Below are positions 1 through 64,000 of a stretch of 64,000 bases of DNA, one piece after another; the stretch's first letter is position 1; every line of letters starts with the position of its first letter. The notes beneath the pieces were generated by a model. The model had not been told where the DNA came from. It ran no database searches and saw nothing but the letters and a program-made list of their open reading frames with translations. Position numbers and translations under genes: made by a program. The DNA is taken from NCBI GenBank assembly GCA_000165345.1, contig CM000436.1, positions 1,056,001 through 1,120,000 of the forward strand, in the 5' to 3' direction.

Positions 1-3000
1 CCTATGGAGGCTCACAAAAGCCATATGGTTTGTTTTGCTCTAGTAGCAATGGATGTTGGATTTGATAATCCAATGTTTGCAACAATTGAACAATCATATT
101 CTACAGAAAACGAAGAATTACAGCAAACAAAAAAACACCTAATTTTTTGGGAAGTTGATCTTGGTTTGAATTATGTTTCAAGAAAATCATCTCAAGTAAT
201 TACAGAAAGTTCTCATACATTAATCTCAGTACCAGGTGGAAATGACGGACCAAGTGGAGTTTTGGTTTGTGATTATAAAGGTATTATATATTGTAAAATG
301 GGCCATTCAAATATATTTTGTCCATATCCATTCAGATTTGGAGATTCTTCAGAGTATGGAACAATGATTGTGGCTTCATCTTTACATAAACTTAAAGGTT
401 TCTTTTTAATACTAGTGCAAACAGAATTGGGAGATATTTACAGAATTAATTTAATACATAACGAAGGGATTGTTAAAGAAATGAGAATTTATTATTATGA
501 TACTATACCTGTATGTAACTCGTTGCTTTTGTTAAGATCAGGGTTTCTTTTTGCATCACATGAATTTGGAAATCATACAAATTATCAAATTGTTTCACTT
601 GGGGATGATAAAACTGATCCATATACTTCTTCTTTACCTGACTCTAATGATTTAAAAAGAGTTTATTTTAGGCCAAGAAATTGTCAATGCATACGTAAAT
701 CCGAAGAAATACTATCTTTAAGCCCAATTACTGATATTAAAGTTATCGATACTAATAATGATGGTACACCACAAATTGTTGCTACTTGTGGTAGAGGTCC
801 AAGATCTACATTACGTGTATGTTCATATGGAAAAAATGTTGAAGAAATTGCAGAAAATCCATTACCTGGTAGACCAAGATGTATATGGACTTTAAAGAAT
901 GGTATTGATCCATCACTATCAGGTTCACAAGCTGAAGCTGCTATTTTGGATAATATACATCATTATATAATTATTTCATTTATTGATCGTTCGCTTGTGC
1001 TTACTATTGGTGAACATGTTGAAGAGACTAATGATACATTATTCACTTTAAATGAAACTACAATGTATGCTGCTTCTATGATATTTTATAATTCATTCCT
1101 CCAAGTTTTGGAGACACATGTAAAGTTAATTATTCAAGATAGAATTTATGACTGGAAAACTCCTGATTCAAGGAAAATTATTGCAGCTGATTCTAATGGT
1201 CGTCAAGTTTCTTTGGCATTAGAAGGAGGTTTAATAGTAATTTTGGAATTAAATGTTAATGGTGTTTCTGGAATTACCAATACGGGAATGGGAGGATTAG
1301 TTGAAGTGTGTAGAAGAGAAATCACTTGTGAAATCATATGTATTGGCATACAACAATTATCTTATTCAGGCCAGATGAGAAGTGATTATGTTGTTGTTGG
1401 TACATCTACAGAAAATGCCTTAAGACTTTATAAAATTGATTCAGCAGAAAAAAGGCTAAAGCAAACATGTACCCAGATCTTACCTAATTCAAATAGTATA
1501 CCAGAAAATGTTCAATTATATCATTCTAATAAATATGGCCACTTAATTTTATTTGTAGGTCTTACAACTGGTGTAATATTGAGTTGTAAAGTGGATGCAA
1601 GCAATGGTTCAATTAGTGATCCAAGAAGTAAATATTTGGGTAACAGAGGAGTGAATATATGTAGAATTATGAGAGAAGATTTTGGTGGTGAGATGAGTCT
1701 AGTATGTATGTCAAGCAGACCTTGGCTAGTTGATTCTCAGACTTCTGGTGTGAATTTTACACCATTACAATATAGATGTATTGATTCTATAGCTCCATTG
1801 AATACACATCAAGTTAACAATGGTTACGTAGCAGTTTCAGGATCCACCTTATTAATATTTCAAGTTACTCAAGGATTTGGTGAATCATTTTCTCAAAGTT
1901 CAATAAATTTAAGTTATACCCCACGTAAATTATTAACACTTCCTTCACCACAATTGTTTACTGGTTTAGAGACTTTAATGTCATCAGGTACTTTAGATAT
2001 TCCAAAGGATCAAATGATTGCAATAGTGGAGACAGATCATAATTCATTTGATTTTGGTACTAAAAAAGAGATTATTTTAGCACTTCAAAAACTTTATAAC
2101 GATAAACCTTTGGAAAATAATACAGATGTTAAAATGGAGGAAGTAGAAGAAGATGAAGAAAAACAAAAAAATGATTTAAAAGTTAAGGAAGATGGTGATA
2201 ATTTAGTAATGGATATTGCTCAAGATGAAGTTCAAGACTCTGAAAAAACAAAAATAGAAAAAATGTTATCAGAAATTGGTATACCAGGTGAAAGTGGTGT
2301 ACTACTTGCAGAGAGTGAAGTTGGAGGATTTTTTGCAGGAGAAGGTAAATGGGGTGGTTGTGTAAGGATAGTTAATTTAAAATCAATGGAAACTATACAA
2401 TTAATACCACTTGATACAAACGAAGGATGCATTTCTGCTTGCGTTTGTAAATTTGATGAGTTAGATTTGCCATGCTTAGTGCTTGGAACAGTATATGGAA
2501 TGAAACTTAATAGAGGATATAATAATAATAATAGTAATAATAGTACTGATTCAGCAAAGAATAATGATAAAGAAAATCACGATTCTTTTGGAGCAGCAAT
2601 AAAGATATTCAAGTATGATTCAAATTATAATTTTGAATTAGTGCATATAACTCCTATTGAAAATTCAGCAACAGCATTAACTGGTTGGAGAGGAAGATTA
2701 TTGGTAGGTATTAACAAGACTTTAAGGGTTTATTCACTAGGAAAGAAGAGACTTCTTAGGAAGTCAGAATATAGAAATATTCCACAAGGTTTAACTTGGA
2801 TTAAAGTAGTTAATGATCGTATTTTTGCTGGTGATATTTCAAATGGTGTTTTAGTTTTCAAGTTTAATAATACATCAAATCAATTTATACTTGTAGCAAA
2901 AGACCCAATGCCAAGATGGTTAACTTCTGCATGTGAGGTATTGGATTATCACACAATTGCAGTAAGCGACAAATTTGATAATATTATTGTATCAAGAGTA

Positions 3001-3477
3001 CCAGCTGAAGCTTCTGATGATTTTTCCTTTGTAACTTCATTTACTGATAATAATAATAGTCAATCATCTGCGCTAATGAGAACACACCAGATTAACACTG
3101 TAGCTCAATTTCATCTTGGCGATATTGTTACATGTTTACAAAAATCGCAATTAACACCAACGTCTGCAGAGGCAATTATATATGGTACAGTACTTGGTAG
3201 TATTGGATCGTTATCTCCTATATTAAATAATGAAGATATTGAGTTATTATCAAAACTTGAAATACTATTACGTAAGCAAAAATCAACTTTATTATCAAGA
3301 GATCATCTTATGTTTAGGTCATATTATTCTCCAGTACATAATGTAATTGACGGCGATTTTTGTCAGACTTTTACTATTTTAGATAGCCAAATTCAGTCAG
3401 AAATTGCTTCTAAACTAGATGTTACTGTTGAGGAAATCTACAAGAAGCTTGATGATTATAAGACAAGGTTATTTTAA
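1..3477 (+). CDS. SF3B3: Splicing factor 3b subunit 3 (SF3B3/Rse1), 5'-partial; one continuous exon, stop TAA at 3475-3477
   Basis: 1157-aa ORF. Its N-terminal part '...VAMDVGFDNPMFA...EVDLGLNYVSRK...VPGGNDGPSGVLVC' aligns, from memory, with a region near residue 170 of human SF3B3, so about 170 aa lie upstream of the window. The reading frame is open from base 1. Confidence 0.85.
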   Translation, partial: PMEAHKSHMVCFALVAMDVGFDNPMFATIEQSYSTENEELQQTKKHLIFWEVDLGLNYVSRKSSQVITESSHTLISVPGGNDGPSGVLVCDYKGIIYCKMGHSNIFCPYPFRFGDSSEYGTMIVASSLHKLKGFFLILVQTELGDIYRINLIHNEGIVKEMRIYYYDTIPVCNSLLLLRSGFLFASHEFGNHTNYQIVSLGDDKTDPYTSSLPDSNDLKRVYFRPRNCQCIRKSEEILSLSPITDIKVIDTNNDGTPQIVATCGRGPRSTLRVCSYGKNVEEIAENPLPGRPRCIWTLKNGIDPSLSGSQAEAAILDNIHHYIIISFIDRSLVLTIGEHVEETNDTLFTLNETTMYAASMIFYNSFLQVLETHVKLIIQDRIYDWKTPDSRKIIAADSNGRQVSLALEGGLIVILELNVNGVSGITNTGMGGLVEVCRREITCEIICIGIQQLSYSGQMRSDYVVVGTSTENALRLYKIDSAEKRLKQTCTQILPNSNSIPENVQLYHSNKYGHLILFVGLTTGVILSCKVDASNGSISDPRSKYLGNRGVNICRIMREDFGGEMSLVCMSSRPWLVDSQTSGVNFTPLQYRCIDSIAPLNTHQVNNGYVAVSGSTLLIFQVTQGFGESFSQSSINLSYTPRKLLTLPSPQLFTGLETLMSSGTLDIPKDQMIAIVETDHNSFDFGTKKEIILALQKLYNDKPLENNTDVKMEEVEEDEEKQKNDLKVKEDGDNLVMDIAQDEVQDSEKTKIEKMLSEIGIPGESGVLLAESEVGGFFAGEGKWGGCVRIVNLKSMETIQLIPLDTNEGCISACVCKFDELDLPCLVLGTVYGMKLNRGYNNNNSNNSTDSAKNNDKENHDSFGAAIKIFKYDSNYNFELVHITPIENSATALTGWRGRLLVGINKTLRVYSLGKKRLLRKSEYRNIPQGLTWIKVVNDRIFAGDISNGVLVFKFNNTSNQFILVAKDPMPRWLTSACEVLDYHTIAVSDKFDNIIVSRVPAEASDDFSFVTSFTDNNNSQSSALMRTHQINTVAQFHLGDIVTCLQKSQLTPTSAEAIIYGTVLGSIGSLSPILNNEDIELLSKLEILLRKQKSTLLSRDHLMFRSYYSPVHNVIDGDFCQTFTILDSQIQSEIASKLDVTVEEIYKKLDDYKTRLF

Positions 3478-4254
3478 GTGAAATTTTAAACAATTTTATT
3501 CTTATTATAATACTTTTCCAACTTAATTCATTCAATCAGATAAATCAATCATTTCATTCCTGTAATTAATTATTAATACTATATATATTCACTAAAACTG
3601 ATTAATTTTATTCTAAATCTAATATTTTCTTTTTCTTTCTGACTTATTTTAACTTCATTGTTTTGTAACTTCATTCCTAAATTTTCTCTTATTGGTATTA
3701 TTACTATTATCTTCCCACTTGCCGCCCATGCAGTTATTTTTCTTTTTTAATTCAATGTGGATAAAAATTACGTATACAACGGTAACCACGTAATTTTTAT
3801 AACATGTATATATGCATGCAATGCAAAAATGCATGGCAAGAGGGGGGAATGAGATGCCTGAAAAAATTAAAAGTGTGATTTTAAGGGGGGTGGAGAAGAA
3901 AAAATGATTAATTTGAGAAAATTTTATAAATGAAACGAAAGAATTAAAGAAAGTGAAAATAGAAGTCGAATTTAAAAGTAAAAAAAAAAAGTTGGTCAAT
4001 ACATGTGAATAAGTAAATATTTCAATTTATTACTGCGGTTATTGTCTAATAAGAAATTTTATTTGTATTAAACTTTCAACATAAAATAAAGTGGATATAT
4101 GCAAGTTGAAGAACAGAAAATAATAATATTACTTAAACAGAAAGAATTTTTCTAAAGTTAATTAATTTTTTAAAAAATCCATTCATAAACAAAGATTATC
4201 AAAATAAATTCTTAATTTATTAAAGTTCTTGTTTACGATAATCTAACATAAATA

Positions 4255-5801
4255 ATGTTTAGAGTAATGGATAGTCAAGTTTCAATCATAAGTTACCTTG
4301 GATTAACTCTAAATATATATATTACCATATTTGTTTCATTAATATGGGCATTATTTGTTCATGGAATGAAGTTATGGTTTGAAATACTATTTGGTGTTTG
4401 GATTTTACGTAGAATTTCCCCATTTTCAAAAATTCTTATTGAAAGATTATACAGATTATTAGGATTAGAGTCTGTTGTTTTAGAAAATAAGGATTTAAGG
4501 GGAACTGTATGTATTGTTACAGGTGGAGCAACAGGTATTGGAAAGAAAGTATCCGAGTTTTTTGTTAAATGTGGAGCAACCGTAATAATTGCAGATATAC
4601 AAGAAAATAAAGGCAGAGTTACAGCTTACAAGATTAATACAAATAACTCCTCTACAGGATTAGCAAGATATATGTATATTGATTTATCTGATGAAAAGTC
4701 CATTCGAAGTTTTGTTAAAAGATTTACATAGTAAGTTTTCAACTTGGATATATTAAGATAAATCCAAGAATGAATATAAATTGATTAAATTATTTATTAG
4801 TGATTATGACAGGCTCGATATTCTTGTAAATAATGCAGGAATTGGATCAGGATCAGGATATAGAAAAGAAGAATCAAATGATTTTGAAAAGTATATTAAT
4901 AAAGTATTTCAAGTTAACTATATAGGAACATTTATTTTAACAGAGTTATTATTACCCATTTTAAAAGTAAGTTTTGAGCAAGGCTTATTATCTCAACTAT
5001 CTGAGAAAATATATATATATGTATATATAATAACTTTTATTATTTGAACTTAGAATACAAAAAATTCAAGAATTGTAAATACATGCTCCCCATTACATAG
5101 ATTCTTTGGTTCTAATTTAAGAAAGATACTTGATTATTCACAAATTTTGGAGACTGATTATTCATATGGAGCATCTAAAGCAGCAATACTCCTTTATACA
5201 CTAAAATTAAGAAGGGATGCAATGGGTTTGACATTCTGTCAAACTTTTCAGACTGATAAAGTTGATGAAGGAGGAAATTATGACAATTTTCCTTGGTCAA
5301 CCTGCGTAAATCCTGGATCTGTAAATACTGGAATATTTCCAAAAGTATTTCCATATAGTTTAATATACTATTTTAAATGGTTCTTACTTGATACAAAAAT
5401 GGTGAGTTTAATTTTCATTCAAATATTTTCAATAATTAATTTTCATATTTTTTCTTATCATTTTTTGATAAAATAAAATTTCACCTTTTATTAATATTTA
5501 AAGGGGTCAGAAACTACCATTTTTGCTTCAATATGCCCTAAAGAGCAAGCAACTTTATATATGAGCCCATATTGGTTACCTGGAAATGGATCTTGGTTTA
5601 TAGATAGATTTGCTGATATATTAAGTAAGTATATTTCATAATTATACTCAACTTATTTATTTAATAATACTATCAGGTATATATGTTGGACCCCACTTCA
5701 CCGTCCCAGATCTAAATGATGATGCAGCTTTATCAGCAGAATATCTCTATGAGTGGACATACAACTATTGGAGAGCAAGTAAAACAAAGGAGGAAATTTA
5801 A
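4255..5801 (+). CDS. Short-chain dehydrogenase/reductase (SDR) with an N-terminal transmembrane segment; 5 exons: 4255-4730, 4801-4966, 5054-5401, 5498-5625, 5677-5801
   Basis: The three track ORFs (4255-4731, 4781-5047, 5147-5476) join through GTAAGT/GTGAGT donors and TAG/CAG/AAG acceptors. Splicing restores 'GIGKKV' (Rossmann fold), 'LDILVNNAGIG' (across intron 1) and the catalytic 'YSYGASKAA' motif (exon 3). All phases are consistent and the frame ends at TAA 5799-5801. Confidence 0.75.
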
Positions 5802-5971
5802 AAGATAATAAATATTAACAATATATGATATATTATATATATATGTATAGATATATTTATAAATATGCTATACATATACACAAATCTATGACTAAGTGAA
5901 TTGCCTAAGTTTAATAAAAAAAAAAAAAAGACGATACATATTCTCAATATTGTCTTTATTAAACGGATAGC

Positions 5972-6340
5972 TTACATTCTTATTCCTCCCCCAACTTGAG
6001 AAATCATTGCATCAATCAAATCTCCCTCCTGTAATCCAGCGTCTTCAGCTGTCATTTCTGGCCTTAAACGCTCACCTTCAAATAAGAAACGAATTGATTG
6101 TTCATTTTGGCCAGTTCTTTGACAGAAAGAATTCATCAATTTTTGTAAACGAGTTTTTTTCTTAATTCTATATAAAACTTGTTCCCCATCTGGACTTCTT
6201 ACCTTGACTGTTACATACTGACTATCATCAGAAGCTCCTCCTGTTCCTTGATCTATTACTGGCTTCTGCTCAATTTGATGTCCGTCATTACTCCCCTCGC
6301 CTGCACCCATACTACTATTATCTGTGAATCCTGGATCCAT
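5972..6340 (-). CDS. SUMO: SUMO/Smt3 ubiquitin-like modifier precursor (122 aa, ends ...QVGGGIRM)
   Basis: Ubiquitin-like fold signature 'VTVKVRSPDGEQVLYRIKKKTRLQKLMNSFCQRTGQ...IRFLFEGERL...DLIDAMISQVGG' with a di-Gly processing site followed by a 4-aa tail. Single exon. Confidence 0.9.
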   Translation of the reverse strand: MDPGFTDNSSMGAGEGSNDGHQIEQKPVIDQGTGGASDDSQYVTVKVRSPDGEQVLYRIKKKTRLQKLMNSFCQRTGQNEQSIRFLFEGERLRPEMTAEDAGLQEGDLIDAMISQVGGGIRM

Positions 6341-6768
6341 GTCTTTTTTTAAAAAAATAACTCAACACTTTTCCTAAATATCTATACTTCTCTCCCTTAT
6401 TATTACTATTACTATTGTTTTTCTCACTTTCACCTCCTGACCTTTCCCTAAATTCTTACTTCAATTCTTCTTCTCCACTAGTGTGGATTTTTAATATTAA
6501 TCATTCGAATTTGGCGCCTATACGTGTTTGGCGCCGCTGTGTTGCCGCCATTTGTATAATATATTTGTCGAAAATTTGTCAAAAGAAGAATGTATAGAGG
6601 AAAGTGGGAATATTTTCCGTAATTGAAGTTCACGAAGATGGATTTGAATTATTATTTAGCTCTTCAATATTGAAAAAGCGATTATTATTCTTTCTTGTTA
6701 ATTTCTTTTTCTTTTTTTCCAATTTTTGCCTTAAATATTAATACATGTTTAAGGAACTTACAATCCAA

Positions 6769-7839
6769 TTAGATCTTAGTGAATTTGGCTTGAATCCAAA
6801 CTCTTTGCATAGTAACTTGAGTTTTTCTATTAACAACTTCTCTAAGACAATAGTGATTTGAGATTACTTTGAATCCTGCATTAACAAATAAATTTTCAAT
6901 TTCTTCAATAGTAAAATAGTATGCGAATGTTCCATCATATCTAACATAAAAATTATCTGTGATTTTAGATTTACTTGATTTAGCAAATCTGAGTTGTGCC
7001 ATATCATACCTACCGTAATCTCTAAAAAGTAAAGTAGCTCCAGATTTCAGAGATTTTGAGCATCTTGTAATTACATCCTGGTGATGTTTTGGATGTATTG
7101 CAGATAATACAAAGATTAATAAGCCAAAATCTGCAAAACTTTCGGGACAAATATATGTTGGTATATCAGAATGTACTATATCAAATACAAATCCTCTAAA
7201 TCTAGTGCATGGCTTATCTGAATCTTTTAAACAATTAAATGGACATATTTTTGAATTTTTTTCATTATTTTCATTATTTTCAAGATTAGCCAAAATCTTA
7301 TTCCATCTTTCTTCAAATAAAGAAATTGCTCTTGAAGAACAATCAAATCCAATACAATGTAAATCCTTTGAAATTTGTAATAATGGTATTAAAGAATTAC
7401 CTACTCCACATCCAAATTCAATTAATACTTTAGGATTCATATCATCTGATATATTTGTACTATTAGAAATTAACTCTTTAAACTCCTTATCTATCCAATG
7501 TCTATCTAGAAAGAAGTTTATATTATTTCTTTTATAAAACTTATCCCAATTCTTTACAGATTCCTTTATATATTTGTCTATTAAAAAGTTAAACCAATAT
7601 TAATTACATTCAATTTTTTTTAATTTCTATTTAACTCACCTTTCCAAAATTCTGTAATTGTATCTTTATCTGAATTAATAATTTCTTGAGCTTTACTTAT
7701 TATATCCTCAGTTAATTCAAATTTTCGAACTTATTATTTAAGTTAATATTCCCCACTTTTTTTAAAATAATATTATAAACTTACCTACTTCACTGTCATA
7801 GAAATCTAAATTTCCATCCTTAATTGACTGAGCTTCCAT
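6769..7839 (-). CDS. METTL2/METTL6/METTL8-family methyltransferase (about 317 aa); 3 exons on minus strand: 7785-7839, 7640-7729, 6769-7577
   Basis: The track ORF 6769-7440 stays open upstream to 7577 and encodes 'WDKFYKRNNINFFLDRHWIDKEF' followed by 'FGCGVGNSLIPLL...GFDCS' (SAM motif I). A minus-strand GTGAGT donor sits at 7639 with an AG acceptor at 7578. A second intron spans 7730-7784 (GTAAGT donor, weak AAG acceptor). The ATG is at 7837-7839. Total CDS is 954 nt, in frame. Confidence 0.7.
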
Positions 7840-8394
7840 AATTACTTTAATTTCAAGATCTTTAGTCAAATCTAAGCTTATTCTTTGTTACCTCCCTTTT
7901 AATATATATATATATATCTATTTTTTAATATATTGAATATTGTGCAAAGTATTAAAAAAAAAAAAAAGAAAGAAGTCCTTATTCTAAACTTTTAAAAATC
8001 GAAATAAAAACTCAAAACCTCTTCCATTAATCACTAAACTTTTCCAATAGACTTAATATAGGAAATCCCATGAATTACTTCTTCAATGTTTTTCTTAATA
8101 CTAAGCGTTTAAAAAAGTTGGCGCCAAAAGTCAAATCAAGAATTTATTTTATATATTAAATAATAATTAAAAAGGTAATTTGAGGATTGAAATAAATATT
8201 AATAAATTGAGTTTTTTTTCTGCTTTTCAAGCAAAAGGGTATAGTTTTAGTAAATATTGTATATATTTTACTTTTGTTATTCCTTGAATTGTATGAACTA
8301 TTGCTTTCTAAAGAAAGCTTTAATAGGAAAATCAGGATCTGGGAAGGAATTGGGAAATATATAGAAATATTAAAACATAATTAAAAGTATTAAA

Positions 8395-10431
8395 ATGAAG
8401 GATTTATTAGATTCAGATGGAGAATCTGGAAATCTCCATGATACCAATACTTTAAAGATTAATGAAGATTACAAAAGAAAATATGATGAAAGAAAGAGAA
8501 AAGAAGCTTTATCAAAAGCAAAAGAACTATTAAAAAATGATAGAGAAGGAGAAGATGATGATGAGAGCTATTCTGAGTCAGATTCATCAGATGAAGATGA
8601 GGATTCTGATGCAGAACTTTTGGACTTAAAGACTCAAAATAAAATACTTGAAACTTTGGATAAAATAAAAAAGAAGGATCCTAGCATTTATGATAACTCG
8701 CATGTAATATTTCCAGATTCATCGGATGAATCTGATGATTCTAATGAATCTGATATAAAATCAAGTAATTCTAATACCCAAAAAAATAGTAAACCAATGA
8801 CTTTTAAAGATTACGAAAGAGAGATTTTATTAAAATCTCAAAATGATGAAGAAGATAATGAAATAGTTAAAAAAGGAATATCTAAGAAATTAGGTTATGA
8901 TAAGGAACAAGATGAGCTAAAGAAAGCATTTCTTAAAGCAGCAGAAGGATTAGATGAAAGTGAAGACGAGTTATTTTCTGGAACTCTGATTAAGAAAGAT
9001 AAAAGTAAGGAAGAGCTTGAAGAAGAAGAAAGAAATTTTAAATCATTCCTTACACGTAATATAGAGGAAGGAGGAGATCCAATAGAATCTTTAAATAGAT
9101 ATTGGGGTCCTGAGGAAGATTTGGATGAAAATGAAAAGTTTTTAAGAAATTATATATTAAATCAAGAATGGAAAGAATCCAATAGTCAGAAAAGAATTAA
9201 TGATGAAAACTCATCAAGTTATACAATTCAGACAGAAATGGACGAAGAAGAAGATGAGAAACATTTGGAATTATCAAATGAATTTGAAGGTATATATAAT
9301 TTTAGATACGAAGAACCAGGAGCTAACCAACAGATTATGGGATACTCTAGAGATATATCATCCCTAAGAAGGCCAGATGAACGTAGAAAACTGAAAAGAA
9401 AAGAAAAAAAAGAGAGAAAAGCTGAGGAAAAGCTTAGAATGGAGGAGGAATTAAAGGTTTTAAAGAGTATGAAGAGGAAGGAAATTATTGAAAAGCTTAA
9501 AAAGATTCAAGAAGTTTCAGGAATTAGCTGTATTTCAGATGAAAAGTTGGATTTGGAAGGAGATTTTGATCCTGATAAACATGATAAATATATGGAGGAG
9601 CTCTTTGATGATGATTATAATGAAAAGAAGGAAGATCTTTCATTATGTGAGATTTTGGAAAATAATGATGAAGGATTGAATGAATTAAGTGATGGGAATA
9701 TAAAAAATGAGAAAGAGGCCAAAAAACATAAAAAGAAGCTTTTAATGAAAGAAAACCAATTAAATGACGAATCAGAAATAAAACCACCATCTACTTATGA
9801 AGATGATGACTATGTATGGTGGCAATGTGATGGTTGTTTGAAAGAGATTCTTCCAAATAAGAAAAAATTTGATTGTAAAGTTTGTGAGAACTTTACTCTT
9901 TGTAAGTCTTGTTGTAGAAATACCAACCACGAGCATCCTCTTGAAAAGAGTCGTGTACCAGAGCCAATTAATAAAGAATTTAATGATAATGAAGAAGCGG
10001 AAATTGATGAAATGACCAGTTCTAACAGGCTGAATTTGAGATATGGAGACAATGAAAAGATTAATAGTTTGTTGGATGAATATTATAGTCTCCATTTTGA
10101 AGATGTTTTAGACAATGGTAAGATGCCAGTTAGATTTAAGTATACAAATGTCGAAAAGAATGACTATGGACTTAGTGTTGAAGATATTTTATCAATGGAT
10201 GATAAAGCATTGAATCAACATATTTCTTTAAAGAAGCTGGCTCCATATAGGGTTGATAAGAAGAGAAAGTATTCACCACCAGTAAATACTTCAAATGAAG
10301 CAAAATCTTCGAATAATATGAACAAGAAGCATCATAATAAGGGTAATAAATTCAAACGAAGTTATTCAAATAATAAGAATTCATTAAATACATCCCATAT
10401 TAATAAGCATCGTCTTGAATCTTACTATTAA
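8395..10431 (+). CDS. KRI1: KRI1-like ribosome-biogenesis protein (678 aa) carrying a Cys-rich ZZ-type zinc-finger-like insertion
   Basis: N-terminal 'LKINEDYKRKYDE', acidic Ser/Asp runs and 'LETLDKIKKKDPSIYD' resemble the KRI1 N-domain. C-terminal 'VRFKYTNVEKNDYGLSVEDILSMDDKALNQHISLKKLAPYR' resembles the Kri1 C-domain. 'WWQCDGCLKEI...CKVCENFTLCKSCC...HEHP' lies at aa 469-509. Confidence 0.7.
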   Translation: MKDLLDSDGESGNLHDTNTLKINEDYKRKYDERKRKEALSKAKELLKNDREGEDDDESYSESDSSDEDEDSDAELLDLKTQNKILETLDKIKKKDPSIYDNSHVIFPDSSDESDDSNESDIKSSNSNTQKNSKPMTFKDYEREILLKSQNDEEDNEIVKKGISKKLGYDKEQDELKKAFLKAAEGLDESEDELFSGTLIKKDKSKEELEEEERNFKSFLTRNIEEGGDPIESLNRYWGPEEDLDENEKFLRNYILNQEWKESNSQKRINDENSSSYTIQTEMDEEEDEKHLELSNEFEGIYNFRYEEPGANQQIMGYSRDISSLRRPDERRKLKRKEKKERKAEEKLRMEEELKVLKSMKRKEIIEKLKKIQEVSGISCISDEKLDLEGDFDPDKHDKYMEELFDDDYNEKKEDLSLCEILENNDEGLNELSDGNIKNEKEAKKHKKKLLMKENQLNDESEIKPPSTYEDDDYVWWQCDGCLKEILPNKKKFDCKVCENFTLCKSCCRNTNHEHPLEKSRVPEPINKEFNDNEEAEIDEMTSSNRLNLRYGDNEKINSLLDEYYSLHFEDVLDNGKMPVRFKYTNVEKNDYGLSVEDILSMDDKALNQHISLKKLAPYRVDKKRKYSPPVNTSNEAKSSNNMNKKHHNKGNKFKRSYSNNKNSLNTSHINKHRLESYY

Positions 10432-10657
10432 TTTTATATGATTAAATTATAAGAATGGTTTGAATCTTGTTAATCATATTTTATTTGTCTAATATTGTAA
10501 AGATTTGATGAAATATTTACCATTCATATTCCTCATTATTAGTGTTTTTAAAGTTAATTTATAAGTATTATTTATATTTTAAAAAAAAACCAACTTGTTT
10601 CTTTTTAAATAAGTGTTATTTAATAATCAGTTAATACTTGTTTATTATTGACTAATA

Positions 10658-11740
10658 TTATACAACTTTTTCACCATTCACAGTAATTTGAGGATTAAAC
10701 CCAAGTGAATCTTTAACAACAACATGTTGGTTTCCTTTGGATTTCAACCAATTAACAACATTAGACTGTACATTTCCTGCCATTTGAATTTGTTTCCTTG
10801 CAATTTGTTCAATCCATCTTTAAATTTTAATAATTAGTAAGAAAATAAAATGATATAAACTTGAAATATAAATATACTACATATACTTACCTTAAATCTT
10901 TTGTAGTAAGTGCAGGTACTCCTAATGAAGAATCTGATAATCCAGTATTTTCTATAGTACCCATATTTTTTGAGAATGTAATTCCACTATTCTTGCAGAA
11001 TATCTGAGTAATTATCAAATAAGTTAATATGATAATTTTGTATAAATTTGAATTAATTCAAATAAATAAAAAAAACTTACAGCTTCTGTCAACTTATTCA
11101 TCATTTCGTTTCTCTCTTCGTCAGACTTTGCACACATAACTACAGGTGATCCATCGAAATACATTCTGAAACATTTTCTGCTATTTTGAACAGATTCCAA
11201 AGGAACCTCAATTTTATTAAGTGAGAAACTTCTTACAAGGCTTTCTGGATTTTTTAGGTCTGTCATAAATAATAAATCATCCTTAGTAATTTTTACTCCA
11301 AGAAGATCGACATCGAAAATATTTCTTGGATCCAAAGCTAAAGCTAATTCACCTGAAATCATTACAGAACAGACAGGATCTCTTGGTGAATCAACTACTG
11401 GCATACTAGTAACAACATCTCTTTGCTTTAATTTATTATTTGTAGCATCATTCATTGCTTTTTGGTAAACTGAAACAGCTGATGAAACTGCTTCACTATA
11501 AAGCTTTTCAGAATCTTTCTGGCTTATCTGGGATTTACCTTCCCCAATTACTGATACTGGTTCGACATTTGCACCGATTATTTTTCTTGCAGTTTGTATT
11601 AAAGTTGTGATTGTACCAGGTAAAAATTGTGGCTCTAATAAACCAAAATCTGATGTTGAACGGGTTAATCTTGCATGAGCATATTGGCTCAATCCTGCTA
11701 TTGATAGTAAATTAATCAAAAAGAAAATTCTCATTTTCAT
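10658..11740 (-). CDS. Secreted hypothetical protein, paralog A (signal peptide; 3 exons on minus strand: 11081-11740, 10891-11003, 10658-10817)
   Basis: N-terminal 'MKMRIFFLINLLSIAGLSQYAHA' is signal-peptide-like. Track ORF 11024-11740 reads through a GTAAGT donor at 11080; introns are 11004-11080 and 10818-10890. The spliced frame continues '...NKLTEA|IFCKNSGITF...KDLR|WIEQIARKQ...NGEKVV*' to a TAA at 10658-10660. About 18 of 50 residues match the product of gene 12398-13742. Confidence 0.65.
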
Positions 11741-12397
11741 TATTTCTTTTTTTTTCTAGATTAAACTATATCAAATACTCTCTTCTTTGATTAATAATTA
11801 ATTTTTTTTCTCTGTAGAATATTATTATTATTCTACAATTCCATCCGAATTAATTAATCACAATTTTTTTTTCTTTAGTTATGTGTTATTTTAATTAAAT
11901 TGCATTATAATTAATTTATCGACATTTTTTAATGATTTTTTGGTGCATGTAATTGATGACGTCATTTTTTTTTTTTAAATTGAATTACGTCATTTTATCC
12001 ACATAAATATATACCGGTATTACATACATGCAAAAAATTATTATTCATAATACAATTTTTGCGCATGCAAAAAAAAAATGCAAGTTTGCTAATTTAGTCC
12101 ACATGAAATTGCATGCAAGTTTTTTAAGCTTAAAGAGATAAATAGAAAGAATTAAAAAAAAAATAATTGTTTTTGCATGTATATGCAAAGCCGGTATTCA
12201 ATAAAAGTCAGAAAATGAAAATTCATGCATAAATACATGTAAAAAAAAAATACATTTATGCATACAAGAAAGGAGTAATTCGTGATAATCTAAATTAAAT
12301 CAAAACAAGGGTATTTTCAAAATAATCTTCTTGTTATTTAATATTTAAAAAAATTATCAAATAAATAAAAAAGGTATTTAATTTTGAAAGAAGAATT

Positions 12398-13742
12398 ATG
12401 GTGAAATTATCAAATTTAAAAAAGGCTATTTTACTTTTGGGTTGCATTGGAATGAGTAATGCCTTGACAGTTTTTCATTTAACCAATCCATTCGATTTAT
12501 TACAAGGATTGAGTCATGTTAAGCTTGAGAGAACTACAGAATTACCAGTTTCTCATAAAACTTTGAGGTTTTTACAAGAAAAAATTAAGTCATTTTCTGT
12601 TGATGGGGATAATGTAGCAAAAGAAGCTATTCAAGGTATTAGTTCAACAACAGGAGTCAACTTCAAAACTACTCCTTTATCACAAGAAGCTTTTAAATTA
12701 CAAAGCAATACATTATTTGCTGAAGCTGCTGAAAAGAGAAAGGTTGCTAAATATTTACAAGAGCAAAGTGGAATGACTGAAACTGAACTCACACAGGCAG
12801 AAATTGATCCAAAGAAGAATCCAGAAAAAGCTGCTGCTATCACAAATATGAAACGTGCTAAGGTACTTCTTGCTCAGGCTTATATTTTAGAAGGTAAGGT
12901 TTTATATTTAAACAAAAAATTAATAAGGTGAATAGAAGAAATCAAATAATGTATTTATATTTCTATTCCTCTTTATTGACAAATAAATCAGAAAGTTATT
13001 AACTTAATCTTTTCACCCTAATTTAAATTATAATTAATATAGAGGAAGCTAAAAGAATGCAATTAGCTTCCACTAGAAGTGGAAACAACGAAAGCTTTAA
13101 ATGCGATATTCTCAAGATTGGCCCTCTTGCATTTGCTCCAAATAGTGAAGAAATTACTGATATTATGGATGGATCTCTTGGATTCTTGAATGGTAATATG
13201 TTATCAATTTACTACAACTCAGTAAGTTTATTCTTGATTTCTTCTTTTCTATTCAATATTTAATTCATCATTATCATTCTTGAAATTTAAAGATTCCAAA
13301 AGCATCATTTTCATTAGAAAGTATTGAACTACCAGTTCATAATGTTGACGCTGCTCCAGGATGTATTGGCTTTAAATACCATGGAACAGACCAAATTATT
13401 TGTGCTACAGGAAAAGATAGTCAATCTGCATGGATTAATGCAATCACTGAAGCATGGTTTTGCAGAAACTTAGGTTTAGCAGGAACTTTACCATCAATTT
13501 CTGATAATCAGAGTAAGTTTACAAAAAAAAACCTTAATAATTTGAACCTTTATATTCACCTATTATTATTAATAGAAGAAGAAGAACAAGAAGAAGGTGA
13601 GACTGAAGAAAATGAGGAAAATAGTGACAAGAAACAAAAAGAAAACAAAAAGAAAAAGAAATCATCAAGACTAGTCAGATCTTCAGTAAAAACATTCACT
13701 GTCGAATTAGAAGATGGAAAACCAAAAATTACTCAAAACTAA
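12398..13742 (+). CDS. Secreted hypothetical protein, paralog B (signal peptide; 4 exons: 12398-12892, 13043-13220, 13293-13512, 13576-13742)
   Basis: Track ORFs 12398-12931, 13057-13263 and 13542-13742 link through GTAAGG/GTAAGT donors and TAG/AAG acceptors with consistent phases. The product contains 'SFSLESIELPVHNV...CIGFKYHG...IICATGKDSQSAWINAITEAWFCRNLG', matching 'SFSLNKIEVPLESV...CFRMYFDG...VMCAKSDEERNEMMNKLTEAIFCKNSG' in gene 10658-11740. It has an acidic/basic C-terminal tail. Confidence 0.65.
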
Positions 13743-13954
13743 GAGGGAGGGAAGAAAGAAAAAAACGAGATGAGCATTTACATTAATACCAAACAATAAA
13801 TAATACAAATTTTTTTGCATGTAAATGAATCTATAGTTTATTATTATAATTATTAATGATACAAACAGAAATTAACACTATTATATGATTAACAAATAAT
13901 TAATTTGTATCTTCTGTAATATGATCAAAACAAACTATTTTTTACTAATACAAC

Positions 13955-14581
13955 TTATTCATCATTTGATCCTATCTTCATGTTTGCAAGTTGTTGTAAA
14001 GCAAGTGTATCGGAAATAGACATGCTACCGAATCTAACAGGTGCAAAAGATATTGATGATTCTCTTTGAATTGGGCTAGAAACCTCGAAACTTGCATTAA
14101 AATCTTCATTTGGCTCATCATAGTGCTCAGTTTTTGACTTAATGGGAATATTAGTCTCGTCTGAATCACTCTTATCTTTATGTTTGAGACCTCTTTTAAA
14201 CTTCGCAACCGCTTCAAATTGAGCTCTTACATGTTGTAATGTTACACGTCTTCTAGATACCATTGCAGCTAATCTTGCTCTTTGTTTATAAGCATCCACT
14301 ACCTCCTCTTTAGTGTGTGCTAGTGATTGCTGCCTAACTAAATAAGAACGCTCTATGGCTCCTTTCAAACCACCTGAATTGCTAAAACTGATATTTCTTA
14401 GCAATTCACGAGTATTTTGATTAATTATTTGTCTTGTTTCCTCTGGTAACTGTGTTTCATCAAACTCTATATTACTCTCAAACGGAATCAACTTCTTATG
14501 AATCTCTTCATCAAGCTGAGAATCCTCAGCTTCTTCTGAAGCCATCAGCTGTTCTCCATATTCGTTTACTCCATTATCCAT
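13955..14581 (-). CDS. Hypothetical acidic protein (208 aa), function not recognised
   Basis: Clean single ORF in a coding-like AT-skewed context, not low-complexity, with a basic central segment 'AYKQRARLAAMVSRRRVTLQHVRAQFEAVAKFKRG'. I cannot name a family from memory. Confidence 0.5.
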   Translation of the reverse strand: MDNGVNEYGEQLMASEEAEDSQLDEEIHKKLIPFESNIEFDETQLPEETRQIINQNTRELLRNISFSNSGGLKGAIERSYLVRQQSLAHTKEEVVDAYKQRARLAAMVSRRRVTLQHVRAQFEAVAKFKRGLKHKDKSDSDETNIPIKSKTEHYDEPNEDFNASFEVSSPIQRESSISFAPVRFGSMSISDTLALQQLANMKIGSNDE

Positions 14582-15007
14582 TTAATTTAATTCCCTAATT
14601 TTTTTTTCCCAAAATTGGTCTTTCTGAATTGTTTCTTTACAATTTCCCCCTTGAATCTACTCCCTTTATTATCCTAAGGTCTTAAATTCGTTGTCAGTAT
14701 TTTTTTTCTATTCAAACAATAATCTATTCAATAACGACTTCTTCGCACAATTTTACAACCTAAAGTCAATTCATGACCCGACTACTCCATAAACACACTT
14801 CCCAAGTCGCACTTAGACATGGGCACAAACAGACCTACAGGCAGAGGAGATAAAGTACCTCAGTAACCGCAATATCATGGCGGCACCCGGATATGAAAGC
14901 CGCCAAAATGGCGGCGGGCGAATTCTGCCGCCGCCTTTCGTAGACGGCAGAACCTACAAGCTTTAAAGGAGAGACAGAGACAAAAAGGAAACATCGGGCC
15001 ACTCCCT

Positions 15008-15292
15008 TTTCCTTCGGCCGTTCAGAATCATCCACACCGCTCGGAGTTCCAACCCAAGAAACTCCGCTGGGTCATCAATGCCGTGCAAGCATACATAAGC
15101 GCATTATCTGGACCAACTTAAACTCCAAAGGAGATAAGAGGAACCAGATAAGAGCAGAGTAGAAACAGGCTACGCTTCCCGTTTCCGGCGGGATGGATAA
15201 CTCATCGTCACGGACAGAGGTGTTGTCAAGAGCTGTAGCCCAATACGATCGGATTCACTATAGAAATGATCCCGTTCGAGTACAGTCGACAT
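15008..15292 (-). ncRNA. U3: U3 small nucleolar RNA (box C/D class), about 285 nt
   Basis: Minus-strand RNA begins 'GUCGACUGUACUCGAACGGGAUCAUUUCUAUAGUGAAUCCG'. This contains the U3 5' hinge/box A signature 'GGGAUCAUUUCUAUAGUG' (plus 15256-15273 reverse-complemented). Box C'-like 'CGAUGAG' is at plus 15201-15207, box B-like 'GGAAGCGUAGCC' at 15168-15179, box C 'UGAUGA' at 15072-15077 and box D 'CUGA' at 15022-15025, followed by 'ACGGCC' able to pair with 'CCGU' 5' of box C'. GC content is near 50%, well above the surrounding 25-30%. Confidence 0.8.
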
Positions 15293-15376
15293 TGGACCGT
15301 TGAATTGGAAAAAGGTATAATCCGGTACTGCACGTTTTGGTGATGGTTCTCGAAGAGAATTATACGTATTGGACCG
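15291..15376 (-). promoter_or_regulatory. Candidate U3 promoter: TATA-like element at about -30 and two CGGTCCAAT (CCAAT-type) direct repeats at about -5 and -80
   Basis: 'attggaccg' occurs twice (15291-15299 and 15368-15376, 77 bp apart). 'ggtataatccggtac' (15314-15328) reads ATTATA on the U3 strand about 30 nt upstream of the inferred GUCGAC 5' end. Confidence 0.45.
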
Positions 15377-15638
15377 CATTATGTTAGAAGAAAAGTAATG
15401 TAATGTCTTTGACAAATTTCTTTAAGTTGAAAAGCTTATTGATTAGCAACAGGACTGCATGTAGTTAGTAAATTTCATAAATCATAGAATAAAAGGGGAT
15501 AAAATAGAAGGAATAGGAAATATTATGTCATCAATTTAAGTTAGAATAAGGTAGAAATTAGAAATAACAAATGTTGATTACTTATTATAGACTATATCTA
15601 AATGCAGTAGAGATATTTAGAACTAAATAGGCTGAGTT

Positions 15639-16544
15639 TTACTCCTTCTTCTTAATAGGTCTATAAACCCCAATAACTACAGCATGATCTCTATGATAAG
15701 GTTCAAGAGTAAGCTGTTCCTTTGGTTTACATTTTTCGGCTCTTAGTTTATCTATTTCAGATGCAAAAACAGCCTCTGGTTTTGCAGTAGAATCTACGCA
15801 ACTTGCCTTAATAGATATTATAAAGTATCCATTATTCTTAAGGAAAAGATGAGCATTTAAAGCTACTATACGAGCTTGGTCAGGCTGGGCAACATCAGAA
15901 AAGATAACATCGACCATTGGAACAAGCATTCTATACTTTTGAGGAGTTCTTGCATCCTCTACAATAGGAACAATATTCTGACGTCTTTTAGCCATATCTG
16001 TCAAATCTCTTCCAGATCTGTGACTAAACTCTACAGCATAAACACTACCTTCCGGGCCGACCATATCTGATACATGAGAAACTGTTGTTCCATTAGCTGC
16101 TCCCAAGTATAATACCTTTGCTCCTGGTTTAATTGGCATATTAGCAACACCTCCAATAATAGTTGCTCCCAACTTCGATCTAAATGGATTCCAAACACGG
16201 TATTCAATCTTTTCATTAGTCTCAGGATCTGTTGTCTCTACTCTTTTTTCACCATAAATTGAAACACCTGGTACCATATTTCTGGTTACTAATGCATCAC
16301 TCTTACCTTTTGCCATAAAAACACCTTCATGTCTGTGAGGAACAATTATTACTTTTGACCCTCCCTTCATTCCTCCACCTCCTCCTCTACCTCCTTTACC
16401 TCCACCTCTTCCTCTACCTCCACCTGGACTTCTTCCTCCTCCACCTCGGCCTCCACCCGGACTTCTACCTCCACCTCCTCTTCCTCCACCTCTCCCTCCT
16501 CCACCTCGGCCTCTTCCTCCAAATGGACTGCCTCTTGAACTCAT
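15639..16544 (-). CDS. FBL: Fibrillarin (rRNA 2'-O-methyltransferase, Nop1), 301 aa with an N-terminal GAR (RGG) domain
   Basis: N-terminal '[18 protein letters not shown]...' is followed by '[39 protein letters not shown]...[47 protein letters not shown]', the canonical fibrillarin fold. Confidence 0.95.
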
Positions 16545-16672
16545 ATTTATTCTCTACTCTTGGCTTTTTTTTTCACTATTATTCTATCCTTGAGTTTTCT
16601 TTGTCAATACCTGACTTTTTCAATTTCCCTTTATCGCATCCCTTTTTGACTATATATAAATACTTATCCCGT

Positions 16673-16689
16673 TTTGGCGGCACGTGGCT
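16673..16689 (-). promoter_or_regulatory. E2F-like site fused to a CACGTG box (TTTTGGCGGCACGTGGC) about 130 bp upstream of the fibrillarin ATG
   Basis: Direct reading of 16673-16689. The same GC-rich motif class recurs in many intergenic regions of this window. Confidence 0.4.
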
Positions 16690-17313
16690 GTCTCCAGTAT
16701 ATTAATATTTACTAAGGGGAGAAAAAAAAATGGAATTTTACATCACTTTAAATTCCTATCTTTATTTTTATTATCCAGATCTCTTTTTATTTAGGCCAAG
16801 TCCTTCGCTTTCTCCTACCTTTTCCTTCCTTTTATCTCTTCTCCTTCCTTTTTATTCAACAAATCTCATTTCTTCAATATTACGCTGATCTCAACCTTTT
16901 TGGCGCCAATAACTTATGTCATAATTTACTTGCCAACTTTAATCAATTCAAAATTCTTCTGAATTTATTGCTTTGAAAAATTATTAGTAAATACTCTTCT
17001 AACCTAAACATTTATTGTTGAAAACTTCTTGCTATCTCCCACTAACACTTCTATCTTACTTTCTCTCATTCGTTTTCTACATACTCATTTTCCTAGACTT
17101 GAAATTTTAAGATACAAATTTAGGCGGGAATTCTTCTTATTAACTACTTGTCAAAAGTTCAACAGTGAAGAAGAGTAAAATTTTAAGGGAGAAGGAGAGA
17201 AAAGGATTAAGTTTTAAATTTAGGAAGGCTAATATAGTCCAAAGACTTGATATCTAATCTAAAATCCCCTTTTTTTTACATACTAAAAGGTTAAAGATTG
17301 ATTCTTTTCATTT

Positions 17314-19611
17314 ATGGCTTCAATTTTAAGTCAAGAAGCTGAGAAGCGGCAAGATTCTCATCCTGTGACCCTTCAATTGTCAAATCGTCTAGTCAATTTC
17401 GTTTCTGGAGGATTTTTGGCCAACAAAACAGGTATAGAGTCTTCTTCTTACGTTTCAGATAATTCCCAGATCTCAGATAAAACACAGAAACATATGGACA
17501 AATTAAAAGAAAAAGAACAAATTGAAAATAATGTTCCATTAGCAAAGCCAGAATACTATTATTTCCCTCCAGAATTACTCACTGATGCAAGAGATTTTCT
17601 TGAACCAAAAGAAATCTCTCACTTCAGACCATATGGTAGAGGATTAGCTAATCCTGGTTGGAATACATGTTATTTTAATTCTATTTTACAAGCATTAACT
17701 TATGCACCTTATCTTTCAATTGATTGCTTAAGGAGGAATCACCAAAAGATTTGTAAACATATGAAAGACCATTTGGTTTGTATTATGTGTATGTTTGAAG
17801 ATCATGTTAATATTATGTTGGATAATACATCCAAATCTAATACAAAAAATGACCAACCAGTAGTTTCTAGTTTTATCAAATGTGCTCAAAAATTAATATG
17901 GAAAAGATTTAGAATTGGAATGATGCATGATGCACAAGAATTTCTAAGGTATTTCTTAGAAGCTTTACATAAATCTTGTTTACCTAAGAATTTACAAACT
18001 GATCAAACTTTTAGGAAAATACATCCTATTGCAGCTTCAACAACTTATATTGGTCAACTATTTTGTGGATTCTTTCTTTCTAGGATTGTATGTCATAATT
18101 GTCAATATACTTCCAATACATATGACCCATTTATGGATGTACCACTTGATATTATGGGGGTATCGAATTTAGAAAATGCTCTCAAATTATTTACTAAAAT
18201 TGAATATCTTAAAGGTGAAAATAGATATATGTGTCCAAAATGTAATCAGAGATCTGATGCTTCAAAACAACTTCTAATTGAGAAACTTCCTCCACTATTA
18301 ACAATTCAACTTAAGAGATTTAGTTATGTAGGACATGGAAGTAGAAAACCTAACAAAGCTATCAATTTTTCAGATGTTTTGGATTTACAACCATATATGT
18401 CTTCTAAGACTTATTCTGAATCTAAAGTATCTTCATCTAAATCTGAATCCTCTTATATTTACAAATTATGGGCTGTAGTATGTCATTCTGGTAATACTTT
18501 ATCTTGTGGTCATTATTATACCCATGCTAAGAGTATTGACAACAAATGGTATTGCTTTAATGATGATTACGTTAAACCAACAAGAATAGAAAATGTATTA
18601 AATGAGAATCATAAGGCTTATTTGTTGTTTTACTATAGGAGTGATTTTAATAAATATGACTTACTTAAGGATTCTGGTGTCTCCATAGAGTCTTTAGGGA
18701 AATCTCAGATCATTACTCCTTTAGCTCCTGAAATATCATTTATAAATCTTCAACTTAAATCAAACTCAAAATCCTCTATAAATGGTAAAAATAATAATTC
18801 TAAAGAATCATCAAATTCTGAATCAAATTTGAATGAATTTTTGGATCAATTATTAACAAATAAGTCTAAAGGAGAAAGAGATTTAGCCCAAAATCAAGAT
18901 CAAGATCCAAATTTACAATTTTATCAGAACCAACAAAATAATAACAATATTAGACTAGTTTTGAATCCAATAATAAATACGGATGTAAATAATGAAAAAT
19001 TAGATTCAAAGATTTCTATAATATCTAAAAATGAGCAAACAGAAAAGATTATTAAGGCTAAGATTTGTAATTTCAAGCTTAGATCCTTATTACTATGCGA
19101 TAATTGGATTACTAGATCCAAATCAAGAAGGAATTTAGCAACCATTTTTTATCTTAAGAAATTAAAGAAACTTGGATTATCAATGAACTACTTTATTAAA
19201 TCAAAATCAGGAAATTGTTCAAATGGAAAAGTTTTGATTAGTAATATTAACAAGAGTCAAATAGACACTTGGGAAGATCTTAATTTATCTAATGATACTA
19301 TTACAAGCTTGGAACAAGCTCAAAAATCTCTTCTTGCTCGTTCAAATATTAGATCAGATTATGATAAGGAATATGATAAAGGTAAAGTTAAAAAACCTCT
19401 AAGACAGGCTATTCTAGCTTCTACAAGTTCCAATAATAATAATGAAAAGAATACTAATAGTAAATTCCAAGCTAAAAAATCAGCATTTATGGAAAAGAGC
19501 AATATAAAAGATTTGGATACCTTAAGTACTAGTGAACTATTTGATATTGCTTTTAAGAATAAAGGTAACTTAAAGAACAAAAATAAAAGAAAAAATGTTA
19601 GAATTAGATAA
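17314..19611 (+). CDS. Ubiquitin carboxyl-terminal hydrolase (USP/UBP family deubiquitinase), 765 aa
   Basis: Cys box 'GLANPGWNTCYFNSILQAL', His box 'YKLWAVVCHSGNTLSCGHYYTH' and 'AYLLFYYR' are present. The C-terminal half is a low-complexity N/S/K-rich tail. Confidence 0.85.
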   Translation: MASILSQEAEKRQDSHPVTLQLSNRLVNFVSGGFLANKTGIESSSYVSDNSQISDKTQKHMDKLKEKEQIENNVPLAKPEYYYFPPELLTDARDFLEPKEISHFRPYGRGLANPGWNTCYFNSILQALTYAPYLSIDCLRRNHQKICKHMKDHLVCIMCMFEDHVNIMLDNTSKSNTKNDQPVVSSFIKCAQKLIWKRFRIGMMHDAQEFLRYFLEALHKSCLPKNLQTDQTFRKIHPIAASTTYIGQLFCGFFLSRIVCHNCQYTSNTYDPFMDVPLDIMGVSNLENALKLFTKIEYLKGENRYMCPKCNQRSDASKQLLIEKLPPLLTIQLKRFSYVGHGSRKPNKAINFSDVLDLQPYMSSKTYSESKVSSSKSESSYIYKLWAVVCHSGNTLSCGHYYTHAKSIDNKWYCFNDDYVKPTRIENVLNENHKAYLLFYYRSDFNKYDLLKDSGVSIESLGKSQIITPLAPEISFINLQLKSNSKSSINGKNNNSKESSNSESNLNEFLDQLLTNKSKGERDLAQNQDQDPNLQFYQNQQNNNNIRLVLNPIINTDVNNEKLDSKISIISKNEQTEKIIKAKICNFKLRSLLLCDNWITRSKSRRNLATIFYLKKLKKLGLSMNYFIKSKSGNCSNGKVLISNINKSQIDTWEDLNLSNDTITSLEQAQKSLLARSNIRSDYDKEYDKGKVKKPLRQAILASTSSNNNNEKNTNSKFQAKKSAFMEKSNIKDLDTLSTSELFDIAFKNKGNLKNKNKRKNVRIR

Positions 19612-20079
19612 TGATTATTACTAGGTAAATATACTATTTATTTTTGTTTACTTTTATCTTGTATTTATAATGCATTTTTGTCTCTGTAATAACATTTTTA
19701 ATATATTTTCATCACTAAGAGTACTTAAAGAGAAATGTGATAATGAAAGACATTAAAGAAAAATGGACAGTTTGGTATCGTATAGTAAATACAGGTACCG
19801 TATAGTATATAATGGAAGAGACTGGGGTAGAAGAGGAAAAGAATTCAGATCTGGAGATAAGATCTTAAAATGGAATCATCTAATCAATTTCAAGTAAAAT
19901 AAGTCTCAAATAAGTACTATTACGTCTAGATAAATCTTACAATTTCCTTGTCTCTAGTAATGTGTAATTAAGTAGATAATAGATGTTTACATTTCCCCTT
20001 AACTTTCTTTTCCTTGTAATATTAATTAAGAAAAGAGAGAAATTAGACAAATGCTTTTGGTCTTTTAATTCTAATTAGC

Positions 20080-20856
20080 CTAACACATTCTATCAATAAG
20101 TTTGTTGATCAAATTTTCTCTGTTACCGCAATCTCCACCTCTGGCTTCAGTAAATCTGGTAGATTTACGAACAAATCCACCATTTGGAGAGGAAAGCTTG
20201 AATGGCCATAATAAAGAAGTAACAGCCTTAAATTGCTCTCCACAAAAGAATAATTCACGAACCATACCTTCAATACCATAAACACCTTTAGAAGCAAGTT
20301 TCTTTTGAATAATAGAATTATCTTGAATACGTATTCTCTGATAACTACCTCTCTTTCCAACCTTTAAGTATCCTCTCTTATAAAGTAACTTACGAATCAT
20401 AGAAATAGATGGGTATCCATAAGCAACAAATGGATCAATAACCTTGAGCATTTCAATAGTTGCTTTATTTAAAGGTAAGAATACACCATTATTAATTTGA
20501 CGTAATCTAAATAACTGGAAGATTTTTCTAACTTTTGGAGATAATTTATTAATACCTTTAAGACGTATAACAAAAACAACCTTTGGTTCAGCTGGACGAT
20601 ATAATCCTCCATTTTGTTTGGCTTGTCTCTTTAAATCGATAATAGATTTAACATGTTCTTTGTATTGTTTTTGTAATTTCAATGCCTCGATCTTAGCCTT
20701 CTTACGTAAATCATTTAATTTGACTCTATCAGACTTGATCTTGGATTGAAAATCGGAGAATATCTTCATATTACGCTCCAATTTTAGTTTCTTTGACTCA
20801 CTTGGAGGAACCTTCTTTGTTACGAATCTTGACATATTTTCTAATTTATTTACCAC
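20080..20856 (-). CDS. RPL7: 60S ribosomal protein L7 (uL30)
   Basis: 'VVFVIRLKGINKLSPKVRKIFQLFRLRQINNGVFLPLNKATIEMLKVIDPFVAYGYPS...LIDRM' matches RPL7. The true start may instead be the second Met (MSRFVTKK, at 20835). Confidence 0.9.
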   Translation of the reverse strand: MVNKLENMSRFVTKKVPPSESKKLKLERNMKIFSDFQSKIKSDRVKLNDLRKKAKIEALKLQKQYKEHVKSIIDLKRQAKQNGGLYRPAEPKVVFVIRLKGINKLSPKVRKIFQLFRLRQINNGVFLPLNKATIEMLKVIDPFVAYGYPSISMIRKLLYKRGYLKVGKRGSYQRIRIQDNSIIQKKLASKGVYGIEGMVRELFFCGEQFKAVTSLLWPFKLSSPNGGFVRKSTRFTEARGGDCGNRENLINKLIDRMC

Positions 20857-21021
20857 AACAGTTAGAGAAAAAAGAATAAATGTACTAAATTGTTGGGATT
20901 TATAACTTGAATTTGGTAACTTCTTCCTTATTCAAGAATTAAAGTCAATTTTGCAGCAATTTTATTATTGAAATTAATTTTGAATTAGACAAGACAGTCG
21001 TAATTTTAAAGTTTATTATTT

Positions 21022-21079
<58 letters not shown>

Positions 21080-22014
21080 TTATTTAATTTTAAACAAATA
21101 TTATTATTATGATTAATATTATTAAATTATGAATATGAATATTAATTAATTTAATTTAAATTAACTTTTTTTAATATTTTACTTTTAATACAAATTATAT
21201 TATTCTTTTTGATTAATAAAAATAATTCATAACTTATTACTTTTGTCATTTTTAAACCTTTATTAATTATTCATTATATTAACTAATATTTCCGTCTCAA
21301 ACAGGCGGGAAGACGAGTGCGTCTTGTCTCCGGAAAATATATATATTATGTAAAGATGATTTATGGCTTAAAGTATCTAGATCTTGCAAGTATTTTTTGA
21401 ATTAATGTTTTTTTTATTTTTTTAAAGTATGATTTAATAAAATTAATATTAGTAAGATTGATATGTAATGAACCATATAATTATTAGTAATAGAAAGAGT
21501 AAAATAGTATTGGTATAAATAAATTAGTGGATCTGATGAATTTAGCATAAGAGTGTGACAATAGGAGCATGTAAAATAAAGACTGGATATTTAAGTACAG
21601 AAAAATAATGTAGTGAGACTAAAAGTATTATTCATCTGATAAAAAAATAAAACTAATCTATGATAAGATAATCAAATGGTTTTAATTTTTCGTCAAGAAA
21701 GTTACTGTTTTCATGTATTATTAATATTACCAGAAATAAAAGTAATAATAATAAACAAAAGATCATATAATTAAAGAAAAAAATTGTGAATTGATAGAAT
21801 CTCTAGATTTTTTTTCCTTCATTTCTTTCTTTCTATTTCTTTTTTCTTTTCTTTGTTTTCTTCTTCTGGAATGATTAATAATTTCATTTAAAACCTTTTA
21901 TTAGAGATAACTATTAGCAATTAATTAGTAATAAGTTAAGGCTAAAAGTTGAAATTAATAATTTAAATAAAGAAAAAAAGGAAAAATGTTATGAGATTGA
22001 ATCATTTTCAATGT

Positions 22015-22407
22015 TTAAAAGAAGAAACCAAGGATTTTACCACCAGTGTGTTTTCTTCTTGCCTCTTCTTGGTCCATAATACCATAAGATGTTGACAAAA
22101 CAATGTAACCAAATTGTCTGGATGGAAGTAAATCGGTACTAATTTGCTCAATATCAGATAAAGGAACATCATAACGTGGGGAGATGACTCCACATTTGTT
22201 GAGACGTCCAAGTAATTCAATGCAAATTTTTCCAGCTCTACGATCATCAACAACTTCGAATTCTCCAATATAACCACGTCTCTGCATACATTGTAAGAAT
22301 TTGATAATAACCTTTGAAGAAGGACGAATTAAAACTTGACGACGTCCCATCTTCTCAGCATTTAAAATAGCCTTTAAACAATCACTTAAAACTGAAACGC
22401 GAACCAT
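22015..22407 (-). CDS. RPS15A: 40S ribosomal protein S15a (uS8; S22 in yeast), 130 aa
   Basis: '[81 protein letters not shown]...GGKILGFFF' matches RPS15A near-collinearly. The overlapping track ORF 22008-22277 is out of frame and spurious. Confidence 0.92.
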
Positions 22408-22818
22408 TTTTTCTGTATTTTTGCTTCTTTAATATAGATATAACACAAATTTCTAATTATGTGGTAACCTGGAGTTGTCCTTTTTTATATATAAATATCT
22501 ATAAATTTTAAACGACTAATTAAAATTTAATTAGGTCAAATTACGCCTTTCAAAAAAAAAGAATTCCTTTTTTTCTTTGTTTAAATTTAATTGATGTTTA
22601 ATACGTATTAATTATTAAAGTAATTTCATTTACCGCTATTAATAATTTAATTTTTATTAATTGATAAAATTAATAACTCATTACATTTATTATATAAATA
22701 AATATTAGTCAATTATTATTTACAATATTTTATTTTCTTTATGCATTTTTTTTTTTTTTAAAGCATTTAATTATAATTTTATTACTATTAATAGAGACGC
22801 CGTCGTCCTAAGTTCACG

Positions 22819-22831
22819 TTTGGGCGCCAAC
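22819..22831. promoter_or_regulatory. E2F-like site TTTGGGCGCCAAC in the RPS15A / NOP14-like divergent intergenic region, with a CCCGCC element at 22916-22923
   Basis: Direct reading. Same motif class as 6509-6554, 8117-8130, 16897-16910, 40917-40930 and 55331-55356. Confidence 0.4.
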
Positions 22832-23191
22832 TTTTGTTACCTATTAATATTTTATGAAGAAAAAAAATTTTTTTTTTAATCTAAAAATAGGTAACTCGGT
22901 ATAACAGTAATTTATAGCCCGCCTTTTTTTTAAAAAAAAGTTTCACTATTAAAGAATTTTAGATAAGAGTCAAAAATTACAAGGGAATTTTAAGTGAGAA
23001 GAAATAAAAAAGCAGAGGGGGAAAATTGTTTAAGGTCATTAATTCAATTGAAATTATTGAATATGTATTAAAGTTAAAGTGGAAATATTAATTGATTCGA
23101 ATATTATCTAGTAATATAATTTAATAATTATTTGTAAATATCTTAAAATTTTGCATATTTAGATGAAATAAGTTCCAAATTAATGTGAAAG

Positions 23192-26100
23192 ATGGCTAAA
23201 AATAATGGAATAAAAGATCTGAGTTCAGCTTTTAATGTAGTAAAGTATAAAAAGAAAGATCCTCATTTGAAAGTAATAAAGAGTAGAAATTCTAGTAAAA
23301 TAGAAAATTCATTAGATAAGAGAAAAGATAAATTGGGATTTAACGATCGTGATTTCCTTGAAAGAAAGAGGTCTATACTTAAAGAGTTATATTCAGAGGG
23401 AAGGAAGAGTGAATTTAATGATGAGAGAGAGAAGTTTGCTTTAAGAAAAGATTCTATTGGAGATAATTATCAGACTTTAATAGCTACTAAGCAATTAAAG
23501 AAGAAAGTTAAGAAGAGAAAGAATAACTTTAATTTGGACGAAGAAGAAGATGATGATAATGATTATAGAGGACATTCTGGTGAAAATTTAAATAATACTA
23601 GTACTAATGATTTAGAATTCACTCATCAAGGAAAATCTATTTCAGCCTTGGATGATAAGGCTATTCGTAAATATGATGGTAATATAGATGAGGATAATGA
23701 TTTCGATGATAATGATTATACTGGTAGCCGTAAAGGAGATAGTATTTTAGATGAGAAGAATATGCCAGGTTTTTTCTTTGGACAAGGAAATTCAGATGGA
23801 ACTTCTACTAAGTCTAGACAGGAGATATTTAAAGAAATTATGCAAAAGAGTAAGCTTGCAAAGATGGAGATGAAGAGACATAGAGAAAGTCTAGAGGAGG
23901 AGTTGGTTAATTTAGATAGTGCATTTTCTCAAGTTCAATCAATGCTTAGTTATAAACAGTCAAGAAAAGACAGAGTCAATTCTTTACTGAATAATATTAA
24001 TTCTAATTCTTCTGTTACTGATAATAATGGTAATGATAATAATATTCAGTCATCTGACAAGAATATTGAAGAATTGGATGAATATGAACAACTCAGAAAT
24101 CTTCTAAAGTTTGATACAAGAACTGGTGTTTCTGATAGAATTAAAACTGATGAAGAAATTGCAAAACTTAATGCTGAAAAACTTGAGAGGCTTGAAAAGG
24201 AGAGAAAAGAAAGAATGAATCTTGATGATTCCAATATTGACATTGACTTGAGTACTGAATCGGAAAATGAGTACTTTAAGGACGACTTTGATGATGAAGA
24301 TGGTGAAGAAGAGGACGGCTTTGAAGATGAAGAAGAAGATGAAGAAGAGGAAGAAGAAGAGGAAGAAGAAGAGGAGGAGGAAGAGGAGGAAGAAGAGGAG
24401 GAAGAAGAGGAGGAAGAAGAGGAAGATGAGGGACGGAAAGTAGAAAAGGACTGCTTTGAAGAGGAAGAAGAAGATGGGGAGGGGGAAGAAGAGGACGGTG
24501 AGGATGATGAGGAGAGAGTGAAACCCGCATCTAAAGGATTCATTGATTTCGAATTAAATGAAATTGATGAAATTGATTGGTTGGTGAACGATGAATCTGA
24601 ACCAAATTTACCATTTAGTGTTAATTTGAAGAAAATCTTGAAGGAATATAGTTTGAAGGGACTTATGGAATTTATGAATGGATTTTCTCCAAAATCTCAA
24701 TGGAAATTTATTTGCAGATTTAGATCATGCTTTAATAAGGGAGATACTGCAATGTTGAATGACTTAAAACTTCTTATTGGTTTTCTTATTAAATATCCAT
24801 TAAATTGTCTAAGAACAGCAGAATCAGATTCTGAAAAGAAGAATATTTTTCAATTTATTATTAATTATCTTAAGCTTATGAGTAGTCATTTATTATTTAT
24901 GGCAGAAACTGATCCAAAAGAATGCCTTATCATTTTCACTTACTTTACATTTGAAATTTGTCATACAACATTTCCAAGTGTTTATCACAAATATAAAAAA
25001 GTTGAAAAGTTTTTAAATGATAATCTTTTAAATGTAGAAAATGAAAACTATTATACTGAAATATTAGAAGAATGTCCATCTTTATACCAACTTTCTGAAG
25101 ATATATATGAACTGACTTTAGAACATATTGTGATATGTAGAATGATGTTTATATTATTCCCAGTTACTGATGCTCAACATCCAATATTAACTCCAGTTAT
25201 TATATGCTTGGAACAATGGGCTCACAGATGGAGTCAAGTTGGGAAATCTTTACTAAACACTAACACACCAGATCAAGATAGTGAAGAGTTTAAATACAAC
25301 CAAATAAGGCTTGTTGGGGGTAGTAACCCAAATATTAGTTGCATGATTGGAGTAATCTGTCTATTGGAGATATCTAGTATTGGTTATGCAAATAGTAAAT
25401 CAAATAATAATGGTAATGAATTGCTTGAAAGATTTAGTATTGGTTACTTTACTTTATCATTAAGTTGCCTTAAATGGCTGTTATTGTCTGATCCTGATAA
25501 TAATATTTCCATTGAAGAAAAAAGAATTTCATTATCAATAGGAATTCTTAAATCTTTAATTAGAGTAATTTCTGCTTTTAAAGATTTACAAGGGTTCCAT
25601 GCTATTATTATTCATCTTATCCGTGAAAATATCAAACAAATTAATGAATCATTAATGAAGATGGATAATTGTAAAGTATTGTTAAATTTGGTTTCTGAAA
25701 TTGAATCGATCTCTACAGAAATTGCCAATAGACCTCAAAAACCAATTAGTCTTTGTCCAAGACAAACTCCAACAATTAGATCTTTGATTCCCAAAATTGA
25801 TGATCCATCTGTTCCATTTGCTGCAAAAGCTATGCTTAGAGCCAAACATGGTCCCAAAGAATCCCAATATGAACATGAAAAGAAACATTATTTGTCTAGA
25901 TTGAAAAAAGAAGTCAATACTGCTAGAAGACAAGCCAGTAGACAACTTAGAAAAGATTCACAAGTGATTGCAAGTGCATGGCATGAAAATAGAACGGAAA
26001 AATCCAATAAACAAAATGCCAAGTATAATTCCTTCATGAAGATGTTAGAAGACGACCAAGCTGAATATAAGAGGATGAAGACTACAGGTGGAACCATGGA

Positions 26101-26194
26101 TACTTCAATTCAATCTTATAGAGCCAATAAACAAAACAAGAAGAAGAATCAAAAGATGGCTGGTAATAAAACTGCCAATGGTCTTGTCCACTAG
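23192..26194 (+). CDS. NOP14: NOP14-like nucleolar (SSU processome) protein, 1000 aa with a long poly-Glu tract
   Basis: The N-terminal block '...LKKKVKKRKNNFNLDEEEDDD...FTHQGKSISALDD...EIFKEIMQKSKLAKMEMKRHRESLEEEL' follows the NOP14 N-domain pattern (K-rich, FNLxDxE, THxGxSL..DD, KSK..K). An acidic region of about 50 consecutive E is encoded at 24290-24460. The C-terminal alpha-helical domain is not diagnostic. Confidence 0.6.
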   Translation: MAKNNGIKDLSSAFNVVKYKKKDPHLKVIKSRNSSKIENSLDKRKDKLGFNDRDFLERKRSILKELYSEGRKSEFNDEREKFALRKDSIGDNYQTLIATKQLKKKVKKRKNNFNLDEEEDDDNDYRGHSGENLNNTSTNDLEFTHQGKSISALDDKAIRKYDGNIDEDNDFDDNDYTGSRKGDSILDEKNMPGFFFGQGNSDGTSTKSRQEIFKEIMQKSKLAKMEMKRHRESLEEELVNLDSAFSQVQSMLSYKQSRKDRVNSLLNNINSNSSVTDNNGNDNNIQSSDKNIEELDEYEQLRNLLKFDTRTGVSDRIKTDEEIAKLNAEKLERLEKERKERMNLDDSNIDIDLSTESENEYFKDDFDDEDGEEEDGFEDEEEDEEEEEEEEEEEEEEEEEEEEEEEEEEEEDEGRKVEKDCFEEEEEDGEGEEEDGEDDEERVKPASKGFIDFELNEIDEIDWLVNDESEPNLPFSVNLKKILKEYSLKGLMEFMNGFSPKSQWKFICRFRSCFNKGDTAMLNDLKLLIGFLIKYPLNCLRTAESDSEKKNIFQFIINYLKLMSSHLLFMAETDPKECLIIFTYFTFEICHTTFPSVYHKYKKVEKFLNDNLLNVENENYYTEILEECPSLYQLSEDIYELTLEHIVICRMMFILFPVTDAQHPILTPVIICLEQWAHRWSQVGKSLLNTNTPDQDSEEFKYNQIRLVGGSNPNISCMIGVICLLEISSIGYANSKSNNNGNELLERFSIGYFTLSLSCLKWLLLSDPDNNISIEEKRISLSIGILKSLIRVISAFKDLQGFHAIIIHLIRENIKQINESLMKMDNCKVLLNLVSEIESISTEIANRPQKPISLCPRQTPTIRSLIPKIDDPSVPFAAKAMLRAKHGPKESQYEHEKKHYLSRLKKEVNTARRQASRQLRKDSQVIASAWHENRTEKSNKQNAKYNSFMKMLEDDQAEYKRMKTTGGTMDTSIQSYRANKQNKKKNQKMAGNKTANGLVH
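24290..24460 (+). repeat. (GAA/GAG)n trinucleotide tract inside the NOP14-like CDS, encoding about 50 consecutive Glu
   Basis: 'gaagaagaggaagaagaagaggaagaagaagaggaggagg...' is continuous. The antisense track ORFs 24046-24543 and 24276-24530 (poly-S/poly-L) are artifacts of this tract. Confidence 0.9.
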
Positions 26195-26840
26195 TTTTCT
26201 ATATTAGTATATATACTTTTTTCGTCATATATATGATTTTTGTTTTTAACTTAATTAACTTATATGTTTACGCTTTATTCTTTTTATTTCAAAGTGAAAT
26301 TTTATGATTTATGTCCAAATTCCTTTCTTTTTTTTTATCCACATTTCAAATTATTAATCAATTATTTAATTACTGGTTGCATGCATGCACGTATTCATTT
26401 TTGCAATTCTTACTACACCGGTATATAAGCAATTGATTTATGTAATTAATGTGGACATTACGTGTCTATTAATAATTACCGGTATACAGTTTAAAGAAAA
26501 AAAAAATGTAAATAGCAAATTGCGGGAAAAAAAATCATTGCAATTATTAAATAATATACAATTATGCAGGAAAATTGAAGGAATTAACAAAACTTCTAAA
26601 ACAATTATATTGCTTTTAATGCTGGTATATGAAGATCAAAAAAACGATTAATTATTATTTTCTTTTATCGTTTACTCTGGAATAGAGATAAGTTGATTAA
26701 CTTCAAGTATTTAAAAATAAATTGTGATAAATTTTAATAGAAATATTATTATTGAAGAAGATTTAATCAATTTAAGTTAATTTATGATTTACAAAGTTTT
26801 TTTAAAATACTGAGGTAATAATTCAGATGAATAAAAAACA

Positions 26841-28136
26841 ATGAAGAAAAATCAATTAGCGTTAGAATTACATAAAAGTGCTAATATAACGGATTTGTCT
26901 GTATTAGAAGATGAAAAAAAGTTGGTAAGATTTGGTAATAGTGGAAAATTAAAACACAGAGGAGAACATTTGAAAAGACCTACGGAGTCAGAAGAATTAG
27001 AGATTTATGAAAAAACTAAAAAAGCTTTGAATTTAGTAATTGATAGAAAACAGGATACTCTTTATCCATTTAAAGAAAGCAAAAAAGAAGCTAAGACTGA
27101 ATTCATAAAATATAGATCGAGTTCCGATACTATTGGATACGATCCAAGGTTTGCTGAAAGAATAATTAAAGTAGTGGAAAGACCTAAAGATCCTTTAGAA
27201 CTTCCTAAATTTAAAAATAGAATATTGGGAGGTACAAAAAGGGAGGAAATGGTTCCTATTTTAAGACCACCATCAAAAAAGCTTACTCAAGAGGAAATTA
27301 AAGAGTGGAATATTCCCCCAAGTATTTCAAATTGGAAAAACCCTATGGGTTATACTGTTCCTTTAGATAAAAGAGTACAAGCTGATACTCGTGATTTAAT
27401 TAATATCTCAGTTAATGATAGATTTGCAACATTAAGTGAATCTTTACAACTTGCAGAGAAGAATGCAAGAGAACAAATTAAACTTAGAAATGAACTTCAA
27501 AAACAGAAGAAAATTAGAGAAGAAATGGAAAGAGAGGAAAAACTTAGAAAATTAGCAGAGTCGTCCAGATATGAAAGAAGTAGCCATCATCTTCTTTCAA
27601 AAATTCCAGAATTTTATCAGGATAAAAAAGAAGGTTCAGATGAAGATAATGACGAATTTGATCATATTAGAAGAATAGAATTAGAAAAAAGGAGAGAAAT
27701 TGAAAGAGAATTTAGGCAGGAAAGAGCAGGGAAAAAATCAAAAACATTACGTGATAGCGATAGAGATATTTCTGAACATATTGCTTTAGGCCAAGCTCAG
27801 TCTGCTAATATTGGGTCTTCTTCTGAGTCCCAGTTTGATGCAAGACTATTTAACAAGGTATCAGGATTAGATTCAGGATTTTCCAATGATACTATAAGTG
27901 TTTATGATAAGCCATTATTTAATACAAATAATTTAAAACATAGAGGATTATATACTTTTGAAGAAAGTAGAGTTGAAGAAAGTATTGGAGGAAGAGTTCA
28001 TGTACCTTCATTTTCAGGTACTGATAATTCCAAAACAGCTCTCAGAACAAAACCTGTTGAATTTGAAAGGGATGAAGATGATCCTTTTGGATTGGATAAA
28101 TTAATTGATTCAGTAAGAAAGGATTACAAAAAGTAA
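26841..28136 (+). CDS. SNW1: SNW-domain splicing factor SNW1/SKIP/Prp45, 431 aa
   Basis: The SNW motif 'IPPSISNWKNPMGYTVPLDKRVQADTRDL' is followed by the charged helical region 'ELQKQKKIREEMEREEKLRKLAE', typical of SKIP/Prp45. Confidence 0.85.
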   Translation: MKKNQLALELHKSANITDLSVLEDEKKLVRFGNSGKLKHRGEHLKRPTESEELEIYEKTKKALNLVIDRKQDTLYPFKESKKEAKTEFIKYRSSSDTIGYDPRFAERIIKVVERPKDPLELPKFKNRILGGTKREEMVPILRPPSKKLTQEEIKEWNIPPSISNWKNPMGYTVPLDKRVQADTRDLINISVNDRFATLSESLQLAEKNAREQIKLRNELQKQKKIREEMEREEKLRKLAESSRYERSSHHLLSKIPEFYQDKKEGSDEDNDEFDHIRRIELEKRREIEREFRQERAGKKSKTLRDSDRDISEHIALGQAQSANIGSSSESQFDARLFNKVSGLDSGFSNDTISVYDKPLFNTNNLKHRGLYTFEESRVEESIGGRVHVPSFSGTDNSKTALRTKPVEFERDEDDPFGLDKLIDSVRKDYKK

Positions 28137-28417
28137 TTACAGGTTTTATTTATTTCAAGTATATTGAAAGAAATGTAATCAATTTTACACTCGTTAAGTT
28201 CATATTAAAAATATATTAAGATTATTAATGTTTTTATACTCAGTATATTATATATATTGTAATAAGATATTACCCTAGTTAAGTATATTGTATTAGTAGT
28301 TATGATGCAGTTATATTGTCTGTTAGTATTCTCTTACAATTAAATGAGAAGCAATTTCAACATTAATAATTAACATCATATAATTCTTTTTATAGGGACA
28401 ACTTTTGATGTTCTTTT

Positions 28418-28951
28418 TTATGCTTGTGATTCAACGCTGACACCTCTTCTTAAAGCTTCATAATAAGAGCTTGCAACCCAAGCAGCAAAGTAATCAAATC
28501 CAACAGTAATAATGGAAATAATCAAAACTACAAATGAAAATACTGAGAATCCAAGTCTGATAATTGCAAAGAATATTGCTGAAACAAGCAATAATGAGCT
28601 GATAGTAAGTAATAGTGCTTGAGCATATGCGAACATCTTGGAAGTTGATTCTTGTTTTTGATAAGCTGCAATAAGACCAATAACTCCAACTCCAAATCTT
28701 GCAATTGCTACAATGAGTCCTGGAAAACTCATTGCAGTGAAAATTTGAAAGATTGAAAAAGCCAAAGTAACTGATGAAAGGATTGTCACCACTCTTCTTA
28801 ATGGAAGAGGTCCAACTTTTCCTAATGGGTGTGGAAACAAGAAACCTGAAGCTTTTTCATAGTCTGCATATTCACGTGCTTTATCAATTCCTTGTTGGGC
28901 TGAAGATAAAAGTGATTCACTTTGATTCTTTAAAGTTTCTGCGTATGACAT
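28418..28951 (-). CDS. Small multi-pass membrane protein (177 aa, 4 predicted TM helices), function unknown
   Basis: Clean ORF with a hydrophilic N-terminus followed by four hydrophobic stretches (e.g. 'VVTILSSVTLAFSIFQIFTAM', 'LLLTISSLLLVSAIFFAIIRL'). No family recognised. Confidence 0.45.
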   Translation of the reverse strand: MSYAETLKNQSESLLSSAQQGIDKAREYADYEKASGFLFPHPLGKVGPLPLRRVVTILSSVTLAFSIFQIFTAMSFPGLIVAIARFGVGVIGLIAAYQKQESTSKMFAYAQALLLTISSLLLVSAIFFAIIRLGFSVFSFVVLIISIITVGFDYFAAWVASSYYEALRRGVSVESQA

Positions 28952-30241
28952 TTTTCTTTGCTTTAAATATATTAACGATTAAGTTTATTCTAATATAGTT
29001 GAATCAGCAGATGATATATGCTTATATACTGCTTTCTTTTGAGTCTTTTAACTAGTAATAATCTTCCTTTAAGAAGCTTAATTAGCTAATATTATCAGCT
29101 CGAAATTAATTCAAATATTATGTACACTCGTACAAATTTAATTTAATGTTTATTAACTGATTGACTACTCTCTAGTTATCTACTTTTTATCTTGAGTTAT
29201 TTTTTCATGCATGCAATTGCCTGTGGCTTGCTTGCATTATTATTTCAATAATAAAATTTTTATTATTATTTTTTTTATGTGGATAATTTGCATACATGCA
29301 TGCAAACTTGCATTCACAAAAATGTCAGTTTTTCTATACCGGTATGCACAAATTTTTATTATTAATTTTTTTGTCCACATTCATACACATGTAATAATAA
29401 AATTAAACTGATAAAAGCAGAAAAATTTAATATGATTTATGAAATTAAAAAAAAATTTGTTTATGTGGGAAAATATTGGAAAAATAGAAAGATCATATAT
29501 TATTGGATTGAATTAAAATTGATAAAACCATAATTTTTAAGATAAGAAATCATTTTTTTTTAATGGTAAATTGCGATTCGTGGTTTTTGAATTTAAACAA
29601 TACCTAAAAGCTAAAGAAGAAAGAAAGTATATAATAAATATATCTTAAATTATTATAAACAGAATATTATCTCTTATTTTGCAATAATAAGTTTGATAAA
29701 ATAATTTATTTGATAATGTTTTATTATTAACGCAAAGTTAAATAATAATTATAATAATTAATTTAATGGAAAAGAAAGCATTTATTAATGTGGATAAAAT
29801 GATACAATATAATTAATCTGCAAACTTATTTCGTCGAATTAAATTGAATTCAAGTTAATTAAATATTATTAAATTATATGTCATTCTTTAAAGTTTTAAA
29901 AATTGGTTAATTTTTTTTTCCCTAAATATCATGTAAATGGGCAAGATGTTGGACAAGGCGGTAATATTTAATTAATTGATAATCGAATACAAGCTAATAA
30001 TCAAACATAAGAAAAAAAAAATTCTTCTAAAAATAAGAATTAAGAATATAACTTTGTATATTCCAATATAATAAGAATTAGCTTTTAGAGAATTATAAGC
30101 AAAGTTAACTGATGAAATTTGGTGGTTCCAAATTTACTTAGAAAGCTAAAATTATTCCAAATTAAAGAAGAATACAAGAAATTTCTGTAAGAGAAAAAGG
30201 CACACAATAACAAGCATATAAATAAAAATATATCTTTCATT

Positions 30242-31276
30242 TTGATTAATTTGGGGATCTTTGCTATTTTAATTAATATGAGTGATTCAAAAGATATTAT
30301 TCTTGAAATTAAATTAATGAAGGAAAGTTTGGAAAGACTCATTTTAAACAAAGAGTCAGAATCTACATATGACGAAGTAATGAAAATTTTAGAAAAGCTT
30401 GAATCAGTTTGTATTAATCGAGAAATACTCAAGCAGACTAAAATAGGGGTAGTCATGACTGCAGTTAAAAAGGGGTTTTGCACAGTAAATAATATTGCCA
30501 TAGTCACAAAGGCTGATGAATTAATTAGAAAATGGAAGGATTCATTAGCAACTAATACTCAACAAGCACCAAATAATAATGAGAAATTAAATGATCAAAA
30601 CGTCTCATCTACAGCTAAGAAACTCAAACAATCTGCAGAAAATAAAACAAAAGATATTCAAGAAAGCCAAAACCAAGTTAAAAACGAAACAAAAGAAGAA
30701 ATTAAAGAAGAAGAAATTTTACATAAAGAATATACTGGACCTTTGACAGGTGATGTAATGAGAGACAAAGCAAGACATTTTCTATGGAAGGCTATGGTAA
30801 CAGGAGTGCCTTATTCTCAAGCAAAATTAATGAAAGAATCACAAGTTTGTGAAATTGCTGCAGAAATTGAATCTGTATTACATCGAGAGTATATAGTCAA
30901 AGGTGATAATTCAGTTCGTGATTATAATTTACAACTTAAAACAATTAAATGGAATTTAAGCGATTTAAAAAACCCTGAACTGAACTCTAAATTATATGTT
31001 GGTAAAATTACTCCAGAAGAAATTGCTAGAATGCAAAGTAGAGAAATGGCATCAGATGCAAAACAGAAGGAGAGAGAGAAACACAAACAGGAAAGTTTGG
31101 AAGCTTGCCAGTCCGATTGGGATTTGAGGAATTTAATACAAAAAGAGGGTCAATTTACTTGCGGAAAATGCAAGACAAATAAAACAACATATTACCAAAT
31201 GCAGACAAGATCAGCTGACGAACCCATGACAACATTTGTACGTTGTTTAAATTGTGGCAATCGTTGGAAGTTTTAA
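30242..31276 (+). CDS. TFIIS: Transcription elongation factor TFIIS (S-II), 344 aa
   Basis: TFIIS N-domain-like start, central domain, and C-terminal Zn ribbon 'FTCGKCKTNKTTYYQMQTRSADEPMTTFVRCLNCGNRWKF' with the invariant acidic 'SADEP' hairpin. Confidence 0.9.
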   Translation: MINLGIFAILINMSDSKDIILEIKLMKESLERLILNKESESTYDEVMKILEKLESVCINREILKQTKIGVVMTAVKKGFCTVNNIAIVTKADELIRKWKDSLATNTQQAPNNNEKLNDQNVSSTAKKLKQSAENKTKDIQESQNQVKNETKEEIKEEEILHKEYTGPLTGDVMRDKARHFLWKAMVTGVPYSQAKLMKESQVCEIAAEIESVLHREYIVKGDNSVRDYNLQLKTIKWNLSDLKNPELNSKLYVGKITPEEIARMQSREMASDAKQKEREKHKQESLEACQSDWDLRNLIQKEGQFTCGKCKTNKTTYYQMQTRSADEPMTTFVRCLNCGNRWKF

Positions 31277-31487
31277 CCTTTTTGTTCTTTTTTGTTTCTG
31301 ATATTCCAAGTATATATTAATATTTATAATAATCGAGGACAATTAAAATAATGGTTTTAATAGAAACCTAAATAAATAATTCAAAAAATTTGATCCAAAA
31401 CACAGGAAAAATAAATAAAAATTGTAATATATTATATTCATGAATATATTTACAAATTTGTCTATAACTGGAGAATTCTCTATCATC

Positions 31488-33134
31488 CTACTCTTTACCA
31501 TGATAAGAATTGAGAAGATTACATGAAAGAAATTTTGTCAAGGGCGAAACAGTTAATTTAGGTACTTCCCCTCGGTAATAGGGGAATACAGAATGGAACA
31601 GGTTGAGATAATTGAGGGAAAATATGATGGACATGATTAGTCCAAAAGTCTTAAGAAGGAAATGTTTATTTGCAACTCTTACAGTATTAGGAGTAACAAA
31701 GATTTGATACTCTGATCTTACCCAAAGCGTTGAATATTTTGACTTTAAAAGTTCTGATGGTTCATTGGTTAAATTTGATAACTTATCACTCATTTGGAAT
31801 GTTGGGCTATTGAAAAAATCATACTCAATGTTAGATTTTTCATTATCGTCCATTATACTACTATTTGTATTATTGTTTTTTGAGATTTCTTGGTGCATAA
31901 TCAACCATTGATACCAATCATTCGGTAGTAATTTACCATGAAATTGGGCAATATCAGCAATAATTTGTTGAGATTCTGTTACAAGATATGATTTATCTTT
32001 CTTTTGAAAACCATAATCAAGATTAAGTTCGTTTGGATAATCTTCATTACCTGAATCTTGAGAAGACAAATCATTTCCATTTGAATTTGAAAAATGCCTA
32101 TAAATAATATTAAAAGGATTCATCCTATGATATAATAAACGTTTAAGAAGAAGAAAATCAATAATCCAGTTCTTTTCAAGTTGAAGAAATGCAAATATTA
32201 TTCCAGGAAAACTAGTTTTTACCCACATAGGTTCGGAAGAAAATTGATTTTTGGATGTATAGAATCCAACAATACCTCCTTCAAGTTCATCTTCTGAAAT
32301 GAATAATAACTCTACCATATCTTTATGCTCACAAAAAATATTTGAGCTAACTTCAGTATTAATAGAGGCAAAACTTTTCATTGAATGAGGAATACTATTA
32401 TTTGAAGAATCATTTGTAAAACCTTTGATATTTTTTGAATTACTCCGATTCTTTTTATTCGTACCTTCTCTAATATTCAATCCACACCAATTAATTAAAT
32501 GAGGTTTATACTTAATATCATTATCATTTGTGTACATTCTTGTACTAATTTGATAATCTATTTCATCTCTAATAAATAATGGAACAGGAAAATCACCTGG
32601 ATGATATACTGAGAATTTGCTAGAATTTAGTTCTTTGTGAGAATTTATTTCTTGAAAAACAGATGATTCTGAGGAAGAACTATTCAAATTAACTGTTAAT
32701 TTATTATTTTCTAATTTGTTAATAGTATAATATGATTGTTTCCAAGCATCTATGCATAAACATGTTGCTCCTTCATAAATGCATGTTCTTTTATTTTTAT
32801 TATCACTGTAATAATACCGATCATGATGCAAGATTCTCATTAATACTATTCCATTAAATTCATTTATATCATTTCTAAACCTATTTCTTTCTCTACAATA
32901 AATTAATGAAGGTGTTTCAATTCCATTTAATTCAGAATATATTGTAACGAAGCTATTTATGCGCCCAAATCGGAAATATAGCACAAAAGAGTTGTAAATA
33001 CTTGCCAATACAAAGACATATATTAATATTTGATATATTGTAGCCACAATTCCTGTTAAATAAGCTCTTCTTCCTTTTCCAAAAGTTCCAGGAAGTATAA
33101 AATCTCGAATTTTATTTATAATACCCATATTCAA
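31488..33134 (-). CDS. Hypothetical membrane protein (548 aa; N- and C-terminal TM helices flanking a large N/S-rich domain)
   Basis: Long single ORF. Hydrophobic 'YLTGIVATIYQILIYVFVLASIYNSFVLYF' near the N-terminus and 'LLKTFGLIMSIIFSLNYLNLF' near the C-terminus. No family recognised. Confidence 0.5.
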   Translation of the reverse strand: MNMGIINKIRDFILPGTFGKGRRAYLTGIVATIYQILIYVFVLASIYNSFVLYFRFGRINSFVTIYSELNGIETPSLIYCRERNRFRNDINEFNGIVLMRILHHDRYYYSDNKNKRTCIYEGATCLCIDAWKQSYYTINKLENNKLTVNLNSSSSESSVFQEINSHKELNSSKFSVYHPGDFPVPLFIRDEIDYQISTRMYTNDNDIKYKPHLINWCGLNIREGTNKKNRSNSKNIKGFTNDSSNNSIPHSMKSFASINTEVSSNIFCEHKDMVELLFISEDELEGGIVGFYTSKNQFSSEPMWVKTSFPGIIFAFLQLEKNWIIDFLLLKRLLYHRMNPFNIIYRHFSNSNGNDLSSQDSGNEDYPNELNLDYGFQKKDKSYLVTESQQIIADIAQFHGKLLPNDWYQWLIMHQEISKNNNTNSSIMDDNEKSNIEYDFFNSPTFQMSDKLSNLTNEPSELLKSKYSTLWVRSEYQIFVTPNTVRVANKHFLLKTFGLIMSIIFSLNYLNLFHSVFPYYRGEVPKLTVSPLTKFLSCNLLNSYHGKE

Positions 33135-33456
33135 ACAATTTTCAAAAAATAAAGGGGAATTTTGTAATTTTATTGATGGGATATACTGAAATTCCCAATA
33201 AGCTGTATATAAACATATCTCATTGCAGCATTAATTATTATTGCTATAGTAAAATATCGTTCAGTTCAGATTCGCACAAGCTCTCAAATAGAACTCAAAA
33301 ATCTGCAATATACTAATCAATATACAGTCACCAAAATTTTTGTGGGCTCACTTGACAATTTAAATTATTGAAATATCTCTTTCATCAAAATTGCCAGCTT
33401 TCTTTTTCATTAACTTTTATCAAGGATTCTTTAAGAACTGTTAAAAAAAATGCGCA

Positions 33457-33480
33457 GTTCCCGCCAAAAGTGCCCGCCAC
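33457..33480. promoter_or_regulatory. Tandem E2F-like sites GTTCCCGCCAAAAG and TGCCCGCCAC in the divergent promoter between 31488-33134(-) and 33849-36977(+)
   Basis: 'ttcccgccaaaa' reverse-complements to TTTTGGCGGGAA, a canonical E2F consensus, and is immediately followed by a second CCCGCC. Confidence 0.45.
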
Positions 33481-33848
33481 ACATAATATGGCAAATAGGG
33501 ACTAAAAAATGGTGGGAGAATAAATGTTAAGGGGGGCAGTTGGAGGTAGTTGAATACAAAATTTAATGGAAGTCAAGGAAAAAATTGGAATAGCGAATAA
33601 TTTAAGAAGGAAAATAGACAAAAATAGGTTAGAAACCCTATTAGAAACTATTGGTTTATAAAGATCATATACAAGTAATTGTTGAGGAAATTTAAAGAAG
33701 AAAGAATCAAGTGTTTGGTTAGAGTGTGGAAACAACGGAATAATTATCGGAAAGTAGTAATATTTGATGCAAAAGAGGAAATATATGTGTGAGAATATTG
33801 AATGCTGATTAGAGTGAAGTTGGTAGAGTTTTAAGTGTCGGAGTTGGT

Positions 33849-36800
33849 ATGTTGAATTCTGTGGATGTTGATAAATCAGGTAGATTTGGAATATTTAGTA
33901 GGAAGGATGTTTATATATATAATTTAGATAGATGGAAAGATAGAATAGATGATGGGCTAGAATTTATTAAGGTAGATAAAGGAAAGAAGATAGGATTAAA
34001 GAAGTCTACAGAAGCAAGTAGTAACCTTAATTCAATTTTTATGGATGAATATGACCATAATAGTTCTAAGTATCCTGAAATAGTAAAATTTGGAACTCAT
34101 CCAAGTATGTATGGGAATTTCATAAATATTCAAGGGAATTTAATACTATATGGAAGTTTGGAAACTATTGGACTGGATTGTATTTCAACTCAGATGATGA
34201 ATATCAGTTCTTTTGACTGGAGTCCTCATTTTTCAACAGGTACTTTTGTAACAAGTTGTGAGGATGCGTTAATAAGAGTCTCAGATATAAGGAGTAAAAG
34301 TCTAGACTTATCATTCATGTCGTTCTATAATACAAATTGCATTAAATGGAATCCTTTAAATTCTTATTTAATAGGAGCTTTACATGAAAATGGAGAATTT
34401 TTAAGTATTTATGATCTTAGAGTTTTAAAGTCTACTGGTATAATATCTAGAAATCAGTGGCTAAATGATAATTTGAAAAGAAAGGAGAGAGAGACAAGAG
34501 GTAGAGAAAAGGGTAATACCGAATTTACATGGTTACCATTATCATCAGATAAAGTTTTGATTTCCGAAACAGATTATTTATGTATAATTGATTTTAAAAT
34601 AGCTATTGAAAGCTCTAATACAGCTTATAATAGTATTGCAGATTGTAATAATAATTTAAGAGTTAGAAATGGAGCACAATATATATCATTAACAAATCCT
34701 AATATTTCTCCAGATTTTGAAATACTCAACTTTTCATCAAGTTCGGTTGAAGAGGATGATGAACTAGGAGAGGATGAAGGTAATAGCTTAATGAATCAAG
34801 GTCATACTCAAGTTGATACAGAAATGGATATTCAGGATTTAAACTGGAAGAATAGAACAAATATAAAGGTTAATACATTTGATTTTTTACCAGGAACAAA
34901 TGATCTAATAATTAATGATAAAAATGGAAGATTCTACTTTAGTGAAATCAAATATAGCGATGATTTGGAACTTAAAAAGCTTAAATTAAAATATAGTGGG
35001 CCAGTAAAGAGAATTTTTTCAAGAGAAAATAATGGACTAACAGTTTTTGGAGGATTAAAAGCAGCAAGTCACTCAAGTATTAGTTATTTTGAAAGTGAAG
35101 AAAAAAATATAAAATATGATTTTTATGCAACTTCTTTACCACAAATAAATAATAAAAGAAATACTACAGAAGATGAAAAATACAAAATGTCAAACTTGAC
35201 ACTTCAAAGCTTCTGTTTGGACTGGTTTTATAGAGATTTGAATATGATCTATGAAAAAGTAAAGTTAAACCAACAAATGGCAAATAATCTAATATCAATT
35301 TCTATTGAGTCAAACGAAAGGATTATAGCAAAACTTTCAAGACATCCATCATTACGTGGGAAATTTGTAATGGAAGATAATACAAATCTTAATTTAGTTA
35401 TTGATTCTTTTGAATTTACAATAATTTTAACAACACAAAAAAATAATATTAAAGCTACTTATTATTTCACTAATAATACAATTCTCTTAATTAAAGAGAT
35501 TTTTTCATATCTTTCTATTATTGAAAAATCAGAATTAAATATTAATTCATGTGGACAAGAATTTAAAAAATTACAAAATTATGACTACACGTCACTAAAT
35601 TATTTGCATGTAAAAGAAAAAAATTACATGCAAAATTTAATACCGGTAAGAGTTTATGTGGATAATATAATATTGAATGGTAAAGAGAGAGAGAAATTGT
35701 GTGAATTATTTAGAATAGAACTTGATAAGGAATTATTAATATCATTATTTAATGAAACAGTGATAAGTAATAAAGCTCAAGTATCAAAGCAATTAATAGA
35801 TTGGGTATGGATTATTTCTAGTTTACCAGAATTAATATTTGGATTATTAATTCAAAATGATGGATCAAAAAAAGAACAACAATTAGAGTTAATATCATCA
35901 ACTAGAAAGCATGTATATGGGATAGGATTTGAACAACATGCAATAGTTGGTGAAAATTATGAGAAAAAAGCAAGAATTTCATTTACATTTAATACATTAG
36001 ATAAATTGATCATATCTCAAGGAAATTATTTAGTAGTAATGAAAGTGAATAATGAGGATGATTGGAATAGAGCTACAAGGTATGAGAATATATTGATTGA
36101 GATTAATGAAATGTTAAGAAAAGTGGAATATATTTCAGAGGAAAGGTTCTTATATGGAGATTATTTTAAATATGCATATGTACTATTTAGTTGGCTAACA
36201 AGAGTTTTATATAAGCAAAATAGAAGACGTAGTGTCAAGGATATACAGAATTTTAGTATAGATCCAACCAATATTGAAGAAAATTCAAATTTGAGTATGA
36301 TGTTATGTCCGACAGTTGTTCACTCATATTTTAAGAATAAAAGTGATGCTAATACATCTAGAAGACAGTTTGACCATATAATTGATTCTGTTACTCCTAT
36401 CACATACAAGTTTAATTTAACTTGTTCTAGTTCATCATGTTTTGATCAGATTGATAAAACAAAGCTTTTTATTTTACTAAAGAAATTATATTTGGAAATT
36501 AAAAATAATTATGATGCTAGAATTTTGGTGGTGGCTATTCAAAAGCTTTCAAATCATATAAAGAGAACCGAAGATTGGTATAAGTTAAAAAATGATTCAA
36601 AAATGGGATTAGGAAATCGATTAGAAGGAATGGGAGCAAATGAACTCATTTCAGAGTTGGAGTTGAATCCAGTATCATTATCTGAAATACAAAGAGGAGG
36701 AATAATATCAGATAATAATGGTTCAATTTTAGCTCATTCTGTTTCACCTTTTCCCTTGGATTTGACTTTATATTCAGAATATAAATCTACTCAAGTACTG

Positions 36801-36977
36801 AAACTTGCATCAGAAGCTTGCAGTATTTGTTTGGAACCAGTTTTTGGTCTTTATACACGTTGTATAAGTTGTAAGCATGGAGGTCATATAAAGCATATTA
36901 AAGATTGGTTCGAGGATAGGACAATATGCCCTATGGTAAACTGTAAATGCAAATGCGTCCCGGAAGAATGGAAGTAG
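33849..36977 (+). CDS. WD40-repeat protein with C-terminal RING-like Zn finger, WDR24/Sea2 (GATOR2)-like, 1042 aa
   Basis: N-terminal WD-like repeats ('...DWSPHFSTGTF...', 'IKWNPLNSYLIGALHENGEFLSIYDLRV'). The C-terminus 'CSICLEPVFGLYTRCISCKHGGHIKHIKDWFEDRTICPMVNCKCKC' follows the WDR24/Sea2 terminal RING pattern C-x2-C...C-x2-C-x-H-G-G-H-x2-H...W-F...C-P...C-x-C-x-C, as I recall it. Confidence 0.55.
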   Translation: MLNSVDVDKSGRFGIFSRKDVYIYNLDRWKDRIDDGLEFIKVDKGKKIGLKKSTEASSNLNSIFMDEYDHNSSKYPEIVKFGTHPSMYGNFINIQGNLILYGSLETIGLDCISTQMMNISSFDWSPHFSTGTFVTSCEDALIRVSDIRSKSLDLSFMSFYNTNCIKWNPLNSYLIGALHENGEFLSIYDLRVLKSTGIISRNQWLNDNLKRKERETRGREKGNTEFTWLPLSSDKVLISETDYLCIIDFKIAIESSNTAYNSIADCNNNLRVRNGAQYISLTNPNISPDFEILNFSSSSVEEDDELGEDEGNSLMNQGHTQVDTEMDIQDLNWKNRTNIKVNTFDFLPGTNDLIINDKNGRFYFSEIKYSDDLELKKLKLKYSGPVKRIFSRENNGLTVFGGLKAASHSSISYFESEEKNIKYDFYATSLPQINNKRNTTEDEKYKMSNLTLQSFCLDWFYRDLNMIYEKVKLNQQMANNLISISIESNERIIAKLSRHPSLRGKFVMEDNTNLNLVIDSFEFTIILTTQKNNIKATYYFTNNTILLIKEIFSYLSIIEKSELNINSCGQEFKKLQNYDYTSLNYLHVKEKNYMQNLIPVRVYVDNIILNGKEREKLCELFRIELDKELLISLFNETVISNKAQVSKQLIDWVWIISSLPELIFGLLIQNDGSKKEQQLELISSTRKHVYGIGFEQHAIVGENYEKKARISFTFNTLDKLIISQGNYLVVMKVNNEDDWNRATRYENILIEINEMLRKVEYISEERFLYGDYFKYAYVLFSWLTRVLYKQNRRRSVKDIQNFSIDPTNIEENSNLSMMLCPTVVHSYFKNKSDANTSRRQFDHIIDSVTPITYKFNLTCSSSSCFDQIDKTKLFILLKKLYLEIKNNYDARILVVAIQKLSNHIKRTEDWYKLKNDSKMGLGNRLEGMGANELISELELNPVSLSEIQRGGIISDNNGSILAHSVSPFPLDLTLYSEYKSTQVLKLASEACSICLEPVFGLYTRCISCKHGGHIKHIKDWFEDRTICPMVNCKCKCVPEEWK

Positions 36978-37324
36978 CAATCATCAAGCAAACAAAAGGT
37001 TGAGTTATATTATAGAATGTTAAGTTATAGCTAAATTGATACAGAAATATGAAACTTTCATCTATATAATCAGTTTATTTTCATTATACTAGTTTAATAT
37101 TAATAGAATAGTTAGGGTATTTATCATCCTCAAGAATTATACAAGGGATGAATTTAGGAATTAAAGCATTTATTTGAGCTTTAGGAGAAAATTTTGACTT
37201 CTTTTCTAAAAAAAAAAAAAAAAGATTATTTTCCTTTTTCTTCTTTCCCTTTTATTTTTCCTTGTTTCCAGATTATTTCGTTACCATAATCTAGTCTATT
37301 AGATTCACCATATATTTGGATTAA

Positions 37325-37969
37325 TTATGCAGCTTTAGCCTTCTTTCTATCAGCTCTAGAAACAGCGTGGAAACCAGTTTTAATGTTTTGTACACTTCTA
37401 TTGGCACCACAAGCGGCACAAACAATTGTATATAGACGGGTTCTATTATCTCTTTCAAGTCTAGTATTTGGAGATTTACACATAGAACATGCAACATATT
37501 CCATAATGTATTTCCTAAGCAAAACTTCAATGTGTTTTGGCCCATATTTACCCTTTAATACAAGCTGACCATCTCCTGCAATTGATCCTTCAGTTCCCAA
37601 TTCACTTAACACGAACTGGAAAACGTGGTCTGCATTTCTTTGCATAATATTGCAAATTTCTTGGAAATTAATCCAAGCTACCTTCTTACTTCCAACTCTA
37701 ACAACTTGTGGTGGTTTTAGTGTATATCTCTTTGCTCCCCACAAATCTGGATTGTGCTCAAGAATCAATCTTCTGACTCTTTCTAAAAGTTCTTCATATG
37801 GGTAAATTGCACCCTTGACAAATAATTGTCCTGATCCATCAACATAACTGCTTTCTACTTCAGAAACTCCCGTCTTATGTTCCTTACTCTTCTTCTTCTT
37901 CTTCTTTTCACCAAAATCATAACCCATATCCATCTTCTGCACTCCTTCAATTAATTCTTTCTCTGACAT
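37325..37969 (-). CDS. EIF2B: Translation initiation factor eIF2 beta subunit, 214 aa
   Basis: N-terminal Lys box 'GEKKKKKKSKEHK', the eIF2beta/eIF5 core 'LGTEGSIAGDGQLVLKGKYGPKHIEVLLRKYIMEYVACSMCKSPNTRLERDNRTRLYTIVCAACGANRSV' and its C4 zinc ribbon are present. Track ORFs 37321-37545(-) and 37383-37568(+) are overlapping artifacts. Confidence 0.85.
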   Translation of the reverse strand: MSEKELIEGVQKMDMGYDFGEKKKKKKSKEHKTGVSEVESSYVDGSGQLFVKGAIYPYEELLERVRRLILEHNPDLWGAKRYTLKPPQVVRVGSKKVAWINFQEICNIMQRNADHVFQFVLSELGTEGSIAGDGQLVLKGKYGPKHIEVLLRKYIMEYVACSMCKSPNTRLERDNRTRLYTIVCAACGANRSVQNIKTGFHAVSRADRKKAKAA

Positions 37970-38095
37970 TTTTCCTTCTCTATCTCCACTTTAACAATTT
38001 AGGACTTGTTTTATTATTCAATTTTTAATAAATTTTTCCCTTGATAGTTTACTATTTATTAATTATTTAAGACATAAGTCCTTATTTCCCGCCAA

Positions 38096-38110
38096 AACCA
38101 AATTTTTTTT
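38096..38110 (-). promoter_or_regulatory. E2F-like site TTTCCCGCCAAAACC about 130 bp upstream of the eIF2-beta ATG
   Basis: Direct reading of 38096-38110. Confidence 0.4.
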
Positions 38111-38663
38111 CAAGAAAATATTTCTTTAGTTTTGGTTTACAAGTCTGAATTATTATTTCTTCTCTTGCTTGAATCTTTTATCATTTACCCATACTCTATG
38201 AGCTAACTATTATAGTTAATTTGTTTATAATATATATTGTAAACAAATTAATTCCAAGAATCTATATAACTGCTTTTCCTTAACTGCAAACTCCCCCAAC
38301 AAATTTTTCCATTTCAAATATATATTGTTTTAATACGCGTATTGTACACGCATTTTTTAAAAAACTCTTTAAATAATTACTAAATTCTATTGTTCTAGCG
38401 GAATGGTATACCATTTGTTATTTAGAGAGAAAAAAAGAGGAGAAAAAGTTAAATAAATATAATTACTATAAAATTTGATTTGATGGTTGCTTCTATAAGT
38501 ATTCTAATATTAATTATTCTTATTTCTACAAATTTCTATAAAGTTTAGCCATATTGATTTCCTTATACAACTTTTATATTATCTTTTCTTTCAACAATTT
38601 TTGTTGATTACTTCTGTTAATTTCATTAATATCACCTTATAATTACACTCACCCGTGTGCGAA

Positions 38664-38736
38664 GGGGAACTAGCTCAGATGGTAGAGCGCTCGCTTAGCA
38701 TGCGAGAGGTGATCGGATCGATGCCGGTGTTCTCCA
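38664..38736 (+). tRNA. tRNA-Ala: tRNA-Ala (anticodon AGC), 73 nt, followed by a T5 Pol III terminator at 38738-38742
   Basis: GGGGAAC/GUUCUCC acceptor stem with the G3:U70 alanine identity pair and discriminator A73. D-arm is GCUC-AGAUGGUA-GAGC. Anticodon stem-loop is CUCGC-UUAGCAU-GCGAG, giving anticodon AGC. A T-arm is present and the gene is followed by 'cttttt'. Confidence 0.9.
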
Positions 38737-39123
38737 CTTTTTGCTCCCGCCAATTTATTTTCCATTAATATTTTTTCAAAGTGGTCATTGAATACATACG
38801 AAAATAAGTTAATATTAGAAAATAATGAAATGTTATTTGCCATTAAATTAAAATATTAAATTATTAATTCGACGATTACAATTTATTTCAAGCAACTAAT
38901 TACATATAAATATATTGTGTATAAACTAAATTGTTGAAAAGAAGAAGAAATTGTCTTTAAAATAATATTCTCTCCACTTAAGAATTTTCCTTTTCTTTTA
39001 TTTGCTCTTAATTAAATTAAATGATATGGTTTAAAAGTTGTTATTGTAAAATTTGAAATGATTTTAATAAAAGAAAAAGCATTTCACTTTTAAATCTTTT
39101 TTAGATATTGAAATCCAAATAGC

Positions 39124-40878
39124 TTAAACACATACCTGGTGAGTCTTTGTCTTTGCGTCAGATACCTGATTCTTCCTTGAATTACTATTTGATTTAGAAG
39201 TGAAAGTGGTAGTGAGTCCAACAATAAATCCGATAAATTTAACCTTGATTGCTAAGATATATGTTGCTATACTTAATATTGTTGTAATAGTGAAAGTAAG
39301 GAAGATTGATTGTAAATATGGTATCTGGAGCGGAATGATTATATAAGACATAGTTACTTCAAGCCAAAGCATATGTACAATATATATTATAATTGATGAT
39401 GCTGTAAAATGGAAATATAAGTTTGGAATAAATACATGATTAAGTAGTGAATGGCATATTGAATCCAATACAAATACGATAATCCATGATCCTGTAACAT
39501 AGAATAATGAGCTACTTGGTATTCTATACATTGGGAATGCCCACATATATCCAATGCCATCATTACCCAAAGAAAAGCTGATTGAATATAAAACCAAAGA
39601 AATGAAAACGAGAGTTGGTTTAAACATTCCTGGCATATTATTAATAATACTGTGGATCTTATTACTGGAATAATAATTATAATCATTTGAAAGGCTTATT
39701 TTGTCAACAGATTGTTGGTGATTTTTAGTATTACCAAAATTGAATTCTTTGCAAGCATTAATATTAAATTGATCTTGACTGGAGCTTGGTATTGGTATAG
39801 TTAAATCAGAAGACTCTTCAGAATTTAGAGGGTCAGAACTTCCAATTAAAGCTTGGTTTTCGGGAATGACTTGATGATTTATAGAACAATAATGACTTAG
39901 TAGTTGGTCAATAAAACCAACAGCAAAGAATGAAATATAGAAAATAATAGCTAACATCATTCTTCTGTCATCAATAACTCTAAGAAATCCTTTTTCAGGA
40001 AAAACGGGTTTGTGGTTATCAGAGGATATAGTTGAAGTGTTGGAATTATATTCAACGTTACTATAAAATGCTAGAAATAAGCTTCCAAGTATAAATGATG
40101 CAGCTGTTAAATATATTAAAGCAAGATTTAGACTTGATTTCCCATCCCTATTTGATTTCATTACTAGAGATGAAACTAACATAATCATTAGCGGAAATGA
40201 AAGCCCAAAAAGTGCTAATGGATGAAAATTATAACTATATATTACGATAGGACCAAAAACTGCTGCAATACATCCGCATGAAATTATATATGAAATATTC
40301 TCACTCTTTTTCTGACCTTTCATAACCTTCATAAAGGGAAACATCACCACAGAAATAACAATCAATAATGCTAAAAACCAAAGCCATTCAAACCCATGAC
40401 ATTTAAAATCTTTGACATACATGAAATAGTAAAGATGAAAATTGGCAGGAGCTCCATCTAATGTATAAGTACATGGCCTTCTACCATTTGCCACGTAATG
40501 TGTTATTGGTAATAGAATAAAATACCCAGAAATTAGAGGTAAAGCCAAACGTAAAATCTTCTTTCTTAATAATACACCCAAGCTTGGAGTACTTGAAAGA
40601 AAACTAGCTCTTCCTGAAACGTAAAAAAAAATGGGCATTCCAAATTCTGAGAAAAATACAATCATTTGTCTGACAATTTCCTTTTCACTTCTTGTTATTC
40701 CAATATTTAGTAGGTTCAAGTAATAAATTACATGAACGAAAACTACCAGCCAAACAGCCAGTGTTTTCAGCCAATCCAAGTAGTGAAGGCGAGCCTGGCT
40801 CGATTTCTTCATCTCATTGGTAGCCTTTTCTTGGGAAATTACCTGATTCTCCATCAAAAAGTCAAATTTGACGAACAA
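39124..40878 (-). CDS. Polytopic membrane protein, possibly acyltransferase-3 (OPGC/HGSNAT-like) family, 584 aa
   Basis: More than 10 hydrophobic helices. N-terminal 'RLHYLDWLKTLAVWLVVFVHV' resembles the acyltransferase-3 signature (R-x-x-x-LD-x-LR/K...-VV-x-H). Weak, from memory. Confidence 0.4.
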   Translation of the reverse strand: MFVKFDFLMENQVISQEKATNEMKKSSQARLHYLDWLKTLAVWLVVFVHVIYYLNLLNIGITRSEKEIVRQMIVFFSEFGMPIFFYVSGRASFLSSTPSLGVLLRKKILRLALPLISGYFILLPITHYVANGRRPCTYTLDGAPANFHLYYFMYVKDFKCHGFEWLWFLALLIVISVVMFPFMKVMKGQKKSENISYIISCGCIAAVFGPIVIYSYNFHPLALFGLSFPLMIMLVSSLVMKSNRDGKSSLNLALIYLTAASFILGSLFLAFYSNVEYNSNTSTISSDNHKPVFPEKGFLRVIDDRRMMLAIIFYISFFAVGFIDQLLSHYCSINHQVIPENQALIGSSDPLNSEESSDLTIPIPSSSQDQFNINACKEFNFGNTKNHQQSVDKISLSNDYNYYSSNKIHSIINNMPGMFKPTLVFISLVLYSISFSLGNDGIGYMWAFPMYRIPSSSLFYVTGSWIIVFVLDSICHSLLNHVFIPNLYFHFTASSIIIYIVHMLWLEVTMSYIIIPLQIPYLQSIFLTFTITTILSIATYILAIKVKFIGFIVGLTTTFTSKSNSNSRKNQVSDAKTKTHQVCV

Positions 40879-40916
40879 ACCTTTTCCTCTTAAAAAATTA
40901 TACTACCTAAAATCTT

Positions 40917-41002
40917 TAGGCGCCAACCCTACTTTTTTTTTTTTTCCTCTTACGTGGCACCGGTATTTTAGAAAACAATTAATAATTTACATGCATGTAA
41001 GC
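40917..41002. promoter_or_regulatory. Upstream motif block for gene 39124-40878: TTTAGGCGCCAACC (E2F-like), ACGTGGCACCGGTAT and CATGCATGTAAGC
   Basis: Direct reading. It combines both motif vocabularies seen elsewhere in the window. Confidence 0.4.
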
Positions 41003-41354
41003 TTAGAGTTCATTTGCAAATTTTCAAAAAAAAAATAAATATATACATTAAACTACTAAAATATACTTAAGTAAATATTAAGATTTATTATTTATTAATA
41101 CAATTTATTTTTACTCTGCATCTTTTAATTGCCCTTTCTATATGGATAGACATCTGCCATTGAGCGCTAACAAGTTTATTGTGTGTGAACAATATAAATA
41201 ATTTGAATGTGCACATAGTTTTTCCACCCATATTGAATGCAATGCCAAATCTTTATAATTTGATTCTCTTTTATTCAAAGCAAGCCTATTAGTATTTAGC
41301 CCCTCACCACATTTTCCCCACTATTTCTCAATATTTTTTCCACACCTGAACTTT

Positions 41355-41544
<190 letters not shown>

Positions 41545-41643
41545 TAAAACCTCCCTATTGTAATGGTTCCTTTCTCAGGCAGTCCCGTCATTTTTATCTT
41601 TTTCTTTTAACTACAACTGGTCGTTAATCCATGCTTTTGTAAA

Positions 41644-43617
41644 TTAATTTTTATTCTTCATTTTTAATTGAATATATGATTTCAAAAATGACCCAAAAGA
41701 ACTGAATACCAACATAATATAGTAAAATATTTGTGTTAAAAGTAACGAAGTGATAGTTATAAATAATATATTAATGTATATAGGCAACTCAAGCTTTATT
41801 TTGGACTCCAATAAAAATGATACAATACGAATTGTAATCGGATGTAAAAAAATCATAATAAATAGATTTTGGTTTTCTTTCTTTATTTTTTCTATCCCAT
41901 TTGAACTTTTAACAAGGTATAATTCAGATCTGAAAAGTGGATGAGATGTAATTGTTATCATAAGAAATAGTAGAGATATTTCTTTAAATGTATTTAAATA
42001 AATTGTTAAATTTTGAAAGTATTTATTTTCTGTGAAGAAAAACGTTATATAAACAATAGTTAAGAATAATACCAATAAAGATATACTTTTAAGTAGTGGA
42101 TGTATGATGTATATTTCTTCTCTTTTCTTAAGATAATTATTATACTGACTTCTCATAAATGATAATTGTGAATCTGTAGCACCAAGTAAGAATATTAAGC
42201 AGAGCTTCCAAATTATTGAATAATCTTTTAATGGAATCAAAAGAAAGAATAAGAGAATGTAAGTCAAAGCCAAAGAAATTTGTACTTTTGTTACTGAAGA
42301 TAAATGACCAGCTAAGGAGAATGTAATGATTGGAAGAGCTAATGGGATGAATATAAGCATTGAAAACTCTCCAAGCTTATAGTAGTATAACATTAAAATA
42401 ACCAAGATTGGAATTGTAGCTTTACTAATCAAAGAAATGAATGAGAATTCTCTTTCATAAAAGTAATATTCTGCTTGATTTTTTGCATTAATAACTCCAA
42501 TATCTCTATGCTCTAGCTCATTTGTTAGCAAAGGACTATTTAGATTTTCTTGATATTTTCTCACATTATTTGAGTTATTCATATCCAAAATTGTTGAATA
42601 TTTACTGAATAGTACGGAACCAATAGTATTTGTAGTAGTATTGTTAGTATTAGTATCAGTAGTGGGAAAATGACTGCAAGTTTCCATTAAGTCAATATCA
42701 TTAGAATTATTTCTAGAGCAGTTTTGTAATATAGAATTTCTGATTTCTCCAAGAGAACATTCTATTATATACTTTGTAAGCTCAGTAATTGGGAAACATA
42801 TTATACGTATAAATGATAAATAAATTAATACTTGAGGAAAATATGAAATTTTTTTGGATGCAGTATCTAATGAAGCTTTATATATGATTCTATCCAATGA
42901 ATCCAAGAAAAAGTTGATAGGAGACAATGTAATTCTTTCTGCCCATATTGGATATTCTGATGAAATATAATATGAAAAAGGCTGAATAAAGTATAAGATT
43001 AGAAATCCTGGTATAAAATATTTGGTAATGGATTTATATATGACAGTCTTGATAGATAAGAAGGTAGGATGAGTAAAAATACGTATAATTCTGGAAGATT
43101 TCTGGTTGAATGAATGATTATTTGAATAATTTAACTCAATAGTTTTATTTAAAGTTAGAATTGAAGTTGTGAATGATTTTCCGGAAATATATGTAAATGC
43201 AAAAATACAGGAAAAAAATATGATATTATGAAAGATTTTGAGAGTGATTAGAGTTTTCTCATCAATATTACTAACAATATGCTTTGTTTCAATTATTGAT
43301 CTTGATATATAAAGTAATGTAACAACGAATATTTTGAATCGGAACAAGTTTTTATCATAGATAAGTAGTTCACTTTGACTTAGAGACTTAATTTCACCAG
43401 GTTGAGTTTTATCTTTAATATTAATATTAACACAGTTGCTGTTATCAAAATAATAATCATTATACTTTTGATTAAGTTTTGAATTTGTACCTGAAATCTT
43501 TAAATAGGAGTCTCGGAAATTATTGTTGGGCCCACTTTTTATTGGGGAAAGAATACTTGATAAACGATAATTAGATGATGAAGGCATTTTATTTCCAATT
43601 TTAAAATGATAAATCAA
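41644..43617 (-). CDS. Large polytopic membrane protein (657 aa), function unknown
   Basis: Long ORF with many hydrophobic segments and an N-rich loop. The start could be the internal Met 'MPSSSNYR'. No family recognised. Confidence 0.5.
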   Translation of the reverse strand: MIYHFKIGNKMPSSSNYRLSSILSPIKSGPNNNFRDSYLKISGTNSKLNQKYNDYYFDNSNCVNINIKDKTQPGEIKSLSQSELLIYDKNLFRFKIFVVTLLYISRSIIETKHIVSNIDEKTLITLKIFHNIIFFSCIFAFTYISGKSFTTSILTLNKTIELNYSNNHSFNQKSSRIIRIFTHPTFLSIKTVIYKSITKYFIPGFLILYFIQPFSYYISSEYPIWAERITLSPINFFLDSLDRIIYKASLDTASKKISYFPQVLIYLSFIRIICFPITELTKYIIECSLGEIRNSILQNCSRNNSNDIDLMETCSHFPTTDTNTNNTTTNTIGSVLFSKYSTILDMNNSNNVRKYQENLNSPLLTNELEHRDIGVINAKNQAEYYFYEREFSFISLISKATIPILVILMLYYYKLGEFSMLIFIPLALPIITFSLAGHLSSVTKVQISLALTYILLFFLLIPLKDYSIIWKLCLIFLLGATDSQLSFMRSQYNNYLKKREEIYIIHPLLKSISLLVLFLTIVYITFFFTENKYFQNLTIYLNTFKEISLLFLMITITSHPLFRSELYLVKSSNGIEKIKKENQNLFIMIFLHPITIRIVSFLLESKIKLELPIYINILFITITSLLLTQIFYYIMLVFSSFGSFLKSYIQLKMKNKN

Positions 43618-44007
43618 AAAATAAACTCTTAATTTTTACAAGTAGAACTTTTCAAGATTACTTATTCTCTTTCTCTTAACTTGAAACTGAGATTCAAAAA
43701 AAAAAAAAAAAATGGATAAATGAATAACTTCAGAGCCTTACCCTGAGGGAGGAAAATAGTAATGTAATGAAAACAATAATAATAGTAATTTTGTGTTAGT
43801 ATCAATAAATAATGATTATTAATTAATAGTGCCACTACCTTCCAAAATACTCTTCTATAACAACTTGTTTTTGTTACAAATTGAACCCAATTTGCCCATA
43901 CAGATAGATAGATAATTTATCAAGCTTCCAAATTGTGCATATTTTTATAATTTTGCAATTCTGAAATATCTTCTTTTTTTCGCACTCTGATTAAAAAATG
44001 CAAACTA

Positions 44008-44096
44008 ATTTGGCGCCTAGTACACGTCATGTGGGGAGAAACCGGTACTATGCACAAGCATGCATATAGATTGAAATTTGGGCGGGTATTGAACAA
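44008..44096. promoter_or_regulatory. Composite motif cluster: ATTTGGCGCC, CACGTCA, ACCGGTACT, GCATGCAT, TTTGGGCGGG
   Basis: Direct reading of 44008-44096, inside the 1.6 kb intergenic region upstream of CNOT9. A second cluster 'CCGGCGCCAAATG...TTGGCGGTAAA' lies at 44922-44947. Confidence 0.4.
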
Positions 44097-44528
44097 AATG
44101 ATTTTTTTTTTTCTTATTAATTCAGAGATACAGAAGAGGGTAAGAAGTTAAATAAGAATTGGAAAGAATAGAAAAGATTAGATTTTTTAATTTCCGATTA
44201 AAAAGAATGTATTAATTCCACAATAAATTATAGAATTTAAATTTGAATTAGTAATGCAAGTAAATGGATCTATTTCATAAATTGTATCATAAATTTTGAG
44301 TAAAAATGGGTATAGCTGTTTAATCCTTTTCCTCTTCTATTTTGAAAGTCACAATGATTGTAGTGATAGAAAGATACTTCAAATTGAAAAAAAAGATTTT
44401 GAATAATTACTATCCTTACTAATTTTTTTTTCTTTTCTACCAATTTATTATATTTAACTATTTTTCCCAATTTACCTTCAATTCTATTATTTATCTTTCT
44501 ATTCAATAAAAACTCCTATAAGTCTATT

Positions 44529-44566
<38 letters not shown>

Positions 44567-45197
44567 CTCAAATTTAATAAATCTGTTAATTTTGAATATA
44601 AAATTTGCAAGTTAAGTGTTTAGCTGAGCGTACGAATATTTTATAATTTTGAAGATTACGCTTGAAGAAAATTGAAATATATAAAGGGAGAGAAAAGGAA
44701 AGCATTGGGGAGAAAAAAAAAAAAAAGACCGAATGCTAAGATAAAAAACAGTTTTGAAATAAAATTCTAAGAATATCCGTAAATGCCTTCAATATATTTA
44801 TTAAAGATATGTGCAATTGGATAAGCCATTAACTTGCATAATTTTTTATTTGAAATTTATTCCAAAAGTGACGGCAATAGTATTGAAGATAGGTGGGGAC
44901 TCAAGTAGACAAACAAAATGTCCGGCGCCAAATGTGTTGGCGGTAAACCGAGTTGTCAAATTTAATTTGGAAATTGAATGAAATAAAAGAAGCAAGGAAT
45001 TAAAATAAAACAGAATTAAAAAAAGGTTTTAAGTTAATGGATTTTTAAAATCGAAGAAATGAAAAGCCATTGAACGAGTTTATATAGAATCCAAATACAT
45101 TGTGCAGTTCTCTTTTTTGTTTTTTTCTTTTTTATCTTATATTAAAATAAAGTTAATCAAAGTAGAATTTTAATTTTTGGGAATCAATAAATAAGAA

Positions 45198-46370
45198 ATG
45201 ATACCACAAGGAGGATTAAACAACTCAGGAGGCGGAATAATGGCTCCTTCCTCTGCATCTACAGCGCCACCATCATCTTCTTCCTCCTCATCTTCATCTT
45301 CTGCTCCTTCTATGCCATTACATTCTTCAAATTCAATGGCAGCTTCTGTGCCATCCTCTAATTCGGCATCATCATCTAATTCAGTACCATCCAATTCTCT
45401 TTCAGCTTCTATTAGTGGAAAGGTACAACAGAGAATTTCTCAAGGAGAACTTGGAATAGGTGGAGGGATCCCAAATCAAATTTCTGTTTCAGGAGATGTA
45501 GGAATTTTACCATCACCATCAGATAATAGTGGTGACTTGAAAGGGAATGAAAATATTATCCAAAAAGAAAGAGAGAAAGTTTATCAATATTTAGTTGATA
45601 TGACTTGCTCTTCAAAAAGAGAAATGGCATTATCAAAACTTTCAAAATATCGCGAAACATTCCCAGATTTGGCTCCGCTAATGTGGCATAGCTTTGGTTG
45701 TATTACTGCTCTTTTACAAGAAATCATTTCTATATATCCACTTTTATCTCCTCCTAATTTATCAAATCAAGCAAGCAACCGGACATGTAATTGTTTAGCC
45801 TTATTACAGTGTGTTGCAAGCCATTCGGAAACAAGAGCTCACTTTCTTGCAGCTCATATTCCACTATATCTTTATCCTTTTCTAAATACTGTGACTAAAT
45901 CACGTCCATTTGAGTATCTCCGTCTCACATCACTTGGTGTTATTGGCGCCCTTGTAAAGGTTGACGATCCTGAAGTTGTGAGCTTTCTTTTACAAACTGA
46001 GATCATTCCTCTATGTTTGAGAGTGATGGAAACTGGAAGCGAACTTAGCAAGACTGTCGCGACGTTCATCATACAAAAAATTCTGTTGGATGATCTTGGC
46101 CTTACTTATATTTGCGCTACTCCTGAAAGATTCTTTACTGTGTGCCAAGTTCTTGGTAATGTTATTACTCAGCATAATGAGGCTCCTTCCCCGAGACTAT
46201 TGAAGCATATTATTCGCTGTTATCTAAGATTATCAGAGAACTCCAAAGTTAGAGATGCTTTGAAACAAACCATCCCTTCTGTCATTCTTTCTCCCAGTTT
46301 TAAAATGATCTTTCATGATGACGGCGTTACTACTAAATGGTTACATCAACTATATGCAAATATTTGCTGA
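45198..46370 (+). CDS. CNOT9: CCR4-NOT complex subunit 9 (CNOT9/Rcd1/Caf40), 390 aa with an N-terminal Ser-rich extension
   Basis: Armadillo core '[27 protein letters not shown]...[24 protein letters not shown]...[35 protein letters not shown]...[17 protein letters not shown]' matches Rcd1 very well. Confidence 0.9.
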
Positions 46371-46757
46371 TCAGCTGTTACAGGTTTATAGTTTAGAGAA
46401 TAAAATAAAATTATTTCTATTTGAGTCCCCTTTTTTTCAAAAGTCGTTATTAATGCTTTTTTTTTTCTTATAGCATTAACTCTCATTTTTTTTCCCACTA
46501 ATTTCTCTAATTTTCAAGTTACAATTTCTAATCTAATATGTTCTACTTTAATTTCATAATCTTGGTATTCTTCTTGTCCCCATATTTTGGTGGTAACTGC
46601 TCGCACTCCTTTCAAGTAATTTATTCAAGACTTATTCACACAATTAACACAAACAAAACTATTTTAGAAGAAAAAAACATGCACATGTACATACAGAAGA
46701 GAAATATATTTGCAATGTTAATTATCTAAAAATATCATTCATTTTTTTAAATCAACA

Positions 46758-46790
46758 TGGCGCCTTATTTGCCCGCCAAACAGCGGGAAC
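46758..46790. promoter_or_regulatory. E2F-like cluster ATGGCGCC...TTTGCCCGCCAAACAGCGGGAAC upstream of Sec24
   Basis: Direct reading of 46758-46790. Confidence 0.4.
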
Positions 46791-46949
46791 ATTGTTTGGT
46801 ATTTTTAGGGGGGAAGAACACAAAGAGAAAGATCAGAAAGAGTCAAAAGAAAAAAAATTCAAAAGTGAAGAATCCAGTAATTTATATCTACCACTAATTC
46901 ACTTATTGACTGGAAATCTCAAACTAATTGGTGTATACTCTTTATTTTA

Positions 46950-49636
46950 ATGTCGGGACATCCATTTGGAAATTCAGTTGGCGGGGGGGCAATGCAATAC
47001 TCACAACAGACTCAGATTCCCCAACAACGCCCAGGTACAGTAATGTCATCTCCTTTTCAAGGAGTGGCAGAGGCAGCACCAAAAACTAGTCCATTTGGAA
47101 TGCAGGGTCAATATCAGGCTCAAAGCCAAACTATAGGACAAAATCAAGGTTATTCACAAAGTGGAGGATATTATGGTTCAAGTAATGATAATACTATGCA
47201 AGGTCAGAATAGAGTTAGACCAGGTATGGTGATTCCAACAGGAATGGGACAACAAGTTCAAGGTCAAAACCAAACTCAAACTGGTTTTTATAATTCGAAT
47301 CCTATCTCAAAAGATATTGGAAATAATACAACAATAGGAGGACTATCAATGAGTGAAATACAACAACTTAATGCTCCATCATATTTTGTAAGACCATCCG
47401 TCTCAAAAGTCCCAAGTTCAGCAAGTCTTAAACAGAAAGCCCATATTCCTGTTGGACTTGTTTTTCAACCTTTAGCAAGTCCGCCTCCTGGATATCCTGA
47501 AGTACCAACAGTTTCTTTTGGGTCAAGTGGTGTATTAGTTAGATGTAAGCCTTGTAGAACTTATATTAATCCATTTGTTAGATGGGAAGCTGGTGGTCGT
47601 CGTTGGATATGCAATATGTGCGGCTATTCTAATGAAACCCTTTCATTTTATTATTGCGGATTGGATGATCAGGGACGCAGAACTGATCGATTTGAACGTC
47701 CTGAACTATCTGTTGGTAGTACTGAATTTATTGCATCTGGAGAATATATGGTAAGACCTCCACAACCTCCAGTATATTTTATAGTTTTGGATGTTTCAAT
47801 GCCATCAGTATCTTCAGGACTTGTTGAGACAGTTTGTTTAGCAGTAAAAAATGCTATATTATCTGATAATATTCCAGGTGGAGGTAGAGCTATGATTGGT
47901 ATTATTACATTTGATTCATCCATTCATTTTTATGATTTAAATAGTAATCTTTCACAACCACATATGTTTGTTGTATCTGATTTGAATGATTTATTCCTAC
48001 CACTTTCTGAAGGTGTTTTGGTTAATATAGCAGATTCTACTGAGGTAAGTTAAATAATTGATTGACTTTATCATATATTTAATTATTATTGTTATTGTTA
48101 TTGCAGCAAATTACGAATTTGTTAGATAACTTACCAAATTTATGGAGAAATAATAGAGTTTCGGAAAATTGTATGGGATCAGCAATTAAAGCTGCTTATA
48201 TGGCAATTAGACATATTGGTGGAAAAGTTCTTTTATTTTCATCAGGAGCACCAACAGTTGGAGATCAAACAATAAAACTTAATCGTGAGCAGATGAGAAA
48301 TTCTGGAAAAGAATCCAAAGATATTGATAGAGAAGTTGAATTATTAAAACCAGAAAATGATGGATATAGTAATTTTGTTCATGCACTTGTTAGAGCATAT
48401 ATTAGTGTTGATTTGTTTATGTGTACTTCTCAACCGTATGTAGATTTACCTACAATTTCTCCAATTGTCAAAAAAACGAGTGGTGATCTTACATATATTT
48501 TTGGATTTAATTCGTATCTTCACGGACAAAAACTTAGAGAAGATATATTTTCAACTTTAACTAGAAACTCAGCTTGGGAGGCTTGTATTAGATTCAGAGT
48601 TAGTCGTGGTTGGAAGATATCAAATTGGTATGGTAATTTCTACTTTAGTGGGGTTGATCTTCTTCTTGCTCCAAATTGTCATAGAGACCAAGCTTTTAGT
48701 ATTGTTATAGATATGGATGAAAATGTAACAGTAGCACCTGATCCATTTGTTTATATTCAAGCAGCTCTTTTACATACAAATAGTGATGGTGAAAGACGTA
48801 TTAGAGTTCACACAATGGCTTTACCAGTAACTCAAAATTATGTTGATTTAGTATCAAGCATGGATGTTCAAGCAACAGTTTCAATAATTTGCCAAAATGC
48901 AATGGAACTAAGCCTTAAAAGCAAGTTATTAGATGGACGAAATTATCTTCAGACTATATGTTCCCAAATCATTTTACCTCAATCCAATCAAATAATTGAA
49001 GCTGCAAAGCAACTTCCACTCTATATTCTTGGTGTACTCAAATGTCCAGCTTTTAGAGATTATAAGGAAGTTTCTCAATCAGATACTAGAATTTATCATT
49101 GGATACGCTTATCTAGTTTGAGATTAGAATCTCAAATGATACTATTTTATCCAAGAATGTTTTGTCTTTCTTCATGGAATCTTCAACAACAAGAAACTGA
49201 TCAATCATTAGTGCTTCCTCCTGCCTTAAATTTAACAGCAGAAAAAATGACACAGGCAGATGCATATCTCTTAGAAGATGGTGAATCCATGTATTTATGG
49301 CTTGGAAGAGCGATTCCAACAACCTTTATTCAACAGGTGTTTGGCGTTGCAACTCTTGATCAGCTACATCCAGATTATGCTGAAACTGTTATTGGATCAA
49401 CTGGTGAAAAGCTTGGAGTCAAAGTTGCTATTTTAATCAATAATATTCGTGAACAAAGAAAACCGCCATTTATGAAGCTTTATACAATCAGACAAGGCGA
49501 TCCTTTGGAAAATAAGTTCTTCCTATCACTGATTGAAGATAAGACACAAGGCTTTATGCTTTCTTACAACGATTTCTTGAATAAGATTCTTCCAAGATCA
49601 AATCCAAACATGTTGCAGAGATATCCTGGTAATTAG
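46950..49636 (+). CDS. SEC24: COPII coat protein Sec24 (about 874 aa); 2 exons: 46950-48044 and 48107-49636
   Basis: Q/G/P-rich N-terminus, Sec23/24 zinc finger 'CKPCRTYINPFVRWEAGGRRWICNMCGYSN', and trunk and helical domains. Track ORFs 46950-48053 and 48089-49636 join in frame through a GTAAGT donor at 48045 and a TTGCAG acceptor at 48106. The second track ORF starts at a non-ATG (TTG) codon. Confidence 0.9.
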
Positions 49637-50048
49637 CATTGGTTATTTTTTTTTTTTTTGTTATAGGTATTATATTGGTATTTGAGTTACGTTGCATTTA
49701 TCTTACTTTCTTATTAACTCTTAATATTATTATTTTTTTTTTTTTTTAATAGCCCTTTTCATAACTTTAGTTGGTATCAATTTTGGCTCTAATTAGTGGC
49801 ATGCATTTTGCTTGCACACATTTCTTGTATTTGATTCAAAAGAAAGAGGGATATAGTTTTTTTCTTTTAACTTAAGTTTCATTCTTTATATTCTTCTAAC
49901 AATTATTAATTAATTTAATTCATGTATTTCAATTAATGAATTTTGTTTAGATATAAATAGTATCTTGCATTATTAATATTTTTTAAATAAATAACTAATT
50001 TTTTCTTTAAGTTGAATTACATTAAAAAAACACGTAAGAATCAAAAAA

Positions 50049-50086
50049 TTTCCCGCCCATTCGTGTAAAATTTGACTTGCATGCAT
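50049..50086. promoter_or_regulatory. TTTCCCGCCC (E2F-like) plus TTGCATGCATAC upstream of gene 50380
   Basis: Direct reading. Confidence 0.35.
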
Positions 50087-50379
50087 ACATTTAGATGAGG
50101 GGAGTAAAAATAAGTGCAAGAAAAAAGTGTGTTATAAAGTTCAAAGTGAAACATTAAAATTTTTTAAATAATTGAATTCGATTCTTTTTTTGTGAAAATA
50201 TTGTTTTTTCTAATATTATTATTATTATTACCACTATTAACGAGAAGATAATACAAATATATATTTAAAAAATTAAAAAAAAAAAAAAAAAAGTAAAGCA
50301 TTCTATTTATTCTAAGAATGGAAAAGTAATTTTAAAAAAAAAATCAATATATAAGTTAAGTGACAATTAATGTAACAAA

Positions 50380-52020
50380 ATGGATTTAATGGAATTAGCT
50401 TTAAAACATGGGATTAAAGGAACTCCTAATGGTCCTTTTTTATATCCACTAAGTGTAAGAGGTAGAAAACCATTTTCCTTATTAACAGATGATGAATCTT
50501 CTGATGATTCTGATCAATCTTCATCCAACGAGGAGGACTTGGGAATGGGAGCAAAAGTTAAATGTATATATGACAATGACTTATATAAGAAACAAGATTC
50601 AGTAATAGAAGAAGAAAATGTAGTCGAACAAAAAAAAAGAATACAAAAAACAATGTATGAATATAAAAGTAGGAGAGAAGGAAAAGAAGTGGAGTATATA
50701 TCTAGAGAAGATGCTTTTGAAATACAATATGCAAAAGATTTTGAATTTTTTTTTGGAGTTCCTTATCGTCCTTATATACGTTTATCACGTTATAGATTTG
50801 GTAAAAATATGAAATATCCACGAGATTTAAAACAAGAAGAAGCTGTTTATAAGAAATATCCACGTTATTTTTTTAATGACCCTTGGCCAGAAATAGATGT
50901 CTCAAAACCTATACCATATGTAAAACAAAAACAACCACCAAAGTTAGTAAATGAAAGAGGAGTTCCAATAGCTTGGTTAGATATTATTGAAAAGAGTAAA
51001 AGATTTAATGTAAGAAGAGGTAATAAATCAGCACATAACTTAGAATCTCAAAGTAAGAAAGAACCGCCTCGTACTCTTGGTGATGCTGTTGTTGCATGGG
51101 AAGTATCTTCCACATTATTGAATGGAGATCTTCCAAGTATTATTGGTGAAGATAAGAGAAGTAGAAAACAAAAAAGATTCTCATTTGTTAGAGATAATAT
51201 TCGTGGTGTTGCAGAAGAAATTGAATCATGGACAAAATGTCCAGTAGTGCAAACAGAAATTAATAAATATCTTGAAAGTTCTTGGAAGAACATTGAAAAA
51301 CAACTTTCTAACAAACCTATTGAAGAACAAAACGATAAAAAATTAAGCAGATCAAGTTCAAACAAAAATATTAATGAAGCTGAAAGTTCAACAAAAACAC
51401 CTTCTGAGTCTAATAAAAATTCCAAGTCTGAACCTACTAGTAAAAGCAGTAATATTTCTAAAAGTAAATCCGTACCTTCTGCTAAAGAAGAGCCTAAATC
51501 TGAAACTAAATTGGAAGGAAAAGAATCATCACCTCCTCCTCCAAAAGATCCTCCTGCATCAAAAGGCCCACCGCCACCAAAAGGTTCTCCAGCTCCAAAG
51601 GGTCCTCCAGCTCCAAAGGGTCCACCTTCCCCTGCATCAAAAGGTCCGCCACCACCAAAGGGCCCTCCAGCTCCAAAGGGTCCTCCAGGCCCACCTTCTG
51701 AATCTGAAGGATCTCCTGCGTCAAAAGGTCCACCACCATCAAAAGGCCCTCCAGCTCCAAAGGGTCCTCCAGGTCCATCTTCTGAATCTGAAGGATCACC
51801 TGCGACAAAAGGTCCTCCAGCTCCAAAGGGTCCTCCAGGCCCACCTGAATCTGAAGGATCCCCTGCATCAAAAGGTCCTCCAGCTCCAAAGGGTCCACCT
51901 TCCCCTGCATCAAAAGGGCCTCCACCACCAAAAGGTCCGCCTCCCCCCTCATCAAAGGGACCTCCTACAGGAAAAGGGCCATCACTTCCAAAAAAGGCGC
52001 CTCCTCCAAAGAAAGGTTGA
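50380..52020 (+). CDS. Hypothetical protein with a C-terminal proline-rich tandem repeat region (KGPPAP/KGPPPP units), 546 aa
   Basis: The globular N-terminal 330 aa is not recognised. The C-terminal about 160 aa are degenerate repeats 'PPAPKGPPSPASKGPPPPKGPPAPKGPPGPPSESEGSPASKGPP...'. Track ORFs on the opposite strand and in shifted frames (51048-52025, 51374-52036, 51506-51955) are repeat artifacts. Confidence 0.5.
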   Translation: MDLMELALKHGIKGTPNGPFLYPLSVRGRKPFSLLTDDESSDDSDQSSSNEEDLGMGAKVKCIYDNDLYKKQDSVIEEENVVEQKKRIQKTMYEYKSRREGKEVEYISREDAFEIQYAKDFEFFFGVPYRPYIRLSRYRFGKNMKYPRDLKQEEAVYKKYPRYFFNDPWPEIDVSKPIPYVKQKQPPKLVNERGVPIAWLDIIEKSKRFNVRRGNKSAHNLESQSKKEPPRTLGDAVVAWEVSSTLLNGDLPSIIGEDKRSRKQKRFSFVRDNIRGVAEEIESWTKCPVVQTEINKYLESSWKNIEKQLSNKPIEEQNDKKLSRSSSNKNINEAESSTKTPSESNKNSKSEPTSKSSNISKSKSVPSAKEEPKSETKLEGKESSPPPPKDPPASKGPPPPKGSPAPKGPPAPKGPPSPASKGPPPPKGPPAPKGPPGPPSESEGSPASKGPPPSKGPPAPKGPPGPSSESEGSPATKGPPAPKGPPGPPESEGSPASKGPPAPKGPPSPASKGPPPPKGPPPPSSKGPPTGKGPSLPKKAPPPKKG

Positions 52021-52379
52021 TTCAATAAATAAGTAAATGCAAAAGTACTAATAATTCATTTAAAAGAAATAATCAAGTTATATTTAAATTTAAGTTTGTT
52101 AATTTTTTTTCAAACAATTTTATTAATTTTTTTTGAAAATCATTCCAAATTTAAACTAAATAAATAAAACTAATTTTTGTTGAAAGGAGAATAAAAAAGA
52201 ACAATTTAAGAAGATATAAACTAATTAATTTAAAACTCCTGTTTCACTCTTATTAAAAATCACTATGTTTTAATTAATTTTTTTTTAATGTTATTTAATT
52301 TACTATCTTGTTTTTTCTATATTCCTATTTAATTAACTCAATTTAGGAAATTCATGTAAAATTAAATCATGGAAATTGT

Positions 52380-52393
52380 GGCGCCGGCGCCAG
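52380..52393. promoter_or_regulatory. Perfect 14-bp palindrome TGGCGCCGGCGCCA (two abutting GGCGCC half-sites) upstream of gene 52705
   Basis: Direct reading. It is GC-only in a region that is more than 75% AT. Confidence 0.4.
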
Positions 52394-52704
52394 GCATGTA
52401 ATATTTGGGGTCCAGTCCTGACAGTAATAATGTGAGATCATACAAAAAATCAACAAAAAATTAAAATAGAAATTTGATTTTCAAGATAAAAAAGGAAATC
52501 AAATAGTTAATTAAGGAATTTTGTATTTTTTCAAAGTTTTAGAGTATTAGTCAATAGAATTTTAAAGATTTAGAAGGTAAAAAGGTAATTATAAATAATT
52601 AACTTACCAATCAATTTATAAAGATATTTTTCTAACTTCAAAAAAAAAAAAAAAGTTATTTAGAAAATAACTTTATTTATTTAAATATATGAAGAACTTT
52701 TATA

Positions 52705-55116
52705 ATGGATTATTTAAGTGGCTATTACAATGATGATGTAACTGGATCAACTTTTCATAGAGACCCAGATTTAAGATGTTGTAGTTATTTAGCTTATCCA
52801 GAATCTGATGAATCAGTATATGGAGATTCTGAAATACAACTTAAACTTTGTATTATGGAATTATATGATTTTCTTTATAATAGGAATGATTCAATAATAA
52901 AAGAAAATCAAGATTTTCAACATTCTGAATTACTTAAAATTATTACTGAAATTTCTAGTATTATATCAGTATGTATAGAAACCAAAGTAGATATTAAAGA
53001 TTCTATTGATGTTCAAAATAGCCAAGTACAAAGATTAACTGAACAAAAAAGAAATATTGAAAGGATTGGTGAAACTGTTGGAAATAATAAGATGTTAATA
53101 GATATTGTTGATAAAATCTCATCTTCTATTCAAAATAAATTGTTCTGTTTATCAAAGATTGTAAATACAGTTCAACAGTTTTCTTTAAAACAAGAAGAAT
53201 TCTATGATAATGAATATGGTTTAACTCCTTTAAAAATTAAATATCCTTATTTAACTGGAACATATACACAGTTAAATTATAATAATATACCAAATAGTCC
53301 ACAAACTACTTATCAATATCAAGAAAGTAAAATCAATATAAATAAAGAAACAGTTGATAATATTGGGATAAATTCAACAAATATTAAAGAATATGTTGTT
53401 AATAATGATCAATTTAATCAACATGAATATAAAAAAGGCTATCAAATACTTCAAGAAGCTGAAAGGAATGCAATGATTAAATTAAGAAATAGAAAGAATG
53501 CTAATTTACAAGCTGCTATTAAAGACACATCTAAGGAAGAAGAATACCATATAGTTAAGGATGAACATTTATATACTAAAAATCAACAAGATTATAATCA
53601 ACTTATAAATATTACAAATTCCAATCATCAAGAAGAAAAAATTGGTATTTATGATAAATTCTCTGGAGGAACAACAAGATTAATTATAAATAATAATAGA
53701 ATACAAAAATCAAATGGTAAAGATTCACTACTTTGTATTGATGGTTGGGGATTAATAGAACATCATAAGGAAGATACTCCAATAAGCCCCAAATATAATT
53801 GTAATAATTTAGAGTCTGAAGATGAATCTAGTTTAGATCTTGATAAAGATAATAAATTATTAATTAATAGAAAATATAAATTAAATATAAACAATAATAA
53901 AGAAGAATCTGATTTAAGTGATTATGGTAGTGGTAATACTAATACAACAGAAACAAATTATTCAAGAATTAATAAAACCAAAGAAAAATATATAAATAAA
54001 GGAGATAGTTCTTGTGAAGAAGATGATAATAATAATAATAATAATAGTACCCAAAATGTCAGAAAACTTCGAAATAAATTTGAGAAAGATTTGAAAAGTC
54101 ATATTCATTGGGAAATTGAAAGAGAAGAGGATAATATGAAATTACATGAAGAATTTGAAGAATGGGAAATTAAAGAAGATAATGAAAAAAAAACAATAAG
54201 AAATAATAAAAACAATAATAATATTATTAATAATAAAAAAAATGGAGATAAAATGATTTGTACAGAATCTAATAGAAGAAATAAATTAAAACTTGAATAT
54301 TCTGGATCTACTATGCCTAGTCAATATACAAATACTAATAATAGAAAACTTTCAAATTATAGAGATACCATGTACTCAACTAGTAGTTGGCTACCTTTAT
54401 CAAGGAATACAGGTTTCAATTACAACTGTTTATATTCAAATTCTGATAAGAATTCAAATAAACAATCAGGTTCAGAATATAATCCAGCAGCAGAATATGC
54501 TCGATTTTCAGATGCTGTAGGAAAAGTAATTAATCCTATAGTAGCTGATGAGTCATATAGAGATAATGGTAAGAATATAATGAATCCAAAAAAATTATTC
54601 AATGTAAAATTTGGTACTTTAACAGAAGATACATTTAAAGAGATTCAAGAAAAATTAAGACTTAAAATGGAAGGATGGACAATACATGGATCAGGATTAC
54701 AAGATCCCAGAGCAAATTTATTCTGGGATCCAGCTGTAATGGCTGCTGCATCTTCAGTATCACCATTCTATACAAATATGCCATCTTCAAATTCTCCTTT
54801 ATTAACAAATACACTAATTCCTGCAAATAATGGAATACCTAAAAGATCAGGATTTTTAGAATCAATTGGTCCATCCAGATTTTCTTTACATAAAAGTCTT
54901 AATAGGGGAGAGGATAAGCCTGATTTTATCTTAAGATCATCCGATTTACAATCGTCTGGCTCAACTTCTCCTAAAAATTCTCTTTCACATTCACGATCTT
55001 CATCTCCAAAAACCCCACAGACCAATACTAATATTAATAGTACATTTTCATCAAACTCTAAATCAATTCCCATAAAAAGTATGAGAGAACTTTCTAGAAG
55101 AAGAAGAAATAACTAA
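52705..55116 (+). CDS. Hypothetical N/S/K-rich low-complexity protein, 803 aa
   Basis: Long ORF with a structured-looking N-terminal 150 aa and a highly low-complexity remainder. No domain recognised. Internal small ORFs (54293-54520, 54420-54602, 54768-55073) are rejected. Confidence 0.45.
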   Translation: MDYLSGYYNDDVTGSTFHRDPDLRCCSYLAYPESDESVYGDSEIQLKLCIMELYDFLYNRNDSIIKENQDFQHSELLKIITEISSIISVCIETKVDIKDSIDVQNSQVQRLTEQKRNIERIGETVGNNKMLIDIVDKISSSIQNKLFCLSKIVNTVQQFSLKQEEFYDNEYGLTPLKIKYPYLTGTYTQLNYNNIPNSPQTTYQYQESKININKETVDNIGINSTNIKEYVVNNDQFNQHEYKKGYQILQEAERNAMIKLRNRKNANLQAAIKDTSKEEEYHIVKDEHLYTKNQQDYNQLINITNSNHQEEKIGIYDKFSGGTTRLIINNNRIQKSNGKDSLLCIDGWGLIEHHKEDTPISPKYNCNNLESEDESSLDLDKDNKLLINRKYKLNINNNKEESDLSDYGSGNTNTTETNYSRINKTKEKYINKGDSSCEEDDNNNNNNSTQNVRKLRNKFEKDLKSHIHWEIEREEDNMKLHEEFEEWEIKEDNEKKTIRNNKNNNNIINNKKNGDKMICTESNRRNKLKLEYSGSTMPSQYTNTNNRKLSNYRDTMYSTSSWLPLSRNTGFNYNCLYSNSDKNSNKQSGSEYNPAAEYARFSDAVGKVINPIVADESYRDNGKNIMNPKKLFNVKFGTLTEDTFKEIQEKLRLKMEGWTIHGSGLQDPRANLFWDPAVMAAASSVSPFYTNMPSSNSPLLTNTLIPANNGIPKRSGFLESIGPSRFSLHKSLNRGEDKPDFILRSSDLQSSGSTSPKNSLSHSRSSSPKTPQTNTNINSTFSSNSKSIPIKSMRELSRRRRNN

Positions 55117-55305
55117 TTAATTAACTTATTATTTCTCATTATTTAATTATTCGAGTATCTACTTACTTAAAAATACAAAAAGTTTCAAGATAAAAAAGCC
55201 AATTTCTAATTATAAAGCTAGAAATAAATACTAAATAATAATTCCTTATTTATTTATTTATTTTTAACAGGTATTATATTTATCATTATTAATATTATTA
55301 TTTTT

Positions 55306-55356
55306 GCATGCACATTATCAAATATTTGAACTGGCGCCACTCTTTGGCGCCAACCG
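55306..55356. promoter_or_regulatory. TTGCATGCAC followed by CTGGCGCCAC and TTTGGCGCCAACC upstream of PI4K
   Basis: Direct reading. Confidence 0.4.
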
Positions 55357-55802
55357 TGAATAATTTACTAAAATTATATGGAGGTTATTTAAGTAGAAAA
55401 TAAAGAGATAAACAACTTAGGGACTTTATTTACTTTTCTTTTCTTTTTTTTTTAATAAATATAATTATATATTTTTAAAGTGTCATAAAGTAAGGAAAAG
55501 TATTTGAGGGAGAAGAAAATTGGTTCAGAGTTTAAGTTAAGAAGTTTAAATTCCTCTAATAGAATAATTGAAGGTATTTAAAGATTGGTAGCTTTTGATT
55601 AATTTTGTAATTTAACAGATCTATAAGTAATTTCAATAAATAATTGAGATATAATAACACTTAAAAATTAAAAAGTAATTTTAATAACAATTTTTTTTTT
55701 TAATTTGAATTTTAAATTAATTAATTGGACTTTTTTTTTTAAAAAACAATTCTTCTTCTGAATGAGAGCTTTACTAACGAATAATTATATATTATAAACA
55801 AA

Positions 55803-58800
55803 ATGGTAGAAGGATGGCTAACCACTTCAAAATCTATGTCAGGTTTGTTTGGTAAAAGCTTGATTTCAAAGCAAAAAAGTACAAGTGGAAGTATAAATTT
55901 TAATGATGATGAATTAACAGATAACATTGTAGTAGATTTAGGTGACTTTTCAAATAATAATAATAATAAAAGTGATAACTTATATTCTAGAAAAGATTCA
56001 AAAGGAGGAGAATTTGATAAAAGTAAAGGCTCACTACTGAGATTATTTCAATCAGATGTATTTGATGCTCACCTACATTTATATTATATATATCATCATA
56101 AAGAATTTGGAGTTCATGAATATCTTGTAAACTTATTATATGAAAGATCTGATGAGATTTTATGGTATTTACCACAATTATGTGAAATATCTTTAAATAG
56201 ATTTGAGAAGAGTAGCCTTTGGAAATATTTTCTTGATAAATCGAGTGAAAATATGAACTTTTCTTTGATACTTTCTTGGATGTATCAAGCAATGAATGAA
56301 GATAATATACCATTAATTTCAGAATATGCTCAAAATATGCTTCAAGAAATTGAAATGGCAATGGTAAATAGCAAACTTAAGCCTGATATTAGATATATAG
56401 AAAAGAGATTATATTTTTGGAGAAGGTCCAATTTATCTGTTTTTCAGTCACTTTGTAATCAAAATATGAAATTGAATGATATTGAAGATGAATTTAAAGA
56501 TAATGATAACACAATGTTAATGAATCGTGAAAATACCAATACTCAATTATCTTTAGCAATTTACTCAACTCTTCCTAGTAGTGAAACAATAAATTTGAAT
56601 GAAAGTGATGATTTAAATCAAGATGATAATAATAGAATAATATCTTCAGATATAAATACAAATACGATTCCAAATAATAATTCAAAAACAATTAAACTTT
56701 CATCTTGTGATGTTTTACCTGATATTTGGATTTATAGAATTATTAATGATGATTTTAGTTGTGAAAATAAAGCAAAGATTGAATATATACAAACAAAACT
56801 TGGATTAATAAATCGTCAATTTAAGAATTTATATTCAAATGCAACTTGTGCTGCTTATTATAATCCAAATCCAGGAACATCTTTAAATTATAAAAGTGGA
56901 GTTTCATCAAGTGCTTTTGGTTCATTAAACTCAGGATTTTTACCAACAAGTATAATATCAGGATCATCATCTTTTGGTACATTTAGTTCAGGTGGAAATT
57001 CTAATAAAGTTTCAATACCTTACTTTTTCTTTTCAAAATTAGGTTCTCCATTTGATTTAATTGATGTTAATAAGATAATAAATGATATTCAATTTAGATC
57101 AAAATCTAGAATAAACTTGATAAATAAGAGCCATAATTTTAATGTACAAGATAATAGTTCTGAAGATACAGTATCTATTCCAAAAACCCCAAGAGACGTG
57201 ATAAGAATTACTCATCCTTTTTCTCCTTGTTCAGAAACAGAATCAGAAACTAACAATTTGGATTTGGATGATAATGGTACTTTTGAGGAGATAAAATTAG
57301 CTCCAGATTCAAATGTTTGTAGTGATAATGATAATAAGAAGATACCAATATTAACACCAAATTCAACCAAAATAATAGAATGCTTAGAAAATTTATCAAA
57401 TGAGAATTCTGGTTCCCCAATACAATTAAATGATGATATTCTTAGAAATGAAGAAATATTTAAAGTATATATATCTGAAATTGAAAAAGAGAGTGAAACA
57501 CTTTATTATTTACTTAAACAACATAGATATAATTACTTTAATAGAGTAAATCAACTTGTTTCACAATTTCTTGAAATTTCAAATTACTTGCAATCAAATA
57601 TTAATAAAGAACATAGATGTGAGATTTTGGAATTTATTATAGAAGAATTAAATCTTTGGCTCTTTTATTCAAGATTTTCAATTTCAATTTCAAGAACAAC
57701 ATTTTTATTAAATAGTATTTCTTTACCAATGCCATCATTTAATAATGAATTTTGTAGTAGATTTTCAGAAAATGATAGTTTTAATTCAAATAATAAAGAT
57801 GGGAATAGTAAAGGTATAATTGGATTTTCTCACTCAGATTATATTATGGATAAAGGTTTATGTTCTCTAAATAATTGCCAATTTTTACGTATAATTCCAA
57901 ATGAATGTAAAATTTATAATTCCAGAAAAAGAGTTCACTTTTTATTAGCAATTGAAATTGCAGATCTTGATGATCAAGATTATGAGCTTGGAAAGAATTC
58001 TCAAGATTTAATTTCTAAGGATATTTTAAATTATCTCAAAAATCATGGAATTAAACTTAAAACTGATAATAATGATGAAAATCAAAATAGATCCCAAGAT
58101 ATATTGCTTAATTTTCTTAATATACTTTCTGTTGGTATTTCAGAATCAATTGATATGGGCTTATCTCAAGAAGACTTTAACCAAATAACTTTTATTGATA
58201 ATAAAGATTCTGATGAGATTGAAGATTCTAGTATTCATGATAATGAATTAAGTGATGAAGATATATTTATTAATAAAGATTGGCCTCAAGAAACTTGGTC
58301 AAGTAAGATTAAGAGATATAGAAAAGAATCACCCTACTCAAAATTAAAGAGTTGGGGTATTAAAACACTTTTGTTAAAATCCTCAGATGATCTTAGACAA
58401 GAATATCTTGCATCTCAATTACTTCAACAATTTGATTGGATTTTTAAAATTAATAAATTACCCTTATGGCTTCATCCATATGAAATACTTGTAATTGGTT
58501 CTCATGGTGGATTTATTGAATATATTCAAGATACTTTCTCCATAGATAGCCTTAAACGTAGATTCCAGACTGATAATCTTTTGAATTGCTTTGATCAGTT
58601 ATTTAAAGATGAGGAACTTAAATCTAAAGCAAGGAAATGTTTTGTTGAAAGTCATGCTGCTTATAGCCTTGTTAGTTATTTCCTTCAAGTTAAAGATAGA
58701 CATAACGGTAATTTCTTAATTGATAAGCATGGCCACATTATTCAAATTGATTACGGGTTTATGTTAAGTAATTCTCCTGGTAATGTAAATTTTGAGCAAA

Positions 58801-59147
58801 GTCCTTTCAAATTAACTCAAGAATTTCTTGACGTCATGATGGGTGAAAACTCTTCTGATTTCCAATATTTTCAACAACTTATTATTAAAGGATTCTTAGC
58901 CTCCAGAAAACATGTTGACCAAATTGTTTTAACCATTGAATCTATGACTTCAGCATCCAAACTTCCTTGTTTCTCTTTGTTTACAAACAAGGAATACTTT
59001 ATTCAAGATATTAGAGATCGTTTCTTTCTTCATCTTACTGAGGAACAATGTGTTGTTAAAGTCACAGAATTAATTCAATCTTCAATAAATAATTGGAGAT
59101 CCATTCAATATGATGCATTCCAACGAATTACCAATGGAATTCTTTAG
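55803..59147 (+). CDS. PI4K: Phosphatidylinositol 4-kinase (PI4KIII-beta/Pik1-like), 1114 aa
   Basis: C-terminal PI3/PI4-kinase catalytic domain: 'GIKTLLLKSSDDLRQEYLASQLL', catalytic loop 'VKDRHNGNFLID', activation segment 'IDYGFML', 'SPFKLTQEFLDVM'. The long N-terminal region is low-complexity. Confidence 0.85.
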   Translation: MVEGWLTTSKSMSGLFGKSLISKQKSTSGSINFNDDELTDNIVVDLGDFSNNNNNKSDNLYSRKDSKGGEFDKSKGSLLRLFQSDVFDAHLHLYYIYHHKEFGVHEYLVNLLYERSDEILWYLPQLCEISLNRFEKSSLWKYFLDKSSENMNFSLILSWMYQAMNEDNIPLISEYAQNMLQEIEMAMVNSKLKPDIRYIEKRLYFWRRSNLSVFQSLCNQNMKLNDIEDEFKDNDNTMLMNRENTNTQLSLAIYSTLPSSETINLNESDDLNQDDNNRIISSDINTNTIPNNNSKTIKLSSCDVLPDIWIYRIINDDFSCENKAKIEYIQTKLGLINRQFKNLYSNATCAAYYNPNPGTSLNYKSGVSSSAFGSLNSGFLPTSIISGSSSFGTFSSGGNSNKVSIPYFFFSKLGSPFDLIDVNKIINDIQFRSKSRINLINKSHNFNVQDNSSEDTVSIPKTPRDVIRITHPFSPCSETESETNNLDLDDNGTFEEIKLAPDSNVCSDNDNKKIPILTPNSTKIIECLENLSNENSGSPIQLNDDILRNEEIFKVYISEIEKESETLYYLLKQHRYNYFNRVNQLVSQFLEISNYLQSNINKEHRCEILEFIIEELNLWLFYSRFSISISRTTFLLNSISLPMPSFNNEFCSRFSENDSFNSNNKDGNSKGIIGFSHSDYIMDKGLCSLNNCQFLRIIPNECKIYNSRKRVHFLLAIEIADLDDQDYELGKNSQDLISKDILNYLKNHGIKLKTDNNDENQNRSQDILLNFLNILSVGISESIDMGLSQEDFNQITFIDNKDSDEIEDSSIHDNELSDEDIFINKDWPQETWSSKIKRYRKESPYSKLKSWGIKTLLLKSSDDLRQEYLASQLLQQFDWIFKINKLPLWLHPYEILVIGSHGGFIEYIQDTFSIDSLKRRFQTDNLLNCFDQLFKDEELKSKARKCFVESHAAYSLVSYFLQVKDRHNGNFLIDKHGHIIQIDYGFMLSNSPGNVNFEQSPFKLTQEFLDVMMGENSSDFQYFQQLIIKGFLASRKHVDQIVLTIESMTSASKLPCFSLFTNKEYFIQDIRDRFFLHLTEEQCVVKVTELIQSSINNWRSIQYDAFQRITNGIL

Positions 59148-59290
59148 TACCTTTCATTTACACTTGTATCGCTATTAATGATACAGGAATATTTCTTTTC
59201 TTTTAATAATAATAATAAAATCTAAAATATAACCTTATATTTTTATTAATTATTTCTCTCTTTAAATAAAATTCACTCTTTTTTCAACTA

Positions 59291-59333
59291 TTATCCACAT
59301 GACGTCATTTTTATTGCATGCATGCAGTGGCGC
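59291..59333. other. Promoter-like composite motif TTATCCACATGACGTCATTTTTATTGCATGCATGCAGTGGCGC sitting between two convergent 3' ends
   Basis: The same module (TTATCCACA + (T)GACGTCA + ATGCATGCA) appears in the divergent promoter 11741-12397 and around 26334-26488 and 29277-29380. Here the neighbouring genes end at 59147 and 59525, so neither can use it as a 5' promoter. Confidence 0.4.
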
Positions 59334-59524
59334 AAATGATAACAATAATTTGACACGTAATTATATTTATTAAATGTTAAATAACAGACATTACAAAACA
59401 CGGAATGAAAAGAAATTAAAAAAAAAATCATTAATATCCAATGCTAGTACTATCTATATTAGATACAAAACATGCAACCTATCCAATTAATTGTGAAACT
59501 AATTTGTGAGCAAAAACGAACCCT

Positions 59525-62500
59525 CTAATTATTATTCCACATATTGTTATTATGTTGTAGGAATCCAGAATTACTACCAGTTCTAGACGAATGGAAGCCT
59601 GGGAAATTTACAGAAGTTTGCTTTGATTGAGCAGACCCAACTTGTCCTGCCTGGCCAGCCGTATTCTGTGCTCTTCCTGGTAGAAACATGCTTGAATTGC
59701 CAGAACTTGAATTACCTCCAACTCCCTGGCCTTGGTGAGCTAAATCCATTCCTGAACCTACCGTTGCCCCATTTACAGCACCTGAAGGGTTGCCAGGTGC
59801 GGAATTACCACTTGTACCATTTGGAGTACCAGAACCAGTATTACTCGACCCCGATCCAGCTGGTTTACCTATATATTGTATATTCCCCTGAAAGTTGCTA
59901 GCAGCGCTTTGGCTATTGCCTTTAGAATGACTGTTTGGATTACCAGTATTTGGATTTCCTTGAGAATTAATGTTTGCATTAGATGTAGGATTCTGAATGT
60001 GGCCATGATGGTTACCGTAGCTTTGGTGATGTATAAAATCTCCTGGATGAGCTCCAATATTATCCAGTTTATTGTTATTAGTAGTACTTGGTTGTCCCAA
60101 AAAAACTGCTTGAGGAATTGTCTGATCTACACCAAACTCGTTTGATCCCCCATTATTATTGAAACCCATTGGTAAATTCATCTGATTTTGTAGAGAATTC
60201 CCACTTCCATTTGGCTGTTGGCTTCCTATACCCATTTGCTGGTGTGACATACCTGGAGGAAGAATTGACTGAATATTTTGGTATGAACTTGGATTTTGGC
60301 TACTCATGTGATGATTATGTGCAGAATTTCCTCCCATTGTTATCGGTGATTGGTTATTTGACGAGTGATAGTTCACACCAATACCATCAGATACCATCAC
60401 ATTTCCAGATGTATTGTTATTAACTGCCGTATTTCCTGATCCCCCTGCTCCACCTCCAATTCCATATACTCCGTTCAATCCATGTTGACTTGGATTTGGT
60501 CCTTGTGAGTATTGATTAAAAACTGGAGTTGGGTGATGATGGCCATTTGGCTTAGTATTATAATGAGGGAAACCAAATGCTGCAGTATTTCCAACCATAT
60601 AGGGGAAATTTGCCGTATATCCTGCATAGTTCAAATATGCATAGTTATATGGATTTGCTGCTGCTGCTGCTGCTGCTGCTGCCGCTGCCAAAGCCATATT
60701 AGAGTTATTCCCATTAGATGCACTGCCTGAATTACCACCATTTGATCCAGTACTGCCGCCTACAACTGTCTCGTTATAATTCATACCGCTATTACCAGAT
60801 AATAAAGTTGGATTTGATGAATAAACACTACCACTACCTACCATTCCTTGTCCTGCTATTGGTAAGTTGTTATAGTTATTAATTGCACTCCCAGAAATTG
60901 AGTGACCCATATATCCATTTCCAATACCAGAAGATTTTATAGAAGTATGTACATTGGATCCAGACACACCTGATCCTCCAGAAGAAACTCCTGATCCACT
61001 ATTTCTCTGTGAAGCATTTTGGTGTAATAGTCCTTGATCTACAACCATACCACTCGTAGAACCATCTTTTGATGGAGATGAACCGCTAGTATTCCATCCA
61101 TTCAATAAATGACTTCCTGTTACACCAGCACCACCAATTCCACTTGTATTTTCTGAAATACCTGTCACTACCGACATGGCGCCAACATTTGAAGCCCCAA
61201 TATTACCAGTGTGACCCCCCCCAGCTGTATATGAGGAATTAGTAGAAACCCCAGATGATTGATTTTGGACGCTATTGGAGTTATTATCAGAAACTATACT
61301 ATTATTGATTTGGACTTGATTTTCTGGAATTTTGCTGATATCAACAGCACCAAAGCTACCAAATAGGAGTCCATCATTAGCATTAGGATCGATTGTTCTA
61401 CCTTCTGGAAGAAATACTCCAATTCCATGTGACTTATAATCAATTCCACCACCTATTTGTATTCCATGTGGTGGGGAAATTCCTCCAACTTTAATTCCAA
61501 GGTCAATTGCAGTAATTCCAGAACCAGTCATTGAATTTGGTGAGTATATGTTCGAGGTTGATGGAGAGGAGCTTTGAGTATTATCGTTGACAAAATTTGA
61601 AGATACAATCTGTTCTTTTATAGTCTTTTCAAAAGGCTTTGATATTAAGCTAGAAGTTTCCTGTGTGTTTTCTTGTTCCTGATGTTGTCTGGTAGAAGCT
61701 GAGTGATCTTGTGATAATTTCTCCTTAGTTATAGTATCATTTGAGGAGTTCTTATGATCTTTATTGTTACTATTAGTGGTTTGAGACTTTTCTAAAGTAC
61801 TTCCGATATCCTTATTATTGTTTTTGCGAGCCAAATTAGCCCATGTAGTAGTGTTATCTACTGGATTATTGGAGATACTTGCTTTTGTAGCGCTAACATG
61901 AGTGACAACTGGATTTGAACCAATTGTTGTTGCGACCTTTGAAGCATTATTTGATTCTTGTTGTATACTTTGATCTCCTGTTGTTCTTGCCTGGTGAGAG
62001 TGATTTTGGTTTTGTGTTTGAGTATGACCATGACCATGACCATGACCATGCCTCTGTCCGTGGCCATGACTATGGCCTTGAACATGGCCTTGGCCATGAC
62101 CATGACCGTGACCGTGACTGTGACCGTGATTGTGATTGTGATTGTGACCATGACCGTGTACATTGTGCTTAATAGACTTGTTATTGGACTTGTTATAGTT
62201 TGTATTAGTACCTTCGACATGGTTTTGGCTTTGGTTTTGGCTTTGGTTTTGGTTCTGACTTTGACTTTGGTTTTGAATTTGACTTTGATTATTTTGCGAA
62301 TGAGTTTGTTTACCAGATTTAATAGAATTAGTATTATTAGAATTCTTATTCCTATTGACATTATTGTTATTTACATTTGTAGAATTTGTGTTATTTTGCT
62401 TTAAGCCTCCATTTGTCCTATTCTTACCAACCTTTGTCCATTGCCCTGATTCATGACCACTAAAATCCTCAATGACATTGCCTACAGCAAGTTCTATTTG

Positions 62501-62761
62501 ATTGGCATCGTAATGGCATCTATGTATTAAATCAGAAATCTCATTTAGATTGAAGTTATATGGTTCTAATACAGGGGTCAATTCTCTGACCCACTTTGCA
62601 GTTCTTGGAGACATGGGAGTATCAACAATAGCTGGTTGAACATTTATTCTTCTATAATAGTCCTCATTTATTGTAGAATTTGGCTCCTTAGAATTAGACT
62701 TGTTATTTCCTGCAATAGCAGAATTCTTATTAGCTCTCAAATTTCTTGCTCGAGCTGACAT
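59525..62761 (-). CDS. Large low-complexity protein (1078 aa) rich in N/Q/G/S with a His-Gly repeat block and a poly-Ala run; a short structured N-terminal region
   Basis: Continuous 3.2 kb ORF. N-terminal 100 aa 'LNEISDLIHRCHYDANQIELAVGNVIEDF' looks like a small helical (UBA/CUE-like?) module. 'HGHGHNHNHNHGHSHGHGHGHGQGHVQGHSHGHGQRHGHGHGHGH' is encoded at 62030-62160 and 'AAAAAAAAAAA' at about 60660-60700. The many track ORFs inside it on both strands are artifacts. Confidence 0.55.
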   Translation of the reverse strand: MSARARNLRANKNSAIAGNNKSNSKEPNSTINEDYYRRINVQPAIVDTPMSPRTAKWVRELTPVLEPYNFNLNEISDLIHRCHYDANQIELAVGNVIEDFSGHESGQWTKVGKNRTNGGLKQNNTNSTNVNNNNVNRNKNSNNTNSIKSGKQTHSQNNQSQIQNQSQSQNQNQSQNQSQNHVEGTNTNYNKSNNKSIKHNVHGHGHNHNHNHGHSHGHGHGHGQGHVQGHSHGHGQRHGHGHGHGHTQTQNQNHSHQARTTGDQSIQQESNNASKVATTIGSNPVVTHVSATKASISNNPVDNTTTWANLARKNNNKDIGSTLEKSQTTNSNNKDHKNSSNDTITKEKLSQDHSASTRQHQEQENTQETSSLISKPFEKTIKEQIVSSNFVNDNTQSSSPSTSNIYSPNSMTGSGITAIDLGIKVGGISPPHGIQIGGGIDYKSHGIGVFLPEGRTIDPNANDGLLFGSFGAVDISKIPENQVQINNSIVSDNNSNSVQNQSSGVSTNSSYTAGGGHTGNIGASNVGAMSVVTGISENTSGIGGAGVTGSHLLNGWNTSGSSPSKDGSTSGMVVDQGLLHQNASQRNSGSGVSSGGSGVSGSNVHTSIKSSGIGNGYMGHSISGSAINNYNNLPIAGQGMVGSGSVYSSNPTLLSGNSGMNYNETVVGGSTGSNGGNSGSASNGNNSNMALAAAAAAAAAAANPYNYAYLNYAGYTANFPYMVGNTAAFGFPHYNTKPNGHHHPTPVFNQYSQGPNPSQHGLNGVYGIGGGAGGSGNTAVNNNTSGNVMVSDGIGVNYHSSNNQSPITMGGNSAHNHHMSSQNPSSYQNIQSILPPGMSHQQMGIGSQQPNGSGNSLQNQMNLPMGFNNNGGSNEFGVDQTIPQAVFLGQPSTTNNNKLDNIGAHPGDFIHHQSYGNHHGHIQNPTSNANINSQGNPNTGNPNSHSKGNSQSAASNFQGNIQYIGKPAGSGSSNTGSGTPNGTSGNSAPGNPSGAVNGATVGSGMDLAHQGQGVGGNSSSGNSSMFLPGRAQNTAGQAGQVGSAQSKQTSVNFPGFHSSRTGSNSGFLQHNNNMWNNN

Positions 62762-63325
62762 TATAAAGTATTATATAATAATTTATAAGTAGAATAGGTT
62801 GTTATGTGTTTAGATATCTTATTATTAAGCAAAAACAAGCAGTTGGATTAATTAAAATTGCCAATAATGTTTGTTTCTGCTCTTAACTGCTCCAAGTAAT
62901 TTTTGACTACACTCTCACTTTAAAAACTTTAAAGTGAGACCGTGCTTTATGAAACGGAGAGTCTCTAGTTACTTGTTCTGCTTTTCTGTGTACTTTTTTT
63001 TTTAGTATAAGAAAAAATAAATCACATATATTTCTTATGTAATAAATTAATTTTATTCCTACTTCCCACAATACTTTAATTTCTCTCCAACCCTATTTTT
63101 CCTCTAGTCTTAATTTATTAATAATATAGCTAATATTATACATTACATTATAATAAATAATTATTATTAATAGACCTATATATATTTAATTATTTACCTT
63201 TTATTATTATTATTATTATTATTACTATTCAAATTATTTATTTGAAGTCAAACTTAGCTTTTTCCATATATTATATTTAAAATTGTCTAAACTCGGCCGC
63301 CTCTTAATATTTTCTAATTTTAAAA

Positions 63326-63440
63326 TTACCGCCAAAAATTAACAAACTCTTTAATCATTCTATTCTTTCAACATTTTCCCGCTCAAAATAGTCGAATTGT
63401 TAAATTTTACAAAAAAAAATGCATGTTTTCCCGCCGTCTC
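63326..63440. promoter_or_regulatory. E2F-like series (TTACCGCCAAAAA; TTTTCCCGCTC; TGCATGTTTTCCCGCCGTC) in the divergent region between 59525-62761(-) and the gene starting at 63760(+)
   Basis: Direct reading. AGCCGGTATAGG and CATGTATGCATG follow at 63622-63653. Confidence 0.4.
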
Positions 63441-63759
63441 AAAAGATTACTTTAATATGAAATTTAATGAAAAATGATGAAAAGTCAAAATAATGAGCGA
63501 TTAACAATAAATAAAAATTGAGAATGGAACAGAATAAATATTTAAAAATATTTAGTTTTCTTTTTGAAGAAATTTCTTAGTTTTTTTTTTTCAAAAATTA
63601 TATTTGTCTGTTTTGTTTTAAAGCCGGTATAGGAATACATGTATGCATGTAATTGAATAGATTTGTGTGTATTTGCATTTGAGTAATTATTTTTCTAAAT
63701 TCATTGAATATTTTTGTGAATATTTTTAATTAAAAAATTCTTAAATACTTTATTGGAAA

Positions 63760-64000
63760 ATGACAAAAAAAGATGCAAGAAGTTCCATTAGAGCAAGCAT
63801 TGAGACTACAAGTAGTTCCATATTAGGTTCAGGAGGTAAGTTTATTTGAAATATTAGCAAATAAATTTGGCTAAAAGGTTCATAATATTAATTAATAAAT
63901 CTTTTACTTTCTCTTTAAATTTGACTGGCTAACTTTCTTGTCGTAGATAATAATGGCAACAATTCTCCAACAAGTAAAAGAAAATGTGTTAAGAAAGAGT
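63760..64000 (+). CDS. 5' end of an unidentified gene: exon 1 at 63760-63835, GTAAGT intron at 63836-63946, exon 2 from 63947 running off the window
   Basis: An ATG at 63760 opens 'MTKKDARSSIRASIETTSSSILGSGG', which ends at a canonical GGTAAGT donor. A TCGTAG acceptor at 63946 continues in phase as 'DNNGNNSPTSKRKCVKKE'. Confidence 0.4.

Follow-up and report, generated by a model that had tools for sequence, protein, structure and literature searches.

Two promoter vocabularies on chromosome 8 of Cryptosporidium parvum, one probably marking female-gamete genes

The window analysed here, a 64,000-nucleotide stretch of C. parvum Iowa II chromosome 8 with genes cgd8_4240 to cgd8_4520, probably uses two transcriptional promoter vocabularies, a proliferative and housekeeping class A and a class B that would serve as a cis-regulatory module of the female gamete. 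Class A is the published E2F/DP site and is already known. We think it likely that class B marks female-gamete (macrogamont) promoters; the case for this specificity draws on the window with its orthologous regions and on a single published female set, for which shuffles, and not non-female promoters, were the reference. The presence of the motifs, their excess over chance, clustering, conservation across the genus and recurrence in independent female promoters were observed directly; the female specificity of adjacent genes comes from published data.

Motif counts and the E2F/DP class

The initial annotation had described two motif vocabularies in the intergenic DNA, and this description holds, as does its placing of the DNA in Cryptosporidium. 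The motifs occur 8 to 80 times more often than in dinucleotide-preserving shuffles of the window, which served as the null, and although coding DNA makes up two thirds of the window, almost all matches are non-coding. We counted ACCGGTAT 8 times (0.23 expected), TTATCCACA 7 times (0.83), TGCATGCA 10 times (0.53), TTGGCGCC 14 times (0.18) and TGACGTCA 3 times (0.13), and no shuffle matched any of these observed counts. Every site listed in the annotation carries its motif in place or within about 10 nt, the shifted one being 38096-38110, which is really TTTCCCGCCAAAA at 38085-38097. On the spacer map of the window, E2F-like sites occupy 17 of 20 promoter-bearing spacers, and 8 of 9 convergent (3'-3') spacers have none of the motifs. 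The GC-rich islands had been read as E2F-like sites before housekeeping genes, correctly so: they match the published sites DTTGSCGCCH and TTTGGCGGGAAV (PMC3734150) and precede housekeeping and growth genes. The class-A sites, with no strand assigned, are:

6511..6549, two copies of TTTGGCGCC followed by GCCGCCA, all E2F-like sites, upstream of SUMO (cgd8_4260)
8118..8127, the palindrome TTGGCGCCAA between the divergent methyltransferase and KRI1 genes
16900..17130, TTGGCGCCAA (16900) and TTTAGGCGGGAA (17119) between the divergent fibrillarin and USP genes
22821..22831, TGGGCGCCAA in the RPS15A / NOP14 divergent spacer
33458..33480, TTCCCGCCAAAA and GCCCGCCA in the cgd8_4410 / cgd8_4420 divergent spacer
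38085..38097, TTTCCCGCCAAAA upstream of eIF2-beta
44924..44947, CGGCGCCAAA and TTGGCGGTAAA upstream of Rcd1 (cgd8_4460)
46759..46790, TGGCGCC, TTTGCCCGCCAAA and GCGGGAA upstream of Sec24
63426..63440, composite TTTTCCCGCCGTCTC, an E2F site fused to a GAGAC-type motif

C. ubiquitum and C. bovis also have E2F sites upstream of SUMO; these two species and C. felis share one E2F site of the methyltransferase / KRI1 spacer, and TTTGGCGGGAA upstream of eIF2-beta is kept in all three and in C. canis. The RPS15A / NOP14 site, which the ribosomal-protein motif AGAGACGCC (22793) adjoins, is conserved in 6 of 6 other species examined. In the cgd8_4410 / cgd8_4420 spacer, C. ubiquitum and C. canis match every motif column (100% identity), and the composite TTTTCCCGCCGTCTC has an identical string in C. 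canis and a near-identical one in C. felis. Class A, the E2F/DP site, probably drives a proliferative and housekeeping programme. Expression was taken as female-vs-asexual log2 fold changes (Tandel 2019 data, from the tables of Hasan 2024), which are -1.28 (asexual) for fibrillarin and -2.3 for RPL7.

Class-B modules in the window

As we picture it, a class-B module would combine at least one copy of the ApiAP2 site TGCATGCA, clustered within tens of bp, with two further elements. One is the palindrome (A)TACCGGTA(T), whose symmetry suggests a dimeric putative factor; the other is the asymmetric CATGTGGA(C/T)A(A), which on the opposite strand reads TTATCCACATG and which mostly points toward the gene. 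CCGGTA, TGTGGA[C/T] and TGCATG fall within 150 bp of one another in five clusters in the window (at 12012, 12191, 26418, 29337 and 35641), compared with 0.02 in shuffles. The co-occurrence reported in the initial annotation is real, and it takes the form of clustering, not of a fixed arrangement: spacing is flexible, as it would be in a 'billboard' module. The class-B and mixed sites are:

11944..12230, no strand, full module in the divergent promoter common to cgd8_4290 (-) and cgd8_4300/4310 (+)
29206..29380, minus strand, full module 255-430 bp upstream of cgd8_4390 (ATG 28951, minus strand)
26335..26485, plus strand, module in the interval from the NOP14 3' end to the SNW1 ATG (26841)
35547..35667, plus strand, module inside the coding sequence of cgd8_4420 (MIO/GATOR2-like WD40-RING protein)
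44041..44066, no strand, partial module (ACCGGTAC and GCATGCAT) in the cgd8_4450 (-) / Rcd1 (+) divergent spacer
40958..41002, minus strand, partial module (CACCGGTAT and CATGCATG) upstream of cgd8_4440 (acyltransferase)
59291..59361, no strand, module of TTATCCACATGACGTCA, TGCATGCATGCA, TGGCGC and GACACGTAAT in the convergent (3'-3') spacer of PI4K and cgd8_4510
63622..63650, plus strand, GCCGGTATAGG and TGCATG 110-140 bp upstream of the ATG at 63760
3756..3838, plus strand, TGTGGATAA (3756) and ATGCATGCAATGCAAAAATGCATGG upstream of cgd8_4250 (short-chain dehydrogenase)
55305..55353, no strand, mixed promoter with TGCATGCA (55305), TGGCGCCA and TTGGCGCCAA upstream of PI4K

Full modules flank cgd8_4290/4300/4310 and cgd8_4390, genes whose published expression is 240 to 1200 times higher in females. 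The most complete modules belong to genes that are all but silent in asexual stages and very strongly expressed in females; the full modules of the window lie 75-430 bp from the ATG. The first module reads TGCATG, TGACGTCA, ACGTCA, TTATCCACAT (11994) and ATACCGGTAT (12011), followed by several GCATGCA, GTCCACATG (12097), TGCATGCA (12110) and GCCGGTAT (12189). Element order is identical in C. ubiquitum, most elements are present in C. felis and C. bovis, and C. muris keeps GTACCGGCAT and TGCATGCATGCA. The genes on either side, cgd8_4290 (log2 fold change 9.8) and cgd8_4300/4310 (7.9 and 9.1), are a paralog pair of PH-domain proteins; cgd8_4290 is reported to belong to the crystalloid body and to depend on AP2-F (PMC12246861, PMC10233709).

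The second full module reads, in gene orientation, ATGTGGAC, ATACCGGTAT, TGCATGCATG, TTATCCACAT and then GCCACAGGCAATTGCATGCATG; its blocks are kept in C. ubiquitum, C. felis, C. canis and partly C. bovis, with spacers of varying length. Expression of cgd8_4390 rises from a log2 value of about 1 in asexual stages to about 11 in females, and with a log2 fold change of 10.2 the gene is among the most female-specific in the genome. TFIIS, which had been named as the target, lies about 900 bp from this module, as against 255-430 bp for the cgd8_4390 ATG, and has a log2 fold change of 2.2. SNW1, another proposed target, is absent from the female-vs-asexual differential list despite its complete, conserved upstream module (TTATCCACAT, TGCATGCATGCA, ACCGGTAT, ATGTGGAC, ACCGGTAT). 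In C. ubiquitum and C. canis, that module keeps ATACCGG together with TGCATGCA; C. felis and C. bovis share its ATACCGG. In C. andersoni, this position carries an E2F site instead. The contrast once drawn between housekeeping genes and secreted paralogs, SNW1 and TFIIS is better replaced by one between a proliferative and a female-gamete programme.

Across about 45 kb of genic sequence, CCGGTA occurs once, in the module inside cgd8_4420 (CATGTGGAC, ACGTCA, TGCATG, CATGCA, ATACCGGTA, ATGTGGATAA); it is read there as ATA-CCG-GTA (Ile-Pro-Val) although CCG makes up only 3.6% of Pro codons. C. ubiquitum and C. canis share this module; at the equivalent position, C. felis and C. bovis have TGCATGCA. 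The PI4K / cgd8_4510 spacer is the one motif-bearing spacer among the nine convergent ones, with counterparts in C. canis (GTCCACATGACGT, TGCATG, GACACGTAAT) and C. felis (GTCCACAT, TGCATGCA, TTACGTGT). The ATG at 63760 belongs, by gene numbering, to the next gene, cgd8_4520 (log2 fold change 1.66), and the orthologous site in C. canis carries TACCGGTAT, TGCATG, TGCATGTGGAC and ACGTCA.

Partial modules adjoin E2F sites upstream of cgd8_4450 (E2F site at 44010; log2 fold change 4.7) and cgd8_4440 (40919). Neither cgd8_4440 nor cgd8_4250 is on the sex-differential list, and the region upstream of the latter has no CCGGTA. Both motif classes stand together at 40917-41002, 44008-44066, 50049-50085, 55305-55356 and 63326-63653; the two vocabularies are not exclusive but are combined in several promoters.

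Independent promoters and conservation across the genus

Our independent set comprised 62 macrogamont promoters (PMC11078545, file S6; sequences truncated to about 388 nt), with the window's own genes taken out. Ranked against 200 dinucleotide shuffles, the leading de novo 7-mers were ATACCGG/CCGGTAT (15 sequences, 0.30 expected), GCATGCA (33, 1.8 expected) and TGTGGAC (12, 0.46 expected). CCGGTA and TGTGGA[C/T] occur together in 11 promoters, alone in 7 and 5 and not at all in 39 (odds ratio 12.3, p=1.4e-4), at a median nearest distance of 23 bp compared with 83 bp for random placement (p=0.005). ACCGGTAT and TTATCCACA are genuine partners. A like architecture is found at COWP8 (cgd6_200), CCp2 (cgd7_300), NEK5 (cgd7_5050), cgd3_1540, cgd6_3280, cgd6_4880, cgd7_5130 and cgd8_920. 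Since CCGGTA is present in only 18 of the 62 promoters at this length, the module marks a subset of female genes, not all; E2F sites occur in 21. The third proposed partner, TGACGTCA, is absent from all 62 female promoters and is a local conserved element, not a general class-B partner.

Of 22 TGTGGA[C/T] copies, 17 face the gene (p=0.017). This 17:5 sense bias, together with the translational repression reported in female Cryptosporidium (PMC11078545), would suit elements acting in RNA, within 5' UTRs of maternal mRNAs (for example in storage or translational repression), rather than as promoter sites in DNA. We consider that most improbable. Of the three elements, two are perfectly palindromic, all are found in both orientations, and one module is common to a divergent gene pair. 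Annotated 5' UTRs were trimmed from the S6 promoters (methods of PMC11078545), which places the motifs upstream of annotated transcript starts, at about 40-210 bp from the annotated 5' end in complete promoters of the set. UTRs in this genome are short, and modules of the window lie as far as about 430 bp from the ATG.

In class-B spacers GCATGC, CCGGTA and TGTGGAY are kept in C. ubiquitum, C. felis, C. canis and C. bovis and in part in C. andersoni and C. muris. Orthologous E2F-only spacers remain E2F-only, and orthologous convergent spacers remain empty. Motif columns are better conserved than other spacer columns in C. ubiquitum (0.87 vs 0.65, p=8e-11), C. felis (0.60 vs 0.41, p=4e-7) and C. 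canis (0.66 vs 0.50, p=2e-4). Identical short words at many loci might also be left by a dispersed repeat or mobile element, arise from base composition, or be chromatin landmarks such as dispersed CENH3 sites on the reportedly holocentric chromosomes. We give these readings almost no credence: similarity does not extend outside the 8-11 nt cores, order and spacing differ among loci, cores are kept across species while the spacers between them diverged, the five composite clusters far exceed the shuffles, and published CENH3 sites carry GA-rich motifs, unlike class B (PMC12621844).

Candidate regulators and previously described motifs

We favor a mechanism in which the two partner elements would be bound by separate putative factors that cooperate with AP2 proteins to turn on late female genes. 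The initial annotation had named AP2-like motifs as previously reported, and TGCATGCA is indeed a known, published AP2 site; protein-binding microarray (PBM) assays attribute sites of the TGCATGCA type to cgd2_3490 and AP2-F/cgd4_1110, two factors expressed in females. It is possible, though rather unlikely, that the partners are extended or secondary sites of these same proteins, or sites of ApiAP2 proteins without a PBM motif, which is lacking for several C. parvum AP2 domains. TGTGGA often overlaps the TGCAT core, as in TGCATGTGGAC, and a published DREME motif, TGCATG(T/C)(G/A), merges TGCATGCA with TGCATGTG (PMC11078545). However, CCGGTAT has no core in common with TGCAT and stands apart as a block of its own, with the nearest GCATGC 11-89 bp away, and many TGTGGA[C/T] copies are preceded by T/A-ATG or CAATG, not GCATG. 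The main text of the PBM study contains neither partner motif, and there is no match among the primary motifs tabulated for 18 AP2 proteins. If separate factors are involved, the conserved module of TGCATGCA and two partners at female-gamete genes may point to new regulators of female development.

The partner motifs ATACCGGTAT and CATGTGGAYA are apparently undescribed, with the TGTGGA core glimpsed twice before. For CCGGTAT / ACCGGTAT we found no description in the searchable literature, in agreement with the initial annotation. Its similar claim for TTATCCACAT stands in part, as that element is not wholly undescribed: read in reverse complement, it fits the 'unknown motif' A[T/A]G[T/A]GGA.A upstream of class II oocyst-wall genes (PMC3734150), and it overlaps the published TGCATG(T/C)(G/A) (PMC11078545).

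Gene content and E2F/DP-type sites

Exact protein matches assign the window to chromosome 8 of Cryptosporidium parvum Iowa II. It is gene-dense, with a G+C content of 29%, and holds approximately 27 protein genes from cgd8_4240 (SF3b130/CPSF_A-like) to cgd8_4510, as well as the 5′ end of cgd8_4520, a name assigned by gene numbering. The map also includes the following features.

15016-15289, minus strand, U3 snoRNA (Rfam RF01848, 126 bits), between cgd8_4320 and fibrillarin
38664-38737, plus strand, tRNA-Ala(AGC), between eIF2-beta and acyltransferase
48045-48105, canonical GTAAGT...TTGCAG intron that splits the Sec24 ORF
12398-13700, cgd8_4300 and cgd8_4310, a single 353-aa PH-domain gene in newer annotations

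Newer annotations lengthen cgd8_4290 to 310 aa. The initial annotation had divided the intergenic motifs into an E2F-like class and a second class, here class A and class B. The words it named are present at all of the sites it listed, one of them ~10 nt off; at eIF2-beta it had the motif right and the position wrong, TTTCCCGCCAAAA actually lying at 38085-38097. Motif matches fall nearly all in non-coding DNA, with coding sequence making up two thirds of the window, and their counts are compared below with dinucleotide-preserving shuffles. A spacer-by-spacer map finds none of the motifs in eight of the nine convergent (3′-3′) spacers, and E2F and class-B elements mixed in several promoters.

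Motif counts in the window and the numbers expected from shuffles
ACCGGTAT, 8 found, 0.23 expected
TTATCCACA, 7 found, 0.83 expected
TGCATGCA, 10 found, 0.53 expected
TTGGCGCC, 14 found, 0.18 expected
TGACGTCA, 3 found, 0.13 expected

Class A fits the consensus TTTSSCGC, all 12 occurrences of which are non-coding, or the palindromic TGGCGCCA. E2F-like sites occur in 17/20 promoter-bearing spacers, and as many as six further species have them in the orthologous spacer, namely C. ubiquitum, C. bovis, C. felis and C. canis, and in part C. andersoni and C. muris. The E2F motifs published for C. parvum, DTTGSCGCCH and TTTGGCGGGAAV (Oberstaller 2013, PMC3734150), have been described as its most abundant promoter motif and as the dominant one of sporozoite open chromatin (Xiao 2025, bioRxiv 10.1101/2025.01.17.633476), and two E2F and two DP proteins are reported to be encoded (PMC12246861). 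Class A agrees with the published consensus, and its sites are frequently doubled or palindromic. They stand in nearly every promoter-bearing spacer and precede ribosome-biogenesis, translation and trafficking genes, and we see no difference from the published motifs. The genes behind class A show asexual or proliferative behavior in expression data. Female versus asexual log2 fold changes are -1.28 for fibrillarin and -2.3 for RPL7, and when female differentiation is blocked, ribosomal-protein and translation-factor genes go up, including RPS15A and eIF2-beta of the window. The proposal that an E2F-like class precedes housekeeping genes thus agrees with both the published motifs and the expression of these genes. 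Class A sites are putative E2F/DP binding sites of an already published kind and add nothing new; E2F and TGCATGCA are the textbook motifs of C. parvum.

A third vocabulary, the ribosomal-protein motif (A/T/C)GAGAC(A/G), adjoins E2F sites upstream of RPL7 and RPS15A (21293 and 22793). Upstream of cgd8_4510, the spacer contains TTTTCCCGCCGTCTC, a composite site at 63426-63440, and at 62931-62968 two GAGAC words in inverted orientation, AAAGTGAGACCG...CGGAGAGTCTC. C. canis conserves both, and C. felis matches them more loosely.

A composite module recurring in promoters of female-gamete genes

Class B is a module of TGCATGCA, the AP2_1 site, with two partners, the palindromic CCGGTAT and the TGTGGAY element (CATGTGGAYA). 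All ten TGCATGCA matches in the window are non-coding. The boxes fit BGCATGCAH, which is enriched upstream of genes, and sites of this type are bound by cgd2_3490 in PBM assays (PMC4117751); the reported site of AP2-F (cgd4_1110) is AP2_1-like (PMC12246861). A further GCATGC at 38698 is invariant in all species and was ruled out as a promoter site, as it falls within the tRNA-Ala gene. CCGGTA, TGTGGA[C/T] and TGCATG meet within 150 bp in five clusters against 0.02 in shuffles. The co-occurrence noticed at the outset is therefore above chance, and an artefact of base composition is disfavored by the same comparison. A dispersed repeat or mobile element was rejected: repeat searches within each module region gave nothing beyond brief chance or A/T-run matches, the cores vary from locus to locus in number, order and spacing, and across species the cores are conserved and the spacers divergent.

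Female versus asexual fold changes were taken from the supplementary tables of PMC11078545 and PMC6877471.

Female versus asexual log2 fold changes in the window
cgd8_4290, 9.8
cgd8_4300, 7.9
cgd8_4310, 9.1
cgd8_4390, 10.2 (expression ~1 in asexual, ~11 in female)
cgd8_4450, 4.7
TFIIS (cgd8_4400), 2.2
cgd8_4420, 1.6
cgd8_4520, 1.7

With values of 7.9-10.2 for cgd8_4290, cgd8_4300, cgd8_4310 and cgd8_4390, complete modules flank top-ranked female-specific genes. cgd8_4450 is also female-specific, and female bias is weak for TFIIS, cgd8_4420 and cgd8_4520. The PH-domain paralogues cgd8_4290 and cgd8_4300/4310 (28% identity) have a divergent promoter in common; cgd8_4290 is listed among the crystalloid-body genes under the female factor AP2-F (review PMC12246861; Tandel 2023, PMC10233709), and cgd8_4290 and cgd8_4300 belong to the published 65 co-regulated macrogamont genes (PMC11078545). 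Placement of the second class before a paralog pair was thus borne out, and the pair is female-specific. SNW1, also named as a target, does have a complete, conserved module upstream, but is missing from the sex-differential list, as are cgd8_4440 and cgd8_4250, which have partial modules. The module attributed to TFIIS was misassigned: it lies 255-430 bp from the cgd8_4390 ATG and ~900 bp from TFIIS.

KRI1 (cgd8_4280, 8395-10431) is listed as "female specific" with a log2 fold change of 4.0, despite its E2F-only promoter, and is up when female differentiation is inhibited. Its signal could come from read run-over of the convergent, very highly expressed cgd8_4290 (11024-11740).

Recurrence elsewhere in the genome was assessed in file S6 of PMC11078545, which holds promoter sequences of the 65 macrogamont genes with annotated 5′ UTRs trimmed. 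Leaving out two window genes and one gene without sequence gave 62 independent promoters (21.5 kb, up to ~388 nt analyzed for each), whose 7-mers were ranked without bias against 200 shuffles. ATACCGG/CCGGTAT ranked first (15 sequences, 0.30 expected), GCATGCA second (33 sequences, 1.8 expected) and TGTGGAC third (12 sequences, 0.46 expected); among 8-mers, TGTGGACA (11 sequences, 0.13 expected) and TACCGGTA (6 sequences, 0.05 expected) came after TGCATGCA. GCATGC is present in 33/62 promoters against 2.6 expected, CCGGTA in 18/62 and TGTGGA[C/T] in 16/62, the last two together in 11/62 (odds ratio 12.3, p=1.4e-4). TGTGGA[C/T] tends to accompany GCATGC (odds ratio 5.6) and to be missing where E2F sites occur (odds ratio 0.2). 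Enrichment in the female set was measured against shuffles, and CCGGTA density is 0.84 per kb there, 0.20 in the window's other non-coding DNA and 0.022 in coding DNA. An element acting at the RNA level is disfavored, given the trimming of annotated 5′ UTRs from these promoters.

The median distance between CCGGTA and TGTGGA[C/T] is 23 bp, compared with 83 bp for random placement (p=0.005), and spacing runs from 8 to 60 bp; of the fixed co-occurrence first proposed, the clustering stands and the fixed arrangement does not. The CCGGTAT element has the consensus wATACCGGTATw, with full palindromes in 8/18, and the TGTGGA element has the consensus CATGTGGA[C/T]A[A] and is gene-facing in 17/22 cases (p=0.017). 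In complete promoters of the set, the elements lie ~40-210 bp from the 3′ end. The architecture of the cgd8_4390 promoter is repeated almost element for element at COWP8 (cgd6_200), and with small variations at cgd3_1540, cgd6_3280, cgd6_4880, cgd7_5130, cgd8_920 and cgd1_990, as well as at two AP2-F-dependent genes, CCp2 (cgd7_300) and NEK5 (cgd7_5050). At CCp1 (cgd7_1730), ATACCGGTG adjoins TGCATGCA without TGTGGAY.

The CRE/bZIP-type palindromic octamer TGACGTCA, which had been counted among the partners, is not class-wide, with matches in 0/62 independent female promoters (ACGTCA in 4/62). C. ubiquitum and C. felis both retain the copy at 11957, and C. canis retains the one at 59300 as TGACGT; TGACGTCA is a locally conserved element. 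ACACGTA/TACGTGT is over-represented in the female promoters (7 sequences, 0.59 expected) and also occurs at 59352, and G-box words (GTGGGGA) are likewise enriched in the 62. Both may be further module components.

Conservation across the genus and copies outside canonical promoters

Orthologous regions were compared from C. ubiquitum, C. bovis, C. andersoni, C. felis, C. canis and C. muris. In the intestinal species, GCATGC, CCGGTA and TGTGGAY are all retained in each of the class-B spacers, which number three (4290/4310, NOP14/SNW1 and 4390/TFIIS). Spacers with E2F sites alone remain so, and convergent spacers remain empty. In C. ubiquitum the order of about ten elements in the 4290/4310 promoter is unchanged. 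Alignment of the cgd8_4390 promoter gives conserved blocks TGCATGTGGACAAAA, CATACCGGTATA, TTGCATGCATG, TTATCCACATAAAA and GCCACAGGCAATTGCATGCATG separated by spacers of variable length. Column conservation of motifs versus the rest of the spacers is 0.87 versus 0.65 in C. ubiquitum, 0.60 versus 0.41 in C. felis and 0.66 versus 0.50 in C. canis (p values between 2e-4 and 8e-11). For C. bovis, which diverges too far for columns to be scored in a global pairwise alignment, retention was judged by motif counts. A paralogue search with the PH-domain pair for other crystalloid-body loci returned orthologues only, which were used for footprinting.

Two other blocks were observed in the cgd8_4390 promoter. 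C. ubiquitum and C. canis share the one beside the proximal TGCATGCATG (29206-29229), which reads AAGCCACAGGCAATTGCATGCATG in the direction of the gene, and a CTGACA/TTGTCA block is likewise conserved.

In the gastric species C. andersoni and C. muris, the spacers are much shorter and only parts of the modules are left. Upstream of SNW1 in C. andersoni (region L005, 11977), the E2F site TTGGCGCC replaces the class-B module of the intestinal species, and the 215-bp 4290/4310 spacer of C. muris (region L014, 9786-10000) is left with only GTACCGGCAT and TGCATGCATGCA. Such differences look like turnover of promoters among Cryptosporidium species.

Class-B modules also occur at two places outside canonical promoters.

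35547-35667, complete, in the coding sequence of cgd8_4420 (MIO/GATOR2-like WD40-RING protein): CATGTGGAC, ACGTCA, TGCATG, CATGCA, ATACCGGTA, ATGTGGATAA
59291-59361, in the PI4K/cgd8_4510 3′-3′ spacer: TTATCCACATGACGTCA, TGCATGCATGCA, TGGCGC, GACACGTAAT

The cgd8_4420 module contains the sole CCGGTA among ~45 kb of genic sequence. There, ATA-CCG-GTA encodes Ile-Pro-Val; CCG makes up 3.6% of proline codons, the triplet has a chance expectation of 0.004, and C. ubiquitum and C. canis retain it. At the same place, TGCATGCA-type words stand in C. felis and C. bovis, and the surrounding protein stretch is poorly conserved. A rare codon, together with words retained in a poorly conserved stretch, points to constraint at the DNA level, and on the likeliest reading the module would act as an enhancer or as a female-type promoter, internal or antisense.

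The PI4K/cgd8_4510 spacer is the only motif-bearing one among the nine convergent spacers, and C. canis and C. felis (regions L015 and L016) conserve its module. Antisense lncRNAs of C. parvum typically start at 3′ ends, with E2F or AP2_1 motifs upstream (PMC7840661), which makes an lncRNA promoter plausible here; an antisense transcript, or one missing from the annotation, may be driven by the module. The polycistron preprint does not mention the genes of the intragenic and convergent-spacer modules. These copies suggest that the compact genome may hide stage-specific transcription starts inside or between genes.

A candidate female-gamete module and its relation to known systems

Judged by its recurrence and retention, class B is a real, conserved module, predicted to act in female-gamete promoters and recurring elsewhere in the genome. 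The overall initial interpretation was partly right: its E2F half was known, and its second class corresponds to this candidate female-gamete module. Leaning somewhat against it ourselves, we tentatively speculate that ATACCGGTAT and CATGTGGA(C/T)A bind one or two new female-lineage transcription factors, which would cooperate with AP2-F and cgd2_3490 to define a class of genes off in asexual stages and very high in females (crystalloid-body proteins, several oocyst-wall proteins and meiotic kinases). The same speculation extends to the two copies outside canonical promoters: the one in MIO/cgd8_4420 would be under synonymous-codon constraint, and both it and the 3′-3′ spacer copy would give rise to internal or antisense transcripts specific to females.

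Cryptosporidium cannot be transmitted without sexual development, and according to a 2026 review (PMC13657310) no trigger of female commitment is known. Published analyses of female-gene promoters ended at the TGCAT-type AP2 motif; ours adds two short conserved partner elements that mark the most strictly female promoters. These elements (ATACCGGTAT, CATGTGGACA) can serve as baits in DNA-affinity purification or DAP-seq and as defined targets when promoters are mutated, and they supply a sequence rule with which to predict late-female genes and design female-specific reporters.

The macrogamont promoter motif found by DREME is TGCATG(T/C)(G/A) (Hasan 2024, PMC11078545). The TGCATGCA boxes of class B are the same site as this published AP2_1/macrogamont motif, and ATGTGGATAA also overlaps it; where the published analyses report the TGCAT-type motif only, here it forms part of a larger module, also conserved, to which CCGGTAT and CATGTGGAYA belong. 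Both partners had initially been taken as undescribed, which, within the literature searched, holds for CCGGTAT but not for TTATCCACAT. Ahead of the four genes for class II oocyst-wall proteins, Oberstaller 2013 (PMC3734150) noted an "unknown motif", A[T/A]G[T/A]GGA.A, and ATGTGGATAA, the reverse complement of TTATCCACAT, matches it. That report covers the four genes only, without a partner, conservation data or a female link, whereas the TGTGGA element here occurs in 16/62 independent female promoters, mostly gene-facing and paired with CCGGTAT. CCGGTAT is not one of the 25 motifs that PMC3734150 lists, it appears neither in the AP2 PBM study (PMC4117751, main text) nor in the AP2 motif table of PMC12246861, and it was not found in Mullapudi 2007 or by full-text literature searches; Mullapudi 2007 and the PBM main text contain none of the words ACCGGTAT, CCGGTA and TGTGGA. 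Full-text searches returned only primer or construct sequences for ACCGGTAT, and only primers for CCGGTA or TGTGGA with "Cryptosporidium" and "motif". As far as the literature search reached, the two partner elements are essentially undescribed.

Two systems outside promoters were rejected. Published CENH3/holocentromere sites carry GA-rich motifs (PMC12621844), unlike the module. The bacterial DnaA box is the identical 9-mer TTATCCACA, a match that we regard as coincidence: the chromosome is that of a eukaryote, the setting is one of promoters and not of a replication origin, and the conserved core is TCCACAT(G), with GTCCACAT a commoner variant than the DnaA-box 9-mer.

Plasmodium female and transmission-stage elements follow the same logic as class B, with stage-specific promoters made from short AP2-type elements. 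The ten-base motif of Plasmodium AP2-FG is TGTRNNYACA, and to our knowledge CCGGTAT and CATGTGGAYA match no Plasmodium motif. The AP2-Sp/PF14_0633 site TGCATGCA is common to Apicomplexa (PMC3734150). The likeness to Plasmodium is one of promoter logic and of the shared TGCATGCA, and does not imply orthology of the trans-acting factors.

Follow-up and report, generated by a model that had tools for sequence, protein, structure and literature searches.

Crystalloid proteins are required for infective sporozoites in Plasmodium. Among them, CryPH and CryPH2 are members of the ookinete crystalloid and of the LAP/CCp interactome, and immuno-EM and GFP tagging have located both in this organelle (PMC13223096; Tremp 2020). 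In P. yoelii the two genes are arranged head-to-head, and loss of CryPH2 results in disordered crystalloid particle packing and lower sporozoite infectivity (PMC13223096); single loss of CryPH in Plasmodium is without phenotype. ER signal peptides have been described for the family, for which the signature C(X)9W(X)9C has been defined (Tremp 2020). Conservation of four cysteines, across orthologues as well as between the paralogues, is a further family trait (Jenwithisuk 2018).

In this study, a window of 64,000 nucleotides, part of C. parvum chromosome 8, was analysed. A divergent gene pair in it very probably encodes the C. parvum CryPH (gene A, cgd8_4290) and CryPH2 (gene B, cpbgf_8004310), two ancient crystalloid PH-like (PHL) paralogues. 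The CryPH/CryPH2 family has already been described, the locus is a case of a known family, and our results leave the current view of it unchanged. What is added here is the assignment of each C. parvum gene to its counterpart, CryPH or CryPH2, and an ancient, not recent, date for the duplication. The gene models are as follows.

10658-11740, minus strand: gene A, cgd8_4290, CryPH orthologue of C. parvum, 3 exons, 310 aa
11740-11081, 11003-10891 and 10817-10658, minus strand: exons of gene A, open 310-aa frame
12398-13742, plus strand: gene B, cpbgf_8004310 / CPATCC_0004510, CryPH2 orthologue, 4 exons, 353 aa
12398-12893, 13043-13221, 13293-13512 and 13576-13742, plus strand: exons of gene B (corrected), 353-aa product

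An earlier sequence-only reading of the region had predicted that both genes are multi-exon, and the models with three and four exons match deposited proteins. The exons it gave for gene A yield the open 310-aa frame, and P0019, a deposited C. parvum protein, has exactly this sequence; the phase-0 intron placed immediately 3' of the TEA codons of this gene is correct. For gene B the junction 13512/13576 stood, but 12892/13043 and 13220/13293 were each one base short, which broke the frame. With corrected exons gene B translates exactly to P0033 (cpbgf_8004310 / CPATCC_0004510). The older annotation had gene B divided into cgd8_4300 and cgd8_4310.

All five introns begin with GTAAG, end with AG, are 63-149 nt long and have a GC content of 14-20%. 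When compared with C. canis, exons of the two genes showed 73-85% identity and no more than 3 gapped positions, versus 38-49% identity and 13-28 gapped positions for the introns. Inspection of the reading frames indicated that retention would bring an in-frame stop for four of the five introns, the exception being intron 3 of gene B (13513-13575). Since this intron is without an in-frame stop and a C. hominis annotation (P0034, 377 aa) translates through it, it is the least certain of the junctions.

Both proteins have a signal-peptide-like start, a helical linker, a four-cysteine PH-fold domain and a short conserved C-terminal tail.

11672-11740, minus strand: predicted signal peptide of A, MKMRIFFLINLLSIAGLSQYAHA, by inspection, probable cleavage after AHA
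10980-11371, minus strand: PH-like domain of A, aa 124-228, with Cys124, Cys190, Cys203 and Cys223 (model, Foldseek and alignment)
10658-10726, minus strand: conserved C-terminal tail of A, HVVVKDSLGFNPQITVNGEKVV, and stop codon (family alignment)
12398-12463, plus strand: predicted signal peptide of B, MVKLSNLKKAILLLGCIGMSNA, by inspection
13102-13478, plus strand: PH-like domain of B, aa 186-287, with Cys186, Cys249, Cys262 and Cys282 (alignment to the domain of A)
13686-13742, plus strand: conserved C-terminal tail of B, VKTFTVELEDGKPKITQN, and stop codon (family alignment)

The signal-peptide-like N-termini noted earlier were borne out by inspection of the translations. Protein A starts with MKMR, IFFLINLLSIAGL and SQYAHA, that is, 13 hydrophobic residues follow a basic start, and positions -3 and -1 hold small residues; a helix is present at this N-terminus in the AlphaFold2 model. 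Protein B starts with MVKLSNLKK, AILLLGCIGM and SNA, again a basic start and a hydrophobic core, with S-N-A ahead of the probable cleavage. The PH-like domains are split by intron 1 in A (11004-11080) and by intron 2 in B (13222-13292). The V/T-rich tails described previously are present at both C-termini and are better defined as a conserved C-terminal motif: the tail of A aligns both with that of B and with CryPH tails of Toxoplasma, Babesia, Theileria and Plasmodium, and the tail of B aligns with CryPH tails as well, for instance P. malariae IVISDIKNDKPKIEFN.

That A and B are true paralogues was confirmed by three comparisons. In BLASTP they align over 105 aa (A 124-228, B 186-287) at 28% identity with an E-value of 2e-12. 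Profile comparison of the shared module, using alignments of the orthologues of each protein (hhalign), gave 96% probability and an E-value of 1.6e-9. A shuffle test, proposed in the sequence-only reading as a check, put the similarity far above that of shuffled sequences, with a Smith-Waterman score of 123 against 37.4 +/- 5.7 in 1000 shuffles (z = 15, p ~2e-9). The C-terminal similarity of about 60 aa first recognized is therefore real, but its extent was underestimated, as it belongs to a PH-like module of 105 aa; ungapped identity in the original stretch is 20/60.

The AlphaFold2 model of A, for which the input alignment included distant homologues beyond Cryptosporidium, shows seven strands and a C-terminal helix at residues 123-228 (pLDDT 85-91). 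A Foldseek search with this model gave 302 PDB matches at E <= 1e-3, and the best 50 of the 302 were all PH domains, including DAPP1 (1fao; TM 0.81, rmsd 2.3 A, 99 columns) and TAPP1 (1eaz). Protein B is assigned the PH-like fold because it aligns to the modelled domain of A (BLASTP E 2e-12). With Pfam, A scored 17.7 bits for PF00169, under the gathering threshold of 25.1, and no PH domain was matched in B.

Four cysteines, together with Pro180, Ala220 and the tail Pro300 (A numbering), are invariant in a family alignment of 20 sequences from Cryptosporidium, Toxoplasma, Babesia, Theileria and Plasmodium; Cys124, Cys190, Cys203 and Cys223 of A align with Cys186, Cys249, Cys262 and Cys282 of B. 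The exact C-x9-W-x9-C is carried by B (C262, W272, C282). Protein A keeps the spacing with Met213 in place of Trp (C-x9-M-x9-C), and in the Cryptosporidium orthologues of A this position is Met in five and Val in C. serpentis. Strands 128-135 and 144-151 of A flank the sequence ALDPRNIFDVD, which corresponds to FAPNSEEITDIMD in B; both stretches are acidic or neutral by inspection, and the basic strand 1-2 loop motif for phosphoinositide binding was found in neither protein. A cytosolic lipid-binding PH protein was considered for A and B and rejected.

Distant members of the family were recovered by exhaustive profile search, and the distribution agrees with the proposal of an apicomplexan-specific family in being restricted to apicomplexans and relatives; a word-indexed homologue search with a mixed alignment returned only Cryptosporidium proteins. 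When P. malariae proteins were compared by BLASTP, A matched CryPH with an E-value of 9.5e-18 (68.6 bits) and CryPH2 with 5e-7 (36.6 bits), and B matched CryPH2 over 201 aa with 1e-20 (79.0 bits) and CryPH with 4.8e-7 (36.2 bits). The same reciprocal pattern was obtained with HMM scores. Piroplasm genes neighbouring CryPH match B (E 1e-13 and 6e-19), and in a neighbour-joining tree a CryPH2 clade containing B and the piroplasm and Plasmodium genes was recovered at 99% bootstrap. By these comparisons A is the orthologue of CryPH and B that of CryPH2, one-to-one with the named Plasmodium genes, and the reciprocal scores and the tree indicate an ancient rather than a recent duplication.

Conservation of gene order was also found, and it involves a third gene.

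8395-10431, plus strand: Kri1 homologue, convergent on gene A, with Pfam Kri1 and Kri1_C domains

In P. malariae, B. microti and T. annulata the order is CryPH2(-) / CryPH(+) / [Pet191] / Kri1(-), and in five Cryptosporidium species (the window and four others) it is the mirror order Kri1(+) / A(-) / B(+). The divergent head-to-head pair first seen in the window is thus present in all of these species, and the synteny check that had been recommended shows the pair and Kri1 keeping their order in Plasmodium, Babesia and Theileria. No divergent partner was seen beside the homologue P0046 on its contig.

It has been suggested that the Plasmodium chromosome 7 pair reflects 'a relatively recent gene duplication' (Tremp 2020). 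A recent duplication, specific to Cryptosporidium or repeated as tandem events lineage by lineage and followed by divergence with intron gain or loss, would also account for the adjacency and paralogy of A and B and for the fact that none of the five intron positions is common to them. It is nevertheless contradicted by the preference of A for CryPH and of B for CryPH2, by the 99% bootstrap of a clade uniting B with piroplasm and Plasmodium genes, and by an orientation and a Kri1 neighbour common to four lineages. Moreover, A and B are only 28% identical to each other, versus 61-65% for each gene between intestinal and gastric Cryptosporidium species. We regard such an event as exceedingly improbable and have rejected it. 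The sequence evidence places both the duplication and the head-to-head layout, in which Kri1 converges on CryPH, before Cryptosporidium separated from Plasmodium and the piroplasms. Because the duplication predates that split, the intron difference between A and B is uninformative on a recent event, and the gain or loss of an intron after recent duplication, as initially suggested, finds no evidence in it.

That malaria parasites and piroplasms retain the divergent pair and Kri1 with order and orientation unchanged is a modestly new observation. A synteny survey found zero such blocks in Cryptosporidium-Plasmodium-piroplasm comparisons (DeBarry and Kissinger 2011), and CryPH2-CryPH-Kri1 is a rare case of a Cryptosporidium gene order common to blood parasites. 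We tentatively propose that it is a genuine three-gene synteny of Cryptosporidium, Plasmodium and piroplasms, in which selection might hold the pair together for co-expression from one bidirectional promoter and possibly for a paired role in crystalloid assembly.

For signal-peptide proteins of unknown function in Cryptosporidium, the usual expectation is export to the host-parasite interface. Proteins A and B could accordingly be effectors that invasive stages export, whether out of dense granules, small granules or the rhoptry; both have signal-peptide-like N-termini, and 'Secreted protein' is the name that one source gives to the orthologue of A in C. ubiquitum. This seems very improbable given where the proteins have been placed. 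In the hyperLOPIT classes used by Tandel 2023, all three old gene models (cgd8_4290, cgd8_4300 and cgd8_4310) are assigned to the crystalloid body class, an assignment made by sporozoite fractionation proteomics and not by microscopy, and both immuno-EM and GFP tagging have placed the Plasmodium orthologues in the crystalloid. Identity of 61-65% to gastric species is high for Cryptosporidium, unlike that of fast-evolving effectors, and orthologues occur in parasites of very different hosts. On the strength of the crystalloid data, the conservation and the host range, exported effectors were rejected in favour of crystalloid proteins. The description of A and B as 'secreted' in the sequence-only reading therefore holds for entry into the secretory pathway, and is refined, by the proteomic classes, to proteins that reside inside the cell in the crystalloid body, an organelle.

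The start codons of A and B are separated by 657 bp, close to the 660 bp first estimated.

11741-12397, no strand: divergent promoter region common to A and B, 657 bp, between the two start codons
11944-12264, no strand: core motif cluster (word counts, enrichment and cross-species presence)
11944, 12027, 12064, 12110-12117 (full TGCATGCA), 12174 and 12224, no strand: TGCATG/CATGCA, core cluster
11957-11964, no strand: TGACGTCA, core cluster
11987-11992, no strand: ACGTCA, core cluster
11995-12003, no strand: TTATCCACA, core cluster
12011-12020, no strand: palindrome ATACCGGTAT, containing the sole exact ACCGGTAT, core cluster
12190-12197, no strand: GCCGGTAT, core cluster

The palindromic TGACGTCA, the ACGTCA half-site and TTATCCACA occur as described before. 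Only one of two reported copies of ACCGGTAT is exact, that inside ATACCGGTAT; the site at 12190 reads GCCGGTAT instead. The count of at least six TGCAT-type boxes stands as six sites with seven TGCATG/CATGCA hits, just one of which is a full TGCATGCA (12110). Seven hits in 657 bp compare with 0.41 expected (p ~2e-4). An extended word, TTTTTGCATGTA, is present in both orientations in the core cluster. The region is 60% identical to that of C. canis, versus 38-49% for the introns, and the cluster words are found in identical order in C. canis and also occur in C. felis, C. bovis and C. muris; in the last of these the spacer between the orthologues shrinks to 215 bp. The 657-bp region is enriched in the words TGCATG, TACCGGTA, CCACAT and TGACGTCA, which are conserved across the genus. 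No Rfam family was matched in a scan of 10400-14000.

The motif set is not unique to this promoter and is not a crystalloid-specific code: TTATCCACA, TGCATGCA, CCGGTAT and ACGTCA also cluster at ~3.7-3.8, 26.3-26.5, 29.2-29.3, 35.6 and 59.3 kb in the window, adjoining housekeeping-type genes such as SNW/SKIP and TFIIS. No motif cluster in common was seen in the regions between the pair in Plasmodium, Babesia and Theileria.

The female-specific factor AP2-F (cgd4_1110) is listed as binding an AP2_1-like (TGCAT-type) motif, and its removal brings a log2FC of -0.999 (about a two-fold drop) in the cgd8_4290 transcript. The TGCAT-type boxes upstream of A and B, kept in four other species, are putative AP2-F sites, and the stage-specific AP2 control suggested earlier fits the published AP2-F data and the seven hexamer hits. 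Motif density could instead reflect general C. parvum promoter words, not a specific shared device, with A and B driven separately. The same words stand beside unrelated genes in roughly five further places in the window, TGCAT-type motifs are found upstream of clusters expressed at every surveyed time point, and gene A alone is listed among AP2-F-dependent transcripts, gene B being absent from the list of those significantly reduced. We consider this unlikely, though less so than the other alternatives, since word content, and in part word order, is kept in five species even with the 215-bp spacer of C. muris, and at least six hexamer hits are reached in just one other 657-bp stretch of the window. 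The placement of both products in the same organelle in the hyperLOPIT classes, and a divergent arrangement that has persisted since the apicomplexan radiation, also argue for a shared promoter. This conserved promoter is a potential test bed for Cryptosporidium female-stage transcription.

In the female gamete, AP2-F and co-factors may bind the central motif cluster and jointly activate A and B. The products would enter the ER, where two disulfides may stabilise the PH-like domains, and these domains would be protein-binding modules and not cytosolic phosphoinositide-binding ones. Proteins A and B may then act within the LCCL/CCp complex responsible for packing vesicles into the crystalloid that sporozoites inherit. 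Based on the requirement for crystalloid proteins in Plasmodium and the finding that AP2-F loss lowers C. parvum oocyst shedding in infected mice, the locus belongs to a transmission-relevant pathway.

Several known systems can be compared with the pair. The LCCL/CCp (LAP) genes cgd7_300, cgd7_1730 and cgd2_790 are in the same AP2-F-dependent female transcript set and the same hyperLOPIT class as cgd8_4290; their products, large adhesive proteins with several domains, have no sequence relationship to A and B, and their promoters lie outside the window. Canonical PH domains (PF00169; DAPP1, TAPP1, CERT) share the seven-strand sandwich and the C-terminal helix cap (TM ~0.8, rmsd 2.3-2.6 A, ~100 residues). 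Proteins A and B differ from them in a sub-threshold or missing Pfam match, secretory-lumen location, four conserved cysteines and a loop without the basic motif.

Plasmodium CryPH resembles A in its signal peptide, four-cysteine PH-like domain, conserved tail and head-to-head position with CryPH2, and the two match each other best in reciprocal comparison; crystalloid assignment is common to both genera, for Cryptosporidium in the proteomic classes. The Cryptosporidium protein has Met for the signature Trp. The CryPH gene has two introns in Cryptosporidium, none in P. malariae and five at other positions in piroplasms; none of the piroplasm introns coincides with those of gene A, so that no ancient shared intron can be claimed. 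Plasmodium CryPH2, also known as CryPH-p (PY17X_0705100 / PBANKA_0704800), resembles B in a longer helical N-terminal part that can be aligned (201 aa, E 1e-20), in the exact C-x9-W-x9-C and in its divergence from CryPH, and the ITEAWFC.N.G motif of B is common to Theileria and Babesia. Protein B differs from Plasmodium CryPH2 in a Lys/Glu-rich insert before the tail and its gene in three introns. This insert is absent in C. muris. The organelle itself is found at different stages, in sporozoites in Cryptosporidium versus ookinetes and young oocysts in Plasmodium.

The products of gene A (cgd8_4290) and gene B (cpbgf_8004310), two head-to-head genes, were identical to deposited C. parvum proteins; the window (G+C about 28%) is therefore from C. 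parvum chromosome 8. The genes were resolved as follows:

11740..11081, 11003..10891 and 10817..10658, minus strand: gene A exons; translation of 310 aa, equal to deposited protein P0019 (cgd8_4290)
12398..12893, 13043..13221, 13293..13512 and 13576..13742, plus strand: gene B exons; translation of 353 aa, equal to deposited protein P0033

P0019 carries the name 'PH domain-like protein' in the sources, and its equality with the 310-aa product bears out the exons that an earlier sequence-only reading had drawn for A. The gene proposed for B stood, whereas two of its exon ends (12892 and 13220) were each off by one base and broke the frame; the corrected product equals P0033 (cpbgf_8004310/CPATCC_0004510). 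The first Iowa II annotation divided B into cgd8_4300 and cgd8_4310 (177-aa and 204-aa models). All five introns start with GTAAG and end with AG, with lengths of 63-149 nt and G+C of 14-20%. Compared with C. canis, identity was 73-85% for each exon, with no more than three gapped positions, versus 38-49% and 13-28 gapped positions for introns. A stop codon was met on read-through in four of the five introns (ORF list). In B, the predicted intron 3 (13513-13575, 63 nt) has the only junction still short of firm support, because in-frame read-through is possible and one C. hominis annotation, P0034 (377 aa), does read through it. The C. muris orthologue of B has introns 1 and 2 and lacks the third.

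Public annotations of both genes conflict (P0023, P0030, P0035, P0034, P0005, P0010; 12398-13742 and 11004-11080). In Iowa II, A ends early at intron 1 (238 aa) and B is cut in two; B intron 3 is read through in C. hominis UKH1, A intron 1 is read through in C. felis (a 17-aa insert), and A ends early at intron 1 in C. bovis (244 aa). Exon 4 of B encodes a Glu/Lys-rich low-complexity insert (13576-13680) ahead of the conserved tail, variable in length among intestinal species and missing in C. muris along with intron 3.

The two genes had been proposed to be diverged paralogues on the basis of their C-termini. Their similarity is above chance, and the aligned stretch is longer than was given: BLASTP matched A 124-228 to B 186-287 (28% identity, E 2e-12), and profile-profile alignment of the two ortholog sets gave a probability of 96% (E 1.6e-9). 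The Smith-Waterman score of 123 was far above that of shuffled sequences (37.4 +/- 5.7, n=1000; z = 15, extreme-value p ~2e-9), so that the paralogy passed the shuffling check proposed with the sequence-only reading. Four cysteines align (A 124, 190, 203, 223 with B 186, 249, 262, 282), and what had been described as V/T-rich tails is a genuine common C-terminal motif, ..V.V....G.P.I.., in the alignment.

An exhaustive profile search with A orthologues returned only 12 proteins at E <= 1e-3; the named matches include a Toxoplasma gondii PH domain-containing protein, a B. microti protein labelled 'conserved Plasmodium protein', and proteins of B. duncani and Theileria annulata. CryPH of P. yoelii is an ookinete crystalloid protein with a signal peptide as well as a PH domain, and orthologues have been reported in Babesia, Theileria, and Cryptosporidium (PMC6291999). 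Its adjacent paralogue CryPH-p shares 20% identity with it and retains all four cysteines (PMC6291999). CryPH-p has since been renamed CryPH2; it lies head-to-head with CryPH, is likewise found in the crystalloid, and its loss leads to disordered crystalloid particles and reduced sporozoite infectivity (PMC13223096). Tremp et al. gave the group the name PH-like (PHL) proteins, with C(X)9W(X)9C as its signature, and reported that the LAP3 interactome contains all four of its Plasmodium members (PMC7487766). Two genes of the P. malariae locus (L001) were compared:

8001-8903, plus strand: CryPH
5652-6884, minus strand: divergent neighbour of CryPH, 410 aa

Gene A matched CryPH (E 9.5e-18, 68.6 bits) better than the neighbour (5e-7, 36.6 bits). 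Gene B matched the neighbour (E 1e-20, 79.0 bits; 201 aa aligned, among them the helical stretch ahead of the domain) better than CryPH (E 4.8e-7, 36.2 bits), and HMMs of the ortholog sets gave the same pattern. The gene divergent from CryPH also matched B in B. microti (E 1e-13) and T. annulata (6e-19), and the motif I[ST]EAWFC.N.G..GTL is common to B and these neighbours. In a distance-based neighbour-joining tree of the domain (about 100 columns, 200 replicates, two piroplasm sequences assembled from tblastn segments), B, the piroplasm neighbours, and P. malariae CryPH2 formed one clade with 99% bootstrap. The reciprocal scores and this clade identify A as CryPH and B as CryPH2, and place their duplication before the Cryptosporidium/Plasmodium split. 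Such an age contradicts the 'relatively recent duplication' of Tremp et al. (2020; PMC7487766) and removes the earlier suggestion that introns had recently been gained or lost. The initial interpretation is otherwise supported and can now be specified: the locus is that of CryPH and CryPH2, whose family and localisation are already known. New, and of modest interest, are the assignment of orthologues, the early date of the duplication, and the conservation of the divergent pair with Kri1.

The order in Cryptosporidium is Kri1(+)/A(-)/B(+); in C. canis, C. felis, C. bovis, and C. muris B is followed by a 206-aa uncharacterised gene, fibrillarin, and ubiquitin hydrolase. The order in P. malariae is CryPH2(-)/CryPH(+)/Pet191(+)/Kri1(-), with Kri1 identified by Pfam; the same four genes are present in B. 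microti, and T. annulata has CryPH2-like(-)/CryPH(+)/Kri1(-). The Cryptosporidium arrangement and the others are mirror images: in each, CryPH diverges from CryPH2 and converges with Kri1. Kri1 adjoins CryPH in Cryptosporidium (window 8395-13742), P. malariae, B. microti, and T. annulata (L001, L006, and L007, respectively, for the last three), and Pet191 sits between them in the two lineages retaining cytochrome oxidase assembly. A published survey counted zero synteny blocks shared by Cryptosporidium with Plasmodium, Theileria or Babesia (PMC3176833). The CryPH2-CryPH-Kri1 block looks like an exception, as a single post-hoc case, probably overlooked through the split annotation of B current when the survey was made and divergence beyond automatic ortholog clustering.

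The motif density that the sequence-only reading had noted in the intergenic region was confirmed. The 657-bp spacer between the start codons (11741-12397) has seven TGCATG/CATGCA matches at six sites (0.41 expected by resampling, p ~2e-4), and at least six occur in only one other 657-bp stretch of the window. The spacer also contains TGACGTCA, with a second ACGTCA 28 bp beyond within a repeated AT[GT]ACGTCATTTT, as well as TTATCCACA, the palindrome ATACCGGTAT, GCCGGTAT, and the extended word TTTTTGCATGTA in both orientations. The C. canis spacer (60% identical, versus 38-49% for introns) has the same words in the same order. TGCATG(CA) and TACCGG(TA) are retained in C. felis, C. bovis, and C. 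muris, and CCACA in the first two but not in C. muris, whose spacer keeps the other two words despite having shrunk to 215 bp. TGCATGCA is the AP2_1 motif, TGCAT is bound by several C. parvum AP2 domains, and the female-specific AP2-F is classed as AP2_1-like. TATCCACAT is the reverse complement of an unnamed word, A[T/A]G[T/A]GGA.A, from upstream of class II oocyst-wall protein genes. Localisation and regulation of A and B are taken from the literature: the hyperLOPIT crystalloid-body class includes cgd8_4290, cgd8_4300, and cgd8_4310 (Tandel et al., supplementary code). Ablation of AP2-F reduced mostly female-specific transcripts, among them cgd8_4290 (log2FC -0.999); gene B is absent from the list of reduced transcripts. 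Loss of AP2-F leads to less oocyst shedding.

The promoter words are not private to CryPH and may be general promoter vocabulary, since they form about five other clusters in the window, beside genes such as SNW/SKIP and TFIIS. The tight clusters (3727-3830, 26335-26485, 29206-29345, 35589-35665, and 59291-59326) combine TTATCCACA/TGTGGATAA (7 window copies), TGCATGCA (10 window copies), ATACCGGTAT/CCGGTAT, and (TG)ACGTCA, and their recurrence at five sites points to a composite promoter module that can be reused. Among the ORFs beside them are those for a short-chain dehydrogenase, SNW/SKIP, TFIIS, and an uncharacterised protein of 177 aa. Cluster 35589-35665 (ACGTCA, TGCATG, CATGCA, ATACCGG, and TGTGGATAA within 77 bp) falls inside an uninterrupted 1042-aa ORF (33849-36977, plus strand) whose sole Pfam match, to a RING/zinc-ribbon, is C-terminal. 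The cluster might act as an internal promoter, mark an intron, or reflect a mis-joined gene model; an intron is possible because ATACCG/GTAAGA, divided after ATACCG, resembles a splice donor. The densest cluster, 59291-59326 (TTATCCACATGACGTCA, then TGCATGCATGCA), lies between the 3' ends of convergent ORFs (55803-59147, plus strand; 59525-62761, minus strand) for a PI4-kinase and a 1078-aa uncharacterised protein. A promoter is unexpected at such a position; the cluster may drive transcription of a small gene missing from the annotation, or of a non-coding or antisense RNA.

The Pfam PH match of A was sub-threshold (17.7 bits versus a cut-off of 25.1), and Pfam gave no PH match for B. In an AlphaFold2 model of A based on a 20-sequence alignment, residues 123-228 (pLDDT 85-91) were predicted to form seven strands followed by a helix. 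Foldseek returned 302 PDB matches at E <= 1e-3, and the best 50 of these were all PH domains; the top single-domain matches were DAPP1 (1fao, TM 0.81, rmsd 2.3 A), ARAP3, and TAPP1. B has an exact C(X)9W(X)9C signature, and in A the Trp is replaced by Met (Met213, codon 11102-11104). The signature Trp is absent from CryPH of all sampled Cryptosporidium (mostly Met, Val in C. serpentis) and is Phe in T. annulata CryPH and the deposited protein P0052. It is retained in CryPH of Toxoplasma, Plasmodium, B. microti, and B. duncani, and in all CryPH2 sequences (Cryptosporidium, Plasmodium, and piroplasm). The domain in A and B has four invariant cysteines and lies downstream of a predicted signal peptide, called by eye. 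Unlike lipid-binding PH domains, the domain of A and B has no basic lipid-binding motif in the loop between strands 1 and 2. From this difference, the cysteines, and the signal peptide, we infer that it is a luminal module for protein binding, stabilised by disulfides, and not a cytosolic reader of phosphoinositides.

Follow-up and report, generated by a model that had tools for sequence, protein, structure and literature searches.

Introduction

U3 small nucleolar RNA (snoRNA) forms a particle with Snu13, Nop56, Nop58, fibrillarin, and Rrp9, and pairs with 5′ ETS and 18S regions of the pre-rRNA within the small-subunit processome, through its hinge and A boxes. This pairing permits the early cleavages that free 18S rRNA. 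The Rfam family RF01848 (ACEA_U3, clan CL00100), which represents the U3 snoRNA of alveolates and other protists, reportedly originates from the work of Marz and Stadler in 2009. Yeast snR17 genes contain an intron, and some vertebrate box C/D snoRNAs sit in introns of NOP56 and NOP58, genes for their own partner proteins.

The U3 RNA of Cryptosporidium parvum is already catalogued. Li et al. 2022 placed it among 55 Rfam benchmark ncRNAs of this species, and it is present in both the CryptoDB and the Rfam listings (PMC9465071). All benchmark families except tRNA have one copy each, and U3 was detected by sRNA-seq, so that it is expressed as a small RNA (PMC9465071). In Euglena gracilis, U3 genes are reportedly multi-copy and linked to U5 (PMC2784804).

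In this study, we analyzed the U3 locus in a 64,000-nt stretch of the C. parvum genome (the window). The gene is the catalogued C. parvum member of RF01848, with the box order and fold of that family; it is single copy, and its expression has been reported (PMC9465071). It shares the 5′ end GUCGAC...GGAUCAUUUCUAUAG and boxes C′, B, C, and D with yeast and vertebrate U3 (snR17A/B; RF00012), and it is probably, like these, an independent snRNA-type gene. Unlike yeast snR17, it has no intron, the model match being contiguous, and its candidate promoter elements are genus-specific, unlike those of yeast and vertebrate U3. As with the snoRNAs hosted by NOP56 and NOP58, a box C/D RNA lies beside the gene for a core box C/D protein, but C. 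parvum U3 is found past the fibrillarin ORF and has its own conserved upstream blocks, whereas the NOP56/NOP58 snoRNAs are intronic. With Euglena gracilis, the likeness is that U3 recurrently occurs together with a second gene involved in RNA metabolism; Euglena reportedly combines multi-copy U3 with a small RNA gene, and Cryptosporidium combines single-copy U3 with a protein gene (PMC2784804).

Results

Identification and ends of the U3 gene

A covariance-model search matched a 274-nt minus-strand feature (15290..15017; Table 1) to RF01848 with 126.5 bits (E = 6e-25), where the gathering score is 55 bits. The match is contiguous and spans model positions 1–209 of 209. The search itself reported 15289..15016, and the block conserved among nine species has G15290 as its first base and 15017 as its last. 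A sequence-only reading of this DNA had proposed a U3 snoRNA gene here, and the Infernal check with Rfam U3 models was clearly positive. It had also described the gene as lying in a GC-rich stretch. The enrichment is real (50% GC in the U3 interval against 29.3% in the whole window), but the island is larger than was stated, extending from approximately 14790 to 15290.

We compared C. parvum, chipmunk genotype I, C. canis, C. ubiquitum, C. felis, C. ryanae, C. bovis, C. andersoni, and C. serpentis. U3 occupies the identical slot, between fibrillarin and the gene for a 208-aa protein and on the same strand, in the eight further species. The eight orthologous ACEA_U3 matches score 106–135 bits, and the length of U3 ranges from 230 to 274 nt over the species. 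In the nine-species alignment, the 5′ domain and the boxes are invariant and the 3′ domain has compensatory changes. RNAalifold gave a consensus of 65 pairs at −58.2 kcal/mol, in which 11 pairs show double compensatory changes. The predicted stems, with the 11 compensatory pairs, are a terminal CCGU/ACGG stem and a long 3′-domain stem. The fold of the 3′ domain is maintained over nine species through compensatory changes. Neither the window nor the other loci compared contain rDNA. Because of the Rfam match, the eight orthologous matches in the same slot, the compensatory changes, and the published small-RNA sequencing (PMC9465071), the feature is a genuine single-copy U3 snoRNA gene of C. parvum. 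The gene is already known and not new; the sequence-only reading had described it as hidden under ORFs, but to the field it is a catalogued C. parvum ncRNA (PMC9465071).

On the minus strand, GTCGAC at 15290–15285 opens the gene, and GGGATCATTTCTATAGTG is located at 15273–15256. Both parts of the 5′ signature that had been described are present, but they are not directly consecutive: the second starts 11 nt past GTCGAC. Boxes C′, B, C, and D follow in the canonical order, as had been proposed, and all were located on the minus strand between 15209 and 15022, with stems predicted to join C′ with D and B with C. Conservation ceases directly past GGAUGAUUCUGAACGGC at the 3′ end of U3. Relative to the RF01848 consensus, the C. 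parvum U3 carries an expansion of approximately 65 nt between boxes B and C and differs in nothing else in kind. C. andersoni and C. serpentis have a shorter expansion or none at all, and the gastric species show a gap of approximately 45 columns at this place in the alignment.

Table 1 Features of the U3–fibrillarin locus in window coordinates.
Feature	Position	Strand	Remarks
Downstream neighbor, 208-aa Cryptosporidium-only protein	13955–14581	−	Orthologs only in Cryptosporidium
GC-rich tail: pyrimidine tract (GAGA-like on the other strand), then GGCGG/CCGCC cluster	14790–15010		Densest in window
U3 small nucleolar RNA gene	15017–15290	−	274 nt, 50% GC; full RF01848 model; nine-species block
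Box D CUGA (CTGA), then terminal-stem strand ACGG	15022–15025	−	GGAUGAUUCUGAACGGC invariant in 9/9 species
Box C UGAUGA (TGATGA)	15072–15077	−	Invariant in 9/9 species
Lineage-variable expansion between boxes B and C	15095–15165	−	Insert states relative to the Rfam model
Box B-like, DNA AGCGTAGCC, RNA AGCGUAGCC	15168–15176	−	Aligned to box B region of the model
Box C′ region, DNA GACGATGAG, RNA GACGAUGAG	15201–15209	−	GAUGAG invariant
U3 5′ domain with GAC, A′, and A boxes, GUCGACUGUACUCGAACGGGAUCAUUUCUAUAGUG	15256–15290	−	Invariant in 9/9 species except one G/A column
Proximal CGGTCCAAT, −9..−1	15291–15299	−	Exact duplicate of distal copy; not conserved
TATA-like ATTATAC, −31..−25	15315–15321	−	Common to 4/9 species
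Candidate proximal promoter element GAGAACCATCA, −61..−51	15341–15351	−	Sole upstream block kept in 9/9 species
Distal CGGTCCAAT, −86..−78, inside partly conserved block GCGGYCCAATACGTMTAAT	15368–15376	−	Intestinal clade
Fibrillarin gene, 301 aa, N-terminal Gly/Arg-rich domain	15639–16544	−	PF01269, E = 5.9e-105
E2F-type site TTTGGCGGC	16673–16681	+	Approximately 130 nt upstream of fibrillarin ATG

Open reading frames over U3

Two minus-strand ORFs of the mechanical ORF list, 14835–15035 (66 codons) and 15170–15415 (81 codons), overlap the gene, and the view that they encode real small proteins can practically be dismissed. Apart from the open frames themselves, this view could draw on the public assembly of C. 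felis, in which a 70-aa gene is called over U3 on the opposite strand. A Pfam search returned no match for either ORF. Where the 81-codon ORF overlaps the 5′ domain of U3 (approximately 15290–15200), almost every nucleotide is fixed in the nine species, a pattern that is not codon-like, and this ORF also extends through the U3 promoter. The accessions of the flanking proteins (EAK89571 and EAK89572) are consecutive, so that no protein is annotated between them. Stop counts in three frames of the orthologous U3 regions do not bear on the conservation of the ORFs, because the near-invariant U3 5′ domain leaves one frame open in most species. The ORFs are spurious, in agreement with the sequence-only reading.

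Fibrillarin and the downstream neighbor

The fibrillarin domain PF01269 was found at residues 68–295 of the upstream ORF product with 349.9 bits (gathering score 27), and residues 1–60 are RGG-rich. The product is identical to C. parvum EAK89572.1/CPATCC_004293. The 5′ end of U3 is located 349 nt downstream of the end of the ORF (16544..15639, stop codon counted), on the same strand. The proposed adjacency to fibrillarin and the distance of 350 bp from its stop codon therefore stand; the orientation was misjudged, as it is the start of U3 that faces fibrillarin. The 208-aa neighbor on the other side is identical to EAK89571.1/CPATCC_004292 and had no match in a Pfam search.

Upstream elements and transcription of U3

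Upstream conservation consists of discrete blocks at about −58..−50 (all nine species), −40, −30, and −85..−65, and the 25 nt immediately before U3 +1 are not conserved. AACCRTCAY, at about −58..−50, forms the core of the block common to all nine species and recurs at the matching place 5′ of U3 in L004, L006, L009, and L010 as well as in the C. parvum copies L001–L003. We regard this block as a candidate promoter element. AACCRTCAY is absent from the earlier description of the promoter, which had named a TATA-like box at about −30 and a duplicated CGGTCCAAT. The box is present, but its conservation is limited: it is kept as GGATTATA only in C. parvum, chipmunk genotype I, C. canis, and C. ubiquitum, whereas the gastric species read GGATAAGT or CAGATAAGT at this place, and C. 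felis, C. ryanae, and C. bovis differ. The duplication is also real. Exactly two occurrences of CGGTCCAAT exist in the window, where shuffles expect 0.07 and 0/100 reach two. The relevance of the proximal copy did not hold up, since unrelated sequence takes its place in all eight other species, even the closest. The block around the distal copy, GCGGYCCAATACGTMTAAT, is recognizable in the intestinal clade and degenerate elsewhere.

Because conservation starts exactly at G15290 and only discrete conserved blocks lie upstream, U3 would be transcribed independently, from its own snRNA-type promoter. A highly improbable alternative is that U3 is cut from a longer transcript, either by read-through from fibrillarin or as a dicistron with the downstream mRNA, which would resemble host-gene snoRNAs or the polycistronic transcription described for C. 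parvum. Fibrillarin, U3, and the 208-aa gene are co-oriented, the short spacers between them measuring 349 and 434 nt, and polycistronic mRNAs occur in C. parvum (bioRxiv 10.1101/2025.01.17.633476). Li et al. 2022 obtained a small-RNA assembly in which U3 was fused with the mRNA downstream of it, but the authors ascribed the fusion to overlapping transcripts and split it at the coverage minimum (PMC9465071). The 'CPATCC_0004520' of Li et al. 2022 may be the 208-aa gene. Because of this fusion, some read-through or overlap is real and at least part of the tail downstream of U3 is transcribed (PMC9465071). Against the longer-transcript reading, conservation sets in exactly at the canonical U3 5′ end, preceded by position-specific promoter-like blocks. 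In addition, the fibrillarin–U3 spacer varies from 245 to 660 nt among species and is conserved only over its last ~90 nt. To our knowledge, U3 has its own transcription unit and carries a cap wherever it has been studied, which also counts against a longer precursor.

Transcription by Pol III, as suggested by the TATA-like box and a T-run, was not adopted, as the 3′ T-runs are not conserved among species. The C. parvum U3 is followed by a T5 run, but chipmunk genotype I, C. ubiquitum, and C. andersoni have no run of T4 or longer close to the 3′ end of the gene. A plant-like Pol III U3 gene is therefore disfavored for C. parvum.

The GC-rich tail downstream of U3

The tail at 14790–15010 has a GC content of 52–54%. 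Six GGCGG/CCGCC matches lie at 14879–14931, including TTTGGCGGC at 14907–14899, and the E2F-type sites of the tail are located 300–350 nt upstream of the ATG of the 208-aa gene at 14581. TTTGGCGGS occurs five times in the window against 0.13 expected, always in intergenic positions. The E2F-type motif family, including TTTGGCGGG and TTGSCGCC, was defined previously (PMC3734150), and E2F-type motifs are the dominant promoter motif in Cryptosporidium (PMC3734150; bioRxiv 10.1101/2025.01.17.633476). The sequence motifs in the tail are of this promoter type, being intergenic and upstream of a start codon. We do not count the tail as part of U3 but read it as a putative E2F/GAGA-type promoter, together with the 5′ leader, of the protein gene that follows.

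The high GC content of the tail would also suit a second structured ncRNA or a functional part of pre-U3, either a 3′ extension or a processing hairpin. In single-sequence folds, strong hairpins appear in the tail of every species, with the U3-sense strand more stable than the antisense in 8/9, and transcription covers at least part of the tail (PMC9465071). A fold common to the species is lacking, however: RNAalifold of the tail from five species placed 11 pairs in an alignment of 270 columns, at −5.6 kcal/mol. A permissive Rfam search of the tail yielded a chance-level match alone (Xoo2, E = 1). The similarity of the tail between species consists of short E2F-type promoter words (GGCGG, TTTGGCGG, GGCGCC) in shuffled order, and the entire gap from U3 to the ATG is merely 117–129 nt in the gastric species. 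With no common fold and no Rfam match, a second ncRNA in 14790–15010 is very improbable and was rejected in favor of the E2F/GAGA-type promoter. Another GC island of the window, at 41.3–41.6 kb, was considered as a hidden ncRNA and rejected as a (TGAGCC)n microsatellite.

Conservation of the U3–fibrillarin adjacency

U3 adjoins fibrillarin in 9/9 Cryptosporidium species compared, and the order UCH, fibrillarin, U3, 208-aa gene ... Kri1 is identical in all Cryptosporidium loci compared. In Toxoplasma gondii and Plasmodium malariae, no U3 was found within 10 kb of the fibrillarin gene, nor was one found in the 15.1 kb around fibrillarin on a shorter contig of a third relative. The U3–fibrillarin linkage is kept only where the entire gene order is kept. 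Since the genus shares the entire gene order, conservation of the pair alone is no sign of selection. The adjacency is best read as inherited gene order in a very compact and highly collinear genome. We found no mention of a U3–fibrillarin linkage in the literature.

The sequence-only reading had suggested that the linkage may reflect co-regulation. For this, the sequence offers no support: U3 has its own upstream blocks, and no motif shared between these and the fibrillarin promoter was found. The linkage also tracks general synteny and was not found at three outgroup loci.

A broader form of the idea is that the adjacency is functional, with U3, fibrillarin, Kri1, RPL7, RPS15a, and Nop14 forming a co-regulated neighborhood, for example one open-chromatin or E2F-driven domain, in which selection holds U3 beside the gene for its partner protein. 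Kri1, fibrillarin, RPL7, RPS15a, and Nop14 all lie at 8.4–26.2 kb in the window, that is, four ribosome-related genes besides fibrillarin within 18 kb, and none of the ten ORFs scanned at 33–59 kb is ribosome-related. A rough binomial estimate for the cluster (5/11 genes at a 7% background) gives P ~5e-4, and over ~350 such windows genome-wide the cluster is expected by chance ~0.2 times; the test is post hoc and not compelling. For a single gene, the rough estimate of landing beside fibrillarin by chance is about 2 in 3,900 genes (~5e-4), so that pure chance is not a comfortable explanation of the adjacency. In Toxoplasma, fibrillarin is located 3 kb from the gene for Mpp10, another U3 snoRNP protein; U3 itself was not found near fibrillarin at the loci examined in Toxoplasma, Plasmodium, and the third relative. 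The same E2F-type 9-mer, TTTGGCGGC, is present 5′ of fibrillarin and shortly past the end of U3, but almost every intergenic region of the window has E2F-type sites, so a shared one is expected, and the site is absent from the conserved upstream blocks of U3. All flanking genes are collinear in the genus, so the conservation of the pair in all nine species is not specific. On balance, a functional adjacency appears unlikely.

Discussion

We propose that the locus contains a single-copy, independent U3 gene, that its adjacency to fibrillarin is inherited gene order, and that the next gene has its promoter and leader in the stretch downstream of U3. We assign this joint reading a probability of roughly 0.85. 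By comparison, we hold it unlikely that U3 and fibrillarin are the core of a selected 18-kb neighborhood of Kri1, U3, fibrillarin, RPL7, RPS15a, and Nop14. The routes of coupling in such a neighborhood would be shared chromatin or E2F control, or read-through that ties U3 to its neighbors.

The comparison adds precise ends to the known U3 gene and bears on annotation. The mechanical ORF calls over 14835–15415 do not represent proteins, and a gene is called on top of U3 in at least one public Cryptosporidium assembly. The candidate promoter element found throughout the genus could aid the search for other Cryptosporidium snRNA-type genes.

The adjacency of U3 and fibrillarin is genus-wide, but the fibrillarin loci sampled from other apicomplexans did not show it. 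If the neighborhood were selected, it would couple the output of a snoRNA to that of its partner proteins, in a genome where transcription factors are very few. If the adjacency is functional, it would be a small example of ribosome-biogenesis coordination based on gene order in a minimal eukaryotic genome.

Identity of the U3 gene

A sequence-only reading of the region had proposed a U3 snoRNA gene adjoining the fibrillarin gene, and this identification was correct. An Infernal search with Rfam models, suggested in the same reading, gave a match to RF01848 (ACEA_U3) on the minus strand at 15289..15016, which covered 209/209 model positions (126.5 bits; gathering score, 55; E 6e-25). All of the U3 landmarks it had named are present on that strand (table below). 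The GC content of the U3 interval is 50%, compared with 29.3% for the window. A permissive Rfam search of 14000-16000 returned only chance-level matches beyond U3, and, apart from U3, the window contains a single RNA gene at Rfam level, a tRNA-Ala (AGC) at 38664-38737 (+).

Coordinates of U3 elements and of protein genes around U3 (window positions)
Feature	Position	Strand	Remark
Kri1	8395-10431	+	ribosome-related neighbour of U3
box D CTGA	15025-15022	-	U3
box C TGATGA	15077-15072	-	U3
box B-like word	15176-15168	-	U3
box C' region	15209-15201	-	U3
GGGATCATTTCTATAGTG	15273-15256	-	U3 5' domain
GTCGAC	15290-15285	-	U3 5' end
fibrillarin	16544..15639	-	PF01269, E 5.9e-105
RPL7	20856-20080	-	ribosome-related neighbour of U3
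RPS15a/uS8	22407-22015	-	ribosome-related neighbour of U3
Nop14	23192-26194	+	ribosome-related neighbour of U3

The gene is an ordinary U3 that has already been catalogued. In a scan of C. parvum IOWA-ATCC with Rfam models, Li et al. 2022 (Microb Genom, PMC9465071) counted U3 among 55 benchmark ncRNAs; three C/D snoRNAs, including U3, are present in CryptoDB and Rfam, non-tRNA ncRNA families have one copy each, and the benchmark genes were recovered from sporozoite sRNA-seq. ACEA_U3 is also among the conserved elements of an alveolate-wide study (PMC5028923).

The fibrillarin encoded in the window is identical to C. parvum Iowa II EAK89572.1 (corresponding to CPATCC_004293), and the 208-aa protein encoded downstream of U3 is identical to EAK89571.1 (CPATCC_004292). 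These accessions are consecutive; therefore, no protein is annotated over U3 in the Iowa II record. Pfam searches with the ORFs covering the U3 region (14835-15035 and 15170-15415) gave no match in either. The C. felis assembly GCA_014529505.1 contains a call for a 70-aa gene (3433-3645, -, of the orthologous locus L007) that overlaps U3 (3513-3775, +) on the opposite strand; this protein annotation is very probably spurious.

Conservation across Cryptosporidium

Homologues of the 208-aa protein led to eight further orthologous loci, from chipmunk genotype I, C. canis, C. ubiquitum, C. felis, C. ryanae, C. bovis, C. serpentis, and C. andersoni. Each of the eight has one ACEA_U3 match (106-135 bits), on the same strand and between fibrillarin and the 208-aa gene. 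In the nine-way alignment (A1), conservation starts exactly at G15290 and stops at 15017, and the U3 5' domain and all boxes are invariant. Between boxes B and C, an expansion of the stem (about 15095-15165; A1 columns 150-205) is variable and is missing or short in the two gastric species, so that U3 length ranges from 230-233 nt in C. andersoni and C. serpentis to 255-274 nt in intestinal Cryptosporidium. RNAalifold predicted 65 pairs (-58.2 kcal/mol) from this alignment; compensatory double changes affect 11 of these pairs, ten of them in the 3' domain. The U3 locus is thus a functional RNA under structural constraint, and its reading as a pseudogene is rejected.

Sequences upstream of U3

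The duplicated CGGTCCAAT and the TATA-like box of the sequence-only reading both exist. CGGTCCAAT occurs twice in the window (-9..-1 and -86..-78 from the U3 start; 0.07 copies expected). Each of the eight other species has unrelated sequence in place of the proximal copy. The distal copy sits in a block, GCGGYCCAATACGTMTAAT, that can be made out chiefly in the intestinal clade. At -30 lies the TATA-like GGATTATA, which only four of the nine species have. The last 25 nt upstream of the U3 start show no conservation across species. The sole block kept in all nine is GAGAACCATCA at about -61..-51 (gastric version, AAAACCGTCAT), downstream of which CGTG lies near -40. The position and conservation of the GAGAACCATCA block fit a proximal element of an snRNA-type promoter, a role suggested by sequence comparison. 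T-runs 3' of U3 are not conserved, a point against a Pol III gene of the plant type.

The GC-rich tail downstream of U3

The GC-rich island reaches as far as about 14790, some 220 nt beyond the 3' end of U3. A second RNA in this tail was considered and rejected: there is no Rfam match, and five species lack a common fold (-5.6 kcal/mol, 11 pairs). Recurrent across species are the short words GGCGG, TTTGGCGG, and GGCGCC, 3' of a pyrimidine tract. GGCGG/CCGCC words occur in nearly every intergenic region of the window, and their densest cluster is in the tail (six matches at 14879-14931). TTTGGCGGS has five copies (0.13 expected), all intergenic, one of them located about 130 nt before the start codon of fibrillarin. 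The tail words match the E2F-type motifs TTTGGCGGGAAV and DTTGSCGCCH; E2F-type motifs and GAGA-like tracts are reported to be the most abundant C. parvum upstream motifs (PMC3734150; bioRxiv 10.1101/2025.01.17.633476). Given these words and the lack of an Rfam match or common fold, the tail is best read as the 208-aa gene's putative promoter and leader. Li et al. reported a U3 small-RNA assembly fused to a downstream mRNA, which fits the short distance from U3 to the next promoter; we infer that this mRNA is that of the 208-aa gene.

A pyrimidine-rich tract follows the U3 3' end on the U3-sense strand in all nine species (window 14960-15010; first 20-60 nt in the orthologous loci L004-L011), conserved in composition and not in sequence. 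On the opposite strand it forms a purine tract of GAGA-like type, which is a promoter motif known from C. parvum. The tract may have a role in U3 3'-end formation.

Other features of the window

Another 50% GC island, at 41359-41543 between two minus-strand ORFs, was rejected as an ncRNA because it consists of a nearly perfect hexanucleotide microsatellite, (TGAGCC) x 30.8 with 98% matches, which could serve as a polymorphic typing marker. GC-rich 42-84-nt tandem repeats occupy 51539-51981 within ORF 50380-52020 (+), which has no Pfam match; both strands carry long open reading frames there. Sec23/Sec24 domains are split over two adjacent ORFs, 46950-48053 and 48089-49636 (+), the first carrying the zinc finger plus the beginning of the trunk and the second the remaining trunk onward, which suggests a single gene broken by a short intron or frame change.

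Linkage of U3 and fibrillarin

The two genes are on the same strand, and 349 nt separate the end of the fibrillarin ORF (stop codon included) from U3. The gap of about 350 bp proposed earlier is therefore accurate, but it is the 5' end of U3, not the 3' end, that faces fibrillarin. The linkage is genus-wide, being found in 9/9 Cryptosporidium species. The order UCH, fibrillarin, U3, 208-aa gene ... Kri1 is conserved as a whole in the genus; therefore, conservation of the pair is no evidence of selection. Toxoplasma gondii and Plasmodium malariae have no U3 within 10 kb of fibrillarin, nor was one found in the 15.1 kb around fibrillarin on a 19.6-kb contig of a third relative (fibrillarin 80% identical). 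The T. gondii locus (L012 10001-17156) has the gene for Mpp10 (PF04006), a U3 snoRNP protein, 3 kb from fibrillarin. The conserved U3 upstream blocks and the fibrillarin promoter have nothing in common.

The 18 kb around U3 (8395-26194) contain five ribosome-related protein genes, for Kri1, fibrillarin, RPL7, RPS15a, and Nop14, and none was found among ten ORFs scanned at 33-59 kb. A rough binomial estimate (5/11 genes, 7% background) puts the probability at about 5e-4 per window. Since about 0.2 such windows are expected genome-wide, the cluster is a lead rather than a result, of borderline post hoc significance.

No mention of U3-fibrillarin adjacency was found in the literature searched, including PMC9465071 (zero occurrences of 'fibrillarin') and PMC5028923. 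By rough estimate, a given gene would flank fibrillarin by chance in about 2 in 3,900 cases, and any one of the ~70 small-subunit-processome proteins in about 4%. The low chance of U3-fibrillarin adjacency is a suggestive hint, but post hoc. Co-regulation, as the sequence-only reading had proposed, may lie behind this linkage.

Follow-up and report, generated by a model that had tools for sequence, protein, structure and literature searches.

A conserved cluster of promoter-type motifs between the 3' ends of PI(4)K and its convergent neighbour in Cryptosporidium parvum

Why does a cluster of promoter-type motifs lie between two genes that both turn their 3' ends towards it? The question arises in a 64-kb window (the whole stretch of DNA analysed here) of C. 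parvum chromosome 8, which has 29% G+C and long, intron-poor open reading frames (ORFs). Over 14.2 kb, the window shows 99.86% identity to chromosome 8 of a C. parvum assembly. The gap concerned, 59148-59524, is 377 bp long and is bounded by two 3' ends: as the earlier note had stated, PI(4)K ends at 59147 and the stop of the minus-strand gene is at 59525. The product of the 55803-59147 ORF carries Pfam PI3_PI4_kinase domains and falls into a 90%-identity cluster common to the PI4K of C. parvum Iowa II (EAK89585.1), C. hominis, C. meleagridis and C. tyzzeri. CpPI(4)K is the name given to cgd8_4500 in the EDI048 paper (PMC11522000). A Pfam search of the 1078-aa ORF on the other side (59525-62761) gave no match.

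The cluster consists of TTATCCACATG, TGACGTCA, TGCATGCATGCA and GACACGTAAT and spans 59291-59361 (Table 1), placing it 144 nt past the PI(4)K stop and 164-234 nt short of the stop of the minus-strand gene. Both ApiAP2_1 sites, the Motif5 match and the T run are contained within 59271-59326. Predicted poly(A) signals flank the module, with AATAAA at 59214 and 59265 on the plus strand and TTTATT, for the minus strand, at 59310 and 59366. The motif coordinates and sequences reported in the earlier note were exact (TTATCCACA at 59291, TGACGTCA at 59300, TGCATGCA at 59315 and 59319, GTGGCGC at 59327). We also considered a reading of TTATCCACA as a bacterial DnaA box and rejected it as coincidence at a eukaryotic nuclear locus.

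Table 1. Features of the PI(4)K gap, its neighbours and the Cp_lnc_393 promoter region (window coordinates).
Feature	Position	Strand	Remarks
PI(4)K gene (cgd8_4500 orthologue)	55803-59147	+	ORF of 1114 aa; left neighbour; 3' end toward the gap
Low-complexity 1078-aa ORF	59525-62761	-	Stop codon 59525-59527; right neighbour; 3' end toward the gap
T run / pyrimidine run (TTCACTCTTTTTTCA)	59271-59285	+	Resembles Motif3 of Li et al.; weak alone
TTATCCACATG, match to Motif5 (TTGTCCACATK)	59291-59301	+	Core TCCACAT at 59294-59300
TGACGTCA, CRE-like palindrome	59300-59307	+	Second copy at 11957 in a divergent promoter
TGCATGCATGCA, two overlapping ApiAP2_1 sites (TGCATGCA)	59315-59326	+	Sites at 59315 and 59319; exact motif match
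GACACGTAAT, third conserved site	59352-59361	+	ACGTAA core at 59356-59361
Block 2: A10 + TCATTAAT.T.CAAT...ATACAAAACATG	59417-59475	+	Conserved in 8 species
Predicted minus-strand start zone	59235-59268	-	Antisense to PI(4)K; point estimate ~59262
Predicted plus-strand start zone	59428-59446	+	Antisense to the 59525-62761 gene; from A-run+TCATT context and Motif3 positions
T run (TCCTTTCTTTTTTTT)	26320-26334		Upstream of Cp_lnc_393; Motif3 at -28 in Table S3
TTATCCACAT	26335-26344		Upstream of Cp_lnc_393; 141 nt after the stop of the plus-strand gene
TGCATGCATGCA	26378-26389		Upstream of Cp_lnc_393; Motif2 at -78 in Table S3
ATTACGTGTC, reverse complement of GACACGTAAT	26457-26466	-	Cp_lnc_393 promoter region
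A-run+TCATTGCAAT block	26527-26545		Cp_lnc_393 gap; collinear with block 2

The module is more than a chance assembly. In the 64-kb window, TCCACAT-N(0-30)-GCATGC was found twice (0.04 expected), TGCATGCATGCA twice (0.00 expected) and TTRTCCACAT nine times (0.42 expected). TGCATGCATGCA and the exact GACACGTAAT each occur at two places in the window, the PI(4)K gap and the promoter region of the long non-coding RNA (lncRNA) Cp_lnc_393. All 10 window copies of TGCATGCA are intergenic, and the gaps that hold it, other than 59148-59524, all contain a gene 5' end. Window gaps with TCCACAT always carry TGCATGCA and never E2F sites, and those with E2F sites are free of TCCACAT. Moreover, the motifs of the module also populate the promoter gaps of divergent genes, where there are no 3' ends. 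Neither TGCATGCA nor TCCACAT occurred in any of the eight other convergent gaps of the window as delimited by the ORF-based gene list, in which some 'convergent gaps' hold exons of spliced genes; 59148-59524 is the sole carrier among the nine. This recurrence check argues against a general role of the module in termination or insulation between convergent genes, one of the functions proposed in the earlier note. A second proposal, that the cluster matches the 11741-12397 divergent promoter in order and composition, held for composition (TTATCCACA at 11995, TGACGTCA at 11957, TGCATGCA at 12110) and for order only in part: TGACGTCA there precedes TTATCCACA, and the sub-module GTCCACATGAAATTGCATGCA at 12097-12117 has the order of the PI(4)K gap.

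We retrieved the orthologous locus from 11 genomes or assemblies via the PI(4)K protein and found the convergent gene arrangement kept in all 11 species. The alignment comprised eight intestinal-clade species (C. parvum, C. hominis, C. tyzzeri, C. meleagridis, C. ubiquitum, C. canis, the species of SRR31860986 and C. felis), among which PI(4)K identity is 68-100%. Their spacers are mostly unalignable, save for collinear islands. TCCACAT (59294-59300) and GCATG (59320-59324) are invariant in all eight species, and ACGTAA (59356-59361) is nearly so. TGACGTCA is partly conserved, with TGACGT retained in five of the eight, and T runs lie ahead of TCCACAT in most species. The combination TCCACAT-N(0-30)-GCATG occurs once per ~15-kb locus in the eight species, always in the orthologous gap, and the module is conserved to the same degree as E2F sites in the promoters of the two flanking genes. 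C. ryanae, C. xiaoi and C. andersoni have longer orthologous gaps, and these lack the module. In a k-mer sharing test on the distant species, AT-rich low-complexity words dominated at k = 5-7.

The alignment also bears on the extent of the element. The conserved core of TTATCCACA is TCCACAT, the TTAT part being replaced by G or AG in other species. The adjoining GTGGCGC reads CTGACGC in C. hominis and GTGACAC in C. tyzzeri; because it is unconserved even in these closest species, it probably lies outside the element, and its interpretation as an E2F half-site was rejected. An inverted copy of ATCATTAAT on the minus strand at 59175-59183 was likewise taken as chance, because it is unconserved in C. 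hominis, C. tyzzeri and C. meleagridis. The ACACGTAA site has the opposite orientation in C. felis. Two palindromic sites together with this inversion suggest that the module is bound by protein on DNA and is not an RNA element.

Further along the gap the eight species share a second conserved stretch, block 2, with the common form AAATCATTAAT.T.CAAT...ATACAAA (~59417-59475). Its distance from TCCACAT is constant at 114-136 nt in the eight species, and it lies 82-170 nt beyond the stop of the minus-strand gene. The other window copies of AAAAATCATT (11931 and 44097 on the minus strand, 26530 on the plus strand) are intergenic, stand beside promoter modules and face a gene 5' end; two of the three are in divergent gaps without 3' ends. 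These contexts favour block 2 as a start region, although they are suggestive only, because the count of AAAAATCATT in the window is not enriched (4 versus 2.8 expected). We propose that block 2 is the core promoter and start region of a plus-strand transcript, or else that it signals the 3' end of the minus-strand gene.

The second of these options is part of a wider alternative, in which the conserved sequence would act at the RNA level in the 3' UTR or in 3'-end processing, block 2 providing the minus-strand gene with its poly(A) signal and the module being part of a lengthened 3' UTR. The position of block 2 past the minus-strand stop corresponds to a plausible 3'-UTR length, its minus strand reads UGUA...AUUAAUGA and then a U run in C. 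parvum, and in C. ubiquitum and C. canis the block starts with AGTAAA on the plus strand. However, the U run is unconserved in C. canis and the SRR31860986 species, and the other three AAAAATCATT copies lie in gaps with a gene 5' end and point to it. As to the module, the palindromic form of TGCATGCA and TGACGTCA is typical of sites where proteins bind DNA as dimers, and the eight other convergent gaps are without these motifs. We consider this alternative improbable as a whole. A 3'-UTR role of the module is unlikely, given that two sites are palindromes, that ACACGTAA is inverted in C. felis and that the motifs recur in divergent promoter gaps without 3' ends; such a role of block 2 alone is a live alternative.

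The ApiAP2_1 and Motif5 sites of the cluster correspond to motifs published for C. parvum. The AP2_1 element is TGCATGCA, with the consensus BGCATGCAH, and has AP2 binders (PMC3734150); AP2 domains, that of cgd2_3490 among them, bind it in vitro (PMC3734150, PMC4117751). The gap matches this element in non-coding DNA at both 59315 and 59319. Li et al. (2021) described 396 lncRNAs of C. parvum, of which 92% are antisense; they lie preferentially at sense-gene 3' ends (PMC7840661), and the module likewise sits at the 3' end of a sense gene. Five motifs are enriched within 100 bp upstream of these lncRNAs (Table S3 of Li et al.): E2F/DP1, ApiAP2 [ANTTGCATGYA], a T run, one repeat motif and Motif5 [TTGTCCACATK] (PMC7840661). 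TCCACAT is absent from the 25 upstream motifs of Oberstaller et al. (2013) and from the motif table of a 2025 review. A search of main texts for TCCACA/TGTGGA as a Cryptosporidium motif returned nothing; it was found only in Table S3 of Li et al.

Table S3 lists 19 instances of Motif5 in 18 lncRNAs, with an AP2 motif within the same 100 bp in 11 of the 18. Motif5 lies on the strand opposite to the transcript in 13 of the 19 instances, and in 8 of 11 cases the AP2 motif is the more distant of the two from the start. The commonest arrangement (5/11) combines the two, Motif5 being opposite to the transcript strand and closer to the start than AP2_1. Within the matching geometry class, Motif5 is found at -33 to -66; Motif3 positions in Table S3 are -14 to -42.

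A direct counterpart of the module is present in the same window, at a distance of 33 kb. Cp_lnc_393 (611 nt shown) maps to 25696-26306 on the minus strand with 100% identity. It was hit by a control probe taken from the 3' end of gene 23192-26194 (plus strand), and its 5' end at 26306 lies 112 nt past the stop of that gene, inside AAAT^CATAAAA. The module upstream of it, 26335-26466, begins 29 bp from this transcript start. It is the promoter of a documented antisense transcript and a closer twin of the PI(4)K gap than 11741-12397. The two share the exact strings TTATCCACAT, TGCATGCATGCA and GACACGTAAT, a T run ahead of TTATCCACAT, the order of the first two sites, and a collinear A-run+TCATT..CAAT block on the far side; TTATCCACAT is 141 nt from the plus-strand stop at the twin (26306-26466; PMC7840661) and 144 nt at PI(4)K. 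Alignment of the PI(4)K gap with the Cp_lnc_393 region scored 150.6, compared with 116 ± 9.6 for 200 shuffles (maximum 142.8). The two also differ. GACACGTAAT is inverted in the Cp_lnc_393 promoter relative to the PI(4)K gap, and TACCGGTA sites occur in the Cp_lnc_393 region and not in the PI(4)K gap. The Cp_lnc_393 gap is of tandem type, and its plus side can serve the mRNA of a SKIP/SNW homologue (ATG at 26841). In contrast, the neighbours of the PI(4)K gap are convergent, so that any output there would be antisense or non-coding. Finally, the transcript is documented at Cp_lnc_393 and predicted at PI(4)K.

By analogy with these cases, and from its conservation, we judge the gap to be probably, if by no means certainly, a promoter for unannotated antisense transcripts, and one that is probably bidirectional. 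The feature looks functional and is most likely of a known kind, an antisense lncRNA promoter of AP2_1/Motif5 type at a gene 3' end. The T run, TTATCCACATG, TGACGTCA, the double ApiAP2_1 site TGCATGCATGCA and GACACGTAAT would form a cluster of sites acting on DNA, placed in a nucleosome-free 3' region common to the two convergent genes. ApiAP2 proteins at TGCATGCA, with further factors at TCCACAT and the ACGT sites, would recruit RNA polymerase II. A minus-strand non-coding RNA (ncRNA) would then start at ~59262 and run antisense across the 3' UTR of PI(4)K into its kinase-domain coding region, while a plus-strand ncRNA would start at ~59430, at the A-run+TCATT block, and run antisense into the neighbouring gene. 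The 114-136 nt that separate TCCACAT from block 2 may represent the span of a single bidirectional promoter unit. PI(4)K may also be subject to a regulatory effect.

The predicted minus-strand zone (59235-59268) is based on the five published cases of the same geometry, with Motif5 at -33 to -66. The point estimate of ~59262 lies ~39 nt from the far end of TTATCCACATG, as in the Cp_lnc_393 twin (-39), and would put the published motifs at about -10 to -65, within the 100 bp upstream of the start in which they are enriched at lncRNAs. The direction of the transcript is suggested by small counts, five precedents against one. A search on the minus-strand side of the module found no conserved initiator-like element. 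Read on the minus strand, the T run at 59271-59285 becomes a stretch of A and G that immediately precedes the start predicted for that strand. The A/T skew does not discriminate the direction of the transcript: 5' leaders are A-rich (+0.13), and 3' UTRs are only weakly T-rich (-0.04). Both predicted transcripts have low coding potential, with a predicted CDS of <90 aa as in the lncRNA class; the longest ATG-initiated ORF in 2.5 kb is 72 aa on the plus and 53 aa on the minus strand. A small conserved ORF within the gap itself was rejected, the longest candidates being 46 aa and 38 aa with start codons lost in C. meleagridis.

We compared probes from 58940-59955, on the relevant strands, with 324 of the 396 lncRNA sequences of Li et al. 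(2021) and obtained no match, while the control probe found Cp_lnc_393. [quoted passage not shown] The CpBGF annotation contains 766 lncRNAs from Iso-Seq. The identifiers cgd8_4505, cgd8_4510 and cpbgf_80045xx are not mentioned in the searchable literature text. A 3462-bp Logan contig containing PI(4)K has flanks of just 85 and 32 nt. ATAC-seq peaks of sporozoites are reportedly dominated by E2F and without AP2 motifs, and any activity of the module is therefore expected in other stages.

The earlier note had left it open whether an unannotated transcription unit here would be a small ncRNA or an antisense or overlapping 3' transcript. The published lncRNA motifs and the Cp_lnc_393 twin support the latter; Rfam, tRNA and structure searches tell against the former. 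Rfam (gathering threshold and E≤10) and ARAGORN found no tRNA in the gap and only miRNA matches at chance level; elsewhere in the window they reported U3 (15016-15289) and tRNA-Ala (38664). RNAalifold, applied from the module to block 2, gave -0.56 and -0.02 kcal/mol on the two strands, with one and zero compensatory pairs, respectively. The gap thus offers neither a credible family match at E≤10 nor a covarying structure, and there is essentially no consensus fold on either strand. We therefore regard a small structured ncRNA gene of snoRNA- or snRNA-like type, with the conserved blocks as its promoter and body, as very improbable, even though module and block 2 keep a constant spacing while the sequence turns over and 43 novel intergenic ncRNAs of intermediate size, conserved within the genus, exist in C. 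parvum. C/D boxes are absent, and the T run fit for Pol III termination is unconserved.

A different function on DNA would be that of a roadblock or insulator against read-through polymerases, or of a downstream regulatory element, for example one looping to the PI(4)K promoter. Predicted poly(A) signals of the two genes do lie on either side of the module, the spacing to block 2 is constrained to 114-136 nt, and the promoter gap of PI(4)K has TGCATGCA conserved in several species. The lncRNA comparison, with no transcript from the locus among the 324 of 396 published sequences, points the same way. However, the module is not a general feature of convergent gaps (0/8 others in the window with TGCATGCA or TCCACAT), its motifs are otherwise tied to gene 5' ends, and in the twin gap the same module has a mapped transcript start 29 bp away. 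In addition, a Cryptosporidium review describes no roadblock system. Taken together, we think such a function unlikely.

Returning to the promoter reading, one may go a step further and suppose that the gap holds a dedicated promoter without a protein-coding gene, older than the divergence of the eight species, whose purpose would be outward antisense transcription or occupancy that tunes PI(4)K and its neighbour in a stage-specific manner. Tuning could occur by transcriptional interference or by keeping polymerases on the two convergent genes from colliding, and the ~130-bp spacing to the A-run+TCATT block could mark a fixed nucleosome-free unit. We put this forward as a tentative and rather doubtful extension. 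If a deeply conserved antisense-type promoter does exist beside the 3' end of PI(4)K, which is the target of KDU731/EDI048 and the foremost drug target for cryptosporidiosis, such a promoter would provide a mutable handle on the control of expression over the life cycle. Because no protein-coding gene can claim the promoter, the locus is also a clean test case of whether antisense promoters are dedicated and selected or by-products of bidirectional mRNA promoters. In addition, it provides a phylogenetic footprint for TTGTCCACATK and its partners ACACGTAAT, TGACGTCA and TACCGGTA.

How does the gap compare with known systems? In yeast, antisense promoters are found in 3' nucleosome-free regions. 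Bidirectional promoters are also known from the compact genome of Giardia, as cited in PMC7840661. Like these, the PI(4)K gap has a putatively factor-bound 3' region with outward poly(dA:dT) runs, and the proposed divergent non-coding starts would be ~170 bp apart, in the manner of yeast and Giardia; the likeness is architectural only. With the AP2_1 element (PMC3734150, PMC4117751) the gap shares an exact double match in non-coding DNA. That element was described upstream of protein-coding genes, whereas the PI(4)K gap has none to drive. The closest relation is to the antisense lncRNA promoters of Li et al. (2021), with which the gap has in common that it adjoins the 3' end of a sense gene and combines AP2_1 and Motif5 within tens of bp. 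In contrast to members of this class, its transcript is predicted only. Its module is shared by species far more distant than C. parvum and C. hominis, the pair compared for the lncRNAs. Moreover, it lies between two 3' ends, while a bidirectional promoter shared with an upstream mRNA is the origin that Li et al. favour for their lncRNAs (PMC7840661). For a promoter of the known kind, the locus is thus unusual in having no protein-coding gene to serve on either side and in adjoining the drug target PI(4)K.

The intergenic gap between the convergent 3' ends of PI(4)K and the 59525-62761 (-) ORF contains, downstream of its TCCACAT/AP2_1/ACGT-type module, a conserved A-run plus TCATT block (block 2; see table). 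The primary sequence of block 2 is kept in eight species, and no RNA structure was detected in it across these species. The distance from TCCACAT to block 2 is constant at 114-136 nt, and the spacers flanking this unit differ in length (146-206 nt and 82-170 nt). Gastric and bovine species have a far longer orthologous convergent gap, measuring 1201, 616 and 605 bp in C. andersoni, C. ryanae and C. xiaoi, respectively. The module is absent from the gaps of these three species; those of C. ryanae and C. xiaoi have in common a different conserved block, ACACTACATAC.T..T..TTATACTATATAATATA.

The PI(4)K neighbor on the minus strand encodes a protein of 1078 aa with extremely low complexity, containing His-Gly and Gln-Asn-Ser repeats as well as a run of 13 Ala residues, and without a match in Pfam. 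Note that ORF-based gene boundaries in the window are approximate, because some gaps defined as 'intergenic' (4732-5971, 10432-11023 and 12932-13954) clearly hold exons of spliced genes, with GTAAGT...AG introns breaking up reading-frame-like sequence. The window also contains genes for a U3 snoRNA and a tRNA-Ala(AGC).

The intergenic gaps appear to fall into two promoter classes that are almost mutually exclusive. In the table of gaps compiled for the window, E2F sites (GGCGCC/GGCGGG) are absent from gaps with TCCACAT and TGCATGCA, and TCCACAT is absent from E2F gaps. E2F sites are combined with GCATGC or TGCATGCA in three gaps only (43618-45197, 49637-50379 and 55117-55802).

We found a further motif, ACCGGTA, with 11 strand-hits at 7 sites in the window versus 0.92 expected. 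The majority of these sites are located in promoter gaps of the AP2_1/TCCACAT class or in an intragenic module (see below); those at 40959 and 44041 are in gaps outside this class, and the PI(4)K gap has none. ACCGGTA was not found in published C. parvum motif lists (25 upstream motifs in Oberstaller et al. 2013; 2025 review table).

A complete promoter-type module is also present within the coding ORF 33849-36977 (+), at 35549-35665. It could serve as an antisense or internal promoter.

Coordinates of sequence features in the window and in orthologous PI(4)K loci
Feature	Position	Strand	Remark
Block 2	59417-59475		window
Block 2	9650-9700		locus L001
Block 2	7703-7760		locus L002
Block 2	9663-9720		locus L003
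Convergent gap	9013-10213		C. andersoni, L006
Convergent gap	9280-9895		C. ryanae, L005
Convergent gap	9289-9893		C. xiaoi, L011
U3 snoRNA	15016-15289	-	Rfam ACEA_U3, 126.5 bits
tRNA-Ala(AGC) gene	38664-38737	+	
AAAAATCATT	11931-11940	-	
AAAAATCATT	26530-26539	+	
AAAAATCATT	44097-44106	-	
AAAAATCATT	59423-59432	+	
TTGTCCACAT	35549	-	intragenic module
ACGTCA	35589		intragenic module
TGCATG	35605		intragenic module
CATGCA	35627		intragenic module
TACCGGTA	35641		intragenic module
TTATCCACAT	35656	-	intragenic module
ACCGGTA	12012, 26417, 26477, 29337, 35641, 40959, 44041		mostly palindrome TACCGGTA

The element AAAAATCATT, in which an initiator-like TCATT comes after an A run, is not enriched in the window (4 copies versus 2.8 expected). 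All four copies are intergenic and adjoin promoter modules, and three of them face a gene 5' end. This placement is suggestive of a start-site element. The published lncRNA Cp_lnc_393 (Li et al. 2021) matches 25696-26306 (-) with 100% identity. It runs antisense to gene 23192-26194, over the 3' end of that gene, and has its own 5' end at 26306, within AAAT^CATAAAA.
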